Source: Hydractinia symbiolongicarpus | Lineage: Eukaryota | DNA: 64,000 nt | Direction: 5' to 3' | Assembly (NCBI RefSeq): GCF_029227915.1 | Contig: NC_079879.1 | Coordinates: 12,132,720 to 12,196,719 of the forward strand | Shown here: one piece after another, positions 1 to 64,000 of the stretch | Position numbering within the stretch: the first letter of the stretch is position 1 | How the letters are laid out: each line of letters begins with the position of its first letter | Program-made: the position numbers and the translations under genes | Notes under the pieces: generated by a model | Database searches by the model: none | Told to the model about the DNA's origin: nothing | What the model saw: only the letters and a program-made list of their open reading frames with translations

Positions 1-479
1 CATTAACATAAAATTTTGCGCACGTGGTTTTTCTATTTAATAGAAAAATGTGAGATTTGCAATTTATATAAAATTGATAACTCGTGTTTTTTTTTTAATT
101 TTATTTAATTTCATTTAAAAACGTTTTCGCGATCGATTTTGTTATTATCTGTTAATAGTACTTGATCTGGTTTCCATTCACTGATTGAATGTTTTCTAAC
201 CAACTAAATGTTTTTCTTTACCAGATGGCGGAGGTTAAATATACCAATCTCGATAGGTAATTTTAAAAAGCTATCGCGAATGAATTAATTAATGAAATGG
301 AACATGATGAAATGAGATTAAAAATGAGAATCTTGAAGACGATGAAAACACAGACGCTGTACGGGTAGAGGAAATCATTGCCAAAAGAGTGTGATGTACA
401 TGTAGAATGTTCGGAAAATGACGAAGTACGAATCATAAGCAAAAAAGGTCCCACAGAAGGACCGAAAAGAGAACCCAGA

Positions 480-1203
480 GGAAACTTTGTTTTTCAGCTG
501 AGGAGAAAGACGTCATATTGAGAAACAAAATGCTCACCGATGAATCCATCAACATGGCACAAAATCTACTGCGTAAACAGTTCCCAATATTTGATAGATT
601 CCATGGTACAACGCTTGCGCTGGCTAACGGTTTTGAAAAAATCAAAACATATATATCTGGAAAGTGAAAAAAAAGCTCTGGGAACGAGATTGGCACACAG
701 GATTCCTGCACTGGAATGCATAGCTAATGTGAAACACCCTCCTGAAACAAACAGCATGTGTATCTCTACGATAGTCTAAATTCGAGTACATTTTATGCCT
801 TGGTAACATCCCAAATGGCGGACATGAGCAACTGAAAAGAGAATGTTTTAAATTTTGAGATCGAACAGGTGCAGCGGCAGCTCAATTACGTCGATTGTGG
901 ACTTTTTGCCATGCAACAAGTGTTGCTTTCGCCAAAGATCCGAGGAAACAGAATTACGAAGACGCATCGCTACGTAGCCATTTAGTGAAATGCTTCGAAC
1001 AAAACAAAAAGGAACCTTTCCCAACTGTTAAAAGTAAAATGTTGCATTGCCGAAGAAAATCTACAACGGTTGAATTATTTTGCTCCTATAGAATGCCATA
1101 CTGCAGAAATGATAAAAATGAAGACAAGGATATGGTGGAATGCAACAAATGTCTGGAATGGAAAATGAAACAGAAAATGCAAGCAAAGAAAGCTTGGAGA
1201 TGA
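480..1203 (+). pseudogene. Ulp1/C48 cysteine-protease-like domain remnant with a C-terminal Cys-rich tail; frameshifted and probably transposon-derived
   Basis: Translation across 533-660 gives LTDESINMAQNLLRKQFPIFDRFHGTTLALANGFEKIKTYISG. Translation across 868-918 gives QRQLNYVDCGLFAMQQV, which matches the C48 catalytic signature Q-x-N-x-x-DCG-x-F. ORF 895-1203 ends in CSYRMPYCRNDKNEDKDMVECNKC. The reading frame switches several times, so this is a decayed copy. Confidence 0.5.
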
Positions 1204-1394
1204 AGTGTGAACGTATTTTGGAGCATTTTTGGCTGATTAGAATAAGAGTTATTGCTTTGCAGTATACTGGCTGAACTTGGTTAAATTTTTTTTTTTGCGA
1301 AATTTTGAACCTACCAATGGACTCTTGTAACTAATGTTTTCCATATTAAAGTGCGTACGAATATACAGTTCCTAAGATTGAAGTGTTTTTTTTA

Positions 1395-1497
1395 TCGAAG
1401 TGTCTGCTGCACCGGTACCGGAATCGTACATCGAAAAACTACTGAACCGGTACCGGATTTCTCCGGCTCACAGCTAGTGAACCGGCACAGGATTTTT
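1395..1497 (+). repeat. Left terminal inverted repeat of the MULE element
   Basis: Direct comparison with the reverse complement of 3177-3285. Confidence 0.75.
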
Positions 1498-1794
1498 CAG
1501 CAAAGTTCCTAGTTTTTTGTGTAAAATTTTATTTAGACAACAAAGACGGTAAAATAAGTATTACTAGAAATGGTAATGTTTCATACCCTGGAAAACATCA
1601 ACTTAGAGAGGTTCTTGCGAAATACATGTTTAATCCCTTGACCGTTTGGAACGTTTCAATAGAATGATTCGTTTCAAAGAAGCAAAAGCCTGGTTTCTAT
1701 TTCGTGGATACAACCCCTTGCATATTAAATAAGTAAGCTGTACTGCTTTCATACGCGGAGAAGATATTCTTTTTCGCTGAAGAATTTCATAGTT

Positions 1795-2130
1795 TTGATA
1801 CGGCATCTCGATAGGTATAAATTCACTATGTTGATTAGTTTTGTTGTTGGGGAAAAATTTTCGACTTTTCAAGAATTGAAAACAAAATTAGATACATACA
1901 AAGAGAAAAATTTTGTTGATGACTACGTTAGAGATATTCGAACTGTTAAGGCTTCACAAAAAAGATTGACTAAAATAATAAAACCTGAGCTTCAGTACTA
2001 TGAATTAAAATATGCTTGTGTTCATGGTGGAAGAAAATTCAAAGGAAGAGGCTCTGGACAACAAGTACGTAATTTGTTTACATTAATTAGCGACCCTGTT
2101 TCCAGACCTCTTTATTACTGTGTTCTATAA
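1795..2130 (+). pseudogene. N-terminal (FAR1/MULE-type putative DNA-binding) region of a MULE transposase; a fragment
   Basis: ORF: GEKFSTFQELKTKLDTYKEKNFVDDYVRDIRTVKASQKRLTKIIKPELQYYELKYACVHGGRKFKGRGSGQQ. The spacing of F, S, Y and the KY/C/GR motif resembles the FAR1-like N-terminal domains of Mutator transposases. This is inferred from family knowledge. Confidence 0.45.
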
Positions 2131-2424
2131 AACTGTTTTTTTTTATATTTCTTTAAAGCAAGACTGCAAGTTTTCGCTCGCTTTGCGAGTAAATGAGTCT
2201 GGACAATTTTTAGAAGTAAAAGAATTTCACGCAGACCATACTCATGAATTAAAAAGGGTAGGCAATTTTAATTATCACTTGTCCGAGACTCATCTACCTT
2301 TATCAATAGCTATATAGTTTCATTGAATATATAACAAGATTAAAATCATAATATAAATTATTATTTGCATTTTTTTGTTACTTCTAGGAGCTTTACAGGC
2401 ATTTACCTAACCAGAGAAAGCTAA

Positions 2425-3151
2425 ATGACACTTTGCTTTTATTTTGAGGCCGTCGTTAAGGTTAAAACGACGACGTCATTAGCGCTCACTGAGATAGTAT
2501 TTTTGTGTGTTTACCATTCCTCGCATTTTTTTCTAGATTCCTCAGTTCATTTATGCAGTGACGTTAACGACAATTTCAAGGGTTTATTTTTTCAAGATGA
2601 GGAAATGAAGGATGCGTATGAAGCATATCCAAAATTGATTTGTGTTGATGCTACCTATAAAATAACTGAGCTAAGAATTCCAGTTTACATCATGTTAGTG
2701 GAAGATTCGATGGGGCAACGTCGCGCTTCTTGCTATGGAAGATAAGGAAACATTGTCCTGGTTTTTGGAAACTTTTAAACAAAACAATCCTTCTTCAGAG
2801 AATCTTCGTGTGGTTATTTCGACAAAAAAAAAGATTATCCTTTCGTGGATTGTTGCACTACAACGAGCATCAGACGTTGTTAAAGAAAGTAAAAAGATCA
2901 GCGTCAAGGACAAAGAAGTGTACGATACTTCGCCGACAAACGCTGTTCTTGATGAAAGTGTAAGGCGATATTGTGATGAGCTTGCCTGGAAGAAAGTGGA
3001 AAATATGGTGGCTACACGAAGGAGAAAGCCAAATTGGAGAGGTGCTCAACGTGCCAGCATGTATTTCGCAAGAACCTCTCTAAGTTTTTCAGGGTATGAA
3101 AAATTACCATTTCTAGTAATACTTATTTCATCGTCTTCGTTGTCAAAATAA
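2425..3151 (+). pseudogene. MULE transposase catalytic-domain fragments; frameshifted
   Basis: ORF 2425-2745 contains LICVDATYKITELRIPVYIMLVEDSMGQRRAS, matching the MULE DxTY..N.Y..PL motif. The +1 frame continues with LAMEDKETLSWFLETFKQNNPS (ORF 2735-3151). The domain is split across frames, so it is non-functional. Confidence 0.65.
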
Positions 3152-3176
3152 AATTTTACACAAAAAACTATGGAGT

Positions 3177-3285
3177 TTGCTGAAAAATCCTGTGCCGGTT
3201 CACTACCTGTGAGCCGGAGAAATCCGGTACTGGTTCAGTAGTTTTTCGATGTGCAATTCCGGTACCGGTGCAGCAGACACTTCGA
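3177..3285 (-). repeat. Right terminal inverted repeat of the MULE element
   Basis: Reverse complement matches 1395-1497. Confidence 0.75.
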
Positions 3286-6200
3286 CCTGAAAATGGAGCG
3301 CGTGCTAAAGGTTAAACTAGCTGATCTTCTCGAAACCGATCTAAAGGATGTTGAAGTAATGCAAATTAAGTTGCTGACATCTGAAAGTGTTGAACTCGTA
3401 TACTCCACCAAAAACATTTTTGTCACTGATGTTGTGAAAAAGTGATTAAGTTAAAAGTTTTTTCATTTCATTATTTTGTATTATTTTGTTATGTGGCTGG
3501 TCAACATCAGTTTTGTTATATAAAGTTTAACTAAAAACCATCTCTAAATTGATGTTTCTTAATTTTTGTATCCTCTGCACCAGCCTGCGCATACCATTTT
3601 CGCTGAAAAAACAAAAATCCTTCAGTTTTGTCTCGCTTTGCTTAAGAATAGTTTGTACGTCACTACGCTATTGTTATCTTTTGCATGGTTCTTAATAATT
3701 ACCATGACGTCACTGAAATCGATTGTTTTTCCTAATAATTATGCGGTTCTCATGATTTCATTCTCGATTCTAAAACACAATATAGAGCCCTGCGTTAGTA
3801 GTAGTAGTATTGTGTATTTTTTCGTGAGAGAGAGTTACAAGTTCGTTTATATATACAAGTTTGTATCGTTTTAAAGTAAATAGAGAATATACATCAGCTA
3901 GTAAAATAAAGATCTTAAACCATACGAAAAAAATTAAAAGACTGAGTGGGGAGCTTGCAGAAAGCAATTTTGCCTTATCACTAAGTCCCACAATAAGTTT
4001 CGTTATAGTAGAGAGTTATTATTCGTTGTTGTTGTTTTGGAGATCCTTTGTAATTAACCACTCCCCATCGTAGTTCGTTATGATACGGAAAAGCCGGCAT
4101 GTGGGACCAGGACCCCGGACGCAAAGGTGGGACCAAGAATTCAATTTTTAATAAATATCTTACGGACCGGATTATTATATACAGAAGTGTTAAAACGCAG
4201 ATGATATTAGTGTTTTTGACAATATTTCGCGCGGCAGGAATTTTCAAAAAATAGAAAGAAAAAACAAGACATGAGTGTTGACAAATTTTTGGAAACAAAA
4301 AAGCGTAAATGTAACAAAGAAGCGTGTATAATATGTATAATATTAATAAGCAAAAAACACCTTGCAGAAAGGAACAAGACCGAAACTACCCCAAAATGTT
4401 TCGGAATCACTGTCGCGTTTAAGCTTTTCAAATTATTTTAGCGGAATAACTATCCCAACGCACTGGTACTTTGCGGGGCTCGAACGCATGGTGCTCTGTA
4501 CGTTCGCTCTCCATCTTCGTTCTAATACAATTATTTACAATCGTTTACTAAAATAAATTTGAAGACGCATAGTCATAAAGTTATTTATGAATTATTGTAC
4601 ATAATTTATTAATCTTGCTTACCAAATAAATTGATTATTAATAATTGATTGCATAAACTGATAGGTTACATTGTGTTCAAACACTGCTACCGTTTGTTGC
4701 CGACAGGCTTTCATTGTTATATTGGAAAGGGCCAACACCGGTAATCTAAAAGAGAAGAAAAAGGCCCTGGGATCGAGGTTGGAAAAGGTCAGCGGTAGCC
4801 CTAATAAGCCGACTTCGTGTAAAAGGTCGTGTAGAAACAAAACGAAAACGAAACAGTATTAAACGCTGCTAGATAGTAGCTGGCTGGTTAAATGTTTAGC
4901 ATATGATGAGAATTCAAAAACAGGCTTGGGTATTTTAAATAAACTTTTATTTTTAAGCTAAAAAAATGCTAACCGCATGCTCATAAAAAAAAAAACGATT
5001 TTTAAAAAATTATGAGTTTAGCTGTCAAGGTTTTGAATTAGAAAGGTCATGGTATGGAATAGTGTACGTAAATCATTTGTTGACATTTGACCTTTTTAAC
5101 CACAGACAAAAAAATACAATGTGTTTTATGTTGACCTTTATGCAGAGAAAATCATTCAAAATGTTTTTGTCACAGTAATGAAGATAGAAACATCACTGCA
5201 GGTATTAACATTACTAAAGTAATTTTCAGACTTGTTGTCCTGTTTGTCAGTCTTTTGAAAGTTTAGAAATGACTGGCATTGTGGCTTAAAAATTTACTTA
5301 TCCTCTTGTGTCCAGTGCTTTTTGTAAAAATAAATGCAAGAAAAAGAGTCCTAAAGGTAAAAAGAATGCAAAGTGAAAAGATACTTAAAACAACACAAAA
5401 TATTAAGCTTTTAAGCAATCATGAGCCTCTGATATTTTCTGAGAGAACAAAATAAAAAGCTACAGGCTTAAATCATGTATAAATTTTCAAATCTAATTTC
5501 TTTCATATTAGGATAAGAAGAAGATTATGAATTCTCTTGCAATTCTCTTTAAATAAGTTTTTTTACTTGCAGTTGTTTCTTTAATGACCGCAAAGTAATA
5601 TTAGTATTGACCAGCGATGTTCATAAACACATTTCAGAAAATAAGAACAAAAAAAGTTTTTAAGTTAGCCAACCCTAGCTATCACCTATTGTCTCTTTGT
5701 CATATCAGAACGGGGAGACAAAAATCTCCTTATCCAGATATGGAAAAAGACTCAACAGCCTGGGAACAAGGGGCATAAATGCTCCAAAATAAGAATAACA
5801 AGCCATAAAGCAGATTTTACTGGTTCCTATACTAAACTGTGTATATATATATTACTTTTAAGAATCCATGATGAAAAAAGTTTAAATCAAAATATTGCAT
5901 GATGAAAACATTTTCTTCTTATATAAGCCTTTTTCTATGCACATTGCTTCTTTTAGTAACATGCTGTCCACCCCTTTGCCTGGGTTCTTTTTCACTTTAG
6001 ATGTCAATACAATGTTTCTTTTCTTGCTCATGCTTTTCCAATGTCAAGATGTGACAAACGATCCTGGGCATGAGGTTGACAACTCGTTTCTTGGTATTGA
6101 TTTGTTTCCTTCACTTCAATAGTTCGCATTTTTCTTTAATCTCTTTTTTTTGAACGCAACAAGATGCAGACTCAAATCTTGATTGATGCACAGAACGAGT

Positions 6201-6439
6201 AAAGGTTAAGAATATTAAGGCGGGTTTTTACTCAAACAAATGTGGTTGAATCCATTGACATTGGTTAAATCGATGTTATTAAAAATAGAACATTGCATAA
6301 GCTTACTAACGTAATGTAAACAAATGTAAACAAATTGTCAAAGAAATAAACATTCACTGCCGCAGATTGCTTTTCTTCTTACGGATGATTTCAATATTTG
6401 TTGGGCTACAAGAGTCAACAGAATCTCATAAATACCAGA

Positions 6440-6700
6440 GGTCATTCGAAAAAGTTGATGTGGCTTTTTTGCACAAATAACATGATCAAGAAGAAACTAT
6501 TATATAATTACTAGTTAATAAAGCCCGTGAAAAAATCCACTTGTGCAGATGAAAAACGAAAAAGAAGCGTCATTTAAATTATGATGACGTCAGCAACCCA
6601 TCCATAAAAAAATAATTTAGAACCTTGTTTTCATGTTGCCTCTATTATGTAGAGCTTAAAATGCTGATCAAGAAAATGTACATGATCATGCGCTTTTGAT
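6440..6700 (+). repeat. Copy 1 of an interspersed repeat with a MITE-like sub-terminal palindromic motif
   Basis: 6518-6700 matches the reverse complement of about 12845-13035 over more than 180 bp. The shared stretch is actagt-aataaagcccgtg-aaaaaatccac ... gatgacgtcagcaaccc ... gttgcctctat. Confidence 0.6.
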
Positions 6701-6719
6701 GAGCAGTTAATGACCCTGG

Positions 6720-7010
6720 TAATGCGTTCTGGCTTCAAATGTGGATTATATGGTTTCAAACCGGTTTATCCACATTGAAGCCAGATATGAAAAAAATTCT
6801 AGCTTTATAATTTCTGAAAATATATAAACTGGCTTCAAATTAGATTCTTCTGGCTTCAAAAGATTGAAAAATGTATGAACTGGCTTCAAGGTGGATTCTT
6901 ATGGTTTCTAAATGCGGCTTCAAGTTGGTTTCTTTGGACTTTGAGAATTCTGGAACTTATGCTAGTGGCTTCAAACTGGCTTCACTCTGGTTTTGAGAAT
7001 TTTGAACTTT
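6720..7010. repeat. Degenerate minisatellite built on the motif (a)ctggcttcaa, about 9 copies, beginning with a 16-bp-stem hairpin
   Basis: The tggcttcaa motif recurs every 25-40 bp. The first copy forms ggcttcaaatgtggat ... atccacattgaagcc. Confidence 0.6.
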
Positions 7011-10000
7011 CAAATTCGATTGGTTTAAGAAAATGTTGAAATTTAAAGGCAAAAGAAACCAAAAAGAATCCACCCATGGCCAAAATTTGGATTTCACTAG
7101 ATTTCGAGATATTTTCAAAGCGAGATTGATATTAAATTATTTGTGCTTGATACAACGACCTATATAGGACAGAAAATCCACTTTTTACAAGAATAAAAAT
7201 AAAAAATAACATTTTGACACAAAAAAATAAATATCTCCTACTAGATCCTTTTCTTTTATCCTCACAAATTCATATTCAAATAAAGGTAATTACAATTGCC
7301 AGTACTTTTAACTGTTTTTTCAATCTCCTTCAACAGTGTTCGGTATGCGTGCAACACATAGAAATTCTTCATTGCCACTAATTAGGAATAATTTTTCTTT
7401 GATATTTTTCGCATTCCCAAAAACTACACTATGACTAAAATATAAAGAACTTATTTAACTACAGTAGCTCCAGAATTACATTGCAAGCAGAAGACAAAAT
7501 AAACAATTTTTGCATTCAAATAGAACACACCATACCTTTCCTCCTGCACTCTCATTAACTGACTACACTTGTACATTGGCAAAACAGACCAGTCATTAAT
7601 TCTTTTTAGTGGATGTCCAACATAAAGCACCATGTTTTTCGTTTTAACATAAATAAAATAATGTAGTATCACCAAAGAAACATCACTATTTTCATTGACA
7701 ACTGCAGCAAAGTTTATTGTCTTTTTGCTTCTTTTATACTCAGTACAGGTGTATGATATGTTTTTTATTTTTAGACGGAGATATTTTTTTCAAAACATCC
7801 GTTACTGTTATATTGAATTGCTTGAGTAAATTAATAGTTGCGTTGGAAGACGGAATTGCTTGAGAAGGATCACCAAAGCAACACCAATCAAGAGTTGAAG
7901 CCCAGCTTTGATATCTAGTAAATGCAATAAATGTGAGTTTGTAAGTTATTTATACATAAGGTTCCTTCAATTTCCTATCAAAAATGATCATTTTATTTTC
8001 TATATGTACTTTCTTGAATGAAGCAATGGACCCAAAAAGTCTTTGACCACCTGACTATTTCCAGACGAATCATTGATTCTATGAATATTCTTCAGACCAT
8101 TCAATGAAATTGAAATCTGAATAAAAAACACATTGAATTTATTAATGCCCAAATTTCTGTTGTTCACACTGGCTGTATTTCAGCATACCTGACAACATCC
8201 ATTTTTTGTTCCATGAATTTGCTTAACCATTCAAGCTTTTCGAACCCAAAGCATGACCATGCCCATAATGGACCCCACCATTTAACATAATTTCACAGAT
8301 GAATTAAATTATGTACATTCAAGCCACTTTTTTCTTCACTATGCTCTATAAATTCAACAGAGCATTTAACATAACTTCCTGCATTTTCACTAATTTAGTA
8401 TCGGTGTTTGCAAGAATTTTGCCCAAATTTTTAAAAAAAAGTGTCCCATGCTTTGCTTCTTGGTATTATGAGTGGCAAATGTTTTATTCCTCGATCATCC
8501 CAAAATTACAGCAAGCTGCAAGAGGCTGGAAGTATACATATACTTTATAGATATTTCTTAAATGTTCCAGTTTCTAGATCTAATTTTTATGTTCCCAGTT
8601 TAAATTTTGTTTAAAATCGTTTTATTTGTAACTGATTTTGTTTCATATTTTCAAAGTTGAAGATTGCTGGATATCAGACAGAAAATGCCAATTTCCATCT
8701 TTTTAAAAAGAAAACAAAAAGTAAGCTCTTTTTCGAGCCTTTTCACAGTGACAACCTGACTGTTATAATTGCTTTATCTAAACTAATAAAGAATGCTATT
8801 TGTCTGACAAAAAATTCGAACCTTAACAATTTTTCAACTTTTTCAAAGATTAAACTATTTTGATATAGCCTTCAACGTACAGTACTTTGTTCAACACTTT
8901 TATAAGCTATTTACTTTTTATCATGACTAGTTAGATTTTCTTTCAATATAGCTTTGAAAAAAGCACTTGAAAGCAAAATAAATTAAAAATATTACATATG
9001 GGACAATTGTAAGTCTTTCAGTTATAAAGTATCTCAGATGTGTGATATTCAGTTTATATTTTCTTTAGGCCCTCTGTTTTGGTCCCATTCGTAACACGAA
9101 ACTGTGTTTTTATTTATCCTGGGTTTTCTTGTAAACAAAATTTATTATAGAGTTTAAATTCTTTATCCACACCAGATATTTTTCTGCAAAGTTGTTTTGC
9201 TTTCTTCTAGTGAAGCTTTTATTAAACTTGATGTACACATGTTTTTTTTATAAGTAACTGGTTGCTACAAAACTGAGGCTGAAATATGGTCAAAAATTAA
9301 GCAACTGCTATGCAACTGCCTAGGCTGAGTTTTGGCAGAGTGGTAAGCAACTTAGGCTGAATTCTACTACACAGTTAGCAACCACTTAGATCAGTCTTTC
9401 GCAAGAAGAATCTGTTCAAAAAATTCCAAAAACATCATTGGTTACTGACCATAACCTTTCTCTGTCCTTGATATTTACTAAATCAGAATGTTTTTCCCAC
9501 ATTTCTATTTGAGTGAAATAAAAAAATAGTTGTAATGTTGATTTACCCTATTTGATGCTATTTTAAACTCATTGCCTGTGTCTGCTTTTTTACTTGCTCA
9601 ATGAGATTCCAGGTTATATTACAGATGCATTTGTACAGATGAAGCAACGATTGAGCAACTTTAAGGCTTAAATTGCAAAAAGGCCTTAGCAACCCCAGGC
9701 TGAACCCAAAAATGCTTATAAAAAAAACCGTGTAACTCACATAAAAAATTTGTGGTCACGACGTGTGGTTTAAAATTGAGCTTTAAAATTGCCAACACAA
9801 AGCAAACATACATTGTATCTAAAGATAACAGGGTAATATTCAAAATTTTTCAACCTTAAGATGTTGACATTGATTTGAAAATTAGGTTGTCATGATACAA
9901 AAAATAAATAGACGGTGGCTGAAATAGGAAACTAGTTTTTGATTTGGCAGCCTGCTGAAATATGCATTGTTATATTAATCTGTGTATATACATGTGAGTG

Positions 10001-10358
10001 AACCTGTGAATTAGAACATGTCATTTTTTAGAAAACGAGATAGAAAAAGTGATGTGTTAAAAATATGTCCCTTTTTACTATATTTACACAGTCCTTTTTT
10101 TACATTATGTTTGAATCTTCCTTTTAAAGACATTGTTTCAGCGTCATTCCAAATGAAATTACTGTGGTCTGACACACTCTCTGCAAATTTAATAAAGTTT
10201 GGTACACTCGTTCCAATGATCTAATTTTATCTTATAATTGATTTAGGAAAAACTAGTAACTAGTAAATCGTATAACTCTAATGTAATGAATTTATTTTTA
10301 TTTATTGTTTAGTGAATAGATAGAAGTTAATAAAAGTCAATGCTGAACAGGTCAAGAG

Positions 10359-10481
10359 ATGTTTTCAAACTGTGTTGTGACACTGGACCTAGGAATCACA
10401 GCTTCACTTAAAGAGAAACAACATCTGCGTCAGATTGTTACCAAAAATGGTGGTGTTATTAGTTATATTGTTACAAAAAAA
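10359..10481 (+). CDS. PARP4: PARP4 exon 1 (start codon; BRCT N-terminus)
   Basis: MFSNCVVTLDLGITASLKEKQHLRQIVTKNGGVISYIVTKK, followed by a gtaagt donor. It matches the start of human PARP4. Confidence 0.8.
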
Positions 10482-12702
10482 GTAAGTCTTAATAACATTT
10501 AATTTCTTTTGTGGAATGCTTGAACAGAAATAGCAATCAGGAGTCATTGCGACAATTTAAAATTTTGTCCAACTTGTGTAAATATTATCAGCTTTTAATT
10601 ATACTACCTATATACTTGTTTCTTCATTTAAAAACAGTACAGCTACAGCTTGAATGTTATAGAATTATAATTAAAGCAAAACACGGTATTTTCTCTAACG
10701 GATTTTGAATGTGCTCATTGACAGGCCTGACTTTGAAATATAATTGGCCTTGAATGTACCTTTATATGCAATATATATATGAATGACCTCATGTTTTCAG
10801 AAAGAAGCATCATGCATCTTTTGTTTATATGACGACTTAATCATTTTTAATCAAATTAAATATTGTCGTAACACCCTCCTCTCTTGTTATTTTCATTATT
10901 TTTATTGTTGTTATCCCGACCATTCATTCTCGATAAAATTCTTTTATTTCGCCGACCAACCGACCATAAGCTTCTATCGACTTTGCCTGTAGAACAACTA
11001 ATTAAGTTGGAGTTGCCTTATAACACTTTTAACCATCAAACTGTGAAAAAAAAAATTTAACAGAGCCTTGGCATGCCATTTTTAAAAATAATTGCTGTAT
11101 TTTGCTGGTCAAAAAATTTTGTCATTTGAGGGGAGTGGGGCTTTTACAAAGTGTTTGTTTACCACATTTTATTGTTACGGTTAGAATGGACGAGTTGCAA
11201 ATGTTTACCAAGTTCCTATTATGCACATGCATTCTGACAGGCAAAAACAGAAGTACCACATCAGACAAATTGGCTATTATATAGTTTTCTATTTAAAGAT
11301 TTTAAGGAAGAAAAAATTAAAAAGGACATCTATTCTTTCCGTAAAAATTGACTGCTACAAGTAAATCCTAACAATATATTTATGAAATAATAACAATCAT
11401 GGCTTTACATTGTGTACTTTGGGGTATACATGATAAGGGAAAGATGGCTACCCCAAATAGTTCTTGCCTAATTGTTCTGCAAAAATTATTTAACAAGTTT
11501 AAACATACTCAAACCCAAAACAGCCACTGGGGACTTAAAATATCGTCCAGCCTCTGATGTGGCTGTCTCAAACAGGTTTTTTCGTTTTAGTCTTCGCCAC
11601 AACTGATGTTTGGGACATTTGTTTTCTGTTTCTGAATAGAAAATAAATTGTCGCCTCCACAGGCATTATCCATATGGGAAAGTGAATAGTGTTTGTTTGT
11701 CAAATTAGGCAGGTAGTTGTCTTATAGAGTAGCAAATGACCATAAATCACTTAACCTGGACCAAAATGTGGTTATCTTATACAGGTGGTCATTGTAGCGG
11801 GTTTTACTGCATATAGATAGTATATTTTATCATAAAAACTATACCAAAAAGCCTTTTACATTTTTATTATGTCTTCATCAACTGTCAAACAAATTTTGCA
11901 TAAACTCTGAAGTCCCAATGCTTATTAGTTATTATTTATTCTGAAATTAATATTTTAAAAAAAAATCGAAAGATTGGGTAATTACTGGATTGTACACTCC
12001 AGGAGCTCTAAGTAGCTGTAATTGCATAAAATTTTCCAGAAGAGCTGGCCCAGACTCAATGATTTTCAGTTATCTTTGTTTCCTTACCTTATACGGTTTG
12101 CATTTAGTTTGACCCCACTAACTGTGGGTTGGAAGATCTAATGTCATTTAATGTGAGCCATCGATTTGATCAGTGTTACTGTCAACATTTGCGATTTTTG
12201 CACCTCGGCCAATCCAAGATTAGCTATCATTTTATTTGTAAAAATATGTCTGCAATCTTATGGCAATAAAAATCTCTGAATCTTTATCACATGTTTTTAA
12301 CCTCGTAAGCGATCATTTTCCGTTGCTTATCCAATTTTACTATTTGTGAACAATAATTTTTTATTTATGATGTTGATAGTGTGCTCTTCTAAACATTTTC
12401 GAAAAGTGACAGTTACTTCAATAGCTGCATCCAACCCTGCTCTGGATTGTAATCCATCCATTTTTTTTGAATAATATTATTTTTGTTTAAACAGTATTAT
12501 GTACAACTTTGAAATTATAAAGAAACATGAGGAAAACCTGATGGACAAATATCAATCACTGTTGTACAGTCTACTAACGTACACACATTAATTTTCAAAG
12601 AAATCTAAAACAATCATTTCCGCAAAAGACCAATTAATTGAATCTCATTATATTTAAACGAAAAAGGTGGAAATGTTCTCTTTAACCACTGTTTAAAATA
12701 TC

Positions 12703-12765
12703 TATATAATAATACGCTAAGTGTGTCTGTCTGTGTGTCTGTGACAGGCAAAGTGGATGTCTTCA
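12703..12765 (+). repeat. Terminal segment of an interspersed repeat family (ctatataataatacgctaa-(gtct)n-gcaaagtggatgt)
   Basis: Near-identical to 59783-59840, with 1-3 differences. Confidence 0.55.
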
Positions 12766-12839
12766 TTTTCCTTTGATGTTGCCGAAAAATGCATGTCTAA
12801 AAATTTTTTAATTTAATTTTTTCAATTTTTTAAACCTTT

Positions 12840-13035
12840 ATATCTTATTAATCATTTATCAAGCACGTGATTACATACATTTTCTTGATCAGCGCTTTAA
12901 ACTCCGCACAATAGAGGCAACGTAAAAACAAGGTTTTTTGCAGATGGGTTGCTGACGTCATCAAAATTCATATGACGCTTATTTTTCAATTTTATCCTGC
13001 CTCAGTGGATTTTTCCACGGGCTTTATCGACTAGT
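12840..13035 (-). repeat. Copy 2 of the same repeat, in inverted orientation
   Basis: Reverse complement aligns with 6518-6700. It ends in gactagt. Confidence 0.6.
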
Positions 13036-13276
13036 CTATGTATTAATAAGTTAGAAATACTGCATTACATCAAGGTACCTTTTTTAATTAGTGCTGTGTA
13101 ATATAGGTAACTACAGTACTTTCACAACAGTTTTACCCATCTTAAATTACTTTATCGGTACACAGCCCATCAACATGTTGTGTTTAAGGAGAAGCAGGTC
13201 TTTATAATGACTTTTTCTTACTTTTTTTGAATGAAATACAATTTTTTTATAATTCACAATTGACTTAAATGTTTAG

Positions 13277-13478
13277 ACAACTCATGTGATTGTGTCAACA
13301 GCAGAATATGCAAAATCCTCATTTCGATGTGAACGAGCAAGAACATACAACATCCCTGTGATTACTTCTGACTTTCTTAAAAATTGTTTGCTATCACAAA
13401 AGCTGGTTGATTTGGAGCCATATTTAGTCTTCAGAAAGTTGGAGAACAATGAATTGAAGACAGGAAAGATTGTAATTG
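13277..13478 (+). CDS. PARP4: PARP4 exon 2 (BRCT)
   Basis: TTHVIVSTAEYAKSSFRCERARTYNIPVITSDFLKNCLLSQKLVDLEPYLVFRKLENNELKTGKIVI. tttag acceptor and gtatgt donor. Confidence 0.85.
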
Positions 13479-13815
13479 GTATGTTGTGTGTTACACAATT
13501 TTTAGATTTTTTTTTTGTTTATCCTCGCAATGAGGCTCAGTATCGCATGTCAGCCAGAAGCGGAGACCACACAGTACAATTTGAGTTGAGCGGGATTCCA
13601 AGTATTTTATTTTTTACAAAGAAAGTTATTGCAAAACAAAAGATACAGGTTGCTAAGCCTACGGGAGCGCAATACCTTTCTATTTTTAAACTGCTCATCT
13701 ATTTTAATATTTGAGTTTGTAATATTCTTTAACCACTACTTTTAGTAATAAAATAAAAGTATTAAAAGTATTAAAATAAAAAATCTGTAGTAACAAAATT
13801 ATTTTGTTTTTTCAG

Positions 13816-13870
13816 AACATTGTGATGACACAAATATGAGAAAAAGAGAGGTTGATCTTACCAGTCTGAA
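13816..13870 (+). CDS. PARP4: PARP4 exon 3
   Basis: EHCDDTNMRKREVDLTSLK. The phase joins exons 2 and 4. Confidence 0.6.
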
Positions 13871-14385
13871 GTTAGTATTTTATGTCATTTTTTTCTATTA
13901 ATTTCTTCAAATTTTAAAACAGAAAGTAAACTTGTTTGTATTTTTGTGACAGTCAAAATGAAATTTTTTAAAATAGTTTCATGTGATTACGTTAAAAAAG
14001 CTTTTGGAATACCAATTCATTTTAGGATATGTTGTAAATTTCTTTCCGATTTTCCCACCGCAGCCTTTTATATGTAATAGACTGCCTTGTCAAAATTGGT
14101 GTACATTTTTATCCATGTAGTTCATTTGTTGTTTGCTATAAAAACCTTAAATATGTTATTTGAAAAACTAAAAAGAAAAATAATTAAACTTGGTAGAGTT
14201 AATAGTTACTTTTTTATGAAGCAACTAAAATGACAAACTGTGACAGAAAACAAGTTTAAAATGTTGGTTTTTTGTCTTAAAATTTTTATTATTTTTTATC
14301 AATTTGCAACATGAATCAATTAAAACAGTTTTAACTTAGTTTTATGTGTATTTTTTAAAACCTTAAAACTGTATTTTGTATTTAG

Positions 14386-14458
14386 AATCTGGTCAGACAA
14401 GGTAGATGGACCTTGGAAGAATACTCCTTTTGAAGTTCCAAAATATGTGCTTTTAAAG
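14386..14458 (+). CDS. PARP4: PARP4 exon 4
   Basis: IWSDKVDGPWKNTPFEVPKYVLLK. tttag acceptor and gtaact donor. Confidence 0.65.
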
Positions 14459-14546
14459 GTAACTTTGAGAGTCTAAACTTTACAGTAACTTTATATGTTT
14501 TATTTCAAAGATAGCTCTGTTACTGTTAACATGTGATTTTACTTAG

Positions 14547-14666
14547 GAATCTCCGAAACAGGAGGAAACCTCTTTTCATTTATTCGAGTTGCATGTGCAA
14601 GTTGATGAACAAAACAATAAGAAGTACAGAGTATGGCATCAATATGGAGGTCATTTGTATTGCAAG
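14547..14666 (+). CDS. PARP4: PARP4 exon 5
   Basis: ESPKQEETSFHLFELHVQVDEQNNKKYRVWHQYGGHLYCK. gttagt donor. Confidence 0.65.
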
Positions 14667-15483
14667 GTTAGTTGTTACGATTTGTTTACCTGCACCAAAC
14701 TGCTATAAATGTGTTAATAACACAGCCGATCCAACATTATAGACTTTTCGTCCGCCTTAAGGTGGGACAGATAATCTTGCATTATCACTTTTATTTTAAA
14801 GCAAAACAGCTTTTATCTTAGAAATTATTATAAATCAGCTTAAAAAAGGACAATGAAAAAAAGTACAGTATTATGACTATAGACAATCATTGTATGAGAG
14901 CTGAAAGATTAGGGAAAAAAATCTTGCAGCAAACTCTTGTTACTTTAAGCTGTATAGATTATACGCAACGAGAAATGGTTGGTGAAAACAAAAATAAAAA
15001 GAAAGAATAAGCCTGTCTCTCTGACACATTAAAACCACTAATGTGAAAGCAAGCCTAAACTATGACTTTCGACAATTTCTTTTGATGTTTGAAACTTTGT
15101 AAAAAGCTCATACTTAACTAATTGTGTCCATTCAAGTCACCCCTTGCCTCCTGTCCTTTTTTAAAATAGAGGGAACCACTTAGTATGTTTATTTTCAGAT
15201 TCAAATACTGTGGTAAGGGAGCAACAGAAAAGTAAAACAGTATTTTTGCTAAAAAACAATGAATGTATCACAGTCTACAAAATATTGTATAAGCAACACA
15301 GAATCTGCATTCTCAAGTGACACTTAACTTTGCAGTGTCTTATTCTTATAAATAGATGACGATAGTCTTTCTTGCATTCTTGTTTGCAGAAATGCCTTGA
15401 TCCTATGTGCACAGATGAATAATGTTAAAAATTTATTAATAATTAATTCTGTTCTATCAAACTATTAATTTTTTTTAATGTAG

Positions 15484-15636
15484 AATCCTCTTGATTTTAA
15501 ATCTGAGTATCGTGTGACATCAACTGGAAGAGAAAGCGAAGAAGTATTGGGTTTATGGAGTGATTTATTTGCTGAGAATACTTTTCAAACAAATCTATCA
15601 AAATCATTGATGATTGGGACAGAATATTTGTATATG
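15484..15636 (+). CDS. PARP4: PARP4 exon 6
   Basis: NPLDFKSEYRVTSTGRESEEVLGLWSDLFAENTFQTNLSKSLMIGTEYLYM. Confidence 0.7.
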
Positions 15637-15740
15637 GTAAACCTTGTTTATCTTTGCTTAAAATTGGTGTCTTTTATGTGTAGTAAGATGCTGCCATAAT
15701 ATTTTTGATCTAACATGGTATATATTTTACCTCCTTTCAG

Positions 15741-16046
15741 TGGCCAGATCGCACACTTGAAAGTATAAATGAGCTTTCCTCAGAGGTTTCTGCACTAATT
15801 GATACATTTTGGACAGAAGCTCATGGTAAACTCAATGAAGTTTTAACAAATCCAATTAAATCATACAATATGGCTGATGTAACGAAAGCTGAAGGGATTT
15901 TACTACGTCTTAAAGATTGTGTTGTGAATAAACAGCCAGTTGAAGATTTAAGTGATGAATTTTATGATGTCATTCAACATCACCATAATCTAAGGATCAA
16001 TATTGAGAACATGAAAATAATTTCTCAAAAGTCAGATTTATGTCAG
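15741..16046 (+). CDS. PARP4: PARP4 exon 7 (PARP regulatory helical region)
   Basis: WPDRTLESINELSSEVSALIDTFWTEAHGKLNEVLTNPIKSYNMADVTKAEGILLRLKDCVVNKQPVEDLSDEFYDVIQHHHNLRINIENMKIISQKSDLCQ. Confidence 0.85.
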
Positions 16047-16137
16047 GTATATGATCTGTATTTCTTGTATCTTGTCTAAGTTTCGTGTTCAAGTTTTTAC
16101 ATGTATTTTTTGTTCACAAATCATTTTTTTTAATAAG

Positions 16138-16292
16138 CTTATTAAAGATTTTGCAAGCATCAATGAATCTACTAATTGGCAAACTAAAACCAGCGCTGAA
16201 GCAAAGTATACAGCTTTAGGCTGCCATATCGAAAAACTGCATGGTGAAAGATACAAGGACGTGCATAAAGATATTATAAATGCTATTAATAG
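16138..16292 (+). CDS. PARP4: PARP4 exon 8
   Basis: LIKDFASINESTNWQTKTSAEAKYTALGCHIEKLHGERYKDVHKDIINAINR, compared with human LIRDM...AKYRALRCKIEH. Confidence 0.8.
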
Positions 16293-16468
16293 GTATTATA
16301 TATACTTCTAATATTTTTTTTACTGAAAGAGGTCGTTAGTAAAAACTGCAGCCGATTGCAATCACACTTCAACAAAACTGTTCCGAAAAATTATTTGTTT
16401 CTCTGGTGTTGTGCAGATATGGAAAAAAACTTGCATTACAATTATAATGATTATTTCTTTTTACACAG

Positions 16469-16568
16469 TAAAGAAGAGATTGAAGTTTTAAATATCTTCG
16501 AGTTGGATCGCTGCTCAGAACCGAAATTGTGTGGTGACAAGTCAGGACCATTTTTCCATGCTTCTGAG
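16469..16568 (+). CDS. PARP4: PARP4 exon 9 (start of the catalytic domain)
   Basis: KEEIEVLNIFELDRCSEPKLCGDKSGPFFHASE. Confidence 0.7.
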
Positions 16569-16948
16569 GTACTACTTTGAATTTTTTTTTTTCTAAAAGC
16601 GTGGAAAACAGACGTTAGACGTTAAGCCAAACAGATGTCATTGATAATGAATTTGATGTTGATACAGTAAAAGGAACTTAATCTAGATAAAATTCTATAT
16701 ATAAATTATTAGAAAAGCTATTTTAAACAAATTATCTGGTATTTGGGAAAACATTGTTAGTATCTTGCCGACAAGGATAATATTGGTTTTCATGTAAATA
16801 CCTAACCAACTTGTCCACCTTCTTATAGGGAATTAACAGCTAACTTAATTAACGAATGTGCAAATGTTATAATTATCAAATATGCAAGTCTTTGTTTATT
16901 TGCTAATATTTCATTTAACTTATGGATTTGTTTTCTTTTTCCTTTTAG

Positions 16949-16977
16949 CCAAAAAATTTTGTTGGAATATTGTCAAG
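16949..16977 (+). CDS. PARP4: PARP4 exon 10 (micro-exon)
   Basis: PKNFVGILS, compared with human PVQNIVGILCRGL. The phase fits. Confidence 0.65.
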
Positions 16978-17151
16978 GTAAAGGAAAATTGTAAATACCA
17001 TCAAATTTAGATTTCAACAGTGTTGTATACAATTCAAAAATTTAGTTAAGAAAAGAAGAAAATTTTCGCGTTTGAAATTTTAGAAATTCAGAGTTATTGT
17101 TTAATTGGTTATAGCTATTAGTTGATAACCATTGTTTTGATATTACTTTAG

Positions 17152-17250
17152 AGGATTACTATTACCAAAAATTGTGGTGAATGATTATGGTGGAAGCCGT
17201 ACAGATGCTGGAATGCTTGGAAATGGAATATATTTCGCAACCTGTCCAAC
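17152..17250 (+). CDS. PARP4: PARP4 exon 11 (catalytic core)
   Basis: RGLLLPKIVVNDYGGSRTDAGMLGNGIYFATCP, compared with human GLLLPKVVEDRGVQRTDVGNLGSGIYFSD. Confidence 0.85.
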
Positions 17251-17543
17251 GTAAAGCTTTTACTTTCTATAATAAAGTACATTTAAGTGCATACAGGCTC
17301 ATACAGATAGATACATACAAAAAATGTAACACGACATTAAAAGGAATCATATTGTTATAAAAAATACTGGAGCGACAAACCAGATAGTTTTTAGAATAAA
17401 TTACATGTTTAATTTAAATTTATTTGAATTGGCAAATGTATTTTGACACACAAGGCGTTAAATAAATGCTCCTTTACGAGCAAAAATTGTCATTCAGGCC
17501 CTCAATCCTCTTAAATATTTAAAAATCTCTTTTTTAAATGTAG

Positions 17544-17628
17544 AACATGCATAAAGTATTCAAAACCATCTTTAATAACTGGTAGCCGATTTATGTTAGC
17601 ATGTCAGTTGTCATTAGGCAAAACAAAG
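17544..17628 (+). CDS. PARP4: PARP4 exon 12
   Basis: TCIKYSKPSLITGSRFMLACQLSLGKTK, compared with human SIKYSHPGETDGTRLLLICDVALGK. Confidence 0.8.
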
Positions 17629-18338
17629 GTAATTTTTGTTATTTCTTTACTCTTGTTTGTTACTATCTCCTTTACCTCGAGGGAACAAATTCTTGTAAAA
17701 ATTAAGTCGTTAAGAATTTAAGTAACACCTGATTATAACTGAGAAAAGGACTTTAAATTATTTAATACCCATAATTTATTCTACATAAATACTTAACTTG
17801 CTTTTAAATCAAGTTTTCTGGTGAAAGAAACCTAACCTAGCTTGGTATTTATTTTTAAATTTTGTATAGAAACCAAATTATTGCATATAAAGTCAGTTAA
17901 AGTAACAACAAGGACCTAAAAATCTTGTCAGAGATATTAATTACCTTCTTAAGGGGCTATTTAGTACAGCTTGTTGTTTCTCTTTCTTATAAAAACAACC
18001 TTTCTATTTTACTGTTATTCATTATATTTTGCAGACTATTTAAGACTGTATTATTTATTACTGGATTGTCAATATTTTTGCAATAAAGGTTATATGCTAT
18101 GATGGAGAATAACATCAATGACAGAGATCTTACTTAAGCCGTTTTGAAGACCTTTTAATAAACTTTTTCAGTATAAATAGACATGTACATTTAAAAACAT
18201 TCAAGGCATTGCGAGAATTATTCTCAAAATCCATGAATTTTTATGAGATGTGACTCTCAAAAAATTTGCATATTTTCGTGAAGGAAGTGCTCTGAAATAT
18301 TTATCCCTTAAGGAATTAAAAGCATTTGTTTTGTTTAG

Positions 18339-18437
18339 GATTATTATGAGTTCAATCAGAGTTTAGTTGGTCCTCCAAATGGTTTTGACAGCACACATGG
18401 TGTTAAAAGTACAAGTAAAGTGCCTTCCGAATTCAAG
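18339..18437 (+). CDS. PARP4: PARP4 exon 13
   Basis: DYYEFNQSLVGPPNGFDSTHGVKSTSKVPSEFK, compared with human EAPPGYDSVHGVSQTASVTTDFE. Confidence 0.8.
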
Positions 18438-19744
18438 GTATATTGTATTATCTATTGTCTTTTGACTTTTCATAGTAAATAATACAGATGTCAAAATTAT
18501 TTACAACCTAGTTGGAATAACGTAAACCTAAAAATTTAAATTCCCCAAATCACCTTACCAATTTAACTTTATTTTTGTGTGTATGAATTTATGAAACTTT
18601 TTGCTATCAAATTCATGGTTTTTGTAAATTTTATTTATTTGCTCATAGTAAATTTTATTGCTCAAAGTAAACTGTTAATACGCTGCAAAAAGAATTTAAA
18701 GTTAGGTTTCGATGTAACCTCCAGGTTATTAAAGCTGTGGCATGGAAGTAATCATTGTTAGCAATATTGAAAGTGTCAAGCATTTTTGTTCAATTAATTA
18801 ACAGAAGCTGTAAAAGCTAAAAGCAAAAATACCCTGATAAACTGATTTTGATGTTGTACAATGAAATAAAAGCCAGGTCAATATGCGAAAGTGTTTTTCT
18901 TGAGTCACAAAGGAAGAAAGCGCATGTTTAATTTCATACATTTGGAATTAGAGTTTAAAAGTTTTGTAAGTTCACAAAACAAAATCTAATCATTATTTAT
19001 GTTAAACGAAACAAAGAGATATTTCTTGTGTGCTATGAAAATCTTTTGTTTATTGGCTTATGTTTTGTGCCACTACTTTAATCAGGCTATCGCCACGTAC
19101 AAAGCCTTCATAAAGCCAAAACCAATCAAATTATTCGATTGTTGTGTCAATCGGGTAAAAGCATACAGTGTAAATAAAAGTGCTTTGTTTCCTCTAAATG
19201 TTTTTCTTTTAATAAAATTGTTGGATATTTCATGTTGAAAATACATGCTTTGGAGCGAGTGGGACTATTTGCAGCAAGCTATTATCTTTTTTAAATTATT
19301 TTTTTATTCCAGAAATCTATGAAAATTGATAAGTATAGCTAAAGAACTAAAAACAAAGTTAAAATCCATATTTTTCATATAAATATCTCACAAAAATAAG
19401 GTTGTGTCAGTTTTATTCATTTGCATGCTTGATCATTAATAACAAATTTAAAAAATCTTTATACATATTCTGTATTTCTTAAAATTAAAATTAAATTTCA
19501 TCCACCCATACTAATACTAAAATTTAAAAATTAATTTCGCCCAATATTTTTTGAATATAAGAAGTCACACTTCCATGTTACGTCAATACTACTATAAAAT
19601 AAATCACTGTAAATACGAAATCCTTGTTGAAGGGCTTTTTTGGCCTCAGGCTAGGGATTGTACAGTGCCAGTTTAAAACCAATCAGTATCCCATTGCTGA
19701 ATTTCTTAAGTAATAATACAGTTGAAAATTTCTTTGTTATATAG

Positions 19745-19788
19745 GATGATGAATATTGTATTTATGATGTTTCGAGGTTGCAAATTAC
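19745..19788 (+). CDS. PARP4: PARP4 exon 14
   Basis: DDEYCIYDVSRLQI, compared with human DDEFVVYKTNQVKM. Confidence 0.75.
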
Positions 19789-19894
19789 GTAAGTCTAACA
19801 TTTGATTTATCGGGATTTAATGCATACACCACTCATGTGAATGTACCTCTAAAAATAATTAAATATATTACTTTAAAATATATGTTTTCTTTAG

Positions 19895-20004
19895 GCACAT
19901 TGTTGAATTTAAAACGCCACAGGACAACCTTCTTGTACACAATTTTAATCCTGAATTATCTGAAGACGAAGGTATTGAATCTGATGTGGAACTGTCGGAG
20001 GAAG
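19895..20004 (+). CDS. PARP4: PARP4 exon 15
   Basis: THIVEFKTPQDNLLVHNFNPELSEDEGIESDVELSEE. Confidence 0.7.
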
Positions 20005-20334
20005 GTGAGTAATTAAAACATTTAAAACATGCTTGGTGTAGCGTACAAGTAGAATGTAATGCTCTTGTCTTTTCTCTTTTAACCAAAGGTTATTTGTGGA
20101 AATATCGCATGTAATTTTTATGGTATTTAATCAGCTAATGTAAATGATTGAGCAAAAAGCCTAATCAGTTTAGCCTTAGTGGCGTTTTAGTCATTTACTA
20201 GTTAAAAGAACATAGGAGTGGTCTGTCACTTTTGTTGACGATACCAATGATCCATGGATACAAAAGGGCTTAAAATGTTATCATGAAAATGTATATGATT
20301 ATGTGCTTTCGCCAAACCATTGAAGATATATTAA

Positions 20335-20470
20335 GGTTGTTGATGAATCCATCCGTCTGTTACAAAACAGATGAGTTGACCCAGCTTAAGAAAATTTGCC
20401 CCGCTTTGATCCCAGATTGTCTCTAGTTACTAATATGGTAAAAGATAACCGATTTCACCCATCTGTTTGT
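20335..20470. repeat. Short MITE-like interspersed repeat with palindromic ends
   Basis: The core gttgacccagctt...gaaaatttgcc...ctagttact is also found at 60510-60600. It has palindromic termini, ctgttacaaaacagatg and catctgtttgtaa. Confidence 0.45.
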
Positions 20471-22759
20471 AAGTTATTTCTCCTCAAAGTTATAATTGCA
20501 TTGAAATGGTTTCGATTAGTATGTAAGACATTTATTTTTTGGTTAGAACACCGCCACTGTGCTTGTCAGACTTAGCGCATTATTTTATAAGATCCCACCA
20601 TCATGTATTTAGTAATGTATTCCATCTTTCAGTTAATTAAATTCAATTTAAATTTGGCAAGGGAAATTTGGAGTGTTGCCTTACCTTGCTTGCCTAAGAT
20701 TTGCAAAATGCAAAAAATGTGTATCAAAACCTGGTACTTGGTGTAAAAGCAGCACATTATTTTTATTATTTGCCCAATACGTTTCGAACTGTACCTTCGA
20801 TCAGATTGGTTAATAATTTAACCTTTGTTAAAGAGTGTTTGCTCAGGGTTTTTATGGCAGCGAAACTGCACATAGCTGTTGTTGTTGCGCCAGATTGTGT
20901 TCCGTGGAGTCGGTAGACTTTGGCTCAGCTAGTTTCTTATTTCTCAGAATTTGGTGAGTTTTTGCAATATGTCTTTTAAAAGAAGAAACATTTCGTGCTT
21001 AAAAAGCAATGATATTTACGAAATTTAAACTCATTATTGAAAGATAAAGTAAACAAATTTTCTAAGTTTGGAATATAGCTATGACTAAAAAAAAGAAATT
21101 TTATAACAATTGAAATCCTTACTTCTGTATTAATGCAATGTGATGGACTATGCTTGGAGGTAAAACTTTTGTATTTTTAATTGTATTGATTTGAAAGAAG
21201 TAAATACATAGTTGCTCTGTCAATTTGTAGCGTAATTATCACTAGTAAGTTTCAACATAAAGCTGTCTAGTTTTTCTTTCGACAAATCCAAAAGAACCTG
21301 CAATTTTCGTTATAAAGACAATTTATAGCAACACAAAATTAAAATCACAAAATCAACATAAAAATAGTTGTATAAAGAGAACACTAGTCTTAAAAGAAAA
21401 ATTGTGACAAGACTTATCTATTGGTTTGAGATAATACCGAAAAAATAAAGCTGATAGATTTAACTAAAATCAGGAAGAACCAAAGTTTTATTTCACGTTT
21501 AATTCATGAAAGTTTTTGACATACTTACTAAAGACGTTATAATGCTGGCAGGTGATAAAAAGTATTGTGATCCTACAAACATGGTAAAGATCACCTTGAT
21601 ATACCTTTACAACTGTAGCCGTAACTGTAGACTAAACAGGACATACTGTAGCAGATAATATAAGTTCTTTGAAAGATCTGTTTTCTTCTTTAAGCATAAA
21701 AACAGTATATAAACTGTATAACAGCTACAATTATTTCCGAGATTGATTTGTCATTTCATTAGTTTCCACCAGGAATTATTGAAGTGATTTTGTGACAGCA
21801 AAACAAAACGAAAGCAATCTCCAAGTTTCTTTTGAAGTTTTGTTTTCAAGTCTAGGAAATTAAATGAAGCAACTGTTGTTTTTCAAGATGTTGGTACAAA
21901 AATAACACAAGGAAAATTTCATAATAAAGTTAAATACACGTAATACATATTTTCTTTAAGTTATAACTCATGTCTACAACTCTAAAACTATATTTATAAC
22001 GGTGAAACATTATTTTATTCTGATAAACTCATTTATTTCAAAACATGATAAATAGAACTACTCTCAGACAATCAGAAGAGGCGCAGTTTAGCATTCCCTC
22101 GCTTCGTCCATTCAAAATGTGTTTGTTTTAATCCCCGCAGACTTACGTCACAAAAAGTAGTATTTTACCGAACAGAAAGTCCTAATTGACACTGTCATTG
22201 CGGGGACCGTACTGTAGGACTACATTGACCTAAAATACCTTGAGAACGAACGCTCACAAATATAAAAAAATTTAACACTATTTAACAAAATATTCACACT
22301 GTATTTACATTTTAAGCACAACTTGTTATCATTCGTTAGTTCTCCTTTAACAAACTATGAGATTGTTTTAAACAATAAAAACAGTTTTTTTTTACTATCG
22401 TCATGTTATTTTTTGATGTTATTTTCCTCAAATGGCATTTACTCATGTGCTAAACTCCAGAGTAAAATATTATACGTAGGGCTATACTTGAAGATATGTC
22501 ACATTGTAGGAAGTAAATAGGGCTATATATAAAATTATGTTTTCAGACTTCTGATTTGCATGTTATTTTTGTCTCACAACTGTTGTAAAATCTTATTAAA
22601 GAATCTGTCGCAACAGAGTATATGGCCTTAAACTAGCATAATTTTCTCTTTCTTCAGTGCTATGTACTGCCCAGAAGGTTTAATGACACCTCTAATTGTA
22701 AACAAGCACTAAAGACCTGTTGTGTATTTGCATCAGTAATTTTACATATTATGTACTAG

Positions 22760-22896
22760 ATTTCAATTTGGATGATGTTCAAAATGTAAAGAATCCCTTG
22801 AACAAAGTTGTTGCTGGTCTGCAAAGTACTGGCGATTCTAAAATACCTCTGACTGCAGTTCATGTCAGAGCAAAGTTACAACATTTAGCTTCAGAG
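22760..22896 (+). CDS. PARP4: PARP4 exon 16 (start of VIT)
   Basis: DFNLDDVQNVKNPLNKVVAGLQSTGDSKIPLTAVHVRAKLQHLASE. Confidence 0.75.
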
Positions 22897-23149
22897 GTAT
22901 GGAGTGATCAATATCAATATATTTATTTATCAAGCAAAAATTGTGACAAAATATGTTTAATTTATTATTGAATAGTGCATATAAGAATAGAAAAACAAGT
23001 TACTAAAACCTGGCCTGGTAATTAAATCAATTAAAAAAGTGTTTAATTTTTCTACAGTTGATATAACCTTTTAGTCGAGCATATAAAGAATTCACACCCT
23101 TAGTTTCCTTCTTCTTAAATATGTTTAAAATTGTATATCATTCTTAAAG

Positions 23150-23234
23150 GTTGTGGTTCTTCAAGCATACACAAATGAAAGCACTGAAGCTATTGAAGCC
23201 AAATACGTTTTTCCTATGGACAGTATGGCAGCAG
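23150..23234 (+). CDS. PARP4: PARP4 exon 17 (VIT)
   Basis: VVVLQAYTNESTEAIEAKYVFPMDSMAA, compared with human VIVFQTYTNKSHVPIEAKYIFPLDDKAA. Confidence 0.85.
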
Positions 23235-23340
23235 GTTTGTGTAATTAAAAAATTATTTTTAATGTATTACAATAACAATGTAGTGATTTTTATTTGCGTA
23301 TTAATTAATGGATGTTTTAACTTATTCTTTTATCCTGTAG

Positions 23341-23480
23341 TGTGTGGTTTCGAAGCGTTTATTAATGGTAAACACATAATCGGTCAGGTAAAAGAAAAAG
23401 AACAAGCACGAAAAGAGTACAAGGAAGCCATTAGCAAAAGTCATGGTGCTTATCTTATGGAAGAACAAGAAGAACAAGCT
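23341..23480 (+). CDS. PARP4: PARP4 exon 18 (VIT)
   Basis: VCGFEAFINGKHIIGQVKEKEQARKEYKEAISKSHGAYLMEEQEEQA. Confidence 0.9.
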
Positions 23481-23641
23481 GTAAGATAAACAAATCTATT
23501 AGGATTTATAACTTTTCTCCTTGTATTACGTAACACGGTTTTACTGAGGTTTTTATGTAGTCAAAATGGATGCATCTGAGATCAAAATTACGTACTGTAT
23601 TTTTAAAACTAAACACTCAAATTCATGATTGGTCTTTGCAG

Positions 23642-23806
23642 GATGTTTTCACTGTAAGTGTTGGGAATCTCCCACCGCATGCTGACGTGTTGATAAAAAT
23701 CACATACGTAGCAGAACTTCCGTTAGAAGGAGAACAAATCAGTTTCATACTGCCTGGATGTGTGGCACCATGGACCAAGAAAACTGCTTTAGCTACTCAA
23801 ATTCAA
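23642..23806 (+). CDS. PARP4: PARP4 exon 19 (VIT)
   Basis: DVFTVSVGNLPPHADVLIKITYVAELPLEGEQISFILPGCVAPWTKKTALATQIQ. Confidence 0.9.
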
Positions 23807-23894
23807 GTAAGATTTAGCTGGCGTTGTGTTTTATTTCAGATTTGGTAATGAACCTAAAAGAAGACCAAGCAATAATCTTTATACATATTTTTTA

Positions 23895-23938
23895 GGATGA
23901 GGTTACTACTGTTAATGTTGATGATGTTAACTCACATG
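23895..23938 (+). CDS. PARP4: PARP4 exon 20
   Basis: DEVTTVNVDDVNSH. The phase joins exons 19 and 21. Confidence 0.55.
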
Positions 23939-24046
23939 GGTACATATTTATTTTCTTCTTATTGTGAGACAATAATTAATATTCTCTTCCCTATTCCACC
24001 ACTTACTCCATTCTTAACCTATAATCCCCTACTTGAATTCCCTTAA

Positions 24047-24778
24047 CCCTATTCGGTCCGGGGTTTTTCGAACATACTATGACCGGGGGCAATAACTTTT
24101 CATAGGGTTGTTCAATTGAATCAAACTTGGCACACTTATAGTACGTCGTAAAAGGAACAAAATGGCAGCCGTATATTTTTGTTTACGTCAGCACATTTTC
24201 TCTGACGTCATCAGAAGCTTGAAATTTGTTAAAAATGCCACTATCTGCTTAAAATTTAATTACTTTTGTTCCACAGCGAATTTTTGCATTCTGTTTGAAG
24301 GTTCTGAAAGCTGAATAAAAGTTATTTAACATATTTTCCGGTTTTTACTTGGATCGCATAAAAAAGTGCTAAAAATCGCCCGAAAATCCGTTTTTTCCCC
24401 GATTTTCGGGTAAAATCCGACAAACTCGAGAAATCGGATTAATCATGTGTCCGAATTAAGCACAATGATTCTTCTTAATAAAACAAAGTTGTGTTGCAAG
24501 TTTGAAGTTCTAAGATTAATTTTAACAGGAGTTATTAAATTTTGCCCATTATAAGGATTTCATAGAGATTTTGAGGGGTAGTTTCGAGTAATGGCCAATA
24601 TCAAAGCCTCTGAAAGGTATGGGACCTAAAAATTTGGCATGTAGGTGTCTAATAGATAAATATCGAAACTCAGTTTCATAGCCATATAACATAGCAATAA
24701 GGAGTTAATAAAGAAAAACCGTCAGGGAGGGGGGGGGGGGGGGGGGGGCGGAATCCGCCCCCCCCGGACCGAATACGG
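24047..24778. mobile_element. piggyBac-like MITE flanked by TTAA, with 17-bp TIRs and an internal G27 homopolymer
   Basis: Left end is ttaa|CCCTATTCGGTCCGGGG (24047-24063). Right end is CCCCGGACCGAATACGG|ttaa (24762-24778). The TIRs differ by one mismatch. TTAA is present on both flanks. The poly-G run is at 24728-24754. The internal sequence is non-coding. The element lies in the PARP4 intron between exons 20 and 21. Confidence 0.65.
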
Positions 24779-25187
24779 TTAATAAATGTCCTTTTCAAGT
24801 GAATGTGCATGTTAGTAAAATTAATTTTAATACGGACTTTTTATGCGTGCTAATTGTTAATCACGTGTTCAGTCTGCAATGCGAAAAATTAAATTTATGT
24901 AAAAAGATTTTTAATGAATTTACTTTGAAAATGTTAATTATTTTGAATAGGACATTTACTTTAATTTCTTTACAAACTTTTAAATATTTCGAGATCTCAA
25001 TTCTTTAGTACATAAATGCTTTCGCCATGTAAACAGCTAGCTCTCTTTTTCGCAAAAAGGCACCTATACTTCTAAAATTGGTAAAGTCTTCAAGTATGCA
25101 ACTTTTGCATTAATATCTTTTATTTTTGTATTCAAACTTATTGCCGACTTTATTTCCTCACTATGTGTTTCTTTGAATGTGATTTAG

Positions 25188-25269
25188 AGACTTCTCACTC
25201 CAGTTATCCGTAGATATGCCATATGACATAAGAAATATCTTCTCGCCAACGCATTCAGTTAAAATTAAG
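25188..25269 (+). CDS. PARP4: PARP4 exon 21
   Basis: DFSLQLSVDMPYDIRNIFSPTHSVKIK, compared with human FSLTMSIEMPYVIEFIFSDTHELK. Confidence 0.8.
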
Positions 25270-25353
25270 GTATTTTTTTGATTTTTTGGTAAAGATAATC
25301 TTTTTCGTTTAATGTTTTGGGCAAAAATACTTCTTTTTCTGTTACTTTGTTAG

Positions 25354-25488
25354 AAAACTGCTACAAAATCTGTTGTTCATCTTATGGACGAACCACTTGG
25401 TGACTCATTTCAATTGTTAATTGATCTTGCTGAAATTCACGTCCCTAGAATGATTGCTCAACGCCATCCAACTGATTCGAACAAACAA
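25354..25488 (+). CDS. PARP4: PARP4 exon 22
   Basis: KTATKSVVHLMDEPLGDSFQLLIDLAEIHVPRMIAQRHPTDSNKQ. Confidence 0.75.
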
Positions 25489-25610
25489 GTATGTCTTGTT
25501 TTCTTCTTTATGTAATGAAACTCTAACAAGGTTTATGGTGCTCTATTTGTCCTAAACTTATGCTTTTGTGATTGCATTTTCATCTGTGTTAAATAGTGAG
25601 ACTTTTTTAG

Positions 25611-25703
25611 GCCTGCATGTTGACTTTCTTCCCAGAATTTGAGAATGTGTCAACAGATGTGTTGGATGTGGTGTTTCTAATTGACTTATCTAACTCAATG
25701 AAG
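25611..25703 (+). CDS. PARP4: PARP4 exon 23 (start of vWA, with the MIDAS DxSxS motif)
   Basis: ACMLTFFPEFENVSTDVLDVVFLIDLSNSMK, compared with human ACMLVFQPDL...VIICLDCSSSME. Confidence 0.85.
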
Positions 25704-26458
25704 GTAATATAGGAATAAAATTTCATGTATACTTTTGACACTGTTTTCATTTTTCTTTTTTTTAGGATTCTTTTTTTTTACCTGTGGCAACATAATGCTT
25801 TTTCTTGAACAATTTTAAATTTACCAACAAAAGAAAGTGGGCTTAAAGTTCGATCCATTATGTTAACTATGGCAGGAATTTTATTAAGACATCAGTATTG
25901 GAAAGTGACGACTCCACTTATTACCCAAGTCAAAATCAATCATTGTATTAATAGTTAGATTGTGACTGTTGTTAGTGGTTTGAGTTAAAACTGTGACAGA
26001 GTTTTGTGCTAGGTTTACATCTATAAATACATTGCTAAATATTTTTATATGGTTATGTTATTTCATGTTCATATACTCCATAATTTTATTACTTCTATTA
26101 AAAACATTTTGAAAACAAAACAAAAATTATGCTAGCAAGATCTGAACTTTGGAGATTGACGACTCTACTTATTATCCCAGTCACATAAGGGCAGATTGTT
26201 CTCCACCAATTAACTCCTTGGCAGAAGACGGAATTGCATTCTATGATGTATATATTCTTTGATGAATATATTCTTTAAAGGAACAAACCCTCCAGATCTT
26301 AAAACTAAGACTTAACTGGTTGAGTTTATCATTGTGCTAGCACTTTTGCACTTTTCTTTTTTCTTTGTAAAAAATATGAACGAATCATTATAACATTTTT
26401 TGATAATTTTGTAAATTTTGCATTTTTCAAAGAAGAATTAACACTTTGTTATTTCTAG

Positions 26459-26549
26459 GGTCTTGAGAAAGAACTGCAAAAACTTGTTTATCTAACTTTT
26501 ACTAATCTACCAGAAGAAACCAATTTTAATATCATCAAGTTTGGTGAAA
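26459..26549 (+). CDS. PARP4: PARP4 exon 24 (vWA)
   Basis: GLEKELQKLVYLTFTNLPEETNFNIIKFGE, compared with human GVTFLQAKQIALHALSLVGEKQKVNIIQFG. Confidence 0.8.
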
Positions 26550-26624
26550 GTATGCTGGATTTTTTCATCCATGTAACACTCAAAGAAAACAGGGTTACTG
26601 ACATTTTTTAATTATTATTTTTAG

Positions 26625-26698
26625 AACAGCAAGAGTTGTTTTTAGCGCCTAAATCCAAAAATCAAAAAACACACAAGTCTGTATTATCTTTCTTAAAG
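26625..26698 (+). CDS. PARP4: PARP4 exon 25 (vWA)
   Basis: KQQELFLAPKSKNQKTHKSVLSFLK. Confidence 0.65.
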
Positions 26699-26825
26699 GT
26701 TAGTACTTTTTATTTTAACATATTCAACACTAATTCAAAGATTAAAAATTACAATGTACAAGTTGGGAAGCGTACAAAAAAGGCAAACGTTTGCCGCCCT
26801 AATTTTAAAACAATGTATTACTTAG

Positions 26826-27013
26826 ATTTTGAAACCATCACTTGGAGCAACACACCTTTGGAAGCCCTTATCTATTCTGCAGTATTTAGCGTCAGCAGAG
26901 TCACCTAAGAATGTGTTTTTGTTTTCTGATGGACATATATCAGATGAGGTAACAACACTAGCATCAATACAAAACAACAACAAAAACATCAGAATGTTTA
27001 CGTTTGGAATGAG
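26826..27013 (+). CDS. PARP4: PARP4 exon 26 (vWA)
   Basis: ILKPSLGATHLWKPLSILQYLASAESPKNVFLFSDGHISDEVTTLASIQNNNKNIRMFTFGM, compared with human MGNTDFWKTL...NILLVSDGH. Confidence 0.8.
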
Positions 27014-27091
27014 GTAAACAATTGATATTTTTTATTAATGTTCGGGTTACTACTGAGGAAATTATGTTTCTCATTAACATTACTCTTTTAG

Positions 27092-27191
27092 TTCAACAGC
27101 TAACAAACATGTGTTAAGGAGAATTGCAGACCTTGGAAGTGGTTGGTTTGAATATTTTGATAAAAGTTTGAAATCCAAATGGGAGAAAAAA
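27092..27191 (+). CDS. PARP4: PARP4 exon 27 (vWA)
   Basis: SSTANKHVLRRIADLGSGWFEYFDKSLKSKWEKK, compared with human GSTANRHVLRILSQCGAGVFEYFNAKSKHSWRKQ. Confidence 0.85.
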
Positions 27192-27304
27192 GTATGTGAA
27201 TTAATAAATGTTTAAAATGGAAATTTTCTCAGCTCCATTTAATAACCACACAAATTCAAACCATGTCAACGAGTTTTATAATGCTTATGTATTACATTTT
27301 GTAG

Positions 27305-27400
27305 GTGAAAATGCAAATCGAGAAGTCTCAGCAACCTGTTCTGACAGATGTTAAAGTTCATTGGGTACAAAATGATTATGATGCTCCAAAACATTTACAG
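27305..27400 (+). CDS. PARP4: PARP4 exon 28
   Basis: VKMQIEKSQQPVLTDVKVHWVQNDYDAPKHLQ. Confidence 0.7.
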
Positions 27401-27521
27401 GTGTGAAAAACAGTTTTTAGTTTGTGTAAATGAATTTGTTTCAAATAGTTCTAAACTTCTAAAAAGAGATTCAATAAGGTTTTAGATGTTATTTAAAATT
27501 TAAAATCCATTTCTTCTACAG

Positions 27522-27596
27522 GCACCAAATGAAATTATGGCATTGTTTAATGGCTCACGATTGGTAGTGTATGGCTTTGTCCCACATTGCACTATG
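27522..27596 (+). CDS. PARP4: PARP4 exon 29
   Basis: APNEIMALFNGSRLVVYGFVPHCTM, compared with human APAQVPSLFLNDRLLVYGFIPHCTQ. Confidence 0.85.
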
Positions 27597-27736
27597 GTAT
27601 TTAAATTTCTGTCCTGAACTTTTGTAAAATTGTTAGTTATATTATTACATTTTAAATGTGTTGTTTTCTATTTAATCAATAAATTATTAGTTTGACCTAG
27701 TTAATTTGTTTGTTAATGTTTACTTTTATTGTTTAG

Positions 27737-27817
27737 GCAACATTGACAGCTTCTGTCAATGGAAAGCATATGTCCACACTTGTTTCTACATCAGAACTAA
27801 GTACATTAACCGGTTTG
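27737..27817 (+). CDS. PARP4: PARP4 exon 30
   Basis: ATLTASVNGKHMSTLVSTSELSTLTGL, compared with human ATLCALIQEKEFRTMVSTTELQKTTG. Confidence 0.8.
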
Positions 27818-28188
27818 GTACGGTTTTTAACTTTTATCTATTACGACATTTTAAGTAAAACATTGTTTCTTAAATAACTTGGTAGCAACTGTTAGCCTTG
27901 TTTCACCTGGTGGCCTTATGGCAGATTTTTGCCCATAGTGTAAAAAGTTGTGGATTCAATTCCCAACCAAGTCATGCCAGAGACTATAAAAGTGTGAATT
28001 TATCAAACTGCTAGCGCATAAAAATAGAATTGTTTTCTTAAGCAGTTGTCTAATTAAGTGACTGTTGTGCTTGTACGCCTTCTGTAGCTCGAATGGAGTT
28101 AAATTGATAACAGTACCGTTAAGAAATAAAGAGGCGTGGGTAAACAATAATAAAAATTATAATCATAATAGTGAGACAATTTATTTAG

Positions 28189-28269
28189 TCTTTGCATCGC
28201 CTTGCTGCCAAAGCAATTATCGAAGATTGGGAAAACGGAATGTTGAGTGAGTATGAAATAGAACATGAG
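28189..28269 (+). CDS. PARP4: PARP4 exon 31
   Basis: SLHRLAAKAIIEDWENGMLSEYEIEHE, compared with human IHKLAARALIRDYEDGILHENETSHE. Confidence 0.85.
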
Positions 28270-28748
28270 GTGTGTAATATTTTTTTTGGTTTTCTTCTTG
28301 TGTAATAATGTCAGCTGATTTGGTATATGAATACAAGGAATTTTTACTTGCTCCTTTTATTTTTTAAATATAAAAATGGCATATTTTTCTAAATTATAAC
28401 CGTTTTTTTAAATTCTAGAGTCTAATTTTATTTTTAAATTTGTCCCAATGTTTTTCAAGAAATCTTCATTCTCTAGTTTTTTAGGACAAAATTTTCGGTT
28501 GGTAAATTTAGATATTGCCTTATTTTTTAATCAAATTTATTGTCTAATTGGAAAAAACCTGAAATGCTGTGAAAAATGCATAAATGAAATGTTTGTGTTT
28601 AGTTGAATAATACAATTATTAGTCATGAACAAGAAAACTTGTTATAGGCTATATCTCGAGAGCTACAGTTATCACCAATAGGCCCGTCCTCCCAAATAAA
28701 ATGATTTTTTTATTTTATTCTGATTATATTGTCCGTAATTTTTTTCAG

Positions 28749-28847
28749 ATGATTAAACAGAAAATGAAAAAGCAAATTATTGATATGAGTATTGAATTCT
28801 CAATTGTAACAAAATTTACAAGTTTTGTAGCCATCGAAGAAAGAGAG
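28749..28847 (+). CDS. PARP4: PARP4 exon 32
   Basis: MIKQKMKKQIIDMSIEFSIVTKFTSFVAIEERE, compared with human MKKQTLKSLIIKLSKENSLITQFTSFVAVEKRDE. Confidence 0.85.
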
Positions 28848-28950
28848 GTAAATATTATTATTGTTATTATTATTCACAACAGCATTATGCTCTAGATAAA
28901 GTTTTGAATGAGGAAAGGAAGGTTGTGTCTTGTTACAAACGGTTTTTCAG

Positions 28951-29055
28951 AGTGGTGAAAGCAAAGATGACACAGCACCAACAATAGATGAACTTGTTGC
29001 GATGGAAAACATTGATATTTTATCCTACATGGCTTTTGAAGATAAGTCAAAAATT
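28951..29055 (+). CDS. PARP4: PARP4 exon 33
   Basis: SGESKDDTAPTIDELVAMENIDILSYMAFEDKSKI, compared with human PKVSELIAKEDVDFLPYMSW. gtgagt donor. Confidence 0.75.
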
Positions 29056-29349
29056 GTGAGTCTCTACATTAATAATACCTGTATTCTGTCTGTCCTCTAA
29101 AAGAAGTTCAGGCTAACTGTGCACGAAATCTTCAACCTACAAATAACAAATAGCAATTATAATTTTACCAACTTTAACACTTCCATATAGTAGTTTCATT
29201 TTTATGGATAACCGATTTAAGTTTTTCTCCGCCTTGACATGCCGGCGAAGGAACCACCAGAGTACGTTGACAAAGGCCCTTTTAGATTAAAAAGGGGGGT
29301 GTTGAGTTTTGAAGGTCTCTTCTCGACCTTTTTCTCTTCTTAATTTGTA

Positions 29350-32185
29350 TTTATAAAGAGGGCGGATCTAGGGTTAGGCAGCCTAGGCAATTGCTTAAGC
29401 CTAATTTTGTGGCCGTAGAAAAAACATTCTTTAGATAGAATAATTCATAAAAAACAGAATTATTTTGTAAATTTGTTTTTGGCATCCCGCTCATTACGAC
29501 ATCATGCACTGCGGCGTTTTATCATTTTTTTTATCATTGATATTTTACTCAAAAACAAACCCGGGGCGATCTTAGGCAAAAATGTCGATTCGCCTAAAAC
29601 GTCCGCGGGTTTTGAAGTTTCGAATGAATGAAAATCACAGATGGAAGAAAAAACGCCTAAAAAGTCCGCGGGGTTTCAAGTTCCAATGAATGAAATATTG
29701 AAATGGGAAGAAAAACCGCCTAAAACGTCCGTGGGTTTTTAAGTTTAAACGCCTAAAACGACCACGGGTATGGTTACATGGACGACAAGTGGATACTTCT
29801 TTTTCAACATGGGTTAGCTGTGTCCGAAGCACCTCAAGTGGCTAGAATAAATCAAAGCAATTGTATGCTAGCTAAGTTAAATGAAGAAGTTTTGAGTTTG
29901 GAAACCCTTTCAGATATTAAAAGGATTGGAAATGCTGGAGGGAAGTATTGTTGCCACGTGCGCCATGTTGTTGTCTTAAACCAAACCTTCATCCTGCCTC
30001 TTCAAAAGATAATAAATACATTACTTGAAGTAAGTAATACTTCATATATTTTAGTTTTTACTGCTGCTGGATTTAAGGCACTTTTGTGTCAAGAACTATT
30101 CTCAAAAGTGGTAAATCACCAGATGTTCTTACAAAACTTGTGATTTAAAAAATCTCTTTCTTATCAAAACAAAAGGTTTTAACTTGACCTCGATCAAATG
30201 GATTGTTTGTTTTTTAAAGCCCAATGCTAACTGAGGCAATTTATGTAAACACTGTCTTGGAGGTCAAAAAATGTTTGGAGGTGTATGTTCAGTTTGGTAT
30301 AGAGTATTGCTAAGCTGCATGTGCATTAGTTGGAATTTTGTTAGTTTTTTGTTTATTGTCTTAAGGTCAAAGGCTTCGTGTAGCCGTTTATGCAACTGTG
30401 TATCTTTGTGTCCGTGTGGAAAAGGAATAATTCTTGTAAGATAGCTAAGGGACAGCTCTTTCATAAACGCAAAAGTTTAAGCTAAATGTAAATAGGTCTG
30501 TAGGTCCCCTTTCCCTGGGGATTTACAGATAGGTAATATATTCGAATGTTGTCAGTCCCTGAAATCATACGCACTCGGATATGTGCTCCTGTTAAGCAGG
30601 TAGACGACAACAAGTTCAAAATACTTTCTACAATATGAGATATACTTAAACGTCAAAGGATTCTACCTCGTCCCAATGCAAATTTACGTTTAGCATATAC
30701 TTTTCGATTGTGAGTGTCCCTAAGAACTTTAACTTTGTTGGAACTTTTAAACAGTAGATTTTATATACAACATTCTACTGCGCATTTTAAAATATTTTAA
30801 GAACACAAGGAGATCCTTAACGTTCCCACGCTGCTTTTAATTGTGATAAAATTGCTAAAAACAAAAGAATGAAACAATACCTAATTTAAGAATAGTCCAA
30901 GTTTGTTGTATAATATTTCTTCTTTTTTGTTGAGCAATACAACATATATAATTTTGTTTTAGGAATAGATATATTGATGTCAGCCATGATTAATATTCTT
31001 CTGACAATGAAAATCACCATCAATTAAAGAACACAGGAGATTCATTATGAATCCTTATAATATTGGAAAACTGTAAACAATGGATATATATTTATATATC
31101 AAATGGATGGGTATGATATCAAAATAACTTGTACTGATAGAAATGATTTTCACGTAAAATGATACAGATCGAAACAAGAATTGCATGTTAAAGAACGTTC
31201 TGCTACAAACCAATGAAAATGTCATGTTAACTTATGCATATGAGTAGAATGTGTATATATATATGTTGCTTTTTATATGAGAATCTTCAAAATTGACCTA
31301 GTTACTAAAACTTTTTTAAAAATTTCGACTCTTACTTTTAAACATAGTTGACAGGGGCATGTGAGGGTAAATAATATGCAGACATGTTAAATGTTTTGAT
31401 GTTATTTTTCTTGATTCCAACTCTTTTCTGGCTTAATAAAGTACTCAACTTTTGTGGAAATTTTTTAACAATAAAATTAATGCTTAATAGAAATTGGTGC
31501 GAAACTACACCAGTAACCTTAATATTAAAAAATATTAACTTCATAAAGGGGTAACTACTATATACTTTTTGTAGTCGTTTATTATACGTTGCTATCTTAC
31601 ACATGCTTTTGTTTTTGCATTTGCAGGTTGTTAGCACAGGCTGTAATTTTCCAAACAATAATTCTACGTTGCATTGCTGTTGACTATCTATTCCTAAAAT
31701 TGTCTTGTAATGTAATTTTTTGTTGTATTATTAGCTATTAGACTTATTGCATATTTTGAAATAAAGTAACTCCCCAAATTTGTAACTTGGCGATTACTTG
31801 TACTCGTATTAAATGCATAAAACGTAAAAAAGATGCTTAGATGATACCAGTGTGGTATGTCATTCAAAGGAACTATGGCAACGCTAACCCTGTTTCGAGT
31901 CTAATTTACCAAACGGAGTTTTCCATCCGCATGTTTTAGCGAGGATAACAGTGTTAAACTACGGAGGTTACTTTTATTTATTGGGCTATAAAGACACTTT
32001 CGTTTCTAATCTAGGAAGAATTTTTAATAACTAAAAACCTCACTTTTGGAACGATTTTAGCTCCTTTTATAATAAAAACACAAAACGGCCGCTTCACCTT
32101 GTACAACACCACAACCCTTGATATTACTTTGCAAAAAAATCTGTCCAGTTTTGCCTAACCAGAAAAAAATCCTAGATCCGCTCCT
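29350..32185. mobile_element. Possible TE-like insertion bounded by an imperfect short inverted repeat; contains the 60-bp tandem repeat and a 121-aa orphan ORF (29778-30143, +)
   Basis: gcggatctagggttaggca at about 29353 is the reverse complement of tgcctaacc...cctagatccgc at about 32155-32185, as an 11-mer plus an 8-mer. The ORF sequence is MDDKWILLFQHGLAVSEAPQVARINQSN...CCHVRHVVVLNQTFILPLQKIINTLLE. This call is weak. Confidence 0.25.
29575..29770. repeat. Tandem repeat with a unit of about 58-60 bp and roughly 3.5 copies
   Basis: The unit cgcctaaaacgtccgcgggttttgaagtt-cgaatgaatgaaa...ggaagaaaaaa repeats at about 29575, 29640, 29700 and 29748. Confidence 0.7.
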
Positions 32186-33039
32186 GCTAATATGAACACT
32201 TTATGACGCTTTTTTAAGATTTTGGCTACAAACATATATATACGTCCAGCATGATGTAATAATAAGCTAACCTAACCAACATACTCCTCTTCCTGATTTT
32301 TATCTTAGCTAACATTATGATTTATTTTTTTTCTTTAATTTTAATCTACGCCAATCTGATTTTTAACTAAGCTGGACATTTTCTTCGTTGTGTGTGTAGC
32401 CAGCTAGTTGTGAGTTCTTTAAAGTGAATGCAACAAAGAGATATTTCTGTTTTATAGCTAGCTAAAACATTTTGAGATATTTTGTGTATCGTAGGTTTAA
32501 GTGTACAGTCATCGTGACCTGTATTTAATGTTTCACTGTGGCTGAGAGGTGTGCAACTATTACAGGAAGTTATTCCTGGTCACTGTTTTAATTAAATGAG
32601 GTAACGACAGGTGGTTCACAGGTTGTTTTTTTATATAAACCGAAGTTGAGAAAAAATTATATAGCTACGCCAAACGACAAGCTATTGTAAGCACTCCACA
32701 TAAATGTTCGACATGGTTTTCCTGCACTTATTCCTTATCCCACATCTTGCTCCAATCTAAGCAGGTATGCAGCAATGTTGACCTAAGCGGTCAACATGAA
32801 ATAAAAAACAACCATAAAAGGTTGATGGCTATGACATATGTTATGTTTAATAGTGTTTGTTGCTGTTTACAAATAAACTACAATGACTGGTTGAAGTAAC
32901 AGACAAGCAAAAATTTAGCACATTTGGTAAATGAATTTCAAATATATGTGTTTTAATGAATTCTTAATCTTATTGCCACTAAAGTAAGCCATATATGTGA
33001 TGCTCTCTAGGAAAATCGACCACTTCTCTTTTCGTATTA

Positions 33040-33140
33040 AAAAATGCGAAATACGGAAATTTCCTATTAAAACATATTGATTTCGTATTTTAAAATACGC
33101 GTATTTTCAAAAATACAAATACGTATTTTCGTATTTTTAA
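33040..33140. repeat. Palindromic low-complexity tract built from aaatacg / cgtattt motifs
   Basis: gcgaaatacg...cgtattttaaaatacgcgtattttcaaaaatacaaatacgtattttcgtatttttaaaaatac. Confidence 0.6.
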
Positions 33141-33521
33141 AAATACACAAGGCGACTCCAACTTAATTAGTTGTTCTACGGGCGAAGTTGATAGTAGCTT
33201 ACGGTTGGTCGGCTGGCGAAATGAAAATAATTTTATCTATAATGTATGGCCGGAACAACAACCAAAAAGATAACAACTATGTATTTAGGCATCACACACG
33301 CAGTTTAGGTAACCTCACCAACTATAATATGCCTCGCACATGTACATATGAACTATAGTTTAATTTCAAGGATAAGTGTCAACGTGGACATTTGTGGTCA
33401 GTTGTGGTCTGTGCTAACTGTAAATGTGGTCTGTGTTGACTGTTTTTTATCTTGAATTATTGTATAAATATTCTTAAATAAGATCAAATCCAGATTTGTA
33501 AGAGACATCTTTTTTTTATAG

Positions 33522-33631
33522 GTCACAAAGTTTCATGGAGTCATAAGTTTTTATTCCCAAGACCAGAGTAATAAAAGCAATGAGAAAAACGGAAGTGGAA
33601 GTGATGAAAACCTTTCACCGTACAAGTCTAG
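33522..33631 (+). CDS. PARP4: Candidate downstream PARP4 exon in the low-complexity acidic/Ser-rich linker
   Basis: VTKFHGVISFYSQDQSNKSNEKNGSGSDENLSPYKSR. tatag acceptor and gtgagg donor. The phase is compatible with exon 33. There is no recognisable homology. Confidence 0.35.
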
Positions 33632-34027
33632 GTGAGGCTTATGCTTATGCTACTGCTGCATGATACAAAAAAATCTAGCCACACTATGAGTTTCTCATGA
33701 AAAATTTAAGAATAGCTTCTGTCATTTTAAAATTAGTAAATTTACCATGTGTAGTTCAAATCTCTTAATCTTTTAACGCAAAAAGCAATGTACCTTAGAG
33801 TAATAAACTGAATACAACTTTTGATCTTGAACCACACTTTATAACATCAGTTTCGATGGAAGCCTTGTTAGGAGTAAACAATATTAGTTGCAAGTTAACA
33901 AAATTATATCTCTTTTGTTGTTGTTATTCTTACAATGGTGTCTGAAATTCCACTACATCCCTTTTTTAAGCATCAAGCAAAATGCATTCGCTATGTAAAC
34001 TTGATATCAATGACTTGTTGTTTATAG

Positions 34028-34172
34028 TAGTGTTAGTATTCCTCCGATATCTCCAGAGCTCAAAGAAATGGTTTTGAATCAACAAACTGGAAGTGCAGTT
34101 GATGAAGTTGGTGATAGTGTTAATGATGATATGAGTACAATGAAGCCAGCAAAAGTTACTCATGGATACAGG
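34028..34172 (+). CDS. PARP4: Candidate downstream PARP4 exon
   Basis: SSVSIPPISPELKEMVLNQQTGSAVDEVGDSVNDDMSTMKPAKVTHGYR. The phase is compatible with the previous candidate. gtatgt donor. Confidence 0.35.
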
Positions 34173-34389
34173 GTATGTATTTTGGCACACAATGTTTTAT
34201 TTGGTATAGTGGCAAATGCATCCTATGGAAATCGATCACAATCATCTTGAAATGTTTAGTACATTCTTGGACGAAAAGATTGTAAATAATGAAGAAGAAA
34301 ACTGCAGAAATGAAACCACTAGTTTTTCTAAAATAATGTCAGTCCAACAGAGTTTTTATAATTTATTAATTTAACATTTTTTCACTTAG

Positions 34390-34423
34390 AGTCTTGAAGA
34401 TGTCAGTCAACCATCAATGAAGG
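34390..34423 (+). CDS. PARP4: Weak candidate micro-exon just before the tandem array
   Basis: SLEDVSQPSMK. ag acceptor and gtaggc donor. It is short and unsupported. Confidence 0.2.
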
Positions 34424-34539
34424 GTAGGCTTAGTCGTCATTTTGTGCCAGGCCTATTACACATGTAAAATAATGTTGAGGAGAATCTCCTCCCACCTGTA
34501 TTACCATTTTTAAATCATGACAGAGATGCCTTCTCTGCA

Positions 34540-37500
34540 CCATCATTTTCGTTGATCGAGATAACAGCAAAACATAATACAGACTACATTAGGAGCAGGA
34601 ATGATATCACTTTCAAGAATCGATTTTTGTTTCAAAACTTGTTTGGTTTTATTAACATATCATCGGAACAACTCCTTTGTGATCACCTTGTAGCAAAAAT
34701 ACATAAAACAAGTACTTTTTTTAACTACTACAACATGACATTCTGTCATCCCGTTTCAAAATTTAAAGGATTTGTCCCATCACATACATCACTGTACAGT
34801 TACTGATTTGCGTTGGGCATAACTGTTGGGTAATAAAGAATGTTTGAACTTAACATGATCTGAGTTCTTTTTACTGTATTATAGCTTTGTACAATTTTCA
34901 GCCTGTCTACTTTGACAGACATATTTTCCGATACCTTATATATCCTGAACTGTTTCTTTCAGTAGTGAAATTTGTGAGCATCATAGAATATCTTGAAACG
35001 AACTCATTCCAAGTAAAAATCAATTTGATGCCATAGGTTTTCAAATGACGTCACACATGCAGAGAATGGGTCATTTTTACCATGTACAATAAATCTTTAA
35101 ATCTCACATGTACCAATATTTTGACCTAGCTTCTTGGTAGCTTTCTAGCCTGAATACGAAATAATTGTTTTCAACCAGTCAAACGACGTCAAAAACCTGT
35201 TTTTTTTCAAAAACATATCACACAGGATTAAACGGTACATCGATACGATACATTTTTTAACGATGACAAAGACAAAAGAAAAACAAAATATAACCGCCAC
35301 TTCAGGAGGAATAATATCATTTTCAGGAATGAATTGTTTCAAATCTTGCGTGATTTTCTTCCTAGTACTAGCATATCATCGTAACAACTCCTTTGTGATC
35401 ACCTGCTAGCAAAAATACATGACATAAGTACTTATATAACTACTACAACATCTCATCCTGTTTCAAAGTTTAAAGTAATTGCCCCCTCAAGGAATTGCAC
35501 TCATCCCCTGCAAAGTACAAATCTAAACAAAAACATCGCTAGTCGAAATGGTATTTAAACGTAACGTTTCTAGTAAATCACATACCTAACAAAAGGTATG
35601 CTTTGCGGCAGGCACTTATGACCCCTCTCCTAGGGTTAATATGTTGTTGTTTTTTAAGCCAGAGGAGGATTCCGAGAGGCCTGTTAACATCATAATTTGT
35701 GAATCATGTTAAAAATTTAATGTGCTAACTGGCTTTCCTGTCAGGTGCTTTTATGTGACATACATTTATTTAGGATTTGGTTTGGCAACTGAGTCCCCTC
35801 AAGTTGTATCGTCCGGCACTGTCAGCAAAGGCAACTATTTCAAAAGATTTATTCAAATTATGAATTCATCCTTCCTTCTCATTCAAATTTATGCCACACA
35901 ATTCTTTTTATCCCCTGCTCTAAAAGAATTTCGAACATTTTGATGAAGAATTTGGAAATACTTTCAATAAGAAGAGTAAAATTTATTTTATTTTTTTCAT
36001 TTTTTTAATTGAAGGTCTGGGTATAATGGCTTGTTTAATAGCTAAATTTTCATTACTGATTTGCATTGGGCATAATTGTTGGGTGATAAAGAATGTTTGA
36101 ACTTAGCAAGATCTCAGTTCTATTTACTGTATTATAGCTGGGCATTTTTCCGTCCGTCTAATGTTGACGAGATATTTTCCGATACCTTATACATCCTGAA
36201 CTGTTTGTTTCAGTAGTGAAGTTTTTGAGCATCATAGAATATCTTGAAACGAATTCATTCCAAGTAAAAGTCAATTTGATGCCCTAGGTTTTCAAATGAC
36301 GTTACACATGCAGAGAATGGGTCATTTTTTCCATGTACAATAAATCTTTATATCTCGCATATACCAATTTCCTGACCTAGCTTCTTAGTTGCTTTTTAGC
36401 CTGAATATAAAAAAATTGTTTTCAACGAGTGAACCGACGTCAATGACAACAGCGAGATCAAGCAAGAAGTCATATCTGCAGGAACCTTTTTTTGCTTTAA
36501 GATGTAAAAACCTGTTTTTTTTTCAAAAACATATCACACTGCATTAAACGGTACATCGATACGATACATTTTTTAACGATGACAAAGACAAAAGAAAAAC
36601 AAAATATAACCGCCACTTCAGGAGGAATAATATCATTTTCAGGAATGAATTGTTTCAAATCTTGCGTGATTTTCTTCCTAGTACTAGCATATCATCGGAA
36701 CAACTCCTTTGTGATCACCTGCTAGCAAAAATACATGACATAAGTACTTTAATAACTACTACAACATCGTGAATTTCTGTCATCCTGTTTCAAAGTTTAA
36801 AGTAATTGCCCCCTCAAGGAATTGCACTCATCCCCTGCAAACTACAAATCTAAACAAAAACGTCGCTAGTCGAAATGGTATTTAAACGTAACGTTTCTAG
36901 TAAATCGCATACCTAACAAAAGGTATGCTTTGCGGCAGGCACTGTATGACCCTTCTCCTAGGGTTAATATGTTGTTGTTTTTTAATATAGAGGAGGATTC
37001 CGAGAGGCCTGTTAACATCATAATTTGTGAACCATGTTAAAACTTTAATGTGCCAACTGGCTTTCCTGTCAGGTGTTTTCTATGTGACATGCATTTATTT
37101 GGGATTTTGTTTTGGAAATGCGGCCCCTCAAATTGCATCGTCCGGCACTGTCAGCAAGGGTAACTATTTTTGTTTTTATTCGAATTATGAATTCATCCTT
37201 CCTTCTCATTCAAATTTATGCCACACTTCTTTTTATCCACTGCTCTAAAAGATTTGCGAACATTTTGATGAAAAGTTTGGAAATACTTTGAACAAGAAGA
37301 GTAAAATTTTTTTTATTTTTTTCATTTTTTTTAATTGAAGGCCTGGGTAAAATGGCATGTTTAATAGCTAAATTTTCATTACTGATTTGCATTGGGCATA
37401 ATTGTTGGGTGATAAAGAATGTTTGAACTTAACAAGATCTCAGTTCTATTTACTGTATTATAGCTGGGCATTTTTCCGTCCGTCTAATGTTGAAGAGATA

Positions 37501-40500
37501 TTTTCCGATACCTTATACATCCTGAACTGTTTGTTTCAGTAGTGAAGTTTTTGAGCATCATAGAATATCTTGAAACGAATTCATTCCAAGTAAAAGTCAA
37601 TTTGATGCCCTAGGTTTTCAAATGACGTTACACATGCAGAGAATGGGTCATTTTTTCCATGTACAATAAATCTTTATATCTCGCATGTACCAATTTCCTG
37701 ACCTAGCTTCTTAGTTGCTTTTTAGCCTGAATATAAAAAAATTGTTTTCAACCAGTGAACCGACGTCAATGACAACAGCGAGATCAAGCAAGAAGTCATA
37801 TCTGCAAGAACCTTTTTTTGCTTTAAGATGTAAAAACCTGTTTTTTTTTCAAAAACATATCACACTGCATTAAACGGTACATCGATACGATACATTTTTT
37901 AACGATGACAAAGACAAAAGAAAAACAAAATATAACCGCCACTTCAGGAGGAATAATATCATTTTCAGGAATCAATTGTTTCAAATCTTGCGTGATTTTC
38001 TTCCTAGTACTAGCATATCATCGGAACAACTCCTTTGTGATCACCTGCTAGCAAAAATACATGACAAAAGTACTTTAATAACTACTACAACATCGTGAAT
38101 TTCTGTCATCCTGTTTCAAAGTTTAAAGTAATTGCCCCCTCAAGGAATTGCACTCATCCCCTGCAAAGTACAAATCTAAACAAAAACATCGCTAGTCGAA
38201 ATGGTATTTAAACGTAACGTTTCTAGTAAATCACATACCTAACAAAAGGTATGCTTGGCGGCAGGCACTGTATGACCCCTCTCCTAGGGTTAATATGTTG
38301 TTGTTTTTTAATCCAGAGGAGGATTCCGAGAGGCCTGTTAACATCATAATTTGTGAACCATGTTAAAACTTTAATGTGCCAACTGGCTTTCCTGTCAGGT
38401 GCTTTCTATGTGACATGCATTTATTTGGGATTTTGTTTTGGAAATGCGGCCCCTCAAATTGCATCGTCCGGCACTGTCAGGAAGGGTAACTATTTTTGTT
38501 TTTATTCAAATTATGAATTCATCCTTCCTTCTCATTCAAATTTATGCCACACTTCTTTTTATCCACTGCTCTGAAAGATTTGCGAACATTTTGATGAAAA
38601 GTTTGGAAATACTTTGAACAAGAAGAGTAAAATTTTTTTTATTTTTTTCATTTTTTTTAATTGAAGGCCTGGGTAAAATGGCATGTTTAATAGCTAAATT
38701 TTCATTACTGATTTGCATTGGGCATAATTGTTGGGTGATAAAGAATGTTTGAACTTAACAAGATCTCAGTTCTATTTACTGTATTATAGCTGGGCATTTT
38801 TCCGTCCGTCTAATGTTGAAGAGATATTTTCCGATACCTTATACATCCTGAACTGTTTGTTTAAGTAGTGAAGTTTTTGAGCATCATAGAATATCTTGAA
38901 ACGAATTCATTCCAAGTAAAAGTCAATTTGATGCCCTAGGTTTTCAAATGACGTTACACATGCAGAGAATGGGTCATTTTTTCCATGTACAATAAATCTT
39001 TATATCTCGCATGTACCAATTTCCTGACCTAGCTTCTTAGTTGCTTTTTAGCCTGAATATAAAAAAATTGTTTTCAACCAGTGAAACGACGTCAATGACA
39101 ACAGCGAGATCAAACAAGAAGTCATATCTGCAAGAACCTTTTTTTGCTTTAAGATGTAAAAACCTGTTTTTTTTCAAAAACATATCACACTGCATTAAAC
39201 GGTTCATCGGTACGATACATTTTTTAACGATGACAAAGACAAAAGAAAAACAAAATATAACCGCCACTTCAGGAGGAATAATATCATTTTCAGGAATGAA
39301 TTGTTTCAAATCTTGCGTGATTATTTTCTTAGTGCTAGCATATCATCGGAACAACTGCTTTGTGATCACCTGCTTGCAAAAATACATGAAATAAGTACTT
39401 ATATAACTACTACAACATCGTGAATTTCTGTCATCCCGTTTCAAAGTTTGAAGTAATTGTCCCCTCAAAGAATGGCACTCATCCCCTGCAAAGTACAAAT
39501 CTAAACAAAAACGTCGCTAGTCGAAATGGTATTTAAACGTAACGTTTCTAGTAAATCGCATACCTAACAAAAGGTATGCTTTGCGGCAGGCACTGTATGA
39601 CCCTTCTCCTAGGGTTAATATGTTGTTGTTTTTTAATATAGAGGAGGATTCCGAGAGGCCTGTTAACATCATAATTTGTGAACCATGTTAAAACTTTAAT
39701 GTGCCAACTGGCTTTCCTGTCAGGTGCTTTCTATGTGACATGCATTTATTTAGGATTTTGTTTTGGAAATGCGGCCCCTCAAATTGCATCGTCCGGCACT
39801 GTCAGCAAGGGTAACTATTTTTGTTTTTATTCGAATTATGAATTCATCCTTCCTTCTCATTCAAATTTATGCCACACTTCTTTTTATCCACTGCTCTAAA
39901 AGATTTGCGAACATTTTGATGAAAAGTTTGGAAATACTTTGAACAAGAAGAGTAAAATTTTTTTTATTTTTTTCATTTTTTTTAATTGAAGGCCTGGGTA
40001 AAATGGCATGTTTAATAGCTAAATTTTCATTACTGATTTGCATTGGGCATAATTGCTGGGTGATAAAGAATGTTTGAACTTAACAAGATCTCAGTTCTAT
40101 TTACTGTATTATAGCTGGGCATTTTTCCGTCCGTCTAATGTTGAAGAGATATTTTGCGATACCTTATACATCCTGAACTGTTTGTTTCAGTAGTGAAGTT
40201 TTTGAGCATCATAGAATATCTTGAAACGAATTCATTCCAATTAAAAGTCAATTTGATGCCCTAGGTTTTCAAATGACGTTACACATGCAGAGAATGGGTC
40301 ATTTTTTCCATGTACAATAAATCTTTATATCTCGCATGTACCAATTTCCTGACCTAGCTTCTTAGTTGCTTTTTAGCCTGAATATAAAAAAATTGTTTTC
40401 AACCAGTGAAACGAGGTCAATGACAACAGCGAGATCAAACAAGAAGTCATATCTGCAAGAACCTTTTTTTTGCTTTAAGATGTAAAAACCTGTTTTTTTT

Positions 40501-43500
40501 CAAAAACATATCACACTGCATTAAACGGTACATCGATACGATACATTTTTTAACGATGACAAAGACAAAAGAAAAACAAAATATAACCGCCACTTGAGGA
40601 GGAATAATATCATTTTCAGGAATGAATTGTTTCAAATCTTGCGTGATTATTTTCTTAGTGCTAGCATATCATCGGAACAACTGCTTTGTGATCACCTGCT
40701 TGCAAAAATACATGAAATAAGTACTTATATAACTACTACAACATCGTGAATTTCTGTCATCCCGTTTCAAAGTTTAAAGTAATTGCCCCCTCAAGGAATT
40801 GCACTCATCCCTTGCAAACTACAAATAAACGTAACGTTTCTAGTAAATCGCATACCTAACAAAAGGTATGCTTTGCGGCAGGCACTGTATGACCCTTCTC
40901 CTAGGGTTAATATGTTGTTGTTTTTTAATATAGAGGAGGATTCCGAGAGGCCTGTTAACATCATAATTTGTGAACCATGTTAAAACTTTAATGTGCCAAC
41001 TGGCTTTCCTGTCAGGTGTTTTCTATGTGACATGCATTTATTTGGGATTTTGTTTTGGAAATGCGGCCCCTCAAATTGCATCGTCCGGCACTGTCAGCAA
41101 GGGTAACTATTTTTGTTTTTATTCGAATTATGAATTCATCCTTCCTTCTCATTCAAATTTATGCCACACTTCTTTTTATCCACTGCTCTAAAAGATTTGC
41201 GAACATTTTGATGAAAAGTTTGGAAATACTTTGAACAAGAAGAGTAAAATTTTTTTTATTTTTTTCATTTTTTTTAATTGAAGGCCTGGGTAAAATGGCA
41301 TGTTTAATAGCTAAATTTTCATTACTGATTTGCATTGGGCATAATTGTTGGGTGATAAAGAATGTTTGAACTTAACAAGATCTCAGTTCTATTTACTGTA
41401 TATAGCTGGGCATTTTTCCGTCCGTCTAATGTTGAAGAGATATTTTCCGATACCTTATACATCCTGAACTGTTTGTTTCAGTAGTGAAGTTTTTGAGCAT
41501 CATAGAATATCTTGAAACGAATTCATTCCAAGTAAAAGTCAATTTGATGCCCTAGGTTTTCAAATGACGTTACACATGCAGAGAATGGGTCATTTTTTCC
41601 ATGTACAATAAATCTTTATATCTCGCATGTACCAATTTCCTGACCTAGCTTCTTAGTTGCTTTTTAGCCTGAATATAAAAAAATTGTTTTCAACCAGTGA
41701 AACGAGGTCAATGACAACAGCGAGATCAAACAAGAAGTCATATCTGCAAGAACCTTTTTTTGCTTTAAGATGTAAAAACCTGTTTTTTTTCAAAAACATA
41801 TCACACTGCATTAAACGGTACATCGATACGATACATTTTTTAACGATGACAAAGACAAAAGAAAAACAAAATATAACCGCCACTTGAGGAGGAATAATAT
41901 CATTTTCAGGAATGAATTGTTTCAAATCTTGCGTGATTATTTTCTTAGTGCTAGCATATCATCGGAACAACTGCTTTGTGATCACCTGCTTGCAAAAATA
42001 CATGAAATAAGTACTTATATAACTACTACAACATCGTGAATTTCTGTCATCCCGTTTCAAAGTTTAAAGTAATTGCCCCCTCAAGGAATTGCACTCATCC
42101 CTTGCAAACTACAAATCTAAACAAAAACGTCGCTAGTCGAAATGGTATTTAAACGTAACGTTTCTAGTAAATCACATACCTAACAAAAGGTATGCTTGGC
42201 GGCAAGCACTGTATGACCCCTCTCCTAGGGTTAATATGTTGTTGTTTTTTAATCCAGAGGAGGATTCCGAGAGGCCTGTTAACATCATAATTTGTGAACC
42301 ATGTTAAAACTTTAATGTGCCAACTGGCTTTCCTGTCAGGTGCTTTCTATGTGACATGCATTTATTTAGGATTTTGTTTTGGAAATGCGGCCCCTCAAAT
42401 TGCATCGTCCGGCACTGTCAGCAAGGGTAACTATTTTTGTTTTTATTCGAATTATGAATTCATCCTTCCTTCTCATTCAAATTTATGCCACACTTCTTTT
42501 TATCCACTGCTCTAAAAGATTTGCGAACATTTTGATGAAAAGTTTGGAAATACTTTGAACAAGAAGAGTAAAATTTTTTTTATTTTTTTCATTTTTTTTA
42601 ATTGAAGGCCTGGGTAAAATGGCATGTTTAATAGCTAAATTTTCATTACTGATTTGCATTGGGCATAATTGCTGGGTGATAAAGAATGTTTGAACTTAAC
42701 AAGATCTCAGTTCTATTTACTGTATTATAGCTGGGCATTTTTCCGTCCGTCTAATGTTGAAGAGATATTTTGCGATACCTTATACATCCTGAACTGTTTG
42801 TTTCAGTAGTGAAGTTTTTGAGCATCATAGAATATCTTGAAACGAATTCATTCCAATTAAAAGTCAATTTGATGCCCTAGGTTTTCAAATGACGTTACAC
42901 ATGCAGAGAATGGGTCATTTTTTCCATGTACAATAAATCTTTATATCTCGCATGTACCAATTTCCTGACCTAGCTTCTTAGTAGCTTTCCAGCCTGAATA
43001 TAAAAAAATTGTTTTCAACCAGTGAAACGACGTCAATGACAACAGTAAGATAAAACAAGAAGTCATATCTGCAAGAATCTTTTTTTGCTTTAAGATGTAA
43101 AAACCTGTTTTTTTCTTCAAAAACATATCACACAGGATTAAACGGTGCATTAGTGCGACACATTATTTAACGCTAACAAAGACCAAAGAAAAACAAAATA
43201 TAACCGCCACTTAGAGGAGAAATAATATCATTTTTAGGAATCAATTGTTTCAAATCTTGCGTGATTTTCTTCCTAGTGCTAGCATATCATCGGAACAACT
43301 CCTTTGTGATCACCTGCTAGCAAAAATACATGACATAAGTACTTATATAACTACTACAACATCGTGAATTTCTGTCATCCGGTTTCAAAGTTTAAAGTAA
43401 TTGCCCCCTCAAGGAATTGCACTCATCCCCTGCAAAGTACAATTCTAAACAAAAACGTCGCTAGTCGAAATGGTATTTAAACGTAACGTTTCTAGTAAAT

Positions 43501-46500
43501 CACATACCTAACAAAAGGTATGCTTGGCGGCAGGCACTGTATGACCCCTCTCCTAGGGTTCATGTGTTGTTGTTTTTTAATCCAGAGGAGGATTCCGAGA
43601 GGCCTGATAACATCATAATTTGTGAACCATGTTAAAACTTTAATGTGCCAACTGGCTTTCCTGTCAGGTGCTTTCTATGTGACATGCATTTATTTAGGAT
43701 TTTGTTTTGGAACTGTGGCCCCTCAAGTTGCATCGTCCGGCACTGTCAGCAAGGGTAACTATTTTAGTTTTTATTCGAATTGTGAATTCATCCTTCCTTC
43801 TCATTCAAATTTATGCCACACTTCTTTTTATCCCCTGCTCTAAAAGAATTGCGAACATTTTGATGAAAAGTTTGGAAATACTTTGAACAAGAAGAGTAAA
43901 ATTTATCTTATTTTTTTCATTTTTTTTAATTGAAGGTCTGGGTAAAATGGCATGTTTAATAGCTAAATTTTCATTACTGATTTGCATTGGGTATAATTGT
44001 TGGGTGATAAAGAATGTTTGAACTTAACAGGACGTCAGTTCTATTTACTGTATTATAGCTGGGCATTTTTCCGTCCGTTTAATGTTGAAGACATATTTTC
44101 CGGTACCTTATACATCCTGAACTGTTTGTTTCAGTAGTGAAGTTTTTGAGCATCATAGAATATCTTGAAACGAACTCATTCCAAGTAAAAGTCAATTTGA
44201 TGCCCTAGGTTTTCAAATGACGTTACACATGCAGAGAATGGGTCATTTTTTCCATGTACAATAAATCTTTATATCTCGCATGTACCAATTTCCTGACTTA
44301 GTTTCTTAGTAGCTTTCCAGCCTGAATATAAAAAAATTGTTTTCAACCAGTGAAACGACGTCAATGACAACAGTAAGATAAAACAAGAAGTCATATCTGC
44401 AAGAATCTTTTTTTGCTTTAAGATGTAAAAACCTGTTTTTTTCTTCAAAAACATATCACACAAGATTAAACGGTACATCAGTGCGATACATTATTTAACG
44501 CTGACAAAGACAAAAGAAAAACAAAATATAAATGCCACTTAGAGGAGAAATAATATCATTTTCAGGAATCAATTTTTGTTTCAAATTTTGCGTGATTTTA
44601 TTCCTAGTACTAGAATATCATCGGAACAATTCCTTTGTGACCATCTGCTAGCAAAAATACATGAAATAAGTACTTATATAACTACTACAACATCGTGACA
44701 TTCTGTCATCCCGTTTCAAAGTTTGAAGTAATTGTCCCCTCAAAGAATGGCACTCATCCCCTGCAAACTACAAATCTAAACAAAAACGTCGCTAGTCGAA
44801 ATGGTATTTAAACGTAACGTTTCTAGTAAATCACATACCTAACAAAAGGTATGCTTTGCGGCAGGCACTGTATGACCCTTCTCCTAGGGTTAATATGTTG
44901 TTGTTTTTTAATATAGAGGAGGATTCCGAGAGGCCTGTTAACATCATAATTTGTGAACCATGTTAAAACTTTAATGTGCCAACTGGCTTCTCTGTCAGGT
45001 GCTTTCTATGTGACATGCATTTATTTAGGATTTTGTTTTGGAAATGTGGCCCCTCAAATTGCATCGTCCGGCACTGTCAGCAAGGGTAACTATTTTAGAT
45101 TTTATTCGAATTATGAATTCATCCTTCCTTCTCATTCAAATTTATGCCACACTTCTTTTTATCCACTGCTCTAAAAGAATTGCGAACATTTTGATGAAAA
45201 GTTTGGAAATACTTTGAACAAGAAGAGTGAAATTTATTTTATTTTTTTAATTTTTTTTAATTGAAGGTCTGGGTAAAATGGCATGTTTAATAGCTAAATT
45301 TTCATTACCGATTTGCATTGGGCATAATTGTTGGGTGATAAAGAATGTTTGAACTTAACAGGATCTCAGTTCTATTTACTGTATTATAGCTGGGCATTTT
45401 TCCGTCCGTCTAATGTTGAAGACATATTTTCCGATACCTTATACATCCTGAACTGTTTGTTTCAGTAGTGAAGTTTTTGAGCATCATAGAATATCTTGAA
45501 ACGAACTCATTCCAAGTAAAAGTCAATTTGATGCCCTAGGTTTTCAATTGACGTTACACATGCAGAGAATGGGTCAATTTTTCCATGTACAATAAATCTT
45601 TATATCTCGCATGTACCAATTTCCTGACCTAGCTTCTTAGTAGCTTTCTAGTCTGAATATAAAAAAATTGTTTTCAACCAGTGAAACGACGTCAATGACA
45701 ACAGTAAGATAAAACAAGAAGTCATATCTGCAAGAATCTTTTTTTGCTTTATGATGTAAAAACCTGTTTTTTTCTTCAAAAACATATCACACAGGATTAA
45801 ACGGTACATTAGTGCGACACATTATTTAACGCTGACAAAGACAAAAGAAAAACAAAATATAACCGCCACTTAGAGGAGAAATAATATCATTTTCAGGAAT
45901 CAATTTTTGTTTCAAATTTTGCGTGATTTTATTCCTAGTACTAGAATATCATCGGAACAACTCCTTTGTGACCACCTGCTAGCAAAAATACATGAAATAA
46001 GTACTTATATAACTACTACAACATCGTGACATTCTGTCATCCCGTTTCAAAGTTTGAAGTAATTGTCCCCTCAAAGAATGACACTCATCCCCTGCAAAGT
46101 ACAAATCTAAACAAAAACGTCGCTAGTCGAAATGGTATTTAAACGTAACGTTTCTAGTAAATCACATACCTAACAAAAGGTATGCTTGGCGGCAGGCACT
46201 GTATGACCCCTCTCCTAGGGTTAATATGTTGTTGTTTTTTAATCCAGAGGAGGATTCCGAGAGGCCTGTTAACATCATAATTTGTGAACCATGTTAAAAC
46301 TTTAATGTGCCAACTGGCTTTTCTGTCAGGTGCTTTCTATGTGACATGCATTTATTTAGGATTTTGTTTTGGAAATGTGGCCCCTCAAATTGCATCGTCC
46401 GGCACTGTCAGCAAGGGTAACTATTTTAGATTTTATTCGAATTATGAATTCATCCTTCCTTCTCATTCAAATTTATGCCACACTTCTTTTTATCCACTGC

Positions 46501-49500
46501 TCTAAAAGAATTGCGAACATTTTGATGAAAAGTTTGGAAATAGTTTGAACAAGAAGAGTGAAATTTATTTTATTTTTTTAATTTTTTTTAATTGAAGGTC
46601 TGGGTAAAATGGCATGTTTAATAGCTAAATTTTCATTACCGATTTGCATTGGGCATAATTGTTGGGTGATAAAGAATGTTTGAACTTAACAGGATCTCAG
46701 TTCTATTTACTGTATTATAGCTGGGCATTTTTCCGTCCGTCTAATGTTGAAGACATATTTTCCGATACCTTATACATCCTGAACTGTTTGTTTCAGTAGT
46801 GAAGTTTTTGAGCATCATAGAATATCTTGAAACGAACTCATTCCAAGTAAAAGTCAATTTGATGCCCTAGGTTTTCAATTGACGTTACACATGCAGAGAA
46901 TGGGTCAATTTTTCCATGTACAATAAATCTCTATATCTCGCATGTACCAATTTCCTGACCTAGCTTCTTAGTAGCTTTCTAGCCTGAATATAAAAAAATT
47001 GTTTTCAACCAGTGAAACGACGTCAATGACAACAGTAAGATAAAACAAGAAGTCATATCTGCAAGAATCTTTTTTTGCTTTAAGATGTAAAAACCTGTTT
47101 TTTTCTTCAAAAACATATCACACAGGATTAAACGGTACATTAGTGCGACACATTATTTAACGCTGACAAAGACAAAAGAAAACAAAATATAACCGCTACT
47201 TAGAGGAGAAATAATATCATTTTCAGGAATCAATTTTTGTTTCAAATTTTGCGTGATTTTATTCCTAGTACTAGAATATCATCGGAACAACTCCTTTGTG
47301 ACCACCTGCTAGCAAAAATACATGACATAAGTATTTTTATAACTACTACAACATCGTGACATTCTGTCATCCCGTTTCAAAGTTTGAAGTAATTGTCCCC
47401 TTAAAGAATGACACTCATCCCCTGCAAAGTACAAATCTAAACAAAAACGTCGCTAGTCGAAATGGTATATAAACGTAACGTTTCTAGTAAATCACATACC
47501 TATCAAAAGGTATGCTTGGCGGCAGGCACTGTATGACCCCTCTCCTAGGGTTAATATGTTGTTGTTTTTTAATCCAGAGGAGGATTCCGAGAGGCCTGTT
47601 AACATCATAATTTGTGAACCATGTTAAAACTTTAATGTGCCAACTGGCTTTTCTGTCAGGTGCTTTCTATGTGACATGCATTTATTTAGGATTTTGTTTT
47701 GGAAATGTGGCCCCTCAAATTGCATCGTCCGGCACTGTCAGCAAGGGTAACTATTTTAGATTTTATTCGAATTATGAATTCATCCTTCCTTCTCATTCAA
47801 ATTTATGCCACACTTCTTTTTATCCACTGCTCTAAAAGAATTGCGAACTTTTTGATGAAAAGTTTGGAAATACTTTAAACAAGAAGAGTAAAATTTATTT
47901 TATTTTTTTAATTTTTTTTAATTGAAGGTCTGGGTAAAATGGCATGTTTAATAGCTATAATTTCATTACCGATTTGCATTGGGCATAATTGTTGGGTGAT
48001 AAAGAATGTTTGAACTTAACAGGATCTCAGTTCTATTTACTGTATTATAGCTGGGCATTTTTCCGTCCGTCTAATGTTGAAGACATATTTTCCGATACCT
48101 TATACATCCTGAACTGTTTGTTTCAGTAGTGAAGTTTTTGAGCATCATAGAATATCTTGAAACGAACTCATTCCAAGTAAAAGTCAATTTGATGCCCTAG
48201 GTTTTCAAATGACGTTACACGTGCAGAGAATGGGTCAATTTTTCCATGTACAATAAATCTTTATATCTCGCATGTACCAATTTCCTGACCTAGCTTCTTA
48301 GTAGCTTTCTAGCCTGAATATAAAAAAATTGTTTTCAACCATTGAAACGACGTCAATGACAACAGCGAGATAAAACAAGAAGTCATATCTGCAAGAATCT
48401 TTTTTTGTTTCAAGATGTAAAAACCTGTTTTTTATCAAAAACATATCACACAGGATTAAACGGTACATCAGTGCGATACATTATTTAACGCTGACAAAGA
48501 CAAAAGAAAAACAAAATATAACTGCCACTTAAAGGAGAAATAATATCATTTTCAGGAATCAATTTTTGTTTCAAATTTTGCGTGATTTTATTTCTAGTAC
48601 TAGAATATCATCGGATCAACTTCTTTGTGACCACCTGCTAGCAAAAATACATGAAATAAGTATTTTTATAACTACTACAACATCGTGACATTCTGTCATC
48701 CCGTTTCAAAGTTTGAAGTAATTGTCCCCTCAAAGAATGACACTCATCCCCTGCAAAGTACAAATCTGAACAAAAACGTCGCTAGTCGAAATGGTATTTA
48801 AACAAAACGTTTCTACTAAATCACATACCTAACAAAAGGTATGCTTGGCGGCAAGCACTGTATGACCCCTCTCCTAGGGTTCATGTGTTGTTGTTTTTTA
48901 ATCCAGCGGAGGATTCCGAGATGCCTGTTAACATCATAATTTGTGCACCATGTTAAAAATTTAATGTGCCAACTGGCTTACCTGTCAGGTGCTTTTATGT
49001 GACATACATTTATTTCGCATTTGGTTGTTTCGGAACTGTGGCCCCTCAAGTTGCATCGTCCGGCACTGTCAGCAAGGGTAACTATGTTAAAAGTTTTTAT
49101 TCGAATTATGAATTCATCATTCTTTCTCCTCATTCAATTTTATGCCACACTACTTTTTTACCCTAGCTCTAAAGGAATTGCCAATATTATGATGAAAAAT
49201 GTGGAAATTCTTTGAATAAGGAGAGTAATATTTACCTTCTTTTTTTAATTTTTTAAATTGAAAGTCTGAACCAAATTTTCATTACTGATTTGCATTGGGC
49301 AGAACTGTTGGGTGATAAAGAAAGTTTGAACTTAACAGGATCTCAGTTCTATTTACTGTGTTATAGCTTGGCATTTTTCCGTCCGTCTAATTTTGAAGAC
49401 ATATTTTCCGATACCTTATAAATCCTGAACTGTTTGTTTCAATAGTGAAATTTGTGAGCATCATAGAATATCTTTAAACTATCTCATTCCAAGTAAAAGT

Positions 49501-52500
49501 CAATTTGATGCCCTAGGTTTTCAAATGACGTTACACATGCAGAGAATGGGTCATTTTTTCCATATACAATAAATCTTTATATCTCGCATGTACCAATTTC
49601 CTGACCTAACTTCTTAGTAGCTTTCTAGCCTGAATATAAAAAAATTGTTTTCAACCAGTGGAACGACGTCAATGACAACAGCGAGATAAAACAAGAAGTC
49701 GTATCTGCAAGAATCTTTTTTTGCTTTAAGATGTAAAAACCTGTTTTTTTCATCAAAAACATATCACACAGCATTAAACGGTACATCGGTACGATAGATT
49801 TTTTAACGCTGACAAAGACAAAAGAAAAACAAAATATAACCGCCACTTAGAGGAGAAATAATATTACTTTCAGGAATCAATTGTTTCAAATCTTGCGTGA
49901 TTATTTTCCTAGTGCTAGCATATCATCGGAACAACTGCTTTGTGATCACCTGCTTGCAAAAATACATGAAATAAGTACTTATATAACTACTACAACATCG
50001 TGAATTTCTGTCATTCTGTTTCAAAATTTAAAGTAATTGCACCCTCAAGGAATTGCACTCATCCCCTGCAAAGTACAAATCTAAACAAAAACGTCGCTAG
50101 TCGAAGTGGTATTTAAACAAAACGTTTCTACTAAATCACATACCTAACAAAAGGTATGCTTGGCGGCAGGCACTGTATGACCCCTCTCCTAGGGTTAACG
50201 TGTTGTTCTTTTTTAATCCAGAGGAGTATTCCGAGAGGCCTGTTAACATCATAATTTGTGAACCATGTTAAAAATTTAATGTGCCAACTGGATTTCCTGT
50301 CATGTGCTTTTATGTGACATACACTTATTTAGGATTTGGTTTTGGAACTGTGGCCCCTCAAATTGCATCGGGCGGCACTCTCAGCATGGGTAACTATTTC
50401 AAAAGTTTTTATTCCAATTATGATTTGATCCTTCCTTCTCATTTATTTTTTTAATTTTTTTTAATTGAAGGTCTGGGTAAAATGGCATGTTTAATAGCTA
50501 AATTTTCATTATTGATTTGCATTGGGCATAATTGTTGGGTGATAAAGAAAGTTTGAACTTAACAGGATCTCAGTTCTATTTACTGTATTATAGCTGGGCA
50601 TTTTTCCGTCCGGCTAATGTTGAAGACATATTTTCCGATATCTTTTATATCCTGAACTATTTGTTTCAGTAGTGAAATTTTTGAGCATCATAGAATTTCT
50701 TGAAGCGAACTCATTCCAACTAAAAAGCAATTTGATGCCATAGGTTTTCCAATGACGTCACACATGCAGGGAATGGGTCGTTTTTCTGGTTTTGGAACTA
50801 TGGCCCCTCAAATTGCATCGTCCGGCACTCTCAGCATGGGTAACTATTTCAAAAGTTTTTATTCCAATTATGATTTGATCCTTCCTTCTCATTCAAATTT
50901 ATGCGACACTTCTTTTTATCCACTGCTCTAAAAGAATTTCGAACATTTTGATGAAAAATTTGGAAATACTTTGAATAAGAAGAGTAAAGTTTATTTTATT
51001 TTTTTCATTTTTTAATTGAAGGTCTGGGGACAATGGCATGTTTAATAGCTAAATTTTCATTATTGATTTGCATTGGGCATAATTGTTGGGTGATAAAGAA
51101 TGTTTAAACTTAACAGGATCCCAATTCTACTTACTGTATTATAGCTGGGCATTTTTCCACCCGTCTACTTTTGAAGACATATTTTCCGATACCTTATATA
51201 TCCTGAACTGTTTCTTTCAGTAGTGAAATTTTTGAGCATCATAGAATATCTTGAAACGAACTCATTTCAAGTAAAAATCAAATTGATGCCATAGGTTTTC
51301 CAATGACGTCACACATGTATGGAATGGGTCGTTTTTCTGGTTTTGGAACTATGGCCCCTCAAATTGCATCGTCCGGCACTGTCAGCAAGGGTAACTATTT
51401 TAGTTTTTTTTCGAATTATGAATTCATCCTTCCTTCTCATTCAAATTTATGCCACACTTCTTTTTATCCCCTGCTCTAAAAGAATTGCGAACATTTTGAT
51501 GAAAAGTTTGGAAATACTTTGAATAAGAAGAGTAAAGTTTATTTTATTTTTTTAATTTTTTTTAATTGAAGGTCTGGGTAAAATGGCATGTTTAATAGCT
51601 AAATTTTCATTATTGATTTGCATTGGGCATAATTGTTGGGTGATAAAGAAAGTTTGAACTTAACAGGATCTCAGTTCTATCTACTGTATTATAGCTGGGT
51701 ATTTTTCCGTCCGGCTAATGTTGAAGACATATTTTCCGATACCTTATATATCCTGAACTATTTGTTTCAGTAGTGAAATTTTTGAGCATCATAGAATTTC
51801 TTGAAGTGAACTCATTCCAACTAAAAAGCAATTTGATGCCATAGGTTTTCCAATGACGTCACACATGCAGGGAATGGGTCGTTTTTCTGGTTTTGGAACT
51901 ATGGCCCCTCAAATTGCATCGTTCGGCACTCTCAGCATGGGTAACTATTTCAAAAGTTTTTATTCCAATTATGATTTCATCCTTCCTTCTCATTCAAATT
52001 TATGCGACACTTCTTTTTATCCACTGCTCTAAAAGAATTGCGAACATTTTGATGAAAAGTTTGGAAATACTTTGAATAAGAAGAGTAAAGTTTATTTTAT
52101 TTTTTTCATTTTTTTAATTGAAGGTCTGGGGACAATGGCATGTTTAATAGCTAAATTTTTATTACTGATTTGCATTGGGCATAACTGTTGGGTGATAAAG
52201 AATGTTTAAACTTAACAGGATCTCAATTCTACTTACTGTATTATAGCTGGGCATTTTTCCGCCCGTCTACTTTTGAAGACATATTTTCCGATACCTTATA
52301 TATCCTGAACTGTTTCTTTCAGTAGTGAAATTTTTGAGCATCATAGAATATCTTGAAACGAACTCATTTCAAGTAAAAATCAATTTGATGCCATAGGTTT
52401 TCCAATGACGTCACACATGCATGGAATGGGTCGTTTTTCTGGGTTTGGAACTATGGCCCCTCAAATTGCATCGTCCGGCACTGTCAGCAAGGGTAACTAT

Positions 52501-53750
52501 TTTAGTTTTTTTTTCGAATTATGAATTCATCCTTCCTTCTCATTCAAATTTATGCCACACTTCTTTTTCTCCTCTGCTCTAAAAGAATTGCGAACATTTT
52601 GATGAAAAGTTTGGAAATACTTTGAACAAGAAGATTAAAATTTCTTTTATTTTTCTCATTTTCTTTTATTTGAAGGTCTTGGTAAAATGGCATGTTTAAT
52701 AGCTAAATTTTCATTACTGATTTGCATTGAGCATAATTGTTGGGTGATAAAGAATGTTTGAACTTAACAAGATCTCAGTTCTATTTACTGTATTATAGCT
52801 GGGCATTTTTCCGTCCGTCTAATGTTGAAGACATATTTTCCGATACCTTATACATCCTGAACTGTTTGTTTCAGTAGTGAAGTTTTTGAGCATCATAGAA
52901 TATCTTGAAACGAACTCATTCCAAGTAAAAGTCAATTTGATGCCCTAGATTTTCAAATGACGTTACACATGCAGAGAATGGGTCAATTTTTCCATGTACA
53001 ATAAATCTTTATATCTTGCATGTACCAATTTCCTGACCTAGCTTCTTAGTAGCTTTCTAGCCTGAGTATAAAAAAATTGTTTTCAACCAGTGAAACGACG
53101 TCAATGACAACTGCAAGATAAAACAAGAAGTCATATCTGCAAGAACTTTTTTTGTTTCAAGATGTAAAAACCTGTTTTTTATCAAAAACATATCACACAG
53201 CATTAAACGGTACATCGGTACGATACATTTTTTAACGCTGACAAAGACAAAAGAAAAACAAAATATAACCGCCACTTGAGGAGGAATAATATCATTTTCA
53301 GGAATCAATTGTTTCAAATCTTGCGTGATTTTATTTCAGTGCTAGCATATCATCGGAACAACTGCTTTGTGATCACTTGCTAGCAAAAATACATGAAATA
53401 AGTACTTATATAACTACTACAACATCGTGACATCCCGTTTCAAAGTTTGAAGTAATTGTCCCCTCAAAGAATGGCACTAATCCCCTGCGAAGTACAAATC
53501 TAAACAAAAACGTCGCTAGTCGAAATGGTATTTAAACAAAACGTTTCTACTAAATCACATACCTAACAAAAGGTATGCTTGGTGTAAAGTGCGGCAGGCA
53601 CTGTATGACCCCTTTTCTAGGGTTAATGTATTGGGGTTTTTTAATCCAGATGAGGATTCCGAGAGGCCTGTTAACATCATAATTTGTGAACCATGTTAAA
53701 AATTTAATTTGCCAACTGGCTTTCTTGTCAGTTGTTTTTTTTTCTCAGGA
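34540..53750. repeat. Large satellite-like tandem array with a unit of about 1.33 kb, about 14 near-full units plus truncated variants of about 550 bp, with higher-order structure
   Basis: The conserved 73-aa ORF MNHVKTLMCQ recurs at 37027, 38353, 39678, 40970, 42294, 43622, 44953, 46284 and 47614, a period of 1325-1331 bp. Diverged edge units sit at 34540-36000 and 48900-50300. Short units lie at about 50340, 50795, 51335, 51885 and 52440. Confidence 0.95.
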
Positions 53751-55500
53751 CACGCAATGATAGTAATTATTACTGAAGTGTACATCCGGTGTAAGTATTC
53801 ATGATAAGTAAATGAATAAATAAATAAATGAATAAATAAATTAATAAATGTGACATAACATTTCTTTAGTGTTTGGTTTTGGAACTAAGTCCCCTTAAGT
53901 TGCATCTTCCAGCTCTGTCGGCCAAGGTGGCTATGTTTAAAGTTTTTATTTGAAGTATGAGCTCATGCCTCCTCATCATTTATTGTCACACCACTTTTTA
54001 TCCACTACTCTGAGGGGAATGCCAATTTCTTTTTTATAAAAAAGAGGAAATTCGTTGAATAAAGGCACTAATATTTACCTTCATTTTCCTTTTTAAATGC
54101 TTGATCTGATAAGCCGCAGACCCTGTATGACCCCTGTGCCTGTTATAATTGTATTAATGTGTTTCTTTTAATCCAAAGGAGTGCTTCTATTCCAAGAGGC
54201 CTATGAACATAATTTTTTATGAATCATGTTCAAATTTTAATGTAACAAATGGTTTTCCTATCAGATGCTATTATGTGACATAACACCTATTTAGGATTTG
54301 GTTTTTGAGCTGTGTCCTCTCAAATTGGACCTTCCAGCTCTGTCGGCCAAGGTAACTGTGTTAAAAGTTTATATTTGAATTATGAATTCATTCCTTCTTC
54401 TTTTCATTCATTTATATCCCACACTATTTTTATCCACTGCTCTAAAAAGAATGCCAAGATTTGATAAAAAATTTAGAAATTCTTGGAATAAGAAAAGTGA
54501 TATTTACCTTGTTGTTGTTTTTTTCATTTTTTAATTGAAGGTCTAATAATAATGGTATGTTTACTAGCGCAATTTCGATTGGGCATAAACATTTGGTGAG
54601 AAAGGATGTTTTAACTTAACAGGATATCAGTTCTCTTCTCTGTATTATTTTGATAATACATTTTCTCATACCTACTTTATTCTTAACTATTTATGCTTTA
54701 GTAACTATGTTGAAAGTATTTCTTTAAATTATAAATTCATCCCTTTCTCATTTTATTCATTTACATGCCACACCACTTTTTATTCACTTCTATAGAAGGA
54801 ATACCTACATGTTTATGGAAAATTTTATATTATTTAGGGACTATGTTTTTTGTTTTAGCTTTTAAAAAAACTGTAGAAAAGCCCTTCTCTCCTACATTTC
54901 AGAAAGGAATCATAGATATTTTACCTAACATTGAGTTATATATTCCTGAGTTATGAACGGTCTATTTACACAGAATCTTCTTTTTCAAAAAAATATTTGC
55001 TTCCAGAACTGAAATCGACTTAAATATCCTTTAGTCATATTTTTGGAATGTTAACTCTTCATCGTGAAAAAATTCCAAATTAATTATCCTATTCCAGTAG
55101 GTCTGTTAACAGAATTTTCCCTCAATTTTCTTCTCAATTAATAAATAGCGAAATATTATTACGAACATTGTCCGTCGATAACAATAGCCTGAAATAAACT
55201 CGCTTGTTCATGACATGATAATATCTTAATTATTCAATGACAATGACTGGACAGATAGGTGGTAATATATTTTTAAAGAGTTTTCCCTTTACCATTTTTA
55301 AACATTAGGATTCTGAATTTAACAACTGATTTTCATATTAGGTGCTTGTATGTGACATAACTTTTATTTAGTATTTGATTTTGAAACTTCATCCTCCAAA
55401 GTAGCATTCTCTGCGTCTGACCACCAAGGCAACTATGTTAAAAGGATTATTTAAATTATAAATTCATCCCTTCCTCGCTTTATTCATGCCACACCACTTT
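53750..55500. repeat. Highly diverged relatives of the array unit at the 3' edge of the array
   Basis: Segments at about 53870, 54290 and 55370 keep the motif gtgacata...tatttaggatttggtttt...gaac...cctc.aa.ttg.a.c.tcc.gc.ctgtc.gcca.gg.aactat.ttaaaag at only about 70% identity. Confidence 0.6.
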
Positions 55501-57918
55501 TTTTATTCACTATTATAGATGAATACCTACAGTTTATAGAAAATAAGTTTATAGAAAAGCCCTTTTTTCCTACAATTTCGGAAAGAAATCATAAATATTC
55601 TACCTAATATTGCGCCTTGTAATACCCTATTAGCCCATCTATACATGTGACTTATGAGATCCTTTTGCCATTTTTTTTTTGAATGTTTACATGTTATTGT
55701 ATCCTTAAATTAAAAAAATTGTGTGTTCTTCTGCAAAGTACTCTTTTATTTAACTTTATTTGATACTTCATTGCAACAGAAGACTCATGATCAACAGCAT
55801 GTTTAATATACCGCAGGTGTTTCCTTTTCATTTAACAAAATTTAAAAAACATGATTGAAATCATCAGGTAAAATAATTATTAGCCGAATGTCTTAAATTC
55901 GTTCAAAAAAAGGACATATCCATTTAACTCATAAAATTACATAGTTTATATTGCTAAAAAATGAATGTAATTTGATCTTGGTTGATAAGAATAAAATTGC
56001 GTGTCTTACTTTGACATCAATCGAATATATTGATCTAGTCACGTGTTATTGAAAACATTTTATAATGACGATTTATGTTCGACTCTTATTTACGAATTTT
56101 TAGAAATCAAGGGTGTTCTCGTAAGAGACAGTTTTTTTTAACAAAAGAAATGACTATTGGTAAATTAAAGTTATTGTGGCTACCAGATCAACATTGTATT
56201 CTTTCATATTTGTTGATGTCTGTTGTATGCGTAGGTGGTATATTTAAACCTAGTTAATCCAACACTTTTCCCATCTTATTTTACTCCGCTTTTTTTTGCA
56301 ACACTTTTTTTTTGGATATTAATTTGTAATTTATCAGCATTCTCTTCCATTTGCATACAAATACACTGTAACAGTTACTACAACATTTTTATATTTTTAT
56401 CACATTCTTGTATTGCTGTGCACCAATGCTTCTGTACTTCACCTCACATTGATAGTAGTAGTACTTTCGAATCTCCTACAAAGCATATACTTCAACCAGC
56501 CTTATGTAGATTTACATGTTAAAATTTACTGCGATTTCAAGTTTACTGCTACCGCAAGTTTATTTAGATGACGGAGAATTGCATTCTAAAGAAATAAAAA
56601 AGAACATGAGAGAAAAAGAGAATTTTTTTTCAGGTAGTTGTATATTTTTGAAAAGTTAAGTCATGAGAATACGTAGGATATGAAATGGAAATCTGTTGTT
56701 CGTACTTAAGCGGTGGTGGTGTTTGTTGTGTTATACTCGAACCTAGTTCATTCCTTATTTTTTTCTCCGTTTCATTTTGCATCAATGTTTTTCCTAGCAA
56801 CATTTGTTTTTTAAATATTTGTTTGCAGTCCATAAGAATTTAATACATTCTTTTTTGCATTACGTGCATATTCTATTTATGAGTTACAACAGTTTTTATA
56901 TCTTTCTATCACCTATGTACCAATGCTTTTGTTCTTACACTTAGCATTGATATCTTTCAGTACTTTCGAATTTCCTACATGGTATAAACTTCAACAGGCC
57001 ATATGTGGATTTGCATGATATGGTTTTCACTTATTCTAAAGATGATCAGTGTTATGAATACATGAAGTCTGTGGCTAAAAAACAGGAAAAGGTAATGTTT
57101 CGCTCTATGTTGCTGGGGCATTCGATTACTTTAAAATGCATTAAGTTTGAAGGGCGTTCGTGGAGATTAATTTTGCGAATTAGACAAAAAGGGCCGACAC
57201 AACATTATATAATAGGAAATTTGTTATTGGGAACGAGCAACACGAAGAAAGTCTTACGCGACATTTATTGTTGCTAGTTTAAATAAAATCCGCGAAGTTA
57301 CATCCTCTTAAGTAACAATTAAAATTTTTAGTCTCTTGTGACCCACTAATCGTTTAGAATGGTTCTTGGCAAACCTCCAATGTACTATCTGAAGATGAAA
57401 CAATCCGCTTCAAAAAGATATGCTCTCAAATAGGACTACCCTGCGCAGGTACTATTTTAATATTTCTTTTACGAAAATTTTTTAGATCTTAAAGATAGTT
57501 AATGTTGTTTTCTAATCGCCTTTTGTGCACCTGTACTTTGATCCTCCTCCTTATTCAACCATTTCGCCTAAGTGTGAGAAATTTTAGACAAATGATTTAG
57601 AATAAACATTTTTAAAATGGGAAAGAAACACGGCACAAAATTAAAAATGTCACTGTCTTTCCTTTATTTGTTTTTTGTATTGTCCTCATGGATGGATTTT
57701 GTAAATTAACAGTTTTCAAGGGAACTTATTTAGCGAAAGTAAGCGACCCCTACTTAGACTTCGGATTCTTGGATAGCAGTTAAAAAAGATGAGTTTTAAT
57801 TTCTGGCCAAATTAAAAGCTGAACTAAGTACTAGGTGTGATGTTATTGTCAAGTTTGACGTGTTTTTATGTTCAATGCACAATGTTTTGAATGGGGGTTT
57901 TCCAGTTTGGTATAACTT

Positions 57919-58359
57919 TTGACCAAAAATGATATTAAGTGTCAAAACATTAGAATATTGATGTCAAAAAACCATAAATTTTGTTCCCCGTTCGATTCGG
58001 ATTGCATCGCTATTTTCACTTCTTTTTCAGACTCGAAATTTATTACAGAAGTGGAGGACTACATATTAACCATCATTATATGCATTCTTCTTAAAATCAT
58101 GTGTTTCAACGTGGATACCAGTGAGGGGAATTCTCACTTAAGTTATCCTTGGTCACACCCATTCTACATTCGACAAGCCAGTCAACTGTCTTTACCTACG
58201 CCTTTGACACATGAGCTCGACCAGATTTTCCTATCTGCTATGCAATTTATTTTACAAGGGGATAAAAAGTTTCCTTTGATGTACACACATTGTCATATGG
58301 GATATAGTTTTGATGAGATGGTGTTGGAAATCTGTCGCAGATCAGTCGCAATTCCTTGA
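57919..58359 (+). CDS. Orphan 146-aa ORF (a hypothetical protein, or chance)
   Basis: It is the longest uninterrupted ORF outside the known genes, which is unusual in AT-rich DNA. It has no recognisable domain. No splice context was identified. Confidence 0.2.
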   Translation: MTKNDIKCQNIRILMSKNHKFCSPFDSDCIAIFTSFSDSKFITEVEDYILTIIICILLKIMCFNVDTSEGNSHLSYPWSHPFYIRQASQLSLPTPLTHELDQIFLSAMQFILQGDKKFPLMYTHCHMGYSFDEMVLEICRRSVAIP

Positions 58360-59782
58360 TTTAAAGCACCTAACAACACAGGGTTTCCATGCCACCTTAC
58401 AACTTCTCAAATCTCCTTAAATTCAAAAGGTCTCCTCAATTTTTCTTAAATATCCTCAATTTTTTATGAAATTTACGTTTTCTCATATCTCCTCAAAGAA
58501 ATTTTGACATTTGTTTTTTTATATATATGCTAGTTTTTATATTATTTATTTTGTATTACCAAAATGTGTGGTTGTTGTGGCCTGCAAACATTACTTTTCT
58601 GTTGTCTTGTAATTGCAGCAAAGTTTCTTAATTACATTTTGTAAGAAAATATTGAGATGCCAGTCTGTGTGTTCCTTCATTTTTACAAGTGCCAGTTTTT
58701 CTCATCAAATCTTCTCAATTTTGTTTTGAAAGAAGAATGGAAACCCTGCAAAAGATCTGCCAAAAACATTATCGCATCTATTAGACAAAAAATCAATTGT
58801 TATTTTTTATAATTTGAAATTTTTTGCAATTAGTACAAAAAACGACCAATCCATTTTTTTCTTTTATAAGTTAGGAAGTTAGGGGTTATTTATTTGGAGG
58901 TGAGCGGGTTTGAATTTGCCGGGCGTACTTAGTCAGACACCACATGCGTGATGTCTCTCTTAGAGGCGCAAATCTAAGTAATGAAAACAATATGGGCGTA
59001 GAAGCACCAACACTTTGACGCTCACAAATTCCAACTTATAATAGAGTTTTTATCATTCATTTTATACTACTTGCCTGGGCATTAAACTTATTTTACAACA
59101 TCTTCTCGATGCTAAGTTTGTTAATGATTTTTACAGGCTTTAAATGCACTCTGTTACACCTTTACCAGTCTCTTTTTAATTGGACTGGATTGTCCGCTGT
59201 AGCAGAAGGTTATTTTTGTAAATGCCTGAGCACTTTGACAAAATAAGAGACTTTATCCAAGTGCCCACACGTCAACAAAAAACCTTTTAAAATATAGCGA
59301 AAAATGCCGTCAAATGAAAATGAGTCTTTGCCCTAGCTTTAGGCCTATTCCTGTATGATTTAAGGATGTATTAAAAATGAATTTTATCTTTTATTATTGT
59401 TGTTTTTTAGATGTTGTGATAAATATGTTTTATTATTGCCCTATTTTTACTTTTGTAATACGCGCTTTATTACACTATTAGTTTACTTATATTCATTATA
59501 TAACTAGTTTATTACAAAATTATTTTCTAATTCGATTTGCTCAACCAAATAGCCTAAAGGGGGGGGGGGGGTTTCACGAAAATAATTGAACAGCGAAATG
59601 TATCTGAGCATGCGCAATTTTATTTTGTTTTTATTTTGCTTTAAAAAAATCGCTTTGCCGAAAAATAGAAACGGTTTTTACTTTTTAGCGGCAAAATATT
59701 TCGCTAAAAAAAATTTCAACCAATCAGAGAACACCATATGCATTGTTTTTTTTATAGAAACTCATTACTGGAACGAACCTAT

Positions 59783-61135
59783 ATAATAATACGCTAAATG
59801 TGTCTGTCTGTCTGTCTGTAACACGCAAAGTGGATGTGTTTTTTTTATAAAGGAGTAGCCGCAGTAACATGTCACTTTTTGTGTGTCTTTTCAAATTGAT
59901 TTAAATTTTTGTGTTAAAAAAGTCACGGCTCATTTGCTTTATTTGTCCTCATAAAAACCTTGGTGTTATGATGTAAGCTTTATTACACAAACGTCACGGA
60001 TAATTATTTTTATTATTCCCTTAAGCACGTGTCTATTGTCTGCTGTTATATGAAAAACATATTGGTTTTATTTATTCCCGCTTGAAATGGAATTAACGAC
60101 AAAACGTTTTGACGAAAATAAACAATGAATCTTGTGGATTAAATACTAGTTCGAAATAATTGACTTGTTTTCAATACCCGATAAGTGCTTACATTCAGTA
60201 TTTTAAAATCGCAAAATCAAAAGATATTTTGCATCTAATTTACCATTCACAATTCGCTCTTTCATATTCCCCTAAAGATTCTAAGTCCACTGTGAACATT
60301 GACAAGTTAAAAATGTGTGAGAAGTAGCCTACGTAATTACTTGTGGTGGCGTACTTAGAAATTAGCTGTCTAAATATTTTTTCCAAGATTGTAGAGCTCT
60401 AAACACTAAATAATGAAATGCATAGCATCGTATCCTTTTCGATGAATGGAAAAAAGGATATTGAGGTTCAAAGTTTCTTTCATGGCGTCAATAACTGGTC
60501 GGTTCCAAAACGGGTGGGTTGACCCAGCTTTGCGAAAATTGCCTAATTTTATGCTCCGATGGTCCCTAGTTACTGAATTGGTGGATGACGTCAGTTGTTT
60601 CGACCCTCTAAGTTATTTAACCTCGAACTTATAAGCGCTTTTCATTGATATTTTACTAATAATAAAGGTATTAACATCAAACTGATGTTTTATGTCAAGA
60701 AAAAACTACTTTGCCGGCAAACAAATAAGGCCTTAAAACATCCTCGTTGCAAATGTCACAGACAGAGAGACAAGTGAAAGTTGCCCATTATTATAGGCAG
60801 TTTATTGACGGCAGTTATAATAAATTCACGTCCTGGCGTAACATCAATAAAGTTGACAGAGTAGACACAACATTTTCGAAACGTAAAAGAGTGAACACAT
60901 TCACTATGTAATTCACAAACACAGCTGTTATTATAAGACTAGTCGTTAGCCCGTGGATATATCCACGGGGTCGCCTGTCCTTTCAATTTACCCGTCGCAG
61001 CAAAGTGGATAAAAATATATCGCATTTGACATTCGTGTTTCCGCAACATCATTTTCTAACTTAGCGGGGGGGGGTCCATGCAGAGACAGACAGACAACGG
61101 CTATTATTATAGAGACTGGATGAAAGCTCTCATAA
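59783..61135. mobile_element. Candidate non-autonomous DNA transposon of about 1.35 kb, in the same family as the 12703-13035 fragment, with imperfect TIRs and sub-terminal palindromes
   Basis: Left end is ctatataataatacgctaaatgtgtctgtctgtctgtctgt...gcaaagtggatg. The reverse complement of 61080-61135 is ctctataataatagccgttgtctgtctgtctctgc. An internal perfect palindrome cccgtggatatatccacggg follows actagtcg at about 60935-60975 and is related to the 6520 and 13030 repeat ends. Poly-G tracts lie just outside or at the ends, at 59557-59572 and 61067-61075. Confidence 0.4.
60440..60640. repeat. Second copy of the short MITE-like repeat seen at 20335-20470
   Basis: Shared core gggttgacccagctttgcgaaaattgcc...ccctagttactgaattgg. 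Confidence 0.4.
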
Positions 61136-61630
61136 CAGAAATATCAAAGGTTTTTGTGGGTTCCTTTTTTATCATGACAAAGTAAATATTAAATACAGGA
61201 TTTTACAACTATGTACAAAATTTTGGAGTAGCGTTTGTTTTTTTTATTTTCTTTCTTGACTGCACTCGTTCAAGCTGCCCTCAAAGCATCTAAAAAGATA
61301 TATATTTTGTATTTTTAAGTCAGGAGGTACTCTTTTCTACATTACTGCATACGCCATATTCACAAAAAGTCCTTTTGGCTATCCGGCGCAGTAAGCACTC
61401 TTTACTAACCCACTACACACGCCTTATCCACAAAAAATTCTCTTATCTCCCCGCCGCGTGGATTATAGCAAGTAGTAGCTACGAAAATGAAAAATATTTT
61501 CGGAGAGTTCTCTTTCAGGCACAATTACAAATTAAAATAAACAAATATTATAAGGATTGAAGGGACAACATTTAATTTTGTTTCTGAAATATTGGAACAT
61601 GACTTATTCGAAAACATTAAGTTCCCATTT

Positions 61631-61636
61631 ATTTCG
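61631..61636 (-). terminator. Candidate polyadenylation signal (AATAAA) for the TSR/vWA gene
   Basis: AATAAA on the minus strand, about 75 nt downstream of the TAG stop. Confidence 0.3.
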
Positions 61637-61711
61637 CCGAATGGTGTTTTGGTTTGTGCTTTGCTGCTTCCTAAAACGAACGATTGTGGAGTACAATTTT
61701 TCTGAACCCAA

Positions 61712-61942
61712 CTAAATGTTTTCTATTTCGTCCTGGAGTAAAATAACTTGCTTCGCGACGCCATCATAGAATAATATCTTACTTGCTTCGCATGACAACT
61801 TTAACACTGCATTCAGCTTATCAATCAAATGGTTAAAGTCATCAATCACAAACACGTGTTCTTTGTCTGTTGCAATTTCTACAAGTTCCTCTTCGTCAAT
61901 CTTATGCCCAATTCCCATAGAAATGATGGTGACTTTGTTATT
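61712..61942 (-). CDS. Terminal exon (vWA C-terminus plus stop) of a thrombospondin-type-1-repeat / vWA-domain protein gene
   Basis: Minus-strand translation: NNKVTIISMGIGHKIDEEELVEIATDKEHVFVIDDFNHLIDKLNAVLKLSCEASKILFYDGVAKQVILLQDEIENI*. ctgttcag acceptor on the minus strand. TAG stop at 61712-61714. Confidence 0.75.
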   Translation of the reverse strand, partial: NNKVTIISMGIGHKIDEEELVEIATDKEHVFVIDDFNHLIDKLNAVLKLSCEASKILFYDGVAKQVILLQDEIENI

Positions 61943-62422
61943 CTGAACAGTATAATACAAAGAATTAAAAACATCAATCTTTAAACTAATCTCACTTCAT
62001 TCTAAAGAAAAATGTAAAGATAAAATCGAAATCGAAAATCTATAGATAGACAATGTTTCCCCTCTTACATTGGAAAATATTAATAACAAAGGAATAGGAT
62101 TCTTATATGGTAAAAAACAATCCAACAGATGCAAAATTCCTTTTCATTTATAGGAACAAAAAAATTTCCTAGAATAAAATGCTACCATGAAGACACAAAC
62201 GCTTTTGGAAGAGTATTATCTCCTAGATTCAATATGCCTCGCCAAGAATATACTTAAGCATTTTTACATAGGGACGGAACCAAAAACCTAAGAATAAGGT
62301 TTGATTGTCTAGATTCAGAAAAATAGAACAGAAACGGTAAAAAATACGTTAAAATTATTTTTTATATCATAAAATAGTAAATACGTCACATACTATAAAG
62401 GATCAAAGTTCATAATATTTAC

Positions 62423-62583
62423 CTTTAGGCCTTGTGTTGCAATTGTCATGGGAGCAGATGAGCTACTGCTTTTGCCATCCGTAATAACAATCAAGACTTT
62501 GGGAACGCCCACCCGGTTTCCACATGTGTCGCAAAAGAATTCTTTTTCTGCCATAAGCAAAGCTTTGTCTGTTCGGGTACCAC
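62423..62583 (-). CDS. vWA-domain exon of the TSR/vWA gene
   Basis: GTRTDKALLMAEKEFFCDTCGNRVGVPKVLIVITDGKSSSSSAPMTIATQGLK, the classic vWA G.T.TG.AL...PKVLIVITDG motif. ttttcag acceptor and gtaaat donor on the minus strand. The phase is continuous with neighbouring exons. Confidence 0.8.
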
Positions 62584-62745
62584 CTGAAAATGTAAATTTT
62601 TAATGAGCTTTTGCAGGACAGAATCTCATTCATAGCACTCTTTTCTTCTTACTTTACCATCAACCCTGAATGCGTGGTTCTGGACTTTTTGATATAAGAG
62701 ACTAAGGACCTTCACATTCTATTTAAAGCTTTTAAGTTCTCCTAC

Positions 62746-62994
62746 CGTACGAGTATTTACTGGACAATATTTTCTGTTCAAGCACGTAAGGATTCCAATA
62801 TGCTCTATTTTTCATTGTGAAATCAAGATGAGCTCCCCACGAAAAATGAATCATGCCGAAATGAACACCATCCTGACCAACTTTGAATTCCTTGGTCAAA
62901 TCCACAACAAATTGTTTGACTTTTCTGTAATTTTTAGAAGTCACGCTTGTTGAAGCATCTGTGATGACACCGATCTCTAATTTTTTCTGGCAAA
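62746..62994 (-). CDS. vWA-domain N-terminal exon of the TSR/vWA gene
   Basis: VCQKKLEIGVITDASTSVTSKNYRKVKQFVVDLTKEFKVGQDGVHFGMIHFSWGAHLDFTMKNRAYWNPYVLEQKILSSKYSY. cttttag acceptor and gtagga donor on the minus strand. Confidence 0.7.
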
Positions 62995-63372
62995 CTAAAA
63001 GATAATTTTTTAATGTTGTAACTAAAGGATAATTGTTATTCCTATTATTATATTTTGCACATGATAGCATCTTCAGTTCCAAATGGTAATGTTATTAATG
63101 AAGGTGCTGCAAAGAGAGTCTTAGTACAGTTAAAACTCCCATTTAAAAGCAATATTTGTTGTGATATGCTTGTCACTGAAGAGTGCTGTCGATCGCTAGC
63201 ATTATTTTCGTATTTTATGTATGAGAGCTAGCAATGGTAAAATTGAGTTTCGTATTTTTCATTTTGGAAAAAAAGAACCGCGAAAATTTCTCTTTGCAAT
63301 AATTAATCCCTTAAGATTATCATCAAGCCCATTACTGAGTGTGCACTTTGTTTTGTTATCAAATAAACTTAC

Positions 63373-63564
63373 CAGGTTCACATCTTTCAGTATTACATTC
63401 ACTGCTATCTGATCCCTCTCCTTCACAATACGATCCATCATACGTTGGTTTCGGATTTGTACAAGTGCGCATGCGCTCTTTTAACCCTCCACCACATTTT
63501 CTACTGCAAGCAGACCAACTTGACCATTCACTCCAGCCACCTGGTACTGCTTGTTTCTCTTTTG
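63373..63564 (-). CDS. Thrombospondin type-1 repeat (TSR) exon; the gene continues upstream beyond the window end
   Basis: AKEKQAVPGGWSEWSSWSACSRKCGGGLKERMRTCTNPKPTYDGSYCEGEGSDSSECNTERCEP, the canonical TSR pattern WSxWSxWSxCSxxCGGG...R.R.C plus 6 Cys. ttttag acceptor and gtaagt donor on the minus strand. Confidence 0.8.
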
Positions 63565-64000
63565 CTAAAAGTAAACTTTATTACATCACATATGGACAGA
63601 TTATTATGACCCTAGTCTGTTCCACTCATTTACGATTTTAGCGCTCAGTGCTTGCGTTAAAAATTTCAAATTCAATTTGCTTCAAACAATTTGTATAAGA
63701 AAAAAAAATTGCACATGCCTTACACTATCAACATGTCATAAGATCAAATGGATTTTTCAAATAAAAATTGCTAAGGAGTTGATTCGCGAAATGACACAGA
63801 ATGAGATTAAAGGGAATGGATTAATGAGGTAGAATATAAGGCTCAATATAAACCACTGGAGAGTTCAAAAAGTCGAAAGAGAGGTTTATACTGGAATTAT
63901 TAACGACGAGTGAACAGCCATTTAACCCCTAGTTGTGTAATGAAGCCCACTGTCTTGTTTAATAAAAAGACGACAGGTTCTGGTAACAGGGTTAGGCTGA

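What the first reader, a model, noticed from the sequence alone, without database searches (positions are those of the whole stretch)
430..3290. A Ulp1-protease-like remnant lies immediately next to a decayed MULE: a possible animal MULE that captured a Ulp1 protease
The MULE (105-bp TIRs, transposase DATYK...PL motif split by frameshifts) starts at 1395. A frameshifted Ulp1/C48 domain with the QxNxxDCGxF catalytic signature plus a Cys-rich tail ends at about 1203, 190 bp upstream and in the same orientation.

In plants, Mutator-like elements that carry Ulp1 protease domains are a known class (KI-MULEs, CUMULE-type). Here the two sit side by side in an animal genome.

Either a larger ancestral element extends leftwards beyond the window with both ORFs, or the TIR-bounded MULE inserted next to an unrelated Ulp1-bearing repeat. 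No target-site duplication is visible for the TIR-bounded unit.
Basis: partly seen in the sequence, partly recalled or inferred. Interest (0 to 1): 0.5.

Follow-up and report, generated by a model that had tools for sequence, protein, structure and literature searches.

The report
Two dead Mutator transposon remnants
The Ulp1-protease fragment is the decayed tail of a Mutator-type transposase gene of a kind already reported from Hydra, and the inverted-repeat-bounded element next to it is a separate, internally deleted Mutator copy from a different lineage, so this is ordinary transposon debris.

Summary
A decayed Ulp1 (C48) plus partial PHD coding remnant lies at about 414-1161 on the + strand, with 5 frameshifts and 2 stops. 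It sits 191 bp upstream of a 1.9-kb MULE at 1395-3285. The MULE's TIRs are 234 bp, not 105 bp, and it has no target-site duplication.

The remnant's closest relatives place this Ulp1-PHD module at the C-terminus of MULE transposases, after the SWIM finger. This is seen in one polypeptide (Hydra vulgaris XP_047131872.1, 1065 aa; P0115, 1100 aa; P0036) and in 6 of 6 genomic copies examined. No integrase, hAT or other transposase partner was found among 64 long relatives. So Ulp1-bearing animal MULEs exist, but they were already reported for Hydra and lancelet (Bao, Kapitonov and Jurka 2010).

The adjacent TIR-bounded MULE is not the carrier:
- The remnant lies outside its TIRs, on the 5' side, whereas intact proteins carry Ulp1 at the 3' end.
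- No Ulp1/PHD trace lies between the TIRs.
- Its transposase is about 91% identical to Hydractinia-type fragments but only 22-29% identical to Ulp1-bearing transposases.
- Its nearest near-complete relative (L006) ends without Ulp1.

The best reading is two independent dead MULE remnants, side by side by chance or by nesting. Interest is low.

The parts
414..529 (+). Remnant of the acidic/basic linker that precedes the Ulp1 domain in MULE-SWIM-Ulp1-PHD transposases ('SENDEVRIISKKGPTEG...RKLCFSAEEKDVILRNK'). One frameshift at about 462. By eye, acidic linker-like sequence extends back to about 303.
   Evidence: Frameshift-aware alignment to the C-terminal half of P0036 starts at nt 414. The same 'RKLCFS.EEK..IL' junction occurs in L001, L004, P0036 and P0015. 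blastn of 479-595 matches L001 9950-10066.
530..1040 (+). Decayed Ulp1 / peptidase C48 catalytic domain. It has 4 frameshifts (about 674-692, 715, 760, 911) and 2 in-frame stops (665, 833). Catalytic codons are retained: His 709-711, Asp 770-772, Gln 872-874 and 878-880, Cys 896-898.
   Evidence: Family profile i-E 7e-25 (530-913) and 6e-26 (898-1191). Identity is 54.5% to P0001 and 44% to P0036. The family profile matches Ulp1-like, SENP8 and SENP1 structures. Pfam C48 alone gives E 0.002.
1075..1161 (+). Partial PHD finger ('ELFCSYRMPY...MVECNKCLEW'). The second Cys is mutated to Tyr, and the domain is truncated after 'CLEW'. The unrelated reading frame runs on to the stop at 1201-1203.
   Evidence: Alignments. 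PHD (PF00628) is found in 49 of 64 long relatives. The family profile matches the PHF2, PHF8, DIDO and BPTF PHD fingers at about E 5e-10.
1204..1394 (.). 191-bp spacer between the Ulp1-PHD remnant and the MULE left TIR. It resembles neither the MULE nor its flanks, and no terminus of the older element is recognisable in it.
   Evidence: Sensitive blastn (word size 7) gives only chance-level hits. Self-blastn finds nothing.
1395..1628 (+). Left terminal inverted repeat of the non-autonomous MULE. It contains two copies of the palindrome CCGGTACCGG (1412-1421 and 1447-1456).
1828..2064 (+). MULE transposase exon 1, the N-terminal part of the ZSWIM3_N / FAR1-like (WRKY-GCM1 type) DNA-binding domain. 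It is followed by a GT..AG intron at 2065-2158.
   Evidence: The Pfam ZSWIM3_N match (7e-20) runs as one stretch across the spliced junction. Splice sites were read from the sequence.
2159..2257 (+). MULE transposase exon 2 ('QDCKFSLALRVNESGQFLEVKEFHADHTHELKR', the end of the DNA-binding domain). It is followed by a GT..AG intron at 2258-2387 and a short exon-3 fragment at 2388-2429.
2536..2827 (+). Fragment of the MULE RNase H-like (DDE) core, including the first catalytic-Asp motif 'VDATYK'. It has a frameshift and small deletion at about 2719. Internal deletions remove about 50 codons before it and everything after 'NLRVV' (second Asp, CxFH motif, SWIM finger and C-terminus).
   Evidence: 90.7% identity to residues 53-154 of P0178. 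81% identity to Hydractinia XP_057309122.1. Pfam ZSWIM1-3_RNaseH-like 5e-24.
2828..3057 (.). Unassigned sequence between the deletion breakpoint and the right TIR. It has no Ulp1/PHD signal.
   Evidence: The family HMM on the six-frame translation finds nothing here.
3058..3285 (-). Right terminal inverted repeat of the non-autonomous MULE. CCGGTACCGG occurs at 3259-3268, and a one-mismatch copy at 3224-3233.

Best explanation
Two separate, dead Mutator-superfamily (MULE) remnants lie next to each other in a hydrozoan, probably Hydractinia, genome.

(1) Positions about 414-1161 are the pseudogenised 3' end of a MULE transposase gene of the type 'DNA-binding domain - DDE/RNase H core - SWIM finger - long linker - Ulp1 (C48) protease - PHD finger'. 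The upstream exons lie left of the window or are lost.

(2) Positions 1395-3285 are an independent, non-autonomous MULE of a different lineage (ZSWIM3_N-type). It has 234-bp TIRs, two introns, at least two internal deletions and a frameshift. Neither remnant can function now.

In intact relatives the Ulp1-PHD module is part of the transposase polypeptide. It is not a separately captured gene between the TIRs.

Shown here: the domain order, the conservation of the catalytic His/Asp/Gln/Cys and of the PHD cysteines across the family, and the multi-copy state in Hydra.

Inferred only: the PHD finger, which by sequence resembles the PHF2/PHF8/BPTF fingers that are known H3K4me3 readers (my own knowledge, not tested), would tether the transposase to chromatin. 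The protease would remove SUMO or a related modifier from chromatin, repair or silencing factors at the transposition site, as Bao et al. 2010 proposed for Ulp1/OTU domains of transposases.

The missing TSD of element (2) is best explained by a later flank deletion or by recombination between copies. This too is inferred.
For: Nearest relatives of the remnant:
- P0001 (49-54% identity) lies in L001 directly after a SWIM-finger exon, in the same frame with a single TGA between them. MULE DDE exons lie further upstream on the same strand.
- The SWIM exon sits immediately upstream of Ulp1 on the same strand in 6 of 6 copies in L001-L005, and L005 also has the DDE exons. The frame is continuous in L004 and in the second L001 copy.

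Single polypeptides with the full architecture:
- P0115: ZSWIM RNaseH/MULE 115-245, SWIM 428-455, C48 918-1009, PHD 1051-1098.
- P0081, which is Hydra vulgaris XP_047131872.1: ALS2CR8 7-165, MULE 235-322, SWIM 520-547, Ulp1-PHD 828-1061.
- P0036: SWIM 46-79 followed by Ulp1-PHD.

Other support for the MULE parentage:
- Among 64 long relatives, the only transposase-type partner domains are SWIM (12), MULE (2) and ZSWIM (2). None has an integrase, hAT or THAP domain.
- 36 of the 64 share the SWIM-linker N-terminal region of P0036.
- All the best blastp hits of the remnant with known context are SWIM/MULE-linked.

Separateness of the two window elements:
- The remnant is outside the TIRs and 5' of them.
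- No Ulp1/PHD lies inside the MULE.
- No DNA similarity links the two.
- In L001 versus Hydra P0081 the three modules co-diverge (MULE 38%, SWIM 26%, Ulp1 35%). In contrast, the window Ulp1 is 49-54% identical to L001's, while the window MULE family (P0178) is only 29% identical to L001's core.
- L006, 40-41% identical to P0178, ends after the SWIM finger and linker, with no Ulp1 on the contig.

Literature: Ulp1 in Mutator transposons of Hydra and lancelet (PMC2836005).
Against: - The left part of the Ulp1-bearing gene is off the window, so no SWIM or DDE sequence is seen in cis.
- Window 1-300 looks non-coding, so the remnant may be 5'-truncated and not simply cut by the window edge.
- No TIR pair enclosing both a MULE core and Ulp1 could be shown in any relative. 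The link rests on shared reading frames and polypeptides, not on element termini.
- No full-length autonomous copy of the TIR-bounded family from the same genome was available. Its lack of Ulp1 is inferred from a 40%-identical relative and from a rate argument.
- 28 of the 64 long relatives have N-terminal regions with no recognisable transposase domain.
- The function of the Ulp1-PHD module is untested.
Confidence: 0.75

Rival explanations
1. Same family, two copies. The autonomous form of the TIR-bounded MULE family also ends in Ulp1-PHD. The remnant at 414-1161 would then be the tail of an upstream copy of that same family, arising by tandem, nested or local-hop insertion, with its right TIR lost or replaced.
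For: Both pieces are on the same strand and 191 bp apart. Both belong to the ZSWIM1/3-like MULE clade in which Ulp1-PHD tails occur, and P0115 combines a FAR1/ZSWIM3_N-like N-terminus with Ulp1-PHD. The missing TSD indicates rearrangement at the junction. No full-length copy of the family from this genome could be examined.
Against: - No TIR-like sequence follows the Ulp1 stop, and no third TIR copy occurs anywhere in the 64 kb.
- The remnant carries 5 frameshifts and 2 stops and is 44-54% identical to its best relatives. The MULE core is about 91% identical to expressed or annotated Hydractinia-type fragments, which suggests very different ages.
- The divergence pattern points to different lineages.
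- L006 lacks Ulp1.
Confidence: 0.12
2. The Ulp1-PHD remnant comes from a non-MULE transposon. The obvious candidate is a Ginger1 (integrase-type) element, which in Hydra also carries a C-terminal Ulp1, in one family with PHD. Another Ulp1-bearing class is also possible.
For: Bao et al. 2010 list Hydra Ginger1-4 to -10 and -12 with Ulp1, and Ginger1-9_HM with Ulp1 plus PHD. They align these domains with those of Mutator transposases. 28 of the 64 long relatives have unclassified N-terminal regions.
Against: - None of the 64 long relatives has an rve/integrase, GPY/F, hAT or THAP domain.
- Every close relative of the window remnant with known context is SWIM/MULE-linked.
- The window keeps the family-specific linker junction 'RKLCFSAEEK', which is shared with SWIM-containing proteins.
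Confidence: 0.05
3. The remnant is a stand-alone pseudogene and not the end of a transposon copy. It could be a 5'-truncated duplicate or retrocopy, or a decayed domesticated Ulp1-PHD gene.
For: Window 1-300 shows no coding similarity to the SWIM-linker region. Many database relatives are short stand-alone ORF calls of 200-300 aa. NCBI annotates Hydractinia LOC130625987 as a 205-aa protein.
Against: The short ORF calls examined in context all had SWIM exons directly upstream. The remnant is heavily disabled, with 5 frameshifts and 2 stops. The family is multi-copy.
Confidence: 0.06

Closest known systems
Hydra (and lancelet) MuDR-type transposons encoding Ulp1 (Bao and Jurka, Repbase Reports 2008 and 2009; cited in Bao, Kapitonov and Jurka 2010, PMC2836005). 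Represented here by Hydra vulgaris XP_047131872.1 / LOC124810909 and its paralogues.
   Same: The C-terminal module is the same: a C48 protease with the H/D/Q/C residues, followed by a PHD finger, behind the SWIM finger of a MULE transposase. The host is a cnidarian and the family is multi-copy. The window remnant aligns over the linker, Ulp1 and PHD.
   Different: The window copy is only the decayed tail, 24-35% identical to the Hydra protein's module. It is closer (49-54%) to unnamed relatives on ENA eukaryotic contigs. The Hydra protein has an ALS2CR8-type N-terminus. The N-terminus of the window remnant's parent is unknown.
Plant Ulp1-bearing MULEs: KI-MULEs of Arabidopsis (Hoen et al. 2006) and CUMULE of melon (van Leeuwen et al. 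2007), as cited in PMC2836005
   Same: A Mutator-superfamily element associated with a C48 (Ulp1) protease domain.
   Different: From my own knowledge, not tested here: in the plant elements the ULP1-like sequence is an additional gene between the TIRs, and KI-MULEs lack a transposase. In the animal family the protease and PHD are fused in frame to the transposase C-terminus. No close sequence relationship to the plant domains was tested.
Ginger1 DNA transposons of Hydra with C-terminal Ulp1 (one family with PHD) (Bao et al. 2010)
   Same: The design is the same: a transposase with a C-terminal Ulp1 protease and a PHD finger, in a hydrozoan.
   Different: The Ginger1 catalytic part is a Gypsy-like integrase. 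No integrase domain was found in any of the 64 long relatives of the window module, which instead carry SWIM or MULE.
ZSWIM1/ZSWIM3-type MULE transposases (Pfam PF21599, PF21056, PF21600), for the TIR-bounded element
   Same: ZSWIM3_N DNA-binding domain (7e-20) and ZSWIM1-3 RNase H-like core (5e-24). Long TIRs as in many MULEs.
   Different: From my own knowledge, ZSWIM1 and ZSWIM3 are single-copy vertebrate host genes. The window element is TIR-bounded, internally deleted and frameshifted, so it is a transposon fossil. Its 9-11 bp TSD is missing.

Membership tests
Mutator superfamily (MULE), TIR-bounded element 1395-3285 | Long terminal inverted repeats | tested here: met
   234-bp TIRs at about 92% identity.
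Mutator superfamily (MULE), TIR-bounded element 1395-3285 | MULE-type DDE/RNase H-like transposase with an N-terminal WRKY/FAR1-type DNA-binding domain | tested here: met
   Pfam ZSWIM3_N 7e-20, ZSWIM1-3_RNaseH-like 5e-24, MULE 1.5e-5 (25.8 bits against a cut-off of 27.6) and FAR1 0.014. Only the first Asp motif survives. The second Asp, the CxFH/E region and the SWIM finger are deleted.
Mutator superfamily (MULE), TIR-bounded element 1395-3285 | 8-11 bp target-site duplication | tested here: not met
   The flanks are TTTTTTTTA and CCTGAAAAT, with no shared k-mer of 5 or more bases in the 30-bp flanks. This is attributed to a later rearrangement. It does not outweigh the TIR and transposase evidence.
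Peptidase C48 (Ulp1/SENP), remnant 530-1040 | Sequence homology to the C48 catalytic domain | tested here: met
   Pfam on the remnant alone is sub-threshold (E 0.002, 18.4 bits against 20.7). The family it belongs to (i-E 1e-25) carries PF02902 in 43 of 64 long members and matches Ulp1-like, SENP8 and SENP1 structures at E 7e-5 to 1e-3.
Peptidase C48 (Ulp1/SENP), remnant 530-1040 | Catalytic His-Asp-Cys triad plus oxyanion Gln | tested here: met
   The H (LHW), D (YDS), Q (VQxQ) and C (DCG) columns are invariant in A3 and A5, and the codons are retained in the window at 709-711, 770-772, 872-880 and 896-898. The reading frame is broken, so no active enzyme can be made.
Peptidase C48 (Ulp1/SENP), remnant 530-1040 | Isopeptidase activity on SUMO or a related modifier | not testable with these tools
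   No biochemical data. Substrate specificity (SUMO, NEDD8 or other) is unknown for this family.
Animal MULE transposases with a C-terminal Ulp1-PHD (Hydra MuDR type) | Ulp1-PHD in the same polypeptide or reading frame as the MULE DDE core and SWIM finger | tested here: inconclusive
   Met in relatives (P0115, P0081, P0036, L001, L004). In the window only the linker, Ulp1 and partial PHD are present. The SWIM and DDE parts would lie left of position 1 and cannot be seen.
Animal MULE transposases with a C-terminal Ulp1-PHD (Hydra MuDR type) | One TIR pair enclosing both the transposase core and Ulp1 | tested here: inconclusive
   No convincing enclosing TIRs were found in L001 or L007. The contigs are short or the copies decayed.
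Ginger1 (integrase-type) transposons with Ulp1 | Gypsy-like integrase (zinc finger, DDE, GPY/F) upstream of Ulp1 | tested here: not met
   No rve or integrase domain in any of the 64 long relatives. SWIM exons lie upstream in all 6 genomic copies.
Plant KI-MULE / CUMULE | Ulp1-like gene carried as a separate ORF between the MULE TIRs | tested here: not met
   In the window the Ulp1 remnant is outside the TIRs, and nothing Ulp1-like lies inside them. In animal relatives it is fused to the transposase and is not a separate ORF.

The most novel reading that the evidence does not exclude
The two remnants could still be products of one undescribed Hydractinia MULE family, of ZSWIM3_N type, whose autonomous copies carry the Ulp1-PHD tail. 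Its deletion derivatives would then land next to parent copies by local transposition. More broadly, the catalytically conserved Ulp1 plus PHF2/PHF8-like PHD module is very abundant (over 1000 representative clusters at E<1e-30) and sits on at least two different MULE N-terminal architectures. It could be a mobile, chromatin-targeted deSUMOylase cassette that transposases exchange and use to counter SUMO-dependent silencing.
Probability: 0.1. Interest if true: 0.4.

Novelty: new member of a known kind. Interest (0 to 1): 0.2.

Why it matters
It matters little for this locus, because both elements are dead and the class was already recorded for Hydra and lancelet.

The value lies in annotation:
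- The Ulp1-PHD fragment should be labelled as the tail of a MULE transposase, not as a host SUMO protease or a gene captured by the neighbouring MULE.
- The neighbouring 1.9-kb element is a clean example of a non-autonomous ZSWIM3_N-type MULE, with 234-bp TIRs and a paired CCGGTACCGG motif.

More generally, the searches show that the protease-PHD fusion to MULE transposases is widespread and catalytically conserved, yet almost unstudied. Only one open-access paper in the library mentions it. It would be a reasonable target for functional work on how transposases interact with SUMO pathways.

Tried and rejected
- Other copies of either repeat in the 64-kb window: none found.
- A splice-site reading of the 'tttgtttttcag' before AEEK, as an intron between the SWIM exon and Ulp1: rejected. 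P0036, L004 and a second L001 copy read straight through 'RKLCFS' as coding. The L001 stop is therefore a mutation.
- A possible PHD-tail trace ('ERCSTC', 'YCDELAW') in 2830-3090, inside the MULE: rejected by the family HMM on the six-frame translation.
- Extending the window leftwards, or finding sister copies, by exact-protein look-up: nothing on record for the window ORF 2735-3151, P0177 or P0015.
- Exact search for the TIR core in JGI metagenome contigs: 0 hits.
- Enclosing TIRs in L001 and L007: only short, chance-level inverted repeats.
- SWIM-linker profile against the window: no hit.
- Literature search for ALS2CR8 with transposase: no paper.
- All three homologous-protein searches and the single exhaustive representative search were used, so full-length relatives of the TIR-bounded family could be sought only through the one JGI scan, which returned L006.

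Full report
**What is in the sequence**

The window is AT-rich eukaryotic DNA (GC about 0.29-0.35). A long inverted repeat bounds a 1,891-bp unit at 1395-3285. Arms 1395-1596 / 3084-3285 are 202 nt at 94%, and arms 1600-1628 / 3058-3086 are 29 nt at 100%. Each TIR carries two copies of the palindrome CCGGTACCGG, 35 bp apart. This motif occurs nowhere else in the 64 kb (expected 0.05), and I take it as a candidate transposase-binding site (inference). There is no target-site duplication: the flanks are TTTTTTTTA and CCTGAAAAT, and the 30-bp flanks share no k-mer of 5 or more bases. Neither repeat has another copy in the window.

**The TIR-bounded element**

Splicing out two GT..AG introns (2065-2158 and 2258-2387) gives a conceptual protein. 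It hits Pfam ZSWIM3_N (7e-20, one stretch across the splice junction), ZSWIM1-3_RNaseH-like (5e-24), MULE (1.5e-5) and FAR1 (0.014).

Its nearest database protein is Hydractinia symbiolongicarpus XP_057309122.1, at 81% identity. A 265-aa cluster member, P0178, aligns to nt 2536-2827 at 90.7% identity, with one frameshift and small deletion at about 2719. The window copy lacks about 50 codons before 'SSVHLC'. It also lacks everything after 'NLRVV', where the intact proteins continue 'MADKDLNERE...LICLFH...'.

It is therefore an internally deleted, non-autonomous MULE of the ZSWIM1/3-like clade, probably in a Hydractinia genome.

**The Ulp1 remnant**

Pfam C48 on my reconstruction is only E 0.002, below the gathering score. 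The word-indexed protein search found P0001 (237 aa, C48 plus PHD) at E 1.6e-52. A profile of twelve relatives (A3) hits 530-913 (i-E 7e-25) and 898-1191 (i-E 6e-26) in two frames, and nothing else in the window.

A frameshift-aware alignment places the remnant at nt 414-1161. It has five frameshifts (about 462, 674-692, 715, 760 and 911) and two in-frame stops (665 and 833). Identity is 54.5% to P0001 and 44% to P0036.

The catalytic His, Asp, Gln and Cys columns are invariant in the family, and their codons survive in the window. The Cys-rich tail is a PHD finger, cut off after 'CLEW' and carrying a Cys-to-Tyr change. At family level the profile matches the PHF2, PHF8, DIDO and BPTF PHD fingers (about E 5e-10) and Ulp1-like, SENP8 and SENP1 proteases (E 7e-5 to 1e-3) among solved structures.

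**Which element the Ulp1-PHD module belongs to**

- Genomic context. I examined five loci around relatives. In L001 the + strand carries, in order, a MULE DDE exon (6992-7537), a 'CDFH' exon (7790-8146) and a SWIM-finger plus acidic-linker exon (9002-9949). After a single TGA in the same frame comes '...KKP*RKLCFSAEEKEVILGSQMLTDESIN', the Ulp1-PHD ORF.
- The window junction. The window has the same 'RKLCFSAEEKDVILRNKMLTDESIN', preceded by a similar acidic linker.
- Recurrence. tblastn shows the SWIM exon immediately upstream of Ulp1, on the same strand, in 6 of 6 copies in L001-L005. L005 also has the DDE exons. L004 and a second L001 copy read through without a stop.
- The wider family. The exhaustive profile search found 1022 representative clusters at E<1e-30. 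Among the best 150, 64 are at least 378 aa long with Ulp1-PHD at the extreme C-terminus.
- Partner domains. Pfam scans of those 64 give PHD (49), C48 (43), SWIM (12), ZSWIM RNaseH (2), MULE (2) and ALS2CR8 (3). None has an integrase, hAT or THAP domain.
- Full-length examples. P0115 (1100 aa) has the full order DDE core, helical domain, SWIM, C48, PHD. P0081 (1065 aa) has ALS2CR8, MULE, SWIM, Ulp1-PHD. P0081 is Hydra vulgaris XP_047131872.1, with several paralogous loci at 90% identity or more.
- Shared upstream region. 36 of the 64 share P0036's SWIM-linker region. The window remnant's best hits with known context are all SWIM/MULE-linked.

The Ginger1 rival raised by the literature has no support here.

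**Is the neighbouring TIR-bounded MULE the carrier?**

The evidence says no.

- The remnant is outside the TIRs and on the 5' side, whereas in intact proteins Ulp1-PHD is C-terminal.
- Nothing Ulp1- or PHD-like lies within 1395-3285.
- No DNA similarity links 1-1394 to the MULE or to its right flank, and no third TIR exists.
- The lineages differ. Between L001 and Hydra P0081 the modules co-diverge (MULE core 38%, SWIM 26%, Ulp1 35%). Yet the window Ulp1 is 49-54% identical to L001's, while the window MULE family (P0178) is only 29% identical to L001's core and 22-24% identical to P0081 and P0115.
- The nearest near-complete relative of the TIR-bounded family, L006 (40-41% identical to P0178), encodes core, SWIM and a basic linker, then stops. 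There is no Ulp1 anywhere on the contig.
- The ages look different. The remnant is heavily decayed, while the MULE core is about 91% identical to annotated Hydractinia-type fragments.

These last points are inferential. A same-family explanation keeps about 0.12.

**Mechanism**

Nothing here can act now. For the intact ancestors, three things are shown: the transposase-SWIM-linker-Ulp1-PHD fusion, the conserved catalytic residues, and the multi-copy state. What the module does is inferred. The PHD finger would tether the protein to chromatin, and the protease would remove SUMO or a related modifier from repair or silencing factors. This follows the suggestion of Bao et al. 2010 for Ulp1/OTU domains of transposases. 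The missing TSD is best explained by a flank deletion or by recombination between copies (inference).

**Comparison with what is known, and novelty**

Bao, Kapitonov and Jurka (Mobile DNA 2010; PMC2836005) state that the Ulp1 domain is encoded in Mutator transposons of hydra (Repbase Reports 2008) and lancelet (2009), as well as in plants. They also align the Ulp1 and PHD domains of Ginger1 and Mutator transposases. It is the only paper in the library that combines MuDR, Ulp1 and Hydra. Dupeyron et al. 2019 do not list it.

The kind is therefore known, though little studied. The window adds a decayed member in another hydrozoan. It differs from plant KI-MULE/CUMULE in that the protease is fused to the transposase and is not carried as a separate gene.

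**Verdict**

These are two independent dead MULE remnants. I rate the novelty as 'new member of a known kind' and the interest as 0.2.

Noticed in passing
P0081 (Hydra vulgaris XP_047131872.1) residues 7-165; also P0102 and P0120 (not in the window): An ALS2CR8 / CARF (calcium-responsive transcription factor) domain (Pfam E 1e-28 to 2e-31) sits at the N-terminus of the Hydra MULE-SWIM-Ulp1-PHD protein P0081, where MULE transposases normally carry their DNA-binding domain. It is also in P0102 and P0120, where Pfam detects no MULE core. NCBI names truncated paralogues 'calcium-responsive transcription factor-like'. This suggests that the CARF DNA-binding domain is, or derives from, a MULE transposase DNA-binding domain. 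No paper in the library combines ALS2CR8 with transposase.
   Followed up: partly
window 13286-13714 (+), 23151-23489 (+), 62732-63082 (-): Host-gene exons. There is a weak BRCT_2 match (E 3e-4) and a clear VIT domain exon (E 1.5e-13) on the + strand, which could be a vault-PARP (PARP4)-like gene. There is also a VWA domain exon (E 2e-9) on the - strand. The transposon remnants therefore lie upstream of, or within, a normal intron-rich gene region.
   Followed up: partly
window 3251-3445 (+): A 64-aa ORF starts inside the MULE right TIR and runs into the right flank ('...MERVLKVKLADLLETDLKDVEVMQIKLLTSESVELVYSTKNIFVTDVVKK'). It has no Pfam match, and its origin is unknown.
   Followed up: partly
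window 29591-29745: A tandem repeat with a 63-bp unit, 2.5 copies and 82% matches.
   Followed up: no
L001 15534-16841 and L003 11564-13339: Genes with the Pfam 'Mutator' domain (PF20700) lie 1-5 kb downstream of the Ulp1-PHD ORF, on the same strand, in two of the five relatives' loci. L001 also has a DDE_1 gene at 13320-14405. This may be chance in TE-rich DNA or a recurrent association.
   Followed up: no
L001 1019-3731: A second, more decayed SWIM-linker-Ulp1-PHD copy lies 6 kb upstream of the first on the same 18.6-kb contig. It shows that the family is repetitive in that genome.
   Followed up: partly
L002 10016-14763: In this relative the Ulp1-PHD coding sequence is split by an insertion of about 3.7 kb. 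Ulp1 profile positions 1-107 lie at 10028-10348, and the rest at 14055-14763.
   Followed up: no

Follow-up and report, generated by a model that had tools for sequence, protein, structure and literature searches.

A probable complete PARP4 (vault PARP) gene in Hydractinia symbiolongicarpus with an intragenic array of cassette exons

Human PARP4 (VPARP; PDB 9bw6, 9bw7, 11jf and 8swy) comprises, in order, a BRCT domain, an HD/ART region with an H-Y-E triad, VIT and vWA domains, a long low-complexity linker and an MVP-interaction domain. The latter, termed MINT or MVPID, is a C-terminal helical domain (human residues 1562/1570–1724), and the human protein also contains a long disordered region (PMC10450202, PMC12280208). 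A cnidarian PARP4-like protein, that of Acropora muricata (P0088, 1899 aa), likewise carries a C-terminal MINT-type domain. For Hydractinia symbiolongicarpus, the six RefSeq isoforms (X1–X6) of ‘protein mono-ADP-ribosyltransferase PARP4-like’ represent the same gene as the one described here, without difference.

Repeat-encoding exon blocks are known from titin (PEVK) and nebulin (super-repeats), where one protein repeat corresponds to one symmetrical exon of variable inclusion and the blocks expand via tandem duplication of exon-plus-intron units. Whereas these are structural muscle proteins, the Hydractinia units, of 1.33 kb each, lie in a predicted vault-associated enzyme and are 91–99% identical, indicating that their expansion is very recent.

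We analysed a 64,000-nt stretch of the H. symbiolongicarpus genome (hereafter, the window); all features lie on its forward strand. Positions 10359–58359 very probably constitute one complete PARP4 gene, with 49–50 coding exons in the long isoforms. From N to C terminus, the predicted protein would begin with a BRCT domain, a putative PARP regulatory domain and a catalytic domain whose H-Y-E triad is intact, and continue through the VIT–vWA (ITIH-like) body into a Ser/acidic linker. A low-complexity, FG-like linker of tandem repeats would follow, and then a helical domain with homology to the MVP-interaction domain of human PARP4, in which the domains stand in the same order. The linkers differ: that of human PARP4 is unrelated in sequence, that of A. 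muricata is Pro-rich and acidic, and that of Hydractinia is a GFxFG..APQIASSGT repeat with 19- and 32-aa repeats, one exon each, from a homogenized genomic array. Some vertebrates (coelacanth, shark and skink) have FG-type repeats at the corresponding place in their linkers.

Gene model and conserved domains

Using our own spliced protein-to-genome aligner with RefSeq XP_057306524.1 (PARP4-like isoform X2, 1732 aa) as query, we mapped 1732 of 1732 residues to 49 exons, with GT–AG boundaries at 48 of 48 introns; as the RefSeq PARP4-like proteins are computational models from the same genome, this 100% match denotes agreement with the annotation, not transcript support. The boundaries of the conserved exons were the same when bird, coral and bivalve PARP4 proteins were aligned with splicing, independently of the RefSeq model.

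Exons 1–33 (10359–29055, aa 1–1208) start with an ATG at 10359, align at 100% identity with all introns GT–AG, and total 3624 nt, precisely the length for 1208 aa, with phase 0 at the end. They lie at 10359–10481, 13277–13478, 13816–13870, 14386–14458, 14547–14666, 15484–15636, 15741–16046 and 16138–16292 (exons 1–8); 16469–16568, 16949–16977, 17152–17250, 17544–17628, 18339–18437, 19745–19788, 19895–20004 and 22760–22896 (exons 9–16); 23150–23234, 23341–23480, 23642–23806, 23896–23939, 25188–25269, 25354–25488, 25611–25703 and 26459–26549 (exons 17–24); and 26625–26698, 26826–27013, 27092–27191, 27305–27400, 27522–27596, 27737–27817, 28189–28269, 28749–28847 and 28951–29055 (exons 25–33). A first-pass annotation of this DNA had reconstructed a PARP4 orthologue as a chain of 33 exons and about 1208 aa with frame-preserving GT–AG junctions, and had proposed spliced alignment of a PARP4 protein as a check; the alignment of the species’ own protein agrees with its exon placement throughout, and those of the bird, coral and bivalve proteins agree for the conserved exons. 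Its three ‘weak’ candidates in 33522–34423 are RefSeq exons 34–36 (33522–33631, 34028–34172 and 34390–34423; aa 1209–1304), which encode a Ser/acidic-rich linker and are common to all six isoforms. In the RefSeq models, coding continues through the array and the C-terminal exons, and therefore the 1208-aa chain, described at the time as a full domain-level model, omits ~524 aa (aa 1209–1732 of X2).

A homologue search with a 1100-aa draft retrieved the PARP4-like protein of H. symbiolongicarpus in RefSeq, with 100% identity. Nearly all named relatives, from amphioxus, molluscs, echinoderms, corals and vertebrates, were PARP4 or poly(ADP-ribose) polymerase 4 (41–50% identity over ~87% of the query), with vertebrate PARP4 proteins at ~41–43% over the first ~1100 aa. 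An earlier query, a 472-aa concatenate, had retrieved nothing longer than fragments of ≤818 aa, and the species’ own protein was not among them.

The BRCT, PARP, VIT and VWA families all exceeded their Pfam gathering thresholds. The BRCT domain (aa 2–90, 10362–13423) scored 42.9 bits for BRCT_2 and 31.8 bits for BRCT, both above the cut-offs, and the PARP catalytic domain (aa 382–554, 16249–19913) scored 62.8 bits. The VIT domain (aa 612–727, 22840–23707) scored 121 bits over aa 615–727 and the vWA domain (aa 866–1014, 25665–27146) 66.7 bits for VWA_3, together forming the ITIH-like central region. The helical regulatory domain (HD; PARP_reg, aa 280–358, E = 9e-4) reached 19.8 bits, below the cut-off of 26.8; in the same scan a rodent PARP4 (P0113) also fell short of it, at 16.5 bits. 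Against the PDB, the catalytic domain matched human PARP4 at E = 1e-39 to 5e-41 and PARP2 at merely E = 5e-6, and the triad aligned with that of human PARP4: H in FFHAS, Y in GIYFA and E in DDEYCIY. Judged by sequence, the ART domain is nearest to PARP4, not to PARP1–3. The earlier assignment of BRCT/PARP and VIT/vWA to one gene holds, as does the identification as PARP4 (vault PARP, PARP clade 5).

The intragenic array and its cassette exons

Repeat finding and blastn with one unit delineated a tandem array of ~19 kb within the gene (34559–53738). Its periods are ~1326 and ~551 bp: ~13 long units of 1292–1331 bp (~1.33 kb) come first, four short units of 550–552 bp (50783–52986) follow, and one more long unit closes the array. 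Each unit consists of one small exon and its downstream intron. In the blastn search, units were 90–100% identical to each other; in a unit identity matrix, adjacent units are most alike. Tandem Repeats Finder, limited to periods of up to 500 bp, reported just a 63-bp repeat in the window and so missed the array. Beyond the array, decayed remnants (53860–54648, 75–77% identity) contain pseudo-exons with in-frame stops (~53870 and ~54295). Across units, conservation is no higher in exon columns (92.3%) than in introns (95.1%), and purifying selection on the exons of the array is not evident. Three observations lead us to infer recent tandem duplication and homogenization of an older repeat exon as the origin of the array: similarity is highest between neighbours, exon columns do not exceed introns in conservation, and decayed copies lie at both edges.

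The first-pass annotation was right that a tandem array lies in the 3′ region, but took it for a satellite; it is intragenic and coding, not a non-coding downstream satellite, since its open, AG/GT-flanked, phase-symmetric exons match annotated protein isoforms. An array of RNA genes was also rejected, as Rfam and tRNA scans of the window gave no match. The length and structure of the array could in principle be an assembly artefact, with near-identical repeats collapsed, expanded or mis-ordered, since units 91–99% identical fall in a range that is difficult for assemblers. We consider this unlikely: the units carry distinguishing substitutions, follow an orderly gradient of neighbour similarity and fall into two distinct classes, and the record is a 35-Mb chromosome-scale sequence. 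Such an artefact would affect copy number alone, not the interpretation.

The exon of each unit is phase-1/phase-1 and 57 or 96 nt long, and encodes the GF(C/G)FG..APQIASSGT repeat linker (aa ~1305–1527). Owing to this symmetry, units can be included or skipped in any number with the frame intact, and one symmetrical exon per unit would thus build the repeat linker from the exon-plus-intron array. The RefSeq isoforms X1–X6 (XP_057306523, XP_057306524 and XP_057306526 to XP_057306529) measure 1751, 1732, 1713, 1694, 1390 and 1371 aa, respectively. In these models, X1–X4 differ by multiples of 19 aa and contain 7–10 in-frame array cassette exons each, while X5 and X6 terminate within the array, at 42512. 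The tails of the five isoforms other than X2 (from aa 1181) mapped at 100%, except for X5 (208/210 residues), which needs a GC donor at 35830.

Isoform X2 uses five 57-nt phase-1/phase-1 exons (43698–43754, 45029–45085, 46360–46416, 47690–47746 and 50333–50389), each encoding 19 aa of the form GF(C/G)FG(N/T)VAPQ(I/V)ASSGTVSK. A further 57-nt exon (FCFGNAAPQIASSGTVSK; 39754–39810) with intact AG/GT sites was placed by the aligner in X1, X3, X5 and X6, although in X1 and X3 an identical exon at 42370–42426, also with AG/GT intact, would fit as well. Read through its donor to a stop, the 42370 exon becomes the terminal coding exon of X5 and X6 (42370–42512), yielding a protein without the C-terminal domain. 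The exons at 45029, 46360 and 47690 are likewise identical to one another; such near-identity makes exon assignment within the array ambiguous, as neither short reads nor the aligner can separate the copies.

The 551-bp units carry four 96-nt phase-1/phase-1 exons (50744–50839, 51295–51390, 51845–51940 and 52397–52492). The extra 39 nt at their 5′ end come from a piece ~510 nt into the long-unit intron, which a deletion of ~780 bp exonized in the short units. As a cryptic exon of the long units, this mid-intron piece was rejected: at 47 nt it would break the frame, and no RefSeq isoform uses it. Other copies are impaired or diverged: GG replaces the AG acceptor at 37103–37159, 38429–38485 and 41046–41102; the copy at 49021–49077 is diverged at its 5′ end and lacks the AG; and the diverged copy at 35774–35830 has a GC donor and is used in model X5 only.

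These three dead acceptors, together with the conservation of exon columns at no more than intron level, would also fit an intronic repeat expansion whose ‘exons’ are annotation artefacts, the mRNAs being spliced from 34423 to 56568 without an FG-like linker. Such a junction would keep the frame, as exon 36 ends and exon 46 starts in phase 1, and a related contig with the C-terminal exons has neither a comparable array within 8 kb upstream nor a convincing repeat-exon match. We nevertheless regard this reading as improbable, because an open frame, AG/GT sites and a polypyrimidine tract are preserved in 7 of 12 long-unit copies and in each of the four short-unit copies, exact 19-aa steps separate the six RefSeq isoforms, and other PARP4 proteins, too, have tandem low-complexity repeats immediately upstream of MINT, which are species-specific and in some cases FG-rich.

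The C-terminal domain

Exons 46–49 (56568–56633, 56961–57091, 57358–57448 and 58031–58356; aa 1528–1732), followed by a TGA stop at 58357–58359, encode a helical domain of ~200 aa with a homologous core at aa 1578–1727 (57044–58341). Profile comparisons point to a remote homologue of the MVP-interaction domain (MINT/MVPID) of human PARP4. An HMM built from 47 C-terminal domains of vertebrates and Acropora matched the Hydractinia C terminus with 13 bits (E = 3e-6, one target), and hhalign gave a probability of 96.3% (E = 1.7e-9, 137 columns), the vertebrate side of the profile being human PARP4 1557–1724 (PDB 9bw6, 9bw7 and 11jf). Identity to the human domain is ~14%, detectable with profiles only. 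MAFFT independently aligned Q..NGSW with Q..DGFW, ILTIIICILLK with LIATLLVLQL and FP....H.GYSFDEM with YPSIC.RLELG.DW; in this alignment, the Acropora sequence forms a bridge between the C termini of vertebrates and that of Hydractinia. A plain phmmer search with a mammalian query detects the Acropora MINT-type domain (E = 5e-13). MVP-contact residues are partly kept on the remote alignment (K1618 to K, S1614 to C and R1689 to H).

An AF2 model of the domain (pLDDT 80, pTM 0.82) was compared with 350,542 PDB chains in Foldseek. The top match was 9bw6_B, PARP4 in the vault cage (probability 0.99, TM 0.60, E-value 0.31), and the next match had a probability of 0.06; this fold match is not fully independent, because the AF2 alignment contained vertebrate MINT sequences. 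Single-sequence AF2 of the C terminus gave a pLDDT of 36. A phmmer search of the C terminus against the PDB yielded no meaningful match. The Pfam library scanned contains no model for this domain: PF26156 and PF26166, which precomputed annotations list, gave no match even in a rodent PARP4. A homologue search with the 205-aa C terminus returned nothing, the source protein included, and seems to favour matches of query length; a last-exon query gave five short homologous fragments among its protein matches, of which P0189 and P0190 were rejected as spurious, low-complexity matches.

That no MVP-binding region could be identified before the array, as first reported, is correct, but the gene is not without one: the four exons past the array (56568–58356) encode the remote homologue. 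The ‘missing’ region thus lies merely beyond the array and is not a lineage-specific loss. A gene ending before or inside the array in the manner of X5 and X6 (1390 and 1371 aa, terminating at 42512), with no vault-binding domain and exons 46–49 belonging to another gene, is most improbable: an AATAAA lies ~563 nt after the exon in each long unit, but was rejected as a polyA signal, its frequency being about chance level in DNA so AT-rich, while the only detectable relatives of the downstream domain are PARP4 C termini, the phase of exons 46–49 matches the upstream exons, four of six RefSeq isoforms join them to those exons, and there is no start codon or promoter evidence for a separate gene. 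The C-terminal domain would dock the enzyme inside a vault particle.

Implications for PARP4 linker evolution

The PARP4 gene itself is ordinary and was annotated before, and its array exons and C terminus are already in the public RefSeq annotation. The useful results are corrective, with little for discovery: what resembles a satellite consists of cassette exons that code for protein, a modest but neat curiosity. The repeat region would form a flexible tether whose length varies via splicing or copy number, and X5/X6-type transcripts would yield a PARP4 not targeted to vaults. It is speculative, and in our view rather doubtful, that the array serves as a genomic switch that decides whether the enzyme is bound to vaults or free; in that case, exon inclusion, possibly with copy-number polymorphism, would vary the tether and thereby tune the reach of the enzyme within the vault, and read-through as in X5/X6 would remove the docking domain.

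The FG-type repeats in the linkers of some vertebrates hint that what is functionally conserved in PARP4 may be the repeat character and not the sequence. Profile methods trace the MINT domain to a hydrozoan, which supports an ancient link between PARP4 and the vault. The disordered linker of PARP4 has been repeatedly rebuilt from lineage-specific tandem repeats, and the Hydractinia array would represent this rebuilding caught at the stage of genomic unit amplification, including a deletion that exonized intron sequence.

A 49-exon PARP4 gene and its neighbours

On the plus strand of the window, which is AT-rich (29–35% GC), BRCT, PARP, VIT and vWA motifs are clearly recognisable in numerous short open segments. 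Using a custom spliced protein-to-genome aligner with affine gaps, GT-AG introns and all three phases, we aligned bird, coral and bivalve PARP4 fragments, obtaining a consistent exon chain at 15561–29059 with strong splice signals. A homolog search with a 1100-aa draft retrieved the RefSeq entry ‘protein mono-ADP-ribosyltransferase PARP4-like isoform X2’ (XP_057306524.1, 1732 aa) of the hydrozoan Hydractinia symbiolongicarpus, encoded on a 35-Mb contig, at 100% identity. Spliced alignment of this protein to the window matched 1732/1732 residues in 49 exons, with GT-AG boundaries at 48/48 introns. The PARP4 gene here is ordinary and already annotated in RefSeq. Exons 1–33 (10359–29055) comprise 3624 nt, exactly 1208 aa, and end in phase 0; the 33-exon, ~1208-aa chain of the first-pass annotation coincides with these X2 exons in the spliced alignment. 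Three exons it had regarded as weak are RefSeq exons 34–36 (33522–33631, 34028–34172 and 34390–34423).

The domain content proposed at that stage was confirmed, with all four domains above the Pfam threshold: BRCT (aa 2–90), PARP (aa 382–554), VIT (aa 612–727) and VWA (aa 866–1014). PARP_reg scores slightly under the Pfam cut-off, as it also does in a rodent PARP4. The catalytic domain retains the H-Y-E triad and matches human PARP4 with E values of 5e-41 (isolated catalytic-domain chains) and 1.4e-39 (full-length chain), compared with only ~5e-6 for PARP2.

Within the 4.5-kb intron 33, a 63-bp tandem repeat occupies 29591–29745 (2.5 copies, 82% match); the nearby 128-aa open segment at 29757–30140 has no Pfam match. 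A short DNA-transposon-like element spans 1395–3285, with 202-nt terminal inverted repeats (1395–1596 and 3084–3285) that are 94% complementary. The open reading frames between them are fragmented and match the Pfam families ZSWIM3 N-terminal and ZSWIM1/3 RNaseH-like (MULE-transposase-derived); this copy is probably degenerate, because its reading frames are broken. A separate gene on the minus strand (61715–63577) heads to the window end, encoding a thrombospondin type-1 repeat (exon 63362–63577) and a vWA domain over at least two exons (62396–62599 and 62735–63091). Rfam and tRNA scans found no Rfam families or tRNAs in the window.

A tandem array of exons inside the gene

Repeat search and blastn delineated a tandem array at 34559–53738, between exons 36 and 46. 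Its 5′ edge consists of one partial and one diverged unit. Eleven long units (1292–1331 bp) are followed by four short units (550–552 bp) and a final long unit, with decayed remnants of 75–77% identity reaching out to 54648. Each unit opens with a 57-nt element, preceded by a polypyrimidine-AG acceptor and followed by a GT donor, that codes for GF(C/G)FG(N/T)(A/V)APQ(I/V)ASSGTVSK. The array exons are all phase 1/phase 1, so the reading frame is kept with any subset. The 57-nt exons at 39754, 42370, 43698, 45029, 46360, 47690 and 50333 have intact AG/GT sites and are usable as cassette exons. Copies at 37103, 38429 and 41046 are impaired, with GG instead of AG at the acceptor, and the copy at 49021 has a diverged 5′ end without AG. 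The diverged copy at 35774 has a GC donor and is used only by isoform X5, while pseudo-exons at ~53870 and ~54295 contain in-frame stops.

The exons of the short units, starting at 50744, 51295, 51845 and 52397, are 96 nt long; the additional 39 nt (FPMTSHM.GMGRFS) are homologous to a piece ~510 nt into the long-unit intron. A ~780-bp deletion fused this mid-intron stretch with the exon core; the resulting 551-bp unit was later amplified. Identity between units is 91–99%, highest between neighbours. Exon columns (92.3% conserved) are no better kept than intron columns (95.1%); the similarity of the units therefore reflects recent duplication and homogenisation, not selection on the exons alone. 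Every long unit also contains AATAAA ~563 nt past the exon start (window 36337–50000), which the 551-bp units lack because their deletion begins just upstream. These motifs could serve truncated transcripts of the X5/X6 type; their frequency is about that expected by chance at such base composition.

The RefSeq cluster comprises six PARP4-like isoforms (X1–X6), all computational models from the same genome. For the isoforms other than X2, the tails from aa 1181 were aligned to the window, and all five map at 100%, save X5 (208/210). Isoforms X1–X4 (1751, 1732, 1713 and 1694 aa) differ solely in the number of 57-nt cassette exons, in 19-aa steps. In X5 and X6 (1390 and 1371 aa), the donor of the 42370 exon is read through to a stop at 42512, and all downstream parts are absent. 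According to these public automated models, transcripts would splice through the array via its exons, and some would end within it. Because several array exons are identical, neither protein sequences nor short reads can decide which unit each isoform uses. What had been taken for a satellite in the 3′ region is part of the gene, its exons matching annotated isoforms.

The C-terminal domain beyond the array

Exons 46–49 (56568–56633, 56961–57091, 57358–57448 and 58031–58356, then TGA) encode aa 1528–1732. Direct searches with this C-terminus (phmmer against PDB; Pfam models) gave nothing useful. It did match, weakly but at consistent positions, the far C-terminal ends of many PARP4 proteins, and we therefore turned to profile tests. 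The C-terminal ~160 aa of PARP4 are conserved from mammals through lamprey to the coral Acropora, and correspond to human PARP4 1557–1724, the MVP-interaction domain (MINT; PDB 9bw6, 9bw7 and 11jf). The structure of this domain has been solved inside the vault cage (PMC12280208; PMC10450202). For the human pair, binding of the domain to MVP has been assayed by SEC or ITC (PMC12280208).

An HMM built from 47 PARP4 C-terminal domains matched the Hydractinia C-terminus with 13 bits (E 3e-6, single target). With the last exon as query, a search among 1.8 billion representative sequences yielded five short homologous fragments. A profile of Hydractinia and these fragments aligned with the vertebrate/coral profile over 137 columns (hhalign probability 96.3%, E 1.7e-9), and MAFFT independently aligned the same motifs. 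The two top-scoring last-exon matches (P0189 and P0190), long low-complexity repeat proteins (SDRRNRSVSQQTWS...), were rejected as spurious; only query residues 37–63 matched, many times over.

With that alignment, AF2 predicted a confident, all-helical domain (pLDDT 80, pTM 0.82). Among 350,542 PDB chains, its top Foldseek match was 9bw6_B, the PARP4 chain of a human vault-cage structure (E 0.31, probability 0.99, TM 0.60), with the second-best match at probability 0.06; this fold match is not independent, because vertebrate sequences stood in the alignment. At human MVP-contact positions, Hydractinia has K for K1618, C for S1614 and H for R1689; at the last of these, relatives among the last-exon matches carry R, K or H. 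Profiles and predicted fold point to a remote but real MINT homolog, and we infer that it may bind MVP. The first-pass annotation had reported the MVP-binding region as not found; for the gene this does not hold, the homolog being encoded past the array.

Linker repeats across PARP4 proteins

Like Hydractinia, other PARP4 proteins carry lineage-specific tandem low-complexity repeats directly upstream of MINT. The linker holds PPPPPGGTHL five times in hamster (P0113), a ~37-aa repeat in shark (P0100), and repeats with GFSFG in skink (P0136) and the coelacanth Latimeria (P0134, aa ~1360–1470). Several of the vertebrate linker repeats are FG/AP-rich, and blastp matched the Latimeria linker weakly with the Hydractinia repeat (E 9e-6, composition correction off). 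The resemblance may mean that the repeats share a common character, or only that both are low in complexity. In human PARP4, a disordered region of >100 aa has been reported (PMC10450202).

A related contig (L001; ENA ERZ25072740 contig ctg114825, 32% GC) contains C-terminal-domain exons homologous to those of Hydractinia PARP4 at 8643–10213, with the motifs PYLDLH, NGSW, PWSHP and FPSL..GYSLDEM. There is no comparable array in the 8 kb upstream of these exons, and no convincing match to the repeat, so that on this sequence comparison the expansion appears to be lineage-specific. At the genomic level, the PARP4 low-complexity linker of Hydractinia takes the form of this array, with one repeat per exon. 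As an array of cassette exons it is a modest curiosity, and any functional role is putative.

Follow-up and report, generated by a model that had tools for sequence, protein, structure and literature searches.

A tandem array of about 21 kb occupies positions 34549-55612 on the + strand of the window, by which we mean the whole 64-kb stretch of Hydractinia symbiolongicarpus DNA analysed here. The array comprises 13 long units of ~1.33 kb, four units of 551 bp and decayed fragments at its edges. With a probability that we put at roughly 0.78, it is a neutral, non-coding array of the macrosatellite type that owes its growth and its homogeneity to unequal exchange and gene conversion. Among the hallmarks of macrosatellites are units of at least about 1 kb arranged head to tail and arrays of tens of kilobases, both of which were found here; further hallmarks are confinement to one or a few genomic loci and a copy number that differs between individuals. 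The structure of the array, a copy phylogeny that follows position, the mosaic sharing of variants and the absence of a detectable gene were all observed directly. For a genome already known to be rich in tandem repeats, a large-unit satellite of this kind is ordinary.

Organisation of the array

A single unit (45296-46626, 1331 bp) was used as the blastn query against the window. All matches were on the + strand and were confined to 34559-54648. With an nhmmer profile search, decayed remnants could be followed leftwards as far as 34549 and rightwards as far as 55525, and self-blast placed the right edge at ~55612. Together these searches gave essentially the limits of a preliminary description of this DNA, which had set the array at 34540-55500. 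Outside the array, over some 43 kb of the window, nhmmer and self-blast found no further copy of the unit. Most start-to-start spacings are 1325-1331 bp, the period originally proposed; the exceptions (1251, 1291, 1316 and 1227 bp) fall where units carry deletions. The long units (U01-U12 and U17, n = 13) measure 1227-1335 bp and are strictly head-to-tail. An initial count of about 14 units is corrected to 13 long units, and had overlooked the four 551-bp units at 50500-52704.

At the left edge a decayed fragment (34549-34782, +) corresponds approximately to unit positions 532-772 at 79% identity, and it directly abuts unit position 10 of U01. U01 itself (34800-36043, +; 1244 bp) is long but diverged: it shares 92-93% identity with the central units, lacks unit positions ~401-462 and bears a perfect TGACGTCA. 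It is succeeded by U02-U06 (36044-42636, +), which form subfamily A with an internal identity of 97.7-99.1%; within it, U05 (40021-41312) has a deletion of ~35 bp. U07 (42637-43964, +) is a mosaic between subfamilies, sharing 95.5-96.7% identity with both, and leads into subfamily B (U08-U10; 43965-47956, +), whose members are 97.3-98.9% identical. Two diverged long units follow, U11 and U12 (47957-50499, +; 91-95% identity to the core), the second of which is without unit positions ~1173-1273. The four 551-bp units, putative deletion derivatives, are U13-U16 (50500-52704, +). The final long unit, U17 (52705-54094, +), is ~91% identical to the other units overall and is broken into by an (ATAA)n microsatellite at 53804-53849. 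The array then runs out in decayed fragments (54108-55612, +; 70-83% identity) that represent unit positions 883-1324, 17-92, 1116-1233 and 1003-1211, with local re-duplications.

Subfamilies, mosaicism and growth of the array

Alignment of the units and a neighbour-joining tree built from them grouped the copies by their position in the array. The tree recovers (U02,U03), (U04,U05,U06), U07 and then (U08,(U09,U10)), with U01, U11, U12 and U17 on long branches. Identity between subfamilies A and B is ~95%, and comparison of the peripheral units with all others gives 89-94%. The central identity of at least 97% that had been reported thus holds inside each subfamily, but not across the two or at the periphery. 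Similarly, the two contiguous subfamily blocks seen at the outset are recovered as U02-U06 and U08-U10, but the marker strings quoted for them are less diagnostic than stated: exact copies of aacagcgagatcaaacaag occur in 3 units and of aacagtaagataaaacaag in 4, while of the two long markers one is present in 4 units and the other in 2. The flanks do hold diverged copies, as described at first, with decayed fragments at both edges and the edge units on long branches.

A closer inspection of the variants revealed that several cross the subfamily boundary. The variant GTTAT (positions 869-950) is common to U02, U04, U05 and U08, and the variant GTAG (positions 780-797) to U04 and U08-U11/U17. U07 matches U05 exactly over its first 286 bp and is B-like at positions 347-584 and 1083-1304. 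U17 shares 98.3% identity with the central units over its first 286 bp against ~91% overall, a difference which suggests a conversion tract. The long units therefore form positional blocks with mosaic sharing of variants and have no strict higher-order period. A higher-order pattern (k = 2) was found only in the short block, where U13 resembles U15 (98.3%) and U14 resembles U16 (97.6%) more than neighbours resemble each other (92.3%). The higher-order structure attributed to the array as a whole is consequently present in the U13-U16 dimer but absent from the long units.

Local expansion by unequal crossing-over, as was suggested previously, fits the positional tree, the long edge branches, the mosaic blocks and a deletion variant amplified in place. 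From this we infer how the array may have grown. A 1.33-kb non-coding stretch would have been duplicated head to tail, after which out-of-register recombination (unequal exchange between sister chromatids or homologues), together with gene conversion, would have altered the copy number and kept the central copies alike. Edge copies would join in exchange less often and hence decay. One unit would have lost an internal 785 bp, and the resulting 551-bp variant would have been amplified in place, latest as a dimer.

The same variation bears on whether the array is an artefact of assembly, produced by false expansion or collapse. Tandem arrays that exceed the read length are error-prone, and at 21 kb this array is longer than the HiFi read N50 of 13.2 kb (PMC10411563), assuming that the window comes from that assembly. 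However, no pair of units is identical, the closest being 99.1%, and the ordered substitutions and indels, the deletion subfamily and the decayed edges are unlike artefactual duplication; we find an artefact hardly credible. The exact copy number could nonetheless be wrong.

Short units and the question of a mobile element

Each of U13-U16 retains unit positions 1-286 and 1071-1331 and contains a perfect TGACGTCA; in pairwise alignment the short units are ~91-92% identical to the long ones. All four are arranged as a duplicated 1.1-kb dimer. A long unit may be viewed as a segment A joined to a segment B, with only segment A present in a short unit. Reading the junctions directly, segment B starts with CCATGTACAATAAATC and ends with TTTATTTAGGATTTT, and the A/B junction shows only T-run microhomology, with no clean target-site duplication. 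Deletion of segment B is likelier than its insertion because the segment occurs in the oldest edge fragments. An origin of the short units by deletion is thus favoured, although not proven, by the distribution of the two segments. The A-A-A-A runs formed by the short units are atypical for an LTR-internal-LTR tandem. A tandem derived from an LTR retrotransposon would have TG...CA ends on segment A, with a primer-binding site and a polypurine tract in segment B; neither of the latter two was seen, in a weak test made by inspection only.

Alternatively, the array might stem from a transposable element: a non-autonomous element, Helitron-like as in the known subtelomeric repeats of Hydractinia, would have been amplified in tandem, or the array would be one of many copies of a repeat family dispersed across the genome. 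The A versus A+B pattern could also come from a 785-bp element inserting into a 550-bp monomer. In this species, where unclassified repeats abound, Helitron-like and IS3EU-like derivatives do build tandem arrays of huge size (PMC11934779). However, the presence of segment B in the oldest edge fragments runs counter to an insertion. Moreover, Pfam searches in six frames found no remnant of a transposase, Rep or helicase, and there was no protein match of any kind in the search described below. Terminal inverted repeats were absent from the array borders and from the surroundings of segment B, as was any clear target-site duplication, and the unit contains no internal direct repeat >25 nt. The sole hairpin-plus-CTRR candidate for a Helitron end, a 7-bp stem then CTAG with no TC after it, is at chance level and was rejected. 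TRF was run with a maximum period of 500, which makes it blind to the 1.33-kb unit and informative on shorter periods alone; it detected no 372-, ~150- or 182-bp period inside the array, where its only match was the microsatellite in U17. The confinement of all copies to the array, with none in the other 43 kb of the window, also argues against a mobile element. A mobile-element origin is therefore improbable on present evidence, and would become likelier if the unit were dispersed in the genome.

Coding, RNA and regulatory content

The unit was first described as non-coding, and our searches agree. All of its reading frames are broken by stop codons, and no Pfam domain was matched in any of the six. 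A 969-aa concatenation of the unit ORFs (at least 38 aa each) found no match among 5.8 billion proteins. In a recurrent 73-aa ORF the variable sites are distributed 24/26/24 over the three codon positions, i.e. without bias. No PARP4-like match was found inside the array below E = 0.09. On the grounds of the broken frames, the even codon-position counts and this last result, an array of tandemly repeated exons or protein domains was rejected. Neither exact 35-mers and 25-mers searched in JGI metagenome contigs nor a scan of viral sequences returned anything, a weak negative given how little animal DNA these collections contain.

Hydractinia carries arrays of ncRNA genes (tRNA, U1/U2/U5/U6, U3 and rRNA; PMC11067881) that likewise consist of evenly spaced, near-identical units of comparable period. 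Given this match in unit size, the array might be a tandem set of an undescribed ncRNA gene or of a promoter module. Unlike those arrays, the 1.33-kb unit holds no ncRNA gene detectable with Rfam or ARAGORN. In the array Rfam gave no match at the gathering threshold; with the E limit relaxed to 10 it gave only snoZ40 and mir-2059, both single-copy chance matches. ARAGORN found no tRNA. The best hairpin (46184-46275, -30.3 kcal/mol, z = -2.17) was rejected as a structured RNA, 9 of 200 shuffled sequences folding as well. It shows neither compensatory changes nor covariation, and the linked variants within it are not compensatory.

In favour of a promoter module, the CRE-like motif TGACGT(C/T)A occurs once per unit (17 copies within the array and 6 in the rest of the window). 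Within the short units the motif adjoins a CCAAT, and ~50 bp upstream of it is the most invariant 25-mer, which spans positions 184-208 and is present within two mismatches in 16 of 17 units (13 of them exact). However, these recurrences stem from the repeat itself: what occurs once in the unit is copied along with it, and the copies are not independent events. The preliminary description had assigned both this motif and a palindrome to every unit, which is true of the motif but not of the palindrome, AAACGTAACGTTT being found in 10 units. Conservation is also nearly uniform along the unit, at 0.83-0.99 per 50-bp window. The least variable positions are 149-390 and 970-1030, and such unevenness could reflect constraint, or simply the history of conversion. 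Taking the folding, the Rfam and tRNA searches and the conservation profile into account, a tandem ncRNA gene or promoter module is most unlikely.

CpG observed/expected is 0.72 in the array versus 0.69 upstream, CpG sites vary only a little more (33% versus 22%), and the transition/transversion ratio is ~1; the CpG analysis was uninformative as regards the array. Across all of these searches no functional content was detected in the unit. We infer that the array has no sequence-specific function, and any effect it exerts would come from its bulk and position. It might, for example, keep the convergent genes apart as a spacer or chromatin block, or supply polyadenylation signals, since AATAAA is present once per long unit on the + strand. 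That the array is functional in its own right, whether as a battery of promoter-like modules (CCAAT and CRE-like site downstream of the 25-mer), as an undescribed source of ncRNA or piRNA, or as a chromatin boundary between the convergent genes, is very unlikely. The version with an ncRNA or piRNA source has a likeness in the ncRNA gene arrays peculiar to Hydractinia.

Flanking genes

Upstream of the array, exons at 10300-29056 (+) belong to a PARP4-like gene, recognised by homology to PARP regulatory and catalytic, VIT and vWA domains. Its best named match is PARP4 of Desmophyllum pertusum (56% identity), and the earlier naming of the gene as PARP4 is upheld. The last well-supported exon is at 28689-28847, with a weak continuation at 28975-29040. 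PARP4 homology therefore stops at ~28850-29056, which is 5.5 kb before the array; this does not bear out the suggestion that some 500 C-terminal residues of PARP4 are due where the array sits. The product of the PARP4-like gene was absent from the protein collection searched, in which the product of its neighbour is present, and an exact look-up of ten window ORFs found none there.

Two putative exons lie at 34028-34466 (+). The first spans 34028-34172 and has the donor GTATGT. For the second, which begins at 34390, there is a possible donor, GTAGGC, at 34423, 127 bp before the array; if that donor is not used, the frame, as read by eye, runs into a TAA stop at 34464-34466, 83 bp before the array. 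Neither candidate has a homologue or a Pfam match, and the statement that the last candidate PARP4 exon lies ~120 bp before the array is to that extent unsupported. Two bacterial repeat proteins that matched the first candidate (34029-34172) were rejected, their scores being inflated by summed weak repeat matches.

Downstream, the 3′ exons of a coadhesin-like gene lie at 61270-63577 on the - strand (XP_057306541.1, Hydractinia symbiolongicarpus). One of these exons matches this protein at 100% identity. The stop codon occupies 61270-61272, and only ~5.7 kb separate the array from the end of this gene. With the coadhesin-like gene on the - strand and the PARP4-like gene on the +, the array is thus between two convergent genes. 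It lies between their 3′ sides, in a position that may be either intronic or intergenic.

The intronic position would require the array to fill a large PARP4 intron, with the true 3′ exons beyond it. In vertebrates, PARP4 continues past the vWA domain with a long tail, and the candidate exon at 34390-34422, with its plausible donor, would fit such a gene model. However, 87 PARP4 relatives searched at E values up to 20 revealed no PARP4-like exon beyond 29040 or past the array, although this homology test for 3′ exons is weak, the tail being poorly conserved and the relatives mostly partial. Pfam found nothing in the + strand frames of 55600-61300, the candidate exons are without homologues, and the convergent annotated gene ends close beyond the array. 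Moreover, given the read-through TAA at 34464-34466, PARP4 could simply end there. The proposal that PARP4 exons continue across the array thus lacks support, and we regard an intronic array as possible but doubtful. The position of the array calls for caution in annotating the 3′ end of the PARP4-like gene. An intron-less PARP4-like gene was seen in an unrelated ENA contig in a protein-to-contig look-up from a window protein.

Comparison with known systems

A satellite of this kind inside a gene was at first considered unusual. However, TRF-defined tandem repeats, mostly unclassified, make up 15.7% of the H. symbiolongicarpus assembly (PMC11067881), and human large-unit arrays lying wholly within introns are documented (PMC2588610). 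On its own the array is of little import, being one more large-unit repeat in an assembly of which about one sixth consists of tandem repeats.

The human macrosatellites DXZ4 and D4Z4 and the arrays of Warburton et al. 2008 likewise have kilobase-scale units, head to tail, over tens of kilobases, and some are likewise non-coding and in or beside genes (PMC2588610). At 1.33 kb the Hydractinia unit is at the small end of their range, and it has no sequence relationship to them. The chromatin features of DXZ4 include CTCF binding.

Three repeats described from the same genome, the Helitron-like HSymSHlR (372 bp), HSymSR (~150 bp) and HSymIS3EUlR (182 bp), are also tandemly amplified non-coding DNA; they are significantly farther from genes than TEs in general and are subtelomeric or putatively centromeric (PMC11934779). 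The present array is set apart from them by its unit length, its lack of their internal periods and its gene-flanked position.

With satellites homogenised by unequal crossing-over, such as those of the alpha-satellite type and the euchromatic satellites of Tribolium (PMC4675708), the array shares central homogeneity, decayed edges and contiguous subfamily blocks. The dimeric sub-block U13-U16 also resembles the alpha-satellite type, whereas the long units have no strict higher-order period. The unit is ~8 times longer than nucleosome-sized satellites and forms one array within the window, not a dispersed family. Small, clean and fully resolved, the array illustrates how such repeats evolve, with central homogenisation, edge decay, mosaic conversion and an amplified deletion dimer, and it is likely to be a copy-number-variable marker for Hydractinia strains.

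Extent and structure of the array

A single unit (45296-46626, 1331 bp) was used as the query to search the window, and every match fell within 34559-54648 on the + strand. A unit profile (nhmmer) recovered weaker remnants at both ends, taking the array leftwards to 34549 and rightwards to 55525, and self-blast extended the right edge to approximately 55612. Elsewhere in the window (43 kb), neither the profile search nor self-blast found any sequence similar to the unit. Most units start 1325-1331 bp apart. Given these matches and their regular spacing, the array is therefore real and lies where the preliminary description placed it (approximately 14 units at 34540-55500).

Phasing divided the array into 17 units on the + strand, numbered from left to right. 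Units U01-U12 (34800-50499) and U17 (52705-54094) are long, several of them carrying deletions (approximately 62 bp in U01, 35 bp in U05 and 100 bp in U12). U17 is also split between unit positions ~1041 and 1044 by an (ATAA)n microsatellite of 11.5 copies (53804-53849). Between U12 and U17 lie four short units of 550-552 bp each (U13-U16, 50500-52704), which had been overlooked. These retain unit positions 1-286 and 1071-1331 but lack the internal 785 bp. They share approximately 91-92% identity with the corresponding part of the long units in pairwise alignments; a lower value of approximately 83% from the multiple alignment was an alignment artefact. Pairwise alignment gives 98.3% identity for U13 with U15 and 97.6% for U14 with U16, whereas adjacent short units share only approximately 92%. 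That alternate units are closer than neighbours indicates, on sequence comparison, that a 1.1-kb dimer was duplicated to form the short block. Old fragments occur at both edges of the array, again on the + strand: one on the left, detected by unit search and profile (unit positions 532-772), and several on the right at 70-83% identity (unit positions 883-1324, 17-92, 1116-1233 and 1003-1211). Since portions of the 785-bp segment survive in these fragments, the ancestral form is probably the long one, from which the short form would derive by deletion, although the junction offers only T-run microhomology.

Subfamilies and array growth

Units U02-U06 (subfamily A) are 97.7-99.1% identical to one another and units U08-U10 (subfamily B) 97.3-98.9%, whereas the two groups differ by approximately 5%, with U07 in between. 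In a neighbour-joining tree, units cluster by position, and long branches lead to U01, U11, U12 and U17. At 76 informative sites across U02-U10 the units are mosaic: a variant block at unit positions 869-950 is common to U02, U04, U05 and U08, another at 780-797 is common to U04 and U08-U11/U17, and U07 alternates between A-like and B-like states. In U17 the first 286 bp are 98.3% identical to the central units, whilst the whole unit is approximately 91% identical to the others. In accepted models, satellites evolve by unequal exchange and gene conversion, and array ends are homogenised less. By analogy, positional grouping together with mosaicism is the pattern expected of these processes, and the array would have grown through repeated unequal exchange and gene conversion, homogenisation being weaker at its ends. 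The positional tree, mosaic units and diverged ends thus support the earlier proposal of growth by unequal exchange. The strings proposed as subfamily markers are present, but in fewer units than claimed, and no strict higher-order period exists among the long units, contrary to the higher-order structure first suggested.

Could the array be an artefact of assembly? The chromosome-level H. symbiolongicarpus assembly was built from HiFi reads (N50 13.2 kb, 66x; PMC10411563). No two units in the array are identical, so reads of this kind could resolve it. This speaks against an artefact, but the exact copy number is less sure.

Comparison with known repeats

TRF-defined tandem repeats make up 15.7% of the H. 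symbiolongicarpus assembly, mostly as unclassified sequence (PMC11067881). In a genome this rich in tandem repeats, the array is not the unusual feature it was first taken to be. Three short-unit families (372, ~150 and 182 bp) account for 30% of the genome and sit at subtelomeres and putative centromeres (PMC11934779). The array unit has none of those periods and, unlike Hydractinia ncRNA gene arrays, no detectable ncRNA gene; it is therefore a different repeat of a general kind already known in this genome. Human large-unit arrays also adjoin or lie inside genes, some being wholly intronic (PMC2588610).

Content of the unit

All six frames of the unit are interrupted by stop codons and gave no Pfam match at E up to 0.1. 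In a recurrent 73-aa ORF, variable sites number 24, 26 and 24 at the three codon positions, and the concatenated unit ORFs (all of at least 38 aa) matched nothing among 5.8 billion proteins. Rfam at the gathering threshold and ARAGORN found no RNA family and no tRNA, respectively, in the array. Two Rfam matches at E up to 10 were single-copy and attributed to chance. A structured RNA was likewise rejected, the most stable local fold (46184-46275) having z = -2.17 and its linked variants not being compensatory. Measured in 50-bp windows, conservation varies rather little along the unit (0.83-0.99). Both CRE-like TGACGT(C/T)A motifs and the palindrome AAACGTAACGTTT are found in the units; they recur because the unit recurs, and their number is hence uninformative on function. 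Neither terminal inverted repeats nor LTR features were found in the array or its unit, and no Helitron end there was convincing.

Flanking genes

The array lies between two convergent genes. Downstream, coadhesin-like exons on the - strand (61270-63577) match XP_057306541.1 of H. symbiolongicarpus, one with 100% identity, and a stop codon at 61270-61272 closes the last coding exon. This match places the window in H. symbiolongicarpus. The upstream gene, on the + strand, is homologous to PARP4 and has PARP, VIT and vWA exons; among named relatives the best is Desmophyllum pertusum PARP4 (56% identity). Homology can be followed to 28847, and weakly as far as 29040, approximately 5.5 kb short of the array. 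Immediately ahead of the array are two candidate + strand exons (34028-34172 and from 34390). They are plausible by eye but have neither a homologue nor a Pfam match; if the putative donor at 34423 goes unused, the frame reaches a TAA stop (34464-34466) 83 bp short of the array. On the + strand past the array, no PARP4-like exon and no Pfam domain were found. The suggestion that missing PARP4 exons lie across the array is thus unsupported, and the array may occupy intergenic DNA, the PARP4 3′ region or a last intron.

Among matches to the PARP4-like gene (10300-29056) from the 5.8-billion-protein collection, the Hydractinia protein itself is absent, the best being 63% identical. The same collection contains the neighbouring coadhesin-like RefSeq protein, and Logan transcripts of the latter are also present. 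In H. symbiolongicarpus this PARP4-like gene may lack an annotation, be mis-annotated or have poor expression. The closest VIT-vWA relative of its exons, at 63% identity, is P0003. Its coding sequence has no introns and lies on a 2.4-Mb metagenome-assembly contig (L001; ENA ERZ25066847, ctg1160), where it adjoins a separate PARP-domain ORF and reverse-transcriptase ORFs.

Other repeats in the window

Inverted repeats of 234 bp (1395-1628 and 3058-3285, 91.9% identical) flank MULE-type transposase-like ORF fragments, the match being to P0089, a protein with Pfam PF10551, at 2575-2827. The probable identity of 1395-3285 is a DNA transposon, bounded by terminal inverted repeats and now decayed. 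On the + strand at 467-1161, ORF fragments match P0090, which carries a peptidase domain of the C48 (Ulp1-type) family (PF02902). After them comes a PHD-like stretch rich in Cys (CSYRMPY...MVECNKCLEW), and the whole is probably part of a transposon-associated gene. A 63-bp tandem repeat (29591-29745; 2.5 copies, 82% match), past the last homology-supported PARP4 exon, looks non-coding. Three short repeats, each a dispersed pair and none related to the 1.33-kb unit, occur within introns of PARP4 and past the array (6510-6695/12861-13035, 10896-11019/33149-33273 and 12702-12769/59779-59846). They are 77-90% identical, two inverted and one direct, and are probably small interspersed elements.

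Follow-up and report, generated by a model that had tools for sequence, protein, structure and literature searches.

A probable single internal deletion behind the short units of a 1.33-kb tandem array in Hydractinia symbiolongicarpus

The short repeat units of a tandem array in the window (the whole 64,000-nucleotide stretch of Hydractinia symbiolongicarpus DNA analyzed here) are best explained, with a probability of about 0.8, if one long unit lost 776 bp internally and was then re-amplified locally, which is ordinary satellite-DNA turnover. The original prediction had offered two readings of these units, either that an ancestral 550-bp satellite had acquired an inserted element or that they form a secondary deletion subfamily, and the second of these is supported by the single junction, by the presence of the missing segment in the oldest relics, and by the position of the short units within the diversity of the long ones. 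Its remark that the array records the stepwise evolution of a satellite was also correct.

The array covers about 20 kb of the forward strand, degenerate copies at both edges included, and its 1.33-kb repeats are arranged head-to-tail with a regular spacing of 1291-1331 bp for long units and 550-552 bp for short units (Table 1). It was delimited using blastn with one reference unit as the query and nhmmer with separate profiles for the common part of the unit and for the ~780-bp segment missing from the short units. Within the window, matches were confined to this span, and each unit matched the profiles at E values of 1e-185 to 1e-293, placing the array far above chance. There are about 12 long units in total, whereas the short units number four and lie in one block. 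Long-unit starts, defined by the register GGAA[AC]TG.GGCCCCTCAAATTGCATCG, fall at positions 35787, 37114, 38440, 39765, 41057, 42381, 43709, 45040, 46371, 47701, 49032, and 52447.

No open reading frame in the array is longer than 73 aa, apart from one of 117 aa in a single unit, and searching a protein collection with the satellite reading frames returned no homologues. Rfam gave no family in the array at the gathering score and none at E <= 1 on the full unit, and ARAGORN predicted no tRNA gene; without reading-frame homologues, an Rfam family, or a tRNA, a coding or RNA gene within the unit was ruled out. In addition, the repeat patterns had no match in metagenome contigs, four 16-18-mers of the repeat did not occur in literature text, and no direct or inverted repeat was common to the two array flanks, leaving no larger carrier element to consider. 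This is a local, non-coding, macrosatellite-like tandem array. It is situated between two protein-coding genes, PARP4-like and TSP1/VWA, with heterochromatin not evident. The gene content of the window (PARP4-like, ZSWIM3-like, and TSP1/VWA) is that of an animal, and the VIT exon of the PARP4-like gene found its best match, at 91% identity, in marine metagenome contigs.

Table 1. Positions of the array, its units, and their junctions in the window
Feature	Position	Strand	Description
Whole array	34549-54824	+	blastn with reference unit, nhmmer profiles of both unit parts
Left-edge units	34549-35786	+	relic piece of the 780-bp segment, then long-type U00
Eleven long units, U01-U11	35787-50343	+	U02-U10, recently homogenized core; U01 and U11, older variants
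Example of the ~780-bp segment, in U08	45584-46369	+	nhmmer insert profile positions 1-782
Block of four short units	50344-52446	+	all lack consensus 551-1326 (776 bp)
Short unit U12	50344-50793	+	450 bp
Short unit U13	50794-51344	+	551 bp
Short unit U14	51345-51894	+	550 bp
Short unit U15	51895-52446	+	552 bp
Secondary 103-bp deletion in U12	50440-50445	+	consensus 97-199; B-like head switches to A-like body
Deletion junction, GGGTC/GTTTTTCTGG	50775-50789	+	recurs at 51326-51340, 51876-51890, and 52428-52442
Two copies of the ~1.1-kb A+B dimer (higher-order repeat)	50442-51544, 51543-52647	+	97.7% identity
Last long unit, U16	52447-53758	+	first ~100 bp in the dimer duplication, remainder of core-long type
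Right-edge relics	53881-54824	+	nhmmer; pieces of the common part and of the 780-bp segment
Right relic, common part 1-218	53881-54093	+
Right relic, segment 596-782	54107-54304	+
Right relic, common part 2-348	54307-54648	+
Right relic, common part 47-164	54701-54824	+

The junction GGGTC/GTTTTTC/TGGTTTTGGAAC is common to all four short units. Written with its variable base it reads GGGTC/GTTTTTCTGG(T/G)TTTGGAAC, the four copies being alike save for point substitutions, and the string that carries it is GGGTCGTTTTTCTGGTTTTGG. The join quoted in the original prediction, GACGTCACACATGCAGGGAATGGGTC/GTTTTTCTGGTTTTGGAACTATGGCCCC, is present letter for letter at 50779/50780 and 51880/51881 and with one to three substitutions at 51330/51331 and 52432/52433. 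Five short units had been claimed there; the short block exists, but it contains only four units and four junctions, and the supposed fifth unit (~52440) is the common part of the last long unit. Breakpoints that differ between short copies, the sign proposed for independent deletions, were not seen, as the same junction occurs in 4/4 copies, and because these four junctions are alike they point to one event rather than to independent deletions.

Neither microhomology nor a duplicated target site was found at the four short junctions. In the short units, GGGTC is followed by 8 nt (GTTTTTCT) that correspond to the beginning of the “insert” (ATTTTTTC) and a single T from its right flank, so that consensus 551-1326 is the best placement of the missing piece. 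Runs of T are present at both boundaries (ATTTTTT... and ...GGATTTT), and an imperfect similarity of ~20 nt links GGGTCATTTTTTCCATGT to AGGTGCTTTCTATGTG, ~45 bp upstream of the 3′ boundary. As neither the T-runs nor this similarity predicts the junction without a second event, microhomology-mediated deletion was rejected and the joint was treated as blunt. U12 is shorter than the other three because of its further 103-bp deletion. Apart from the 776-bp loss, internal deletions are common in the array, measuring 103 (the one in U12), 62, 34, 34, and 20 bp, and ~900 bp in the relics.

Between the same two points the long units hold 776-786 bp, confirming the ~780 bp first described, and the quoted start (ATTTTTTCCATGTACAATAAATC) and end (CATGCATTTATTTAGGATTT(T/G)GTTTT) of the segment are both present. 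Its GC content is 35.4%, compared to 33.1% for the common part. A blastn comparison at word size 7 gave no homology between the two better than E ~1, ruling out the segment as an ancient internal duplication of the common part, and nhmmer detected no further copy in the 44 kb of the window outside the array. The suggestion that the segment is an unrecognized mobile element finds no support in this search, nor in its structure, which lacks the hallmarks of one. With regard to terminal inverted repeats, the best inverted match between its two 80-nt ends was 7 nt (E = 0.26), and comparing the segment to itself gave no inverted match end to end. Direct end-to-end matches were likewise limited to 7 nt or fewer, with no LTR-like terminal repeats. 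No target-site duplication was found, the left flank being TTTTTTC/C..., the right flank ...GGATT/TGGTTTT, and the short junction C/T, with no bases in common.

These observations were compared to the features of the known element classes. A class II (TIR) transposon or MITE was not supported, as both terminal inverted repeats and a target-site duplication are lacking. An LTR element or solo LTR would have direct repeats at its termini or TG...CA ends, together with coding remnants; this class was not supported either, as direct end matches were <=7 nt and no reading frame had homologues. Helitrons and Helentrons were assessed by 5′-TC and 3′-CTRR ends, a subterminal hairpin, and an A/T or T/T insertion site; on the forward strand the segment ends are CATGTAC... 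and ...TTTAGGATT, and neither strand yields TC...CTRR. A SINE or retroposon, recognizable by a head derived from tRNA, 5S, or 7SL, by a tail that is A-rich or a simple repeat, and by a target-site duplication, found no support, with no tRNA (ARAGORN, 0), no Rfam match (0, E <= 1 included), no A-rich tail, and no duplicated target site. The sole A-run (A6, minus strand) is kept in the short units and therefore lies outside the missing piece. Present evidence does not justify entering the 780-bp block as a transposable element in genome annotation.

The edge relics are the most diverged copies of the repeat (21-25%; about 22% from every unit), and the 780-bp segment is already present in them. 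At the left edge, segment positions 245-486 align at 34549-34782 with 79% identity, and in the adjoining unit U00, common part 266-542 precedes a segment copy that has a 62-bp gap. At 35072/35073 this unit retains the 5′ junction of the segment, GGGTC/ATTTTTACCATGTAC, and it also has the short-unit SNPs GACGTCAC, GCCATAGG, and TATATATCC. As this old, long-type unit bears SNPs that otherwise mark short units, that lineage once had the segment. The 5′ segment boundary survives only in U00 (~10% diverged) and not in the 22%-diverged relics; at the right edge, an unbroken ~75% alignment runs from the 3′ end of the segment into the 5′ end of the common part. To the right of the short junction, the sequence (TGGTTTTGGAAC) has the ancestral long 3′ boundary form, as seen in the relic and in U10/U11, and the core long units have a derived form (TTTTGTTTTGGAAA) instead. 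In a relic-rooted tree, for which the outgroups all come from the same array, the long unit U11 is the first to branch off and the short units fall among long lineages, inside the long-unit diversity. In the 3′ half the short units do not form a clean clade, so either exchange carried the junction from one subtype to another or conversion has blurred the tree. Judged from sequences whose outgroups all belong to the one array, the full-length form appears to be older than the short form.

Divergence within the two classes requires care in this regard. The short units differ among themselves at 2-7% of sites (mean 5.5%), and the common parts of the core long units are 0-4.1% apart (mean 2.3%). 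U11 diverges from the core by 8.9-10.9%, and the older long units U00 and U11 together with the relics are 10-22% diverged. The original prediction had proposed ordering the events by such a comparison; the comparison was made, but its naive reading misleads, as the short units are more diverged mutually because the core was recently homogenized. Taken alone, this mutual divergence and the ancestral states still seen in short units but gone from core long units (the AAA indel, GGAACT, and GACGTCAC) could suggest that the short units are old. The short block itself is small, internal, and locally grown, as seen from the near identity of its dimer copies and the head that U14 has in common with U16. 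Within-class divergence may thus misorder events if one class has recently been homogenized.

The dimer structure is evident from an identity of 97.7% over 1105 bp at the dimer offset, compared to ~92-93% between neighboring monomers, and the A and B subtypes, ~6.5% apart, follow one another in the block as A-B-A-B. Mosaicism is equally plain, with columns 0-100 of U14 identical to those of U16 (0/92 differences). The short block lies between long units with its edges in register with the array, and U16, the long unit that follows, breaks off near position 765 of its 780-bp segment. Divergence of the short units is 5.4-9.2% from core long units and 10-13% from the neighboring long unit U11, and private substitutions near the junction (CCAATG, CAGGG, and GGGTCG) are seen in no long unit.

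From these observations we infer an order of events and a molecular route for the deletion. The original unit would already have been the full 1.33 kb, and a single internal deletion in one unit would have removed the 776 bp, leaving a blunt joint of the kind expected from end-joining repair or replication slippage. The shortened unit would then have been copied in place through unequal exchange, with the copies first splitting into subtypes A and B and the 1.1-kb A-B dimer being duplicated later, to give four short units between long ones. Meanwhile, U02-U10 would have been homogenized through the same process of unequal crossover and gene conversion. It is accepted that patterns of this kind are driven by unequal crossing-over, gene conversion, and slippage (PMC8122249), and joint amplification of adjacent monomers produces higher-order repeats (PMC5615363).

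It is unlikely that events ran in the other direction, with an ancestral 550-bp satellite taking a 780-bp insertion (a mobile element or other DNA), the composite being amplified, and the short units remaining as survivors, although the long unit does equal the short unit plus one contiguous block without homology to the common part, the short units do keep ancestral states and are deeper mutually than core long units, and composite satellites of this kind exist, such as bovine satellite 1.711b. Relics and trees give the opposite polarity: the oldest relics at both edges contain the block, one of them keeping its junction with the common part, and the divergence between short and long units is only 5-9%, compared to ~22% for the relics. 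The short block is also internal and recently duplicated, and the segment has no terminal inverted repeats, direct terminal repeats, target-site duplication, reading frame, poly-A or Helitron ends, or similarity to an RNA family or tRNA, with no other copy in the window. It is highly improbable that the block was a non-autonomous element or footprint-leaving excision unit, present in the progenitor before amplification, and that the short units record its near-precise loss; if this were so, the deletion boundaries would be element boundaries and not random breaks.

The private substitutions near the short junction, and the distances of the short units from the core and from U11, speak for another origin, in which ectopic recombination or gene conversion imported the block from a 550-bp array at a different genomic location. 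This is quite improbable given that most short-unit marker SNPs also occur in U00, U01, or U11 of the same array, that U14 and the flanking long unit U16 have identical heads, and that the block edges are in register. Although tandem arrays are prone to assembly errors, short units created by mis-joined reads are extremely unlikely, as the four differ at 2-7% of sites in an ordered A-B-A-B arrangement, carry private SNPs found in no long unit, and have a reproducible new junction that a collapse would not make four times.

A single deletion with local re-amplification remains the preferred reading, and the case is one of routine concerted evolution. Its meaning outside annotation is slight; it would serve as a clean, small example of tandem-array diversification by one internal deletion, local re-amplification of a dimer, and homogenization of the core while the edges decay. 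Satellite DNA and transposable elements form a network, and the general idea that pieces of a unit may be element-derived, as in tandem repeats from MITEs or Helitron/Helentron internal arrays, applies here as well (PMC5139131). In contrast to those repeats, the segment and the array flanks have no terminal repeats, target-site duplications, hairpin or CTRR ends, or coding remnants. The array is more closely matched by satellite and macrosatellite arrays, in which head-to-tail non-coding units have a homogenized core and diverged edge relics, and in which a variant monomer has one common breakpoint, two variants are co-amplified (here as the 1.1-kb dimer), and in-register exchange leaves mosaics (PMC8122249, PMC5615363). 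It differs from these in its long unit (1.33 kb), its short extent (~20 kb), and its position between protein-coding genes.

The two unit sizes, differing by one contiguous block unrelated to the remainder of the unit, are also found in cattle. Bovine satellite 1.711b is the 1.711a unit with an inserted segment, a composite that arose by insertion and co-amplification. Its unit is ~2.6 kb (PMC7644632). The polarity is reversed in the array described here: its oldest copies already contain the block and its short form nests among the long ones, which makes the short form the derived one.

The repeat array lies in eukaryotic, AT-rich DNA (29-35% GC) between the recognisable parts of two convergent genes, and its units were cut in the register GGAA[AC]TG.GGCCCCTCAAATTGCATCG and numbered U00 to U16 from left to right. 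It was not reported by Tandem Repeats Finder because the longest period allowed was 500. The units contain no tRNA and no ORF with homologues and had zero matches in Rfam, even at E<=1. No match to the repeat came from pattern scans of metagenomes, from protein searches that used satellite ORFs as queries or from searching the text of papers. The closest database match to a PARP4-like exon was 91% identical and came from marine metagenome contigs.

Features of the array and its neighbouring genes (window positions)
Feature	Position	Strand	Details
PARP4-like gene	BRCT 13286-13714; VIT 23151-23845 (pieces 23151-23489, 23561-23845)	+	Domains in exon-like ORFs indicate a vault PARP (PARP4-like) gene; upstream of array
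Tandem array	34549-54824		Head-to-tail; between PARP4-like and TSP1/VWA genes
U00			Left-edge unit, degenerate
U01-U11	35787-50343		Eleven long units, 1292-1331 bp
U12-U15	50344-52446		Four short units, 450, 551, 550, 552 bp
Short-unit junctions	50779/80, 51330/1, 51880/1, 52432/3		Four
U16	52447-53758		Last long unit
Relic pieces	out to 54824		Right of U16
TSP1/VWA gene	61.7-63.6 kb (61715-63577)	-	TSP1 63362-63577; VWA pieces 62735-63091, 62396-62599

Other repeats were also seen in the window. A 63-bp tandem repeat (29591-29745; 2.5 copies, 82% matches) precedes the array by about 5 kb, and an (ATAA)n microsatellite (53804-53849; 11.5 copies) separates the truncated U16 from the relics, the degenerate diverged copies at the array edges. 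ORFs in 1395-3285 carry ZSWIM3_N (1795-2130) and ZSWIM1-3 RNaseH-like (2735-3151) domains between the arms of a 234-bp inverted repeat (1395-1628 / 3058-3285, 92% identity), an arrangement suggestive of a copy that derives from a transposon and has long terminal inverted repeats. Pairs of short dispersed repeats (68-186 bp, 77-90% identity), two of them inverted, lie at 10896-11019 / 33149-33273, 12702-12769 / 59779-59846 and 6510-6695 / 12861-13035; they have no relation to the array and could represent MITE- or SINE-like elements.

The sequence strings quoted in the original prediction were all found in the array. In the short units, ...GAATGGGTC is joined to GTTTTTCTGGTTTTGGAAC, and between these same points the long units hold 776-786 bp, running from ATTTTTTCCATGTACAATAAATC to ...CATGCATTTATTTAGGATTT(T/G)GTTTT. 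Short units are present as described, although they number four rather than five, as the start assigned to the fifth is the common part (the portion present in both unit types) of U16. The first, U12, carries an additional 103-bp deletion. The short-unit bases GTTTTTC match the first bases of the supposed insert (ATTTTTTC) and the next bases, TGGTTTTGGAAC, match its flank on the right, which places the missing sequence at consensus 551-1326. Neither microhomology nor a duplicated target is present at the joint, which is blunt. As a separate observation, CCAAT is intact in every short unit, overlapping a perfect palindromic, CRE-like TGACGTCA (U12 copy at 50749-50760); the site reads CAAAT with TGACGTTA in long units and CAAAT with TGACGTCA in the edge unit U00.

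Two origins had been proposed for this size difference, namely that an element inserted into an ancestral 550-bp satellite or that the short units are a secondary deletion subfamily. The suggestion that the 780-bp segment is a mobile element found no support: its two 80-nt ends share a longest match of 7 nt in either orientation (E = 0.26), it has neither internal nor terminal repeat structure, no target-site duplication, no Helitron-type ends and no RNA-derived (tRNA-, 5S- or 7SL-like) head, and a profile search of the remaining 44 kb of the window yielded no copy. The sole A-run adjoining the segment is retained in short units and therefore lies outside it. The segment has no similarity to the common part, and in composition (35.4% GC) it is like the remainder of the unit and the two flanks (33.1%, 32.3% and 33.3%). 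The suggested comparison of within-class divergence (mean 5.5% among short units versus 2.3% among core long units, U02-U10) would at face value make the short units older, but the difference reflects recent homogenisation of the core long units; taken together, the long units are far more deeply diverged.

Deletion is favoured over insertion on six grounds. The copies that have been homogenised least are those at the edges of the array, and they already contain the segment: the array's left start falls within it (34549-34782, segment positions 245-486, 79% identity), and on the right a relic at 54107-54304 (segment positions 596-782) is continuous with 54307-54648 (common part 2-348) in a single 75% alignment. 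These relics stand about 22% from every unit, versus 5.4-9.2% between short and core long units. The relic boundary, GGATTTGGTTTT, recurs in U10/U11 and to the right of the short junction, unlike the homogenised core boundary, GGATTTTGTTTT; the short junction bears the ancestral form. In addition, U00, an old long-type unit with the 5' boundary GGGTC|ATTTTTACCATGTAC, shares the short-unit marker substitutions GACGTCAC, GCCATAGG and TATATATCC, and in a relic-rooted tree the long unit U11 branches first, with the short units between it and the other long units. Further internal deletions are common in this array (20-103 bp in units, about 900 bp in relics). All four short-unit junctions are the same, and therefore point to a single deletion followed by amplification instead of independent losses. 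Together these six lines bear out the secondary deletion subfamily, with a remaining doubt of about 20%, as the outgroups all come from the same array and gene conversion can blur within-array ages.

The short block comprises subtypes A (U12 and U14, 3.5% apart) and B (U13 and U15, 2.0% apart), with about 6.5% divergence between them. Aligned at the dimer offset, 50442-51544 matches 51543-52647 with 97.7% identity over 1105 bp, and U14 does not differ from the long U16 in its first ~100 bp (0/92). It follows that the most recent step was the tandem duplication of an A-B dimer of 1.1 kb reaching into U16, a small higher-order repeat as the term is used in PMC5615363. U12 is chimeric, with a B-like head, the 103-bp gap and an A-like body. 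Among long units, nearest neighbours differ between the common and 780-bp parts: within 37114-43708, the 544-bp common part is identical in U02/U05 and in U04/U06, and the 780-bp parts are 2.7% and 5.9% apart, respectively. Discordance of this kind is typical of gene conversion and in-register exchange within units, both of which are standard drivers of concerted evolution (PMC8122249).

The order of events would begin with amplification of the 1.33-kb unit (relics now 21-25% diverged), after which the U00 and U11 lineages would have branched away (about 10%). One 776-bp deletion would then have preceded the A/B split (about 6.5%), followed by dimer duplication (2.3%) and the 103-bp loss in U12, with U02-U10 presumably homogenised in parallel (0-4%).

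Bovine satellite 1.711b is composite. The likeness of our array to composite satellites such as this one (unit size cited in PMC7644632) is only superficial because the polarity here is reversed. Instead, the array matches textbook satellite or macrosatellite turnover in its deletion-derived variant of the monomer, its higher-order repeat of dimers, the homogenisation of its core and the decay of its edges.
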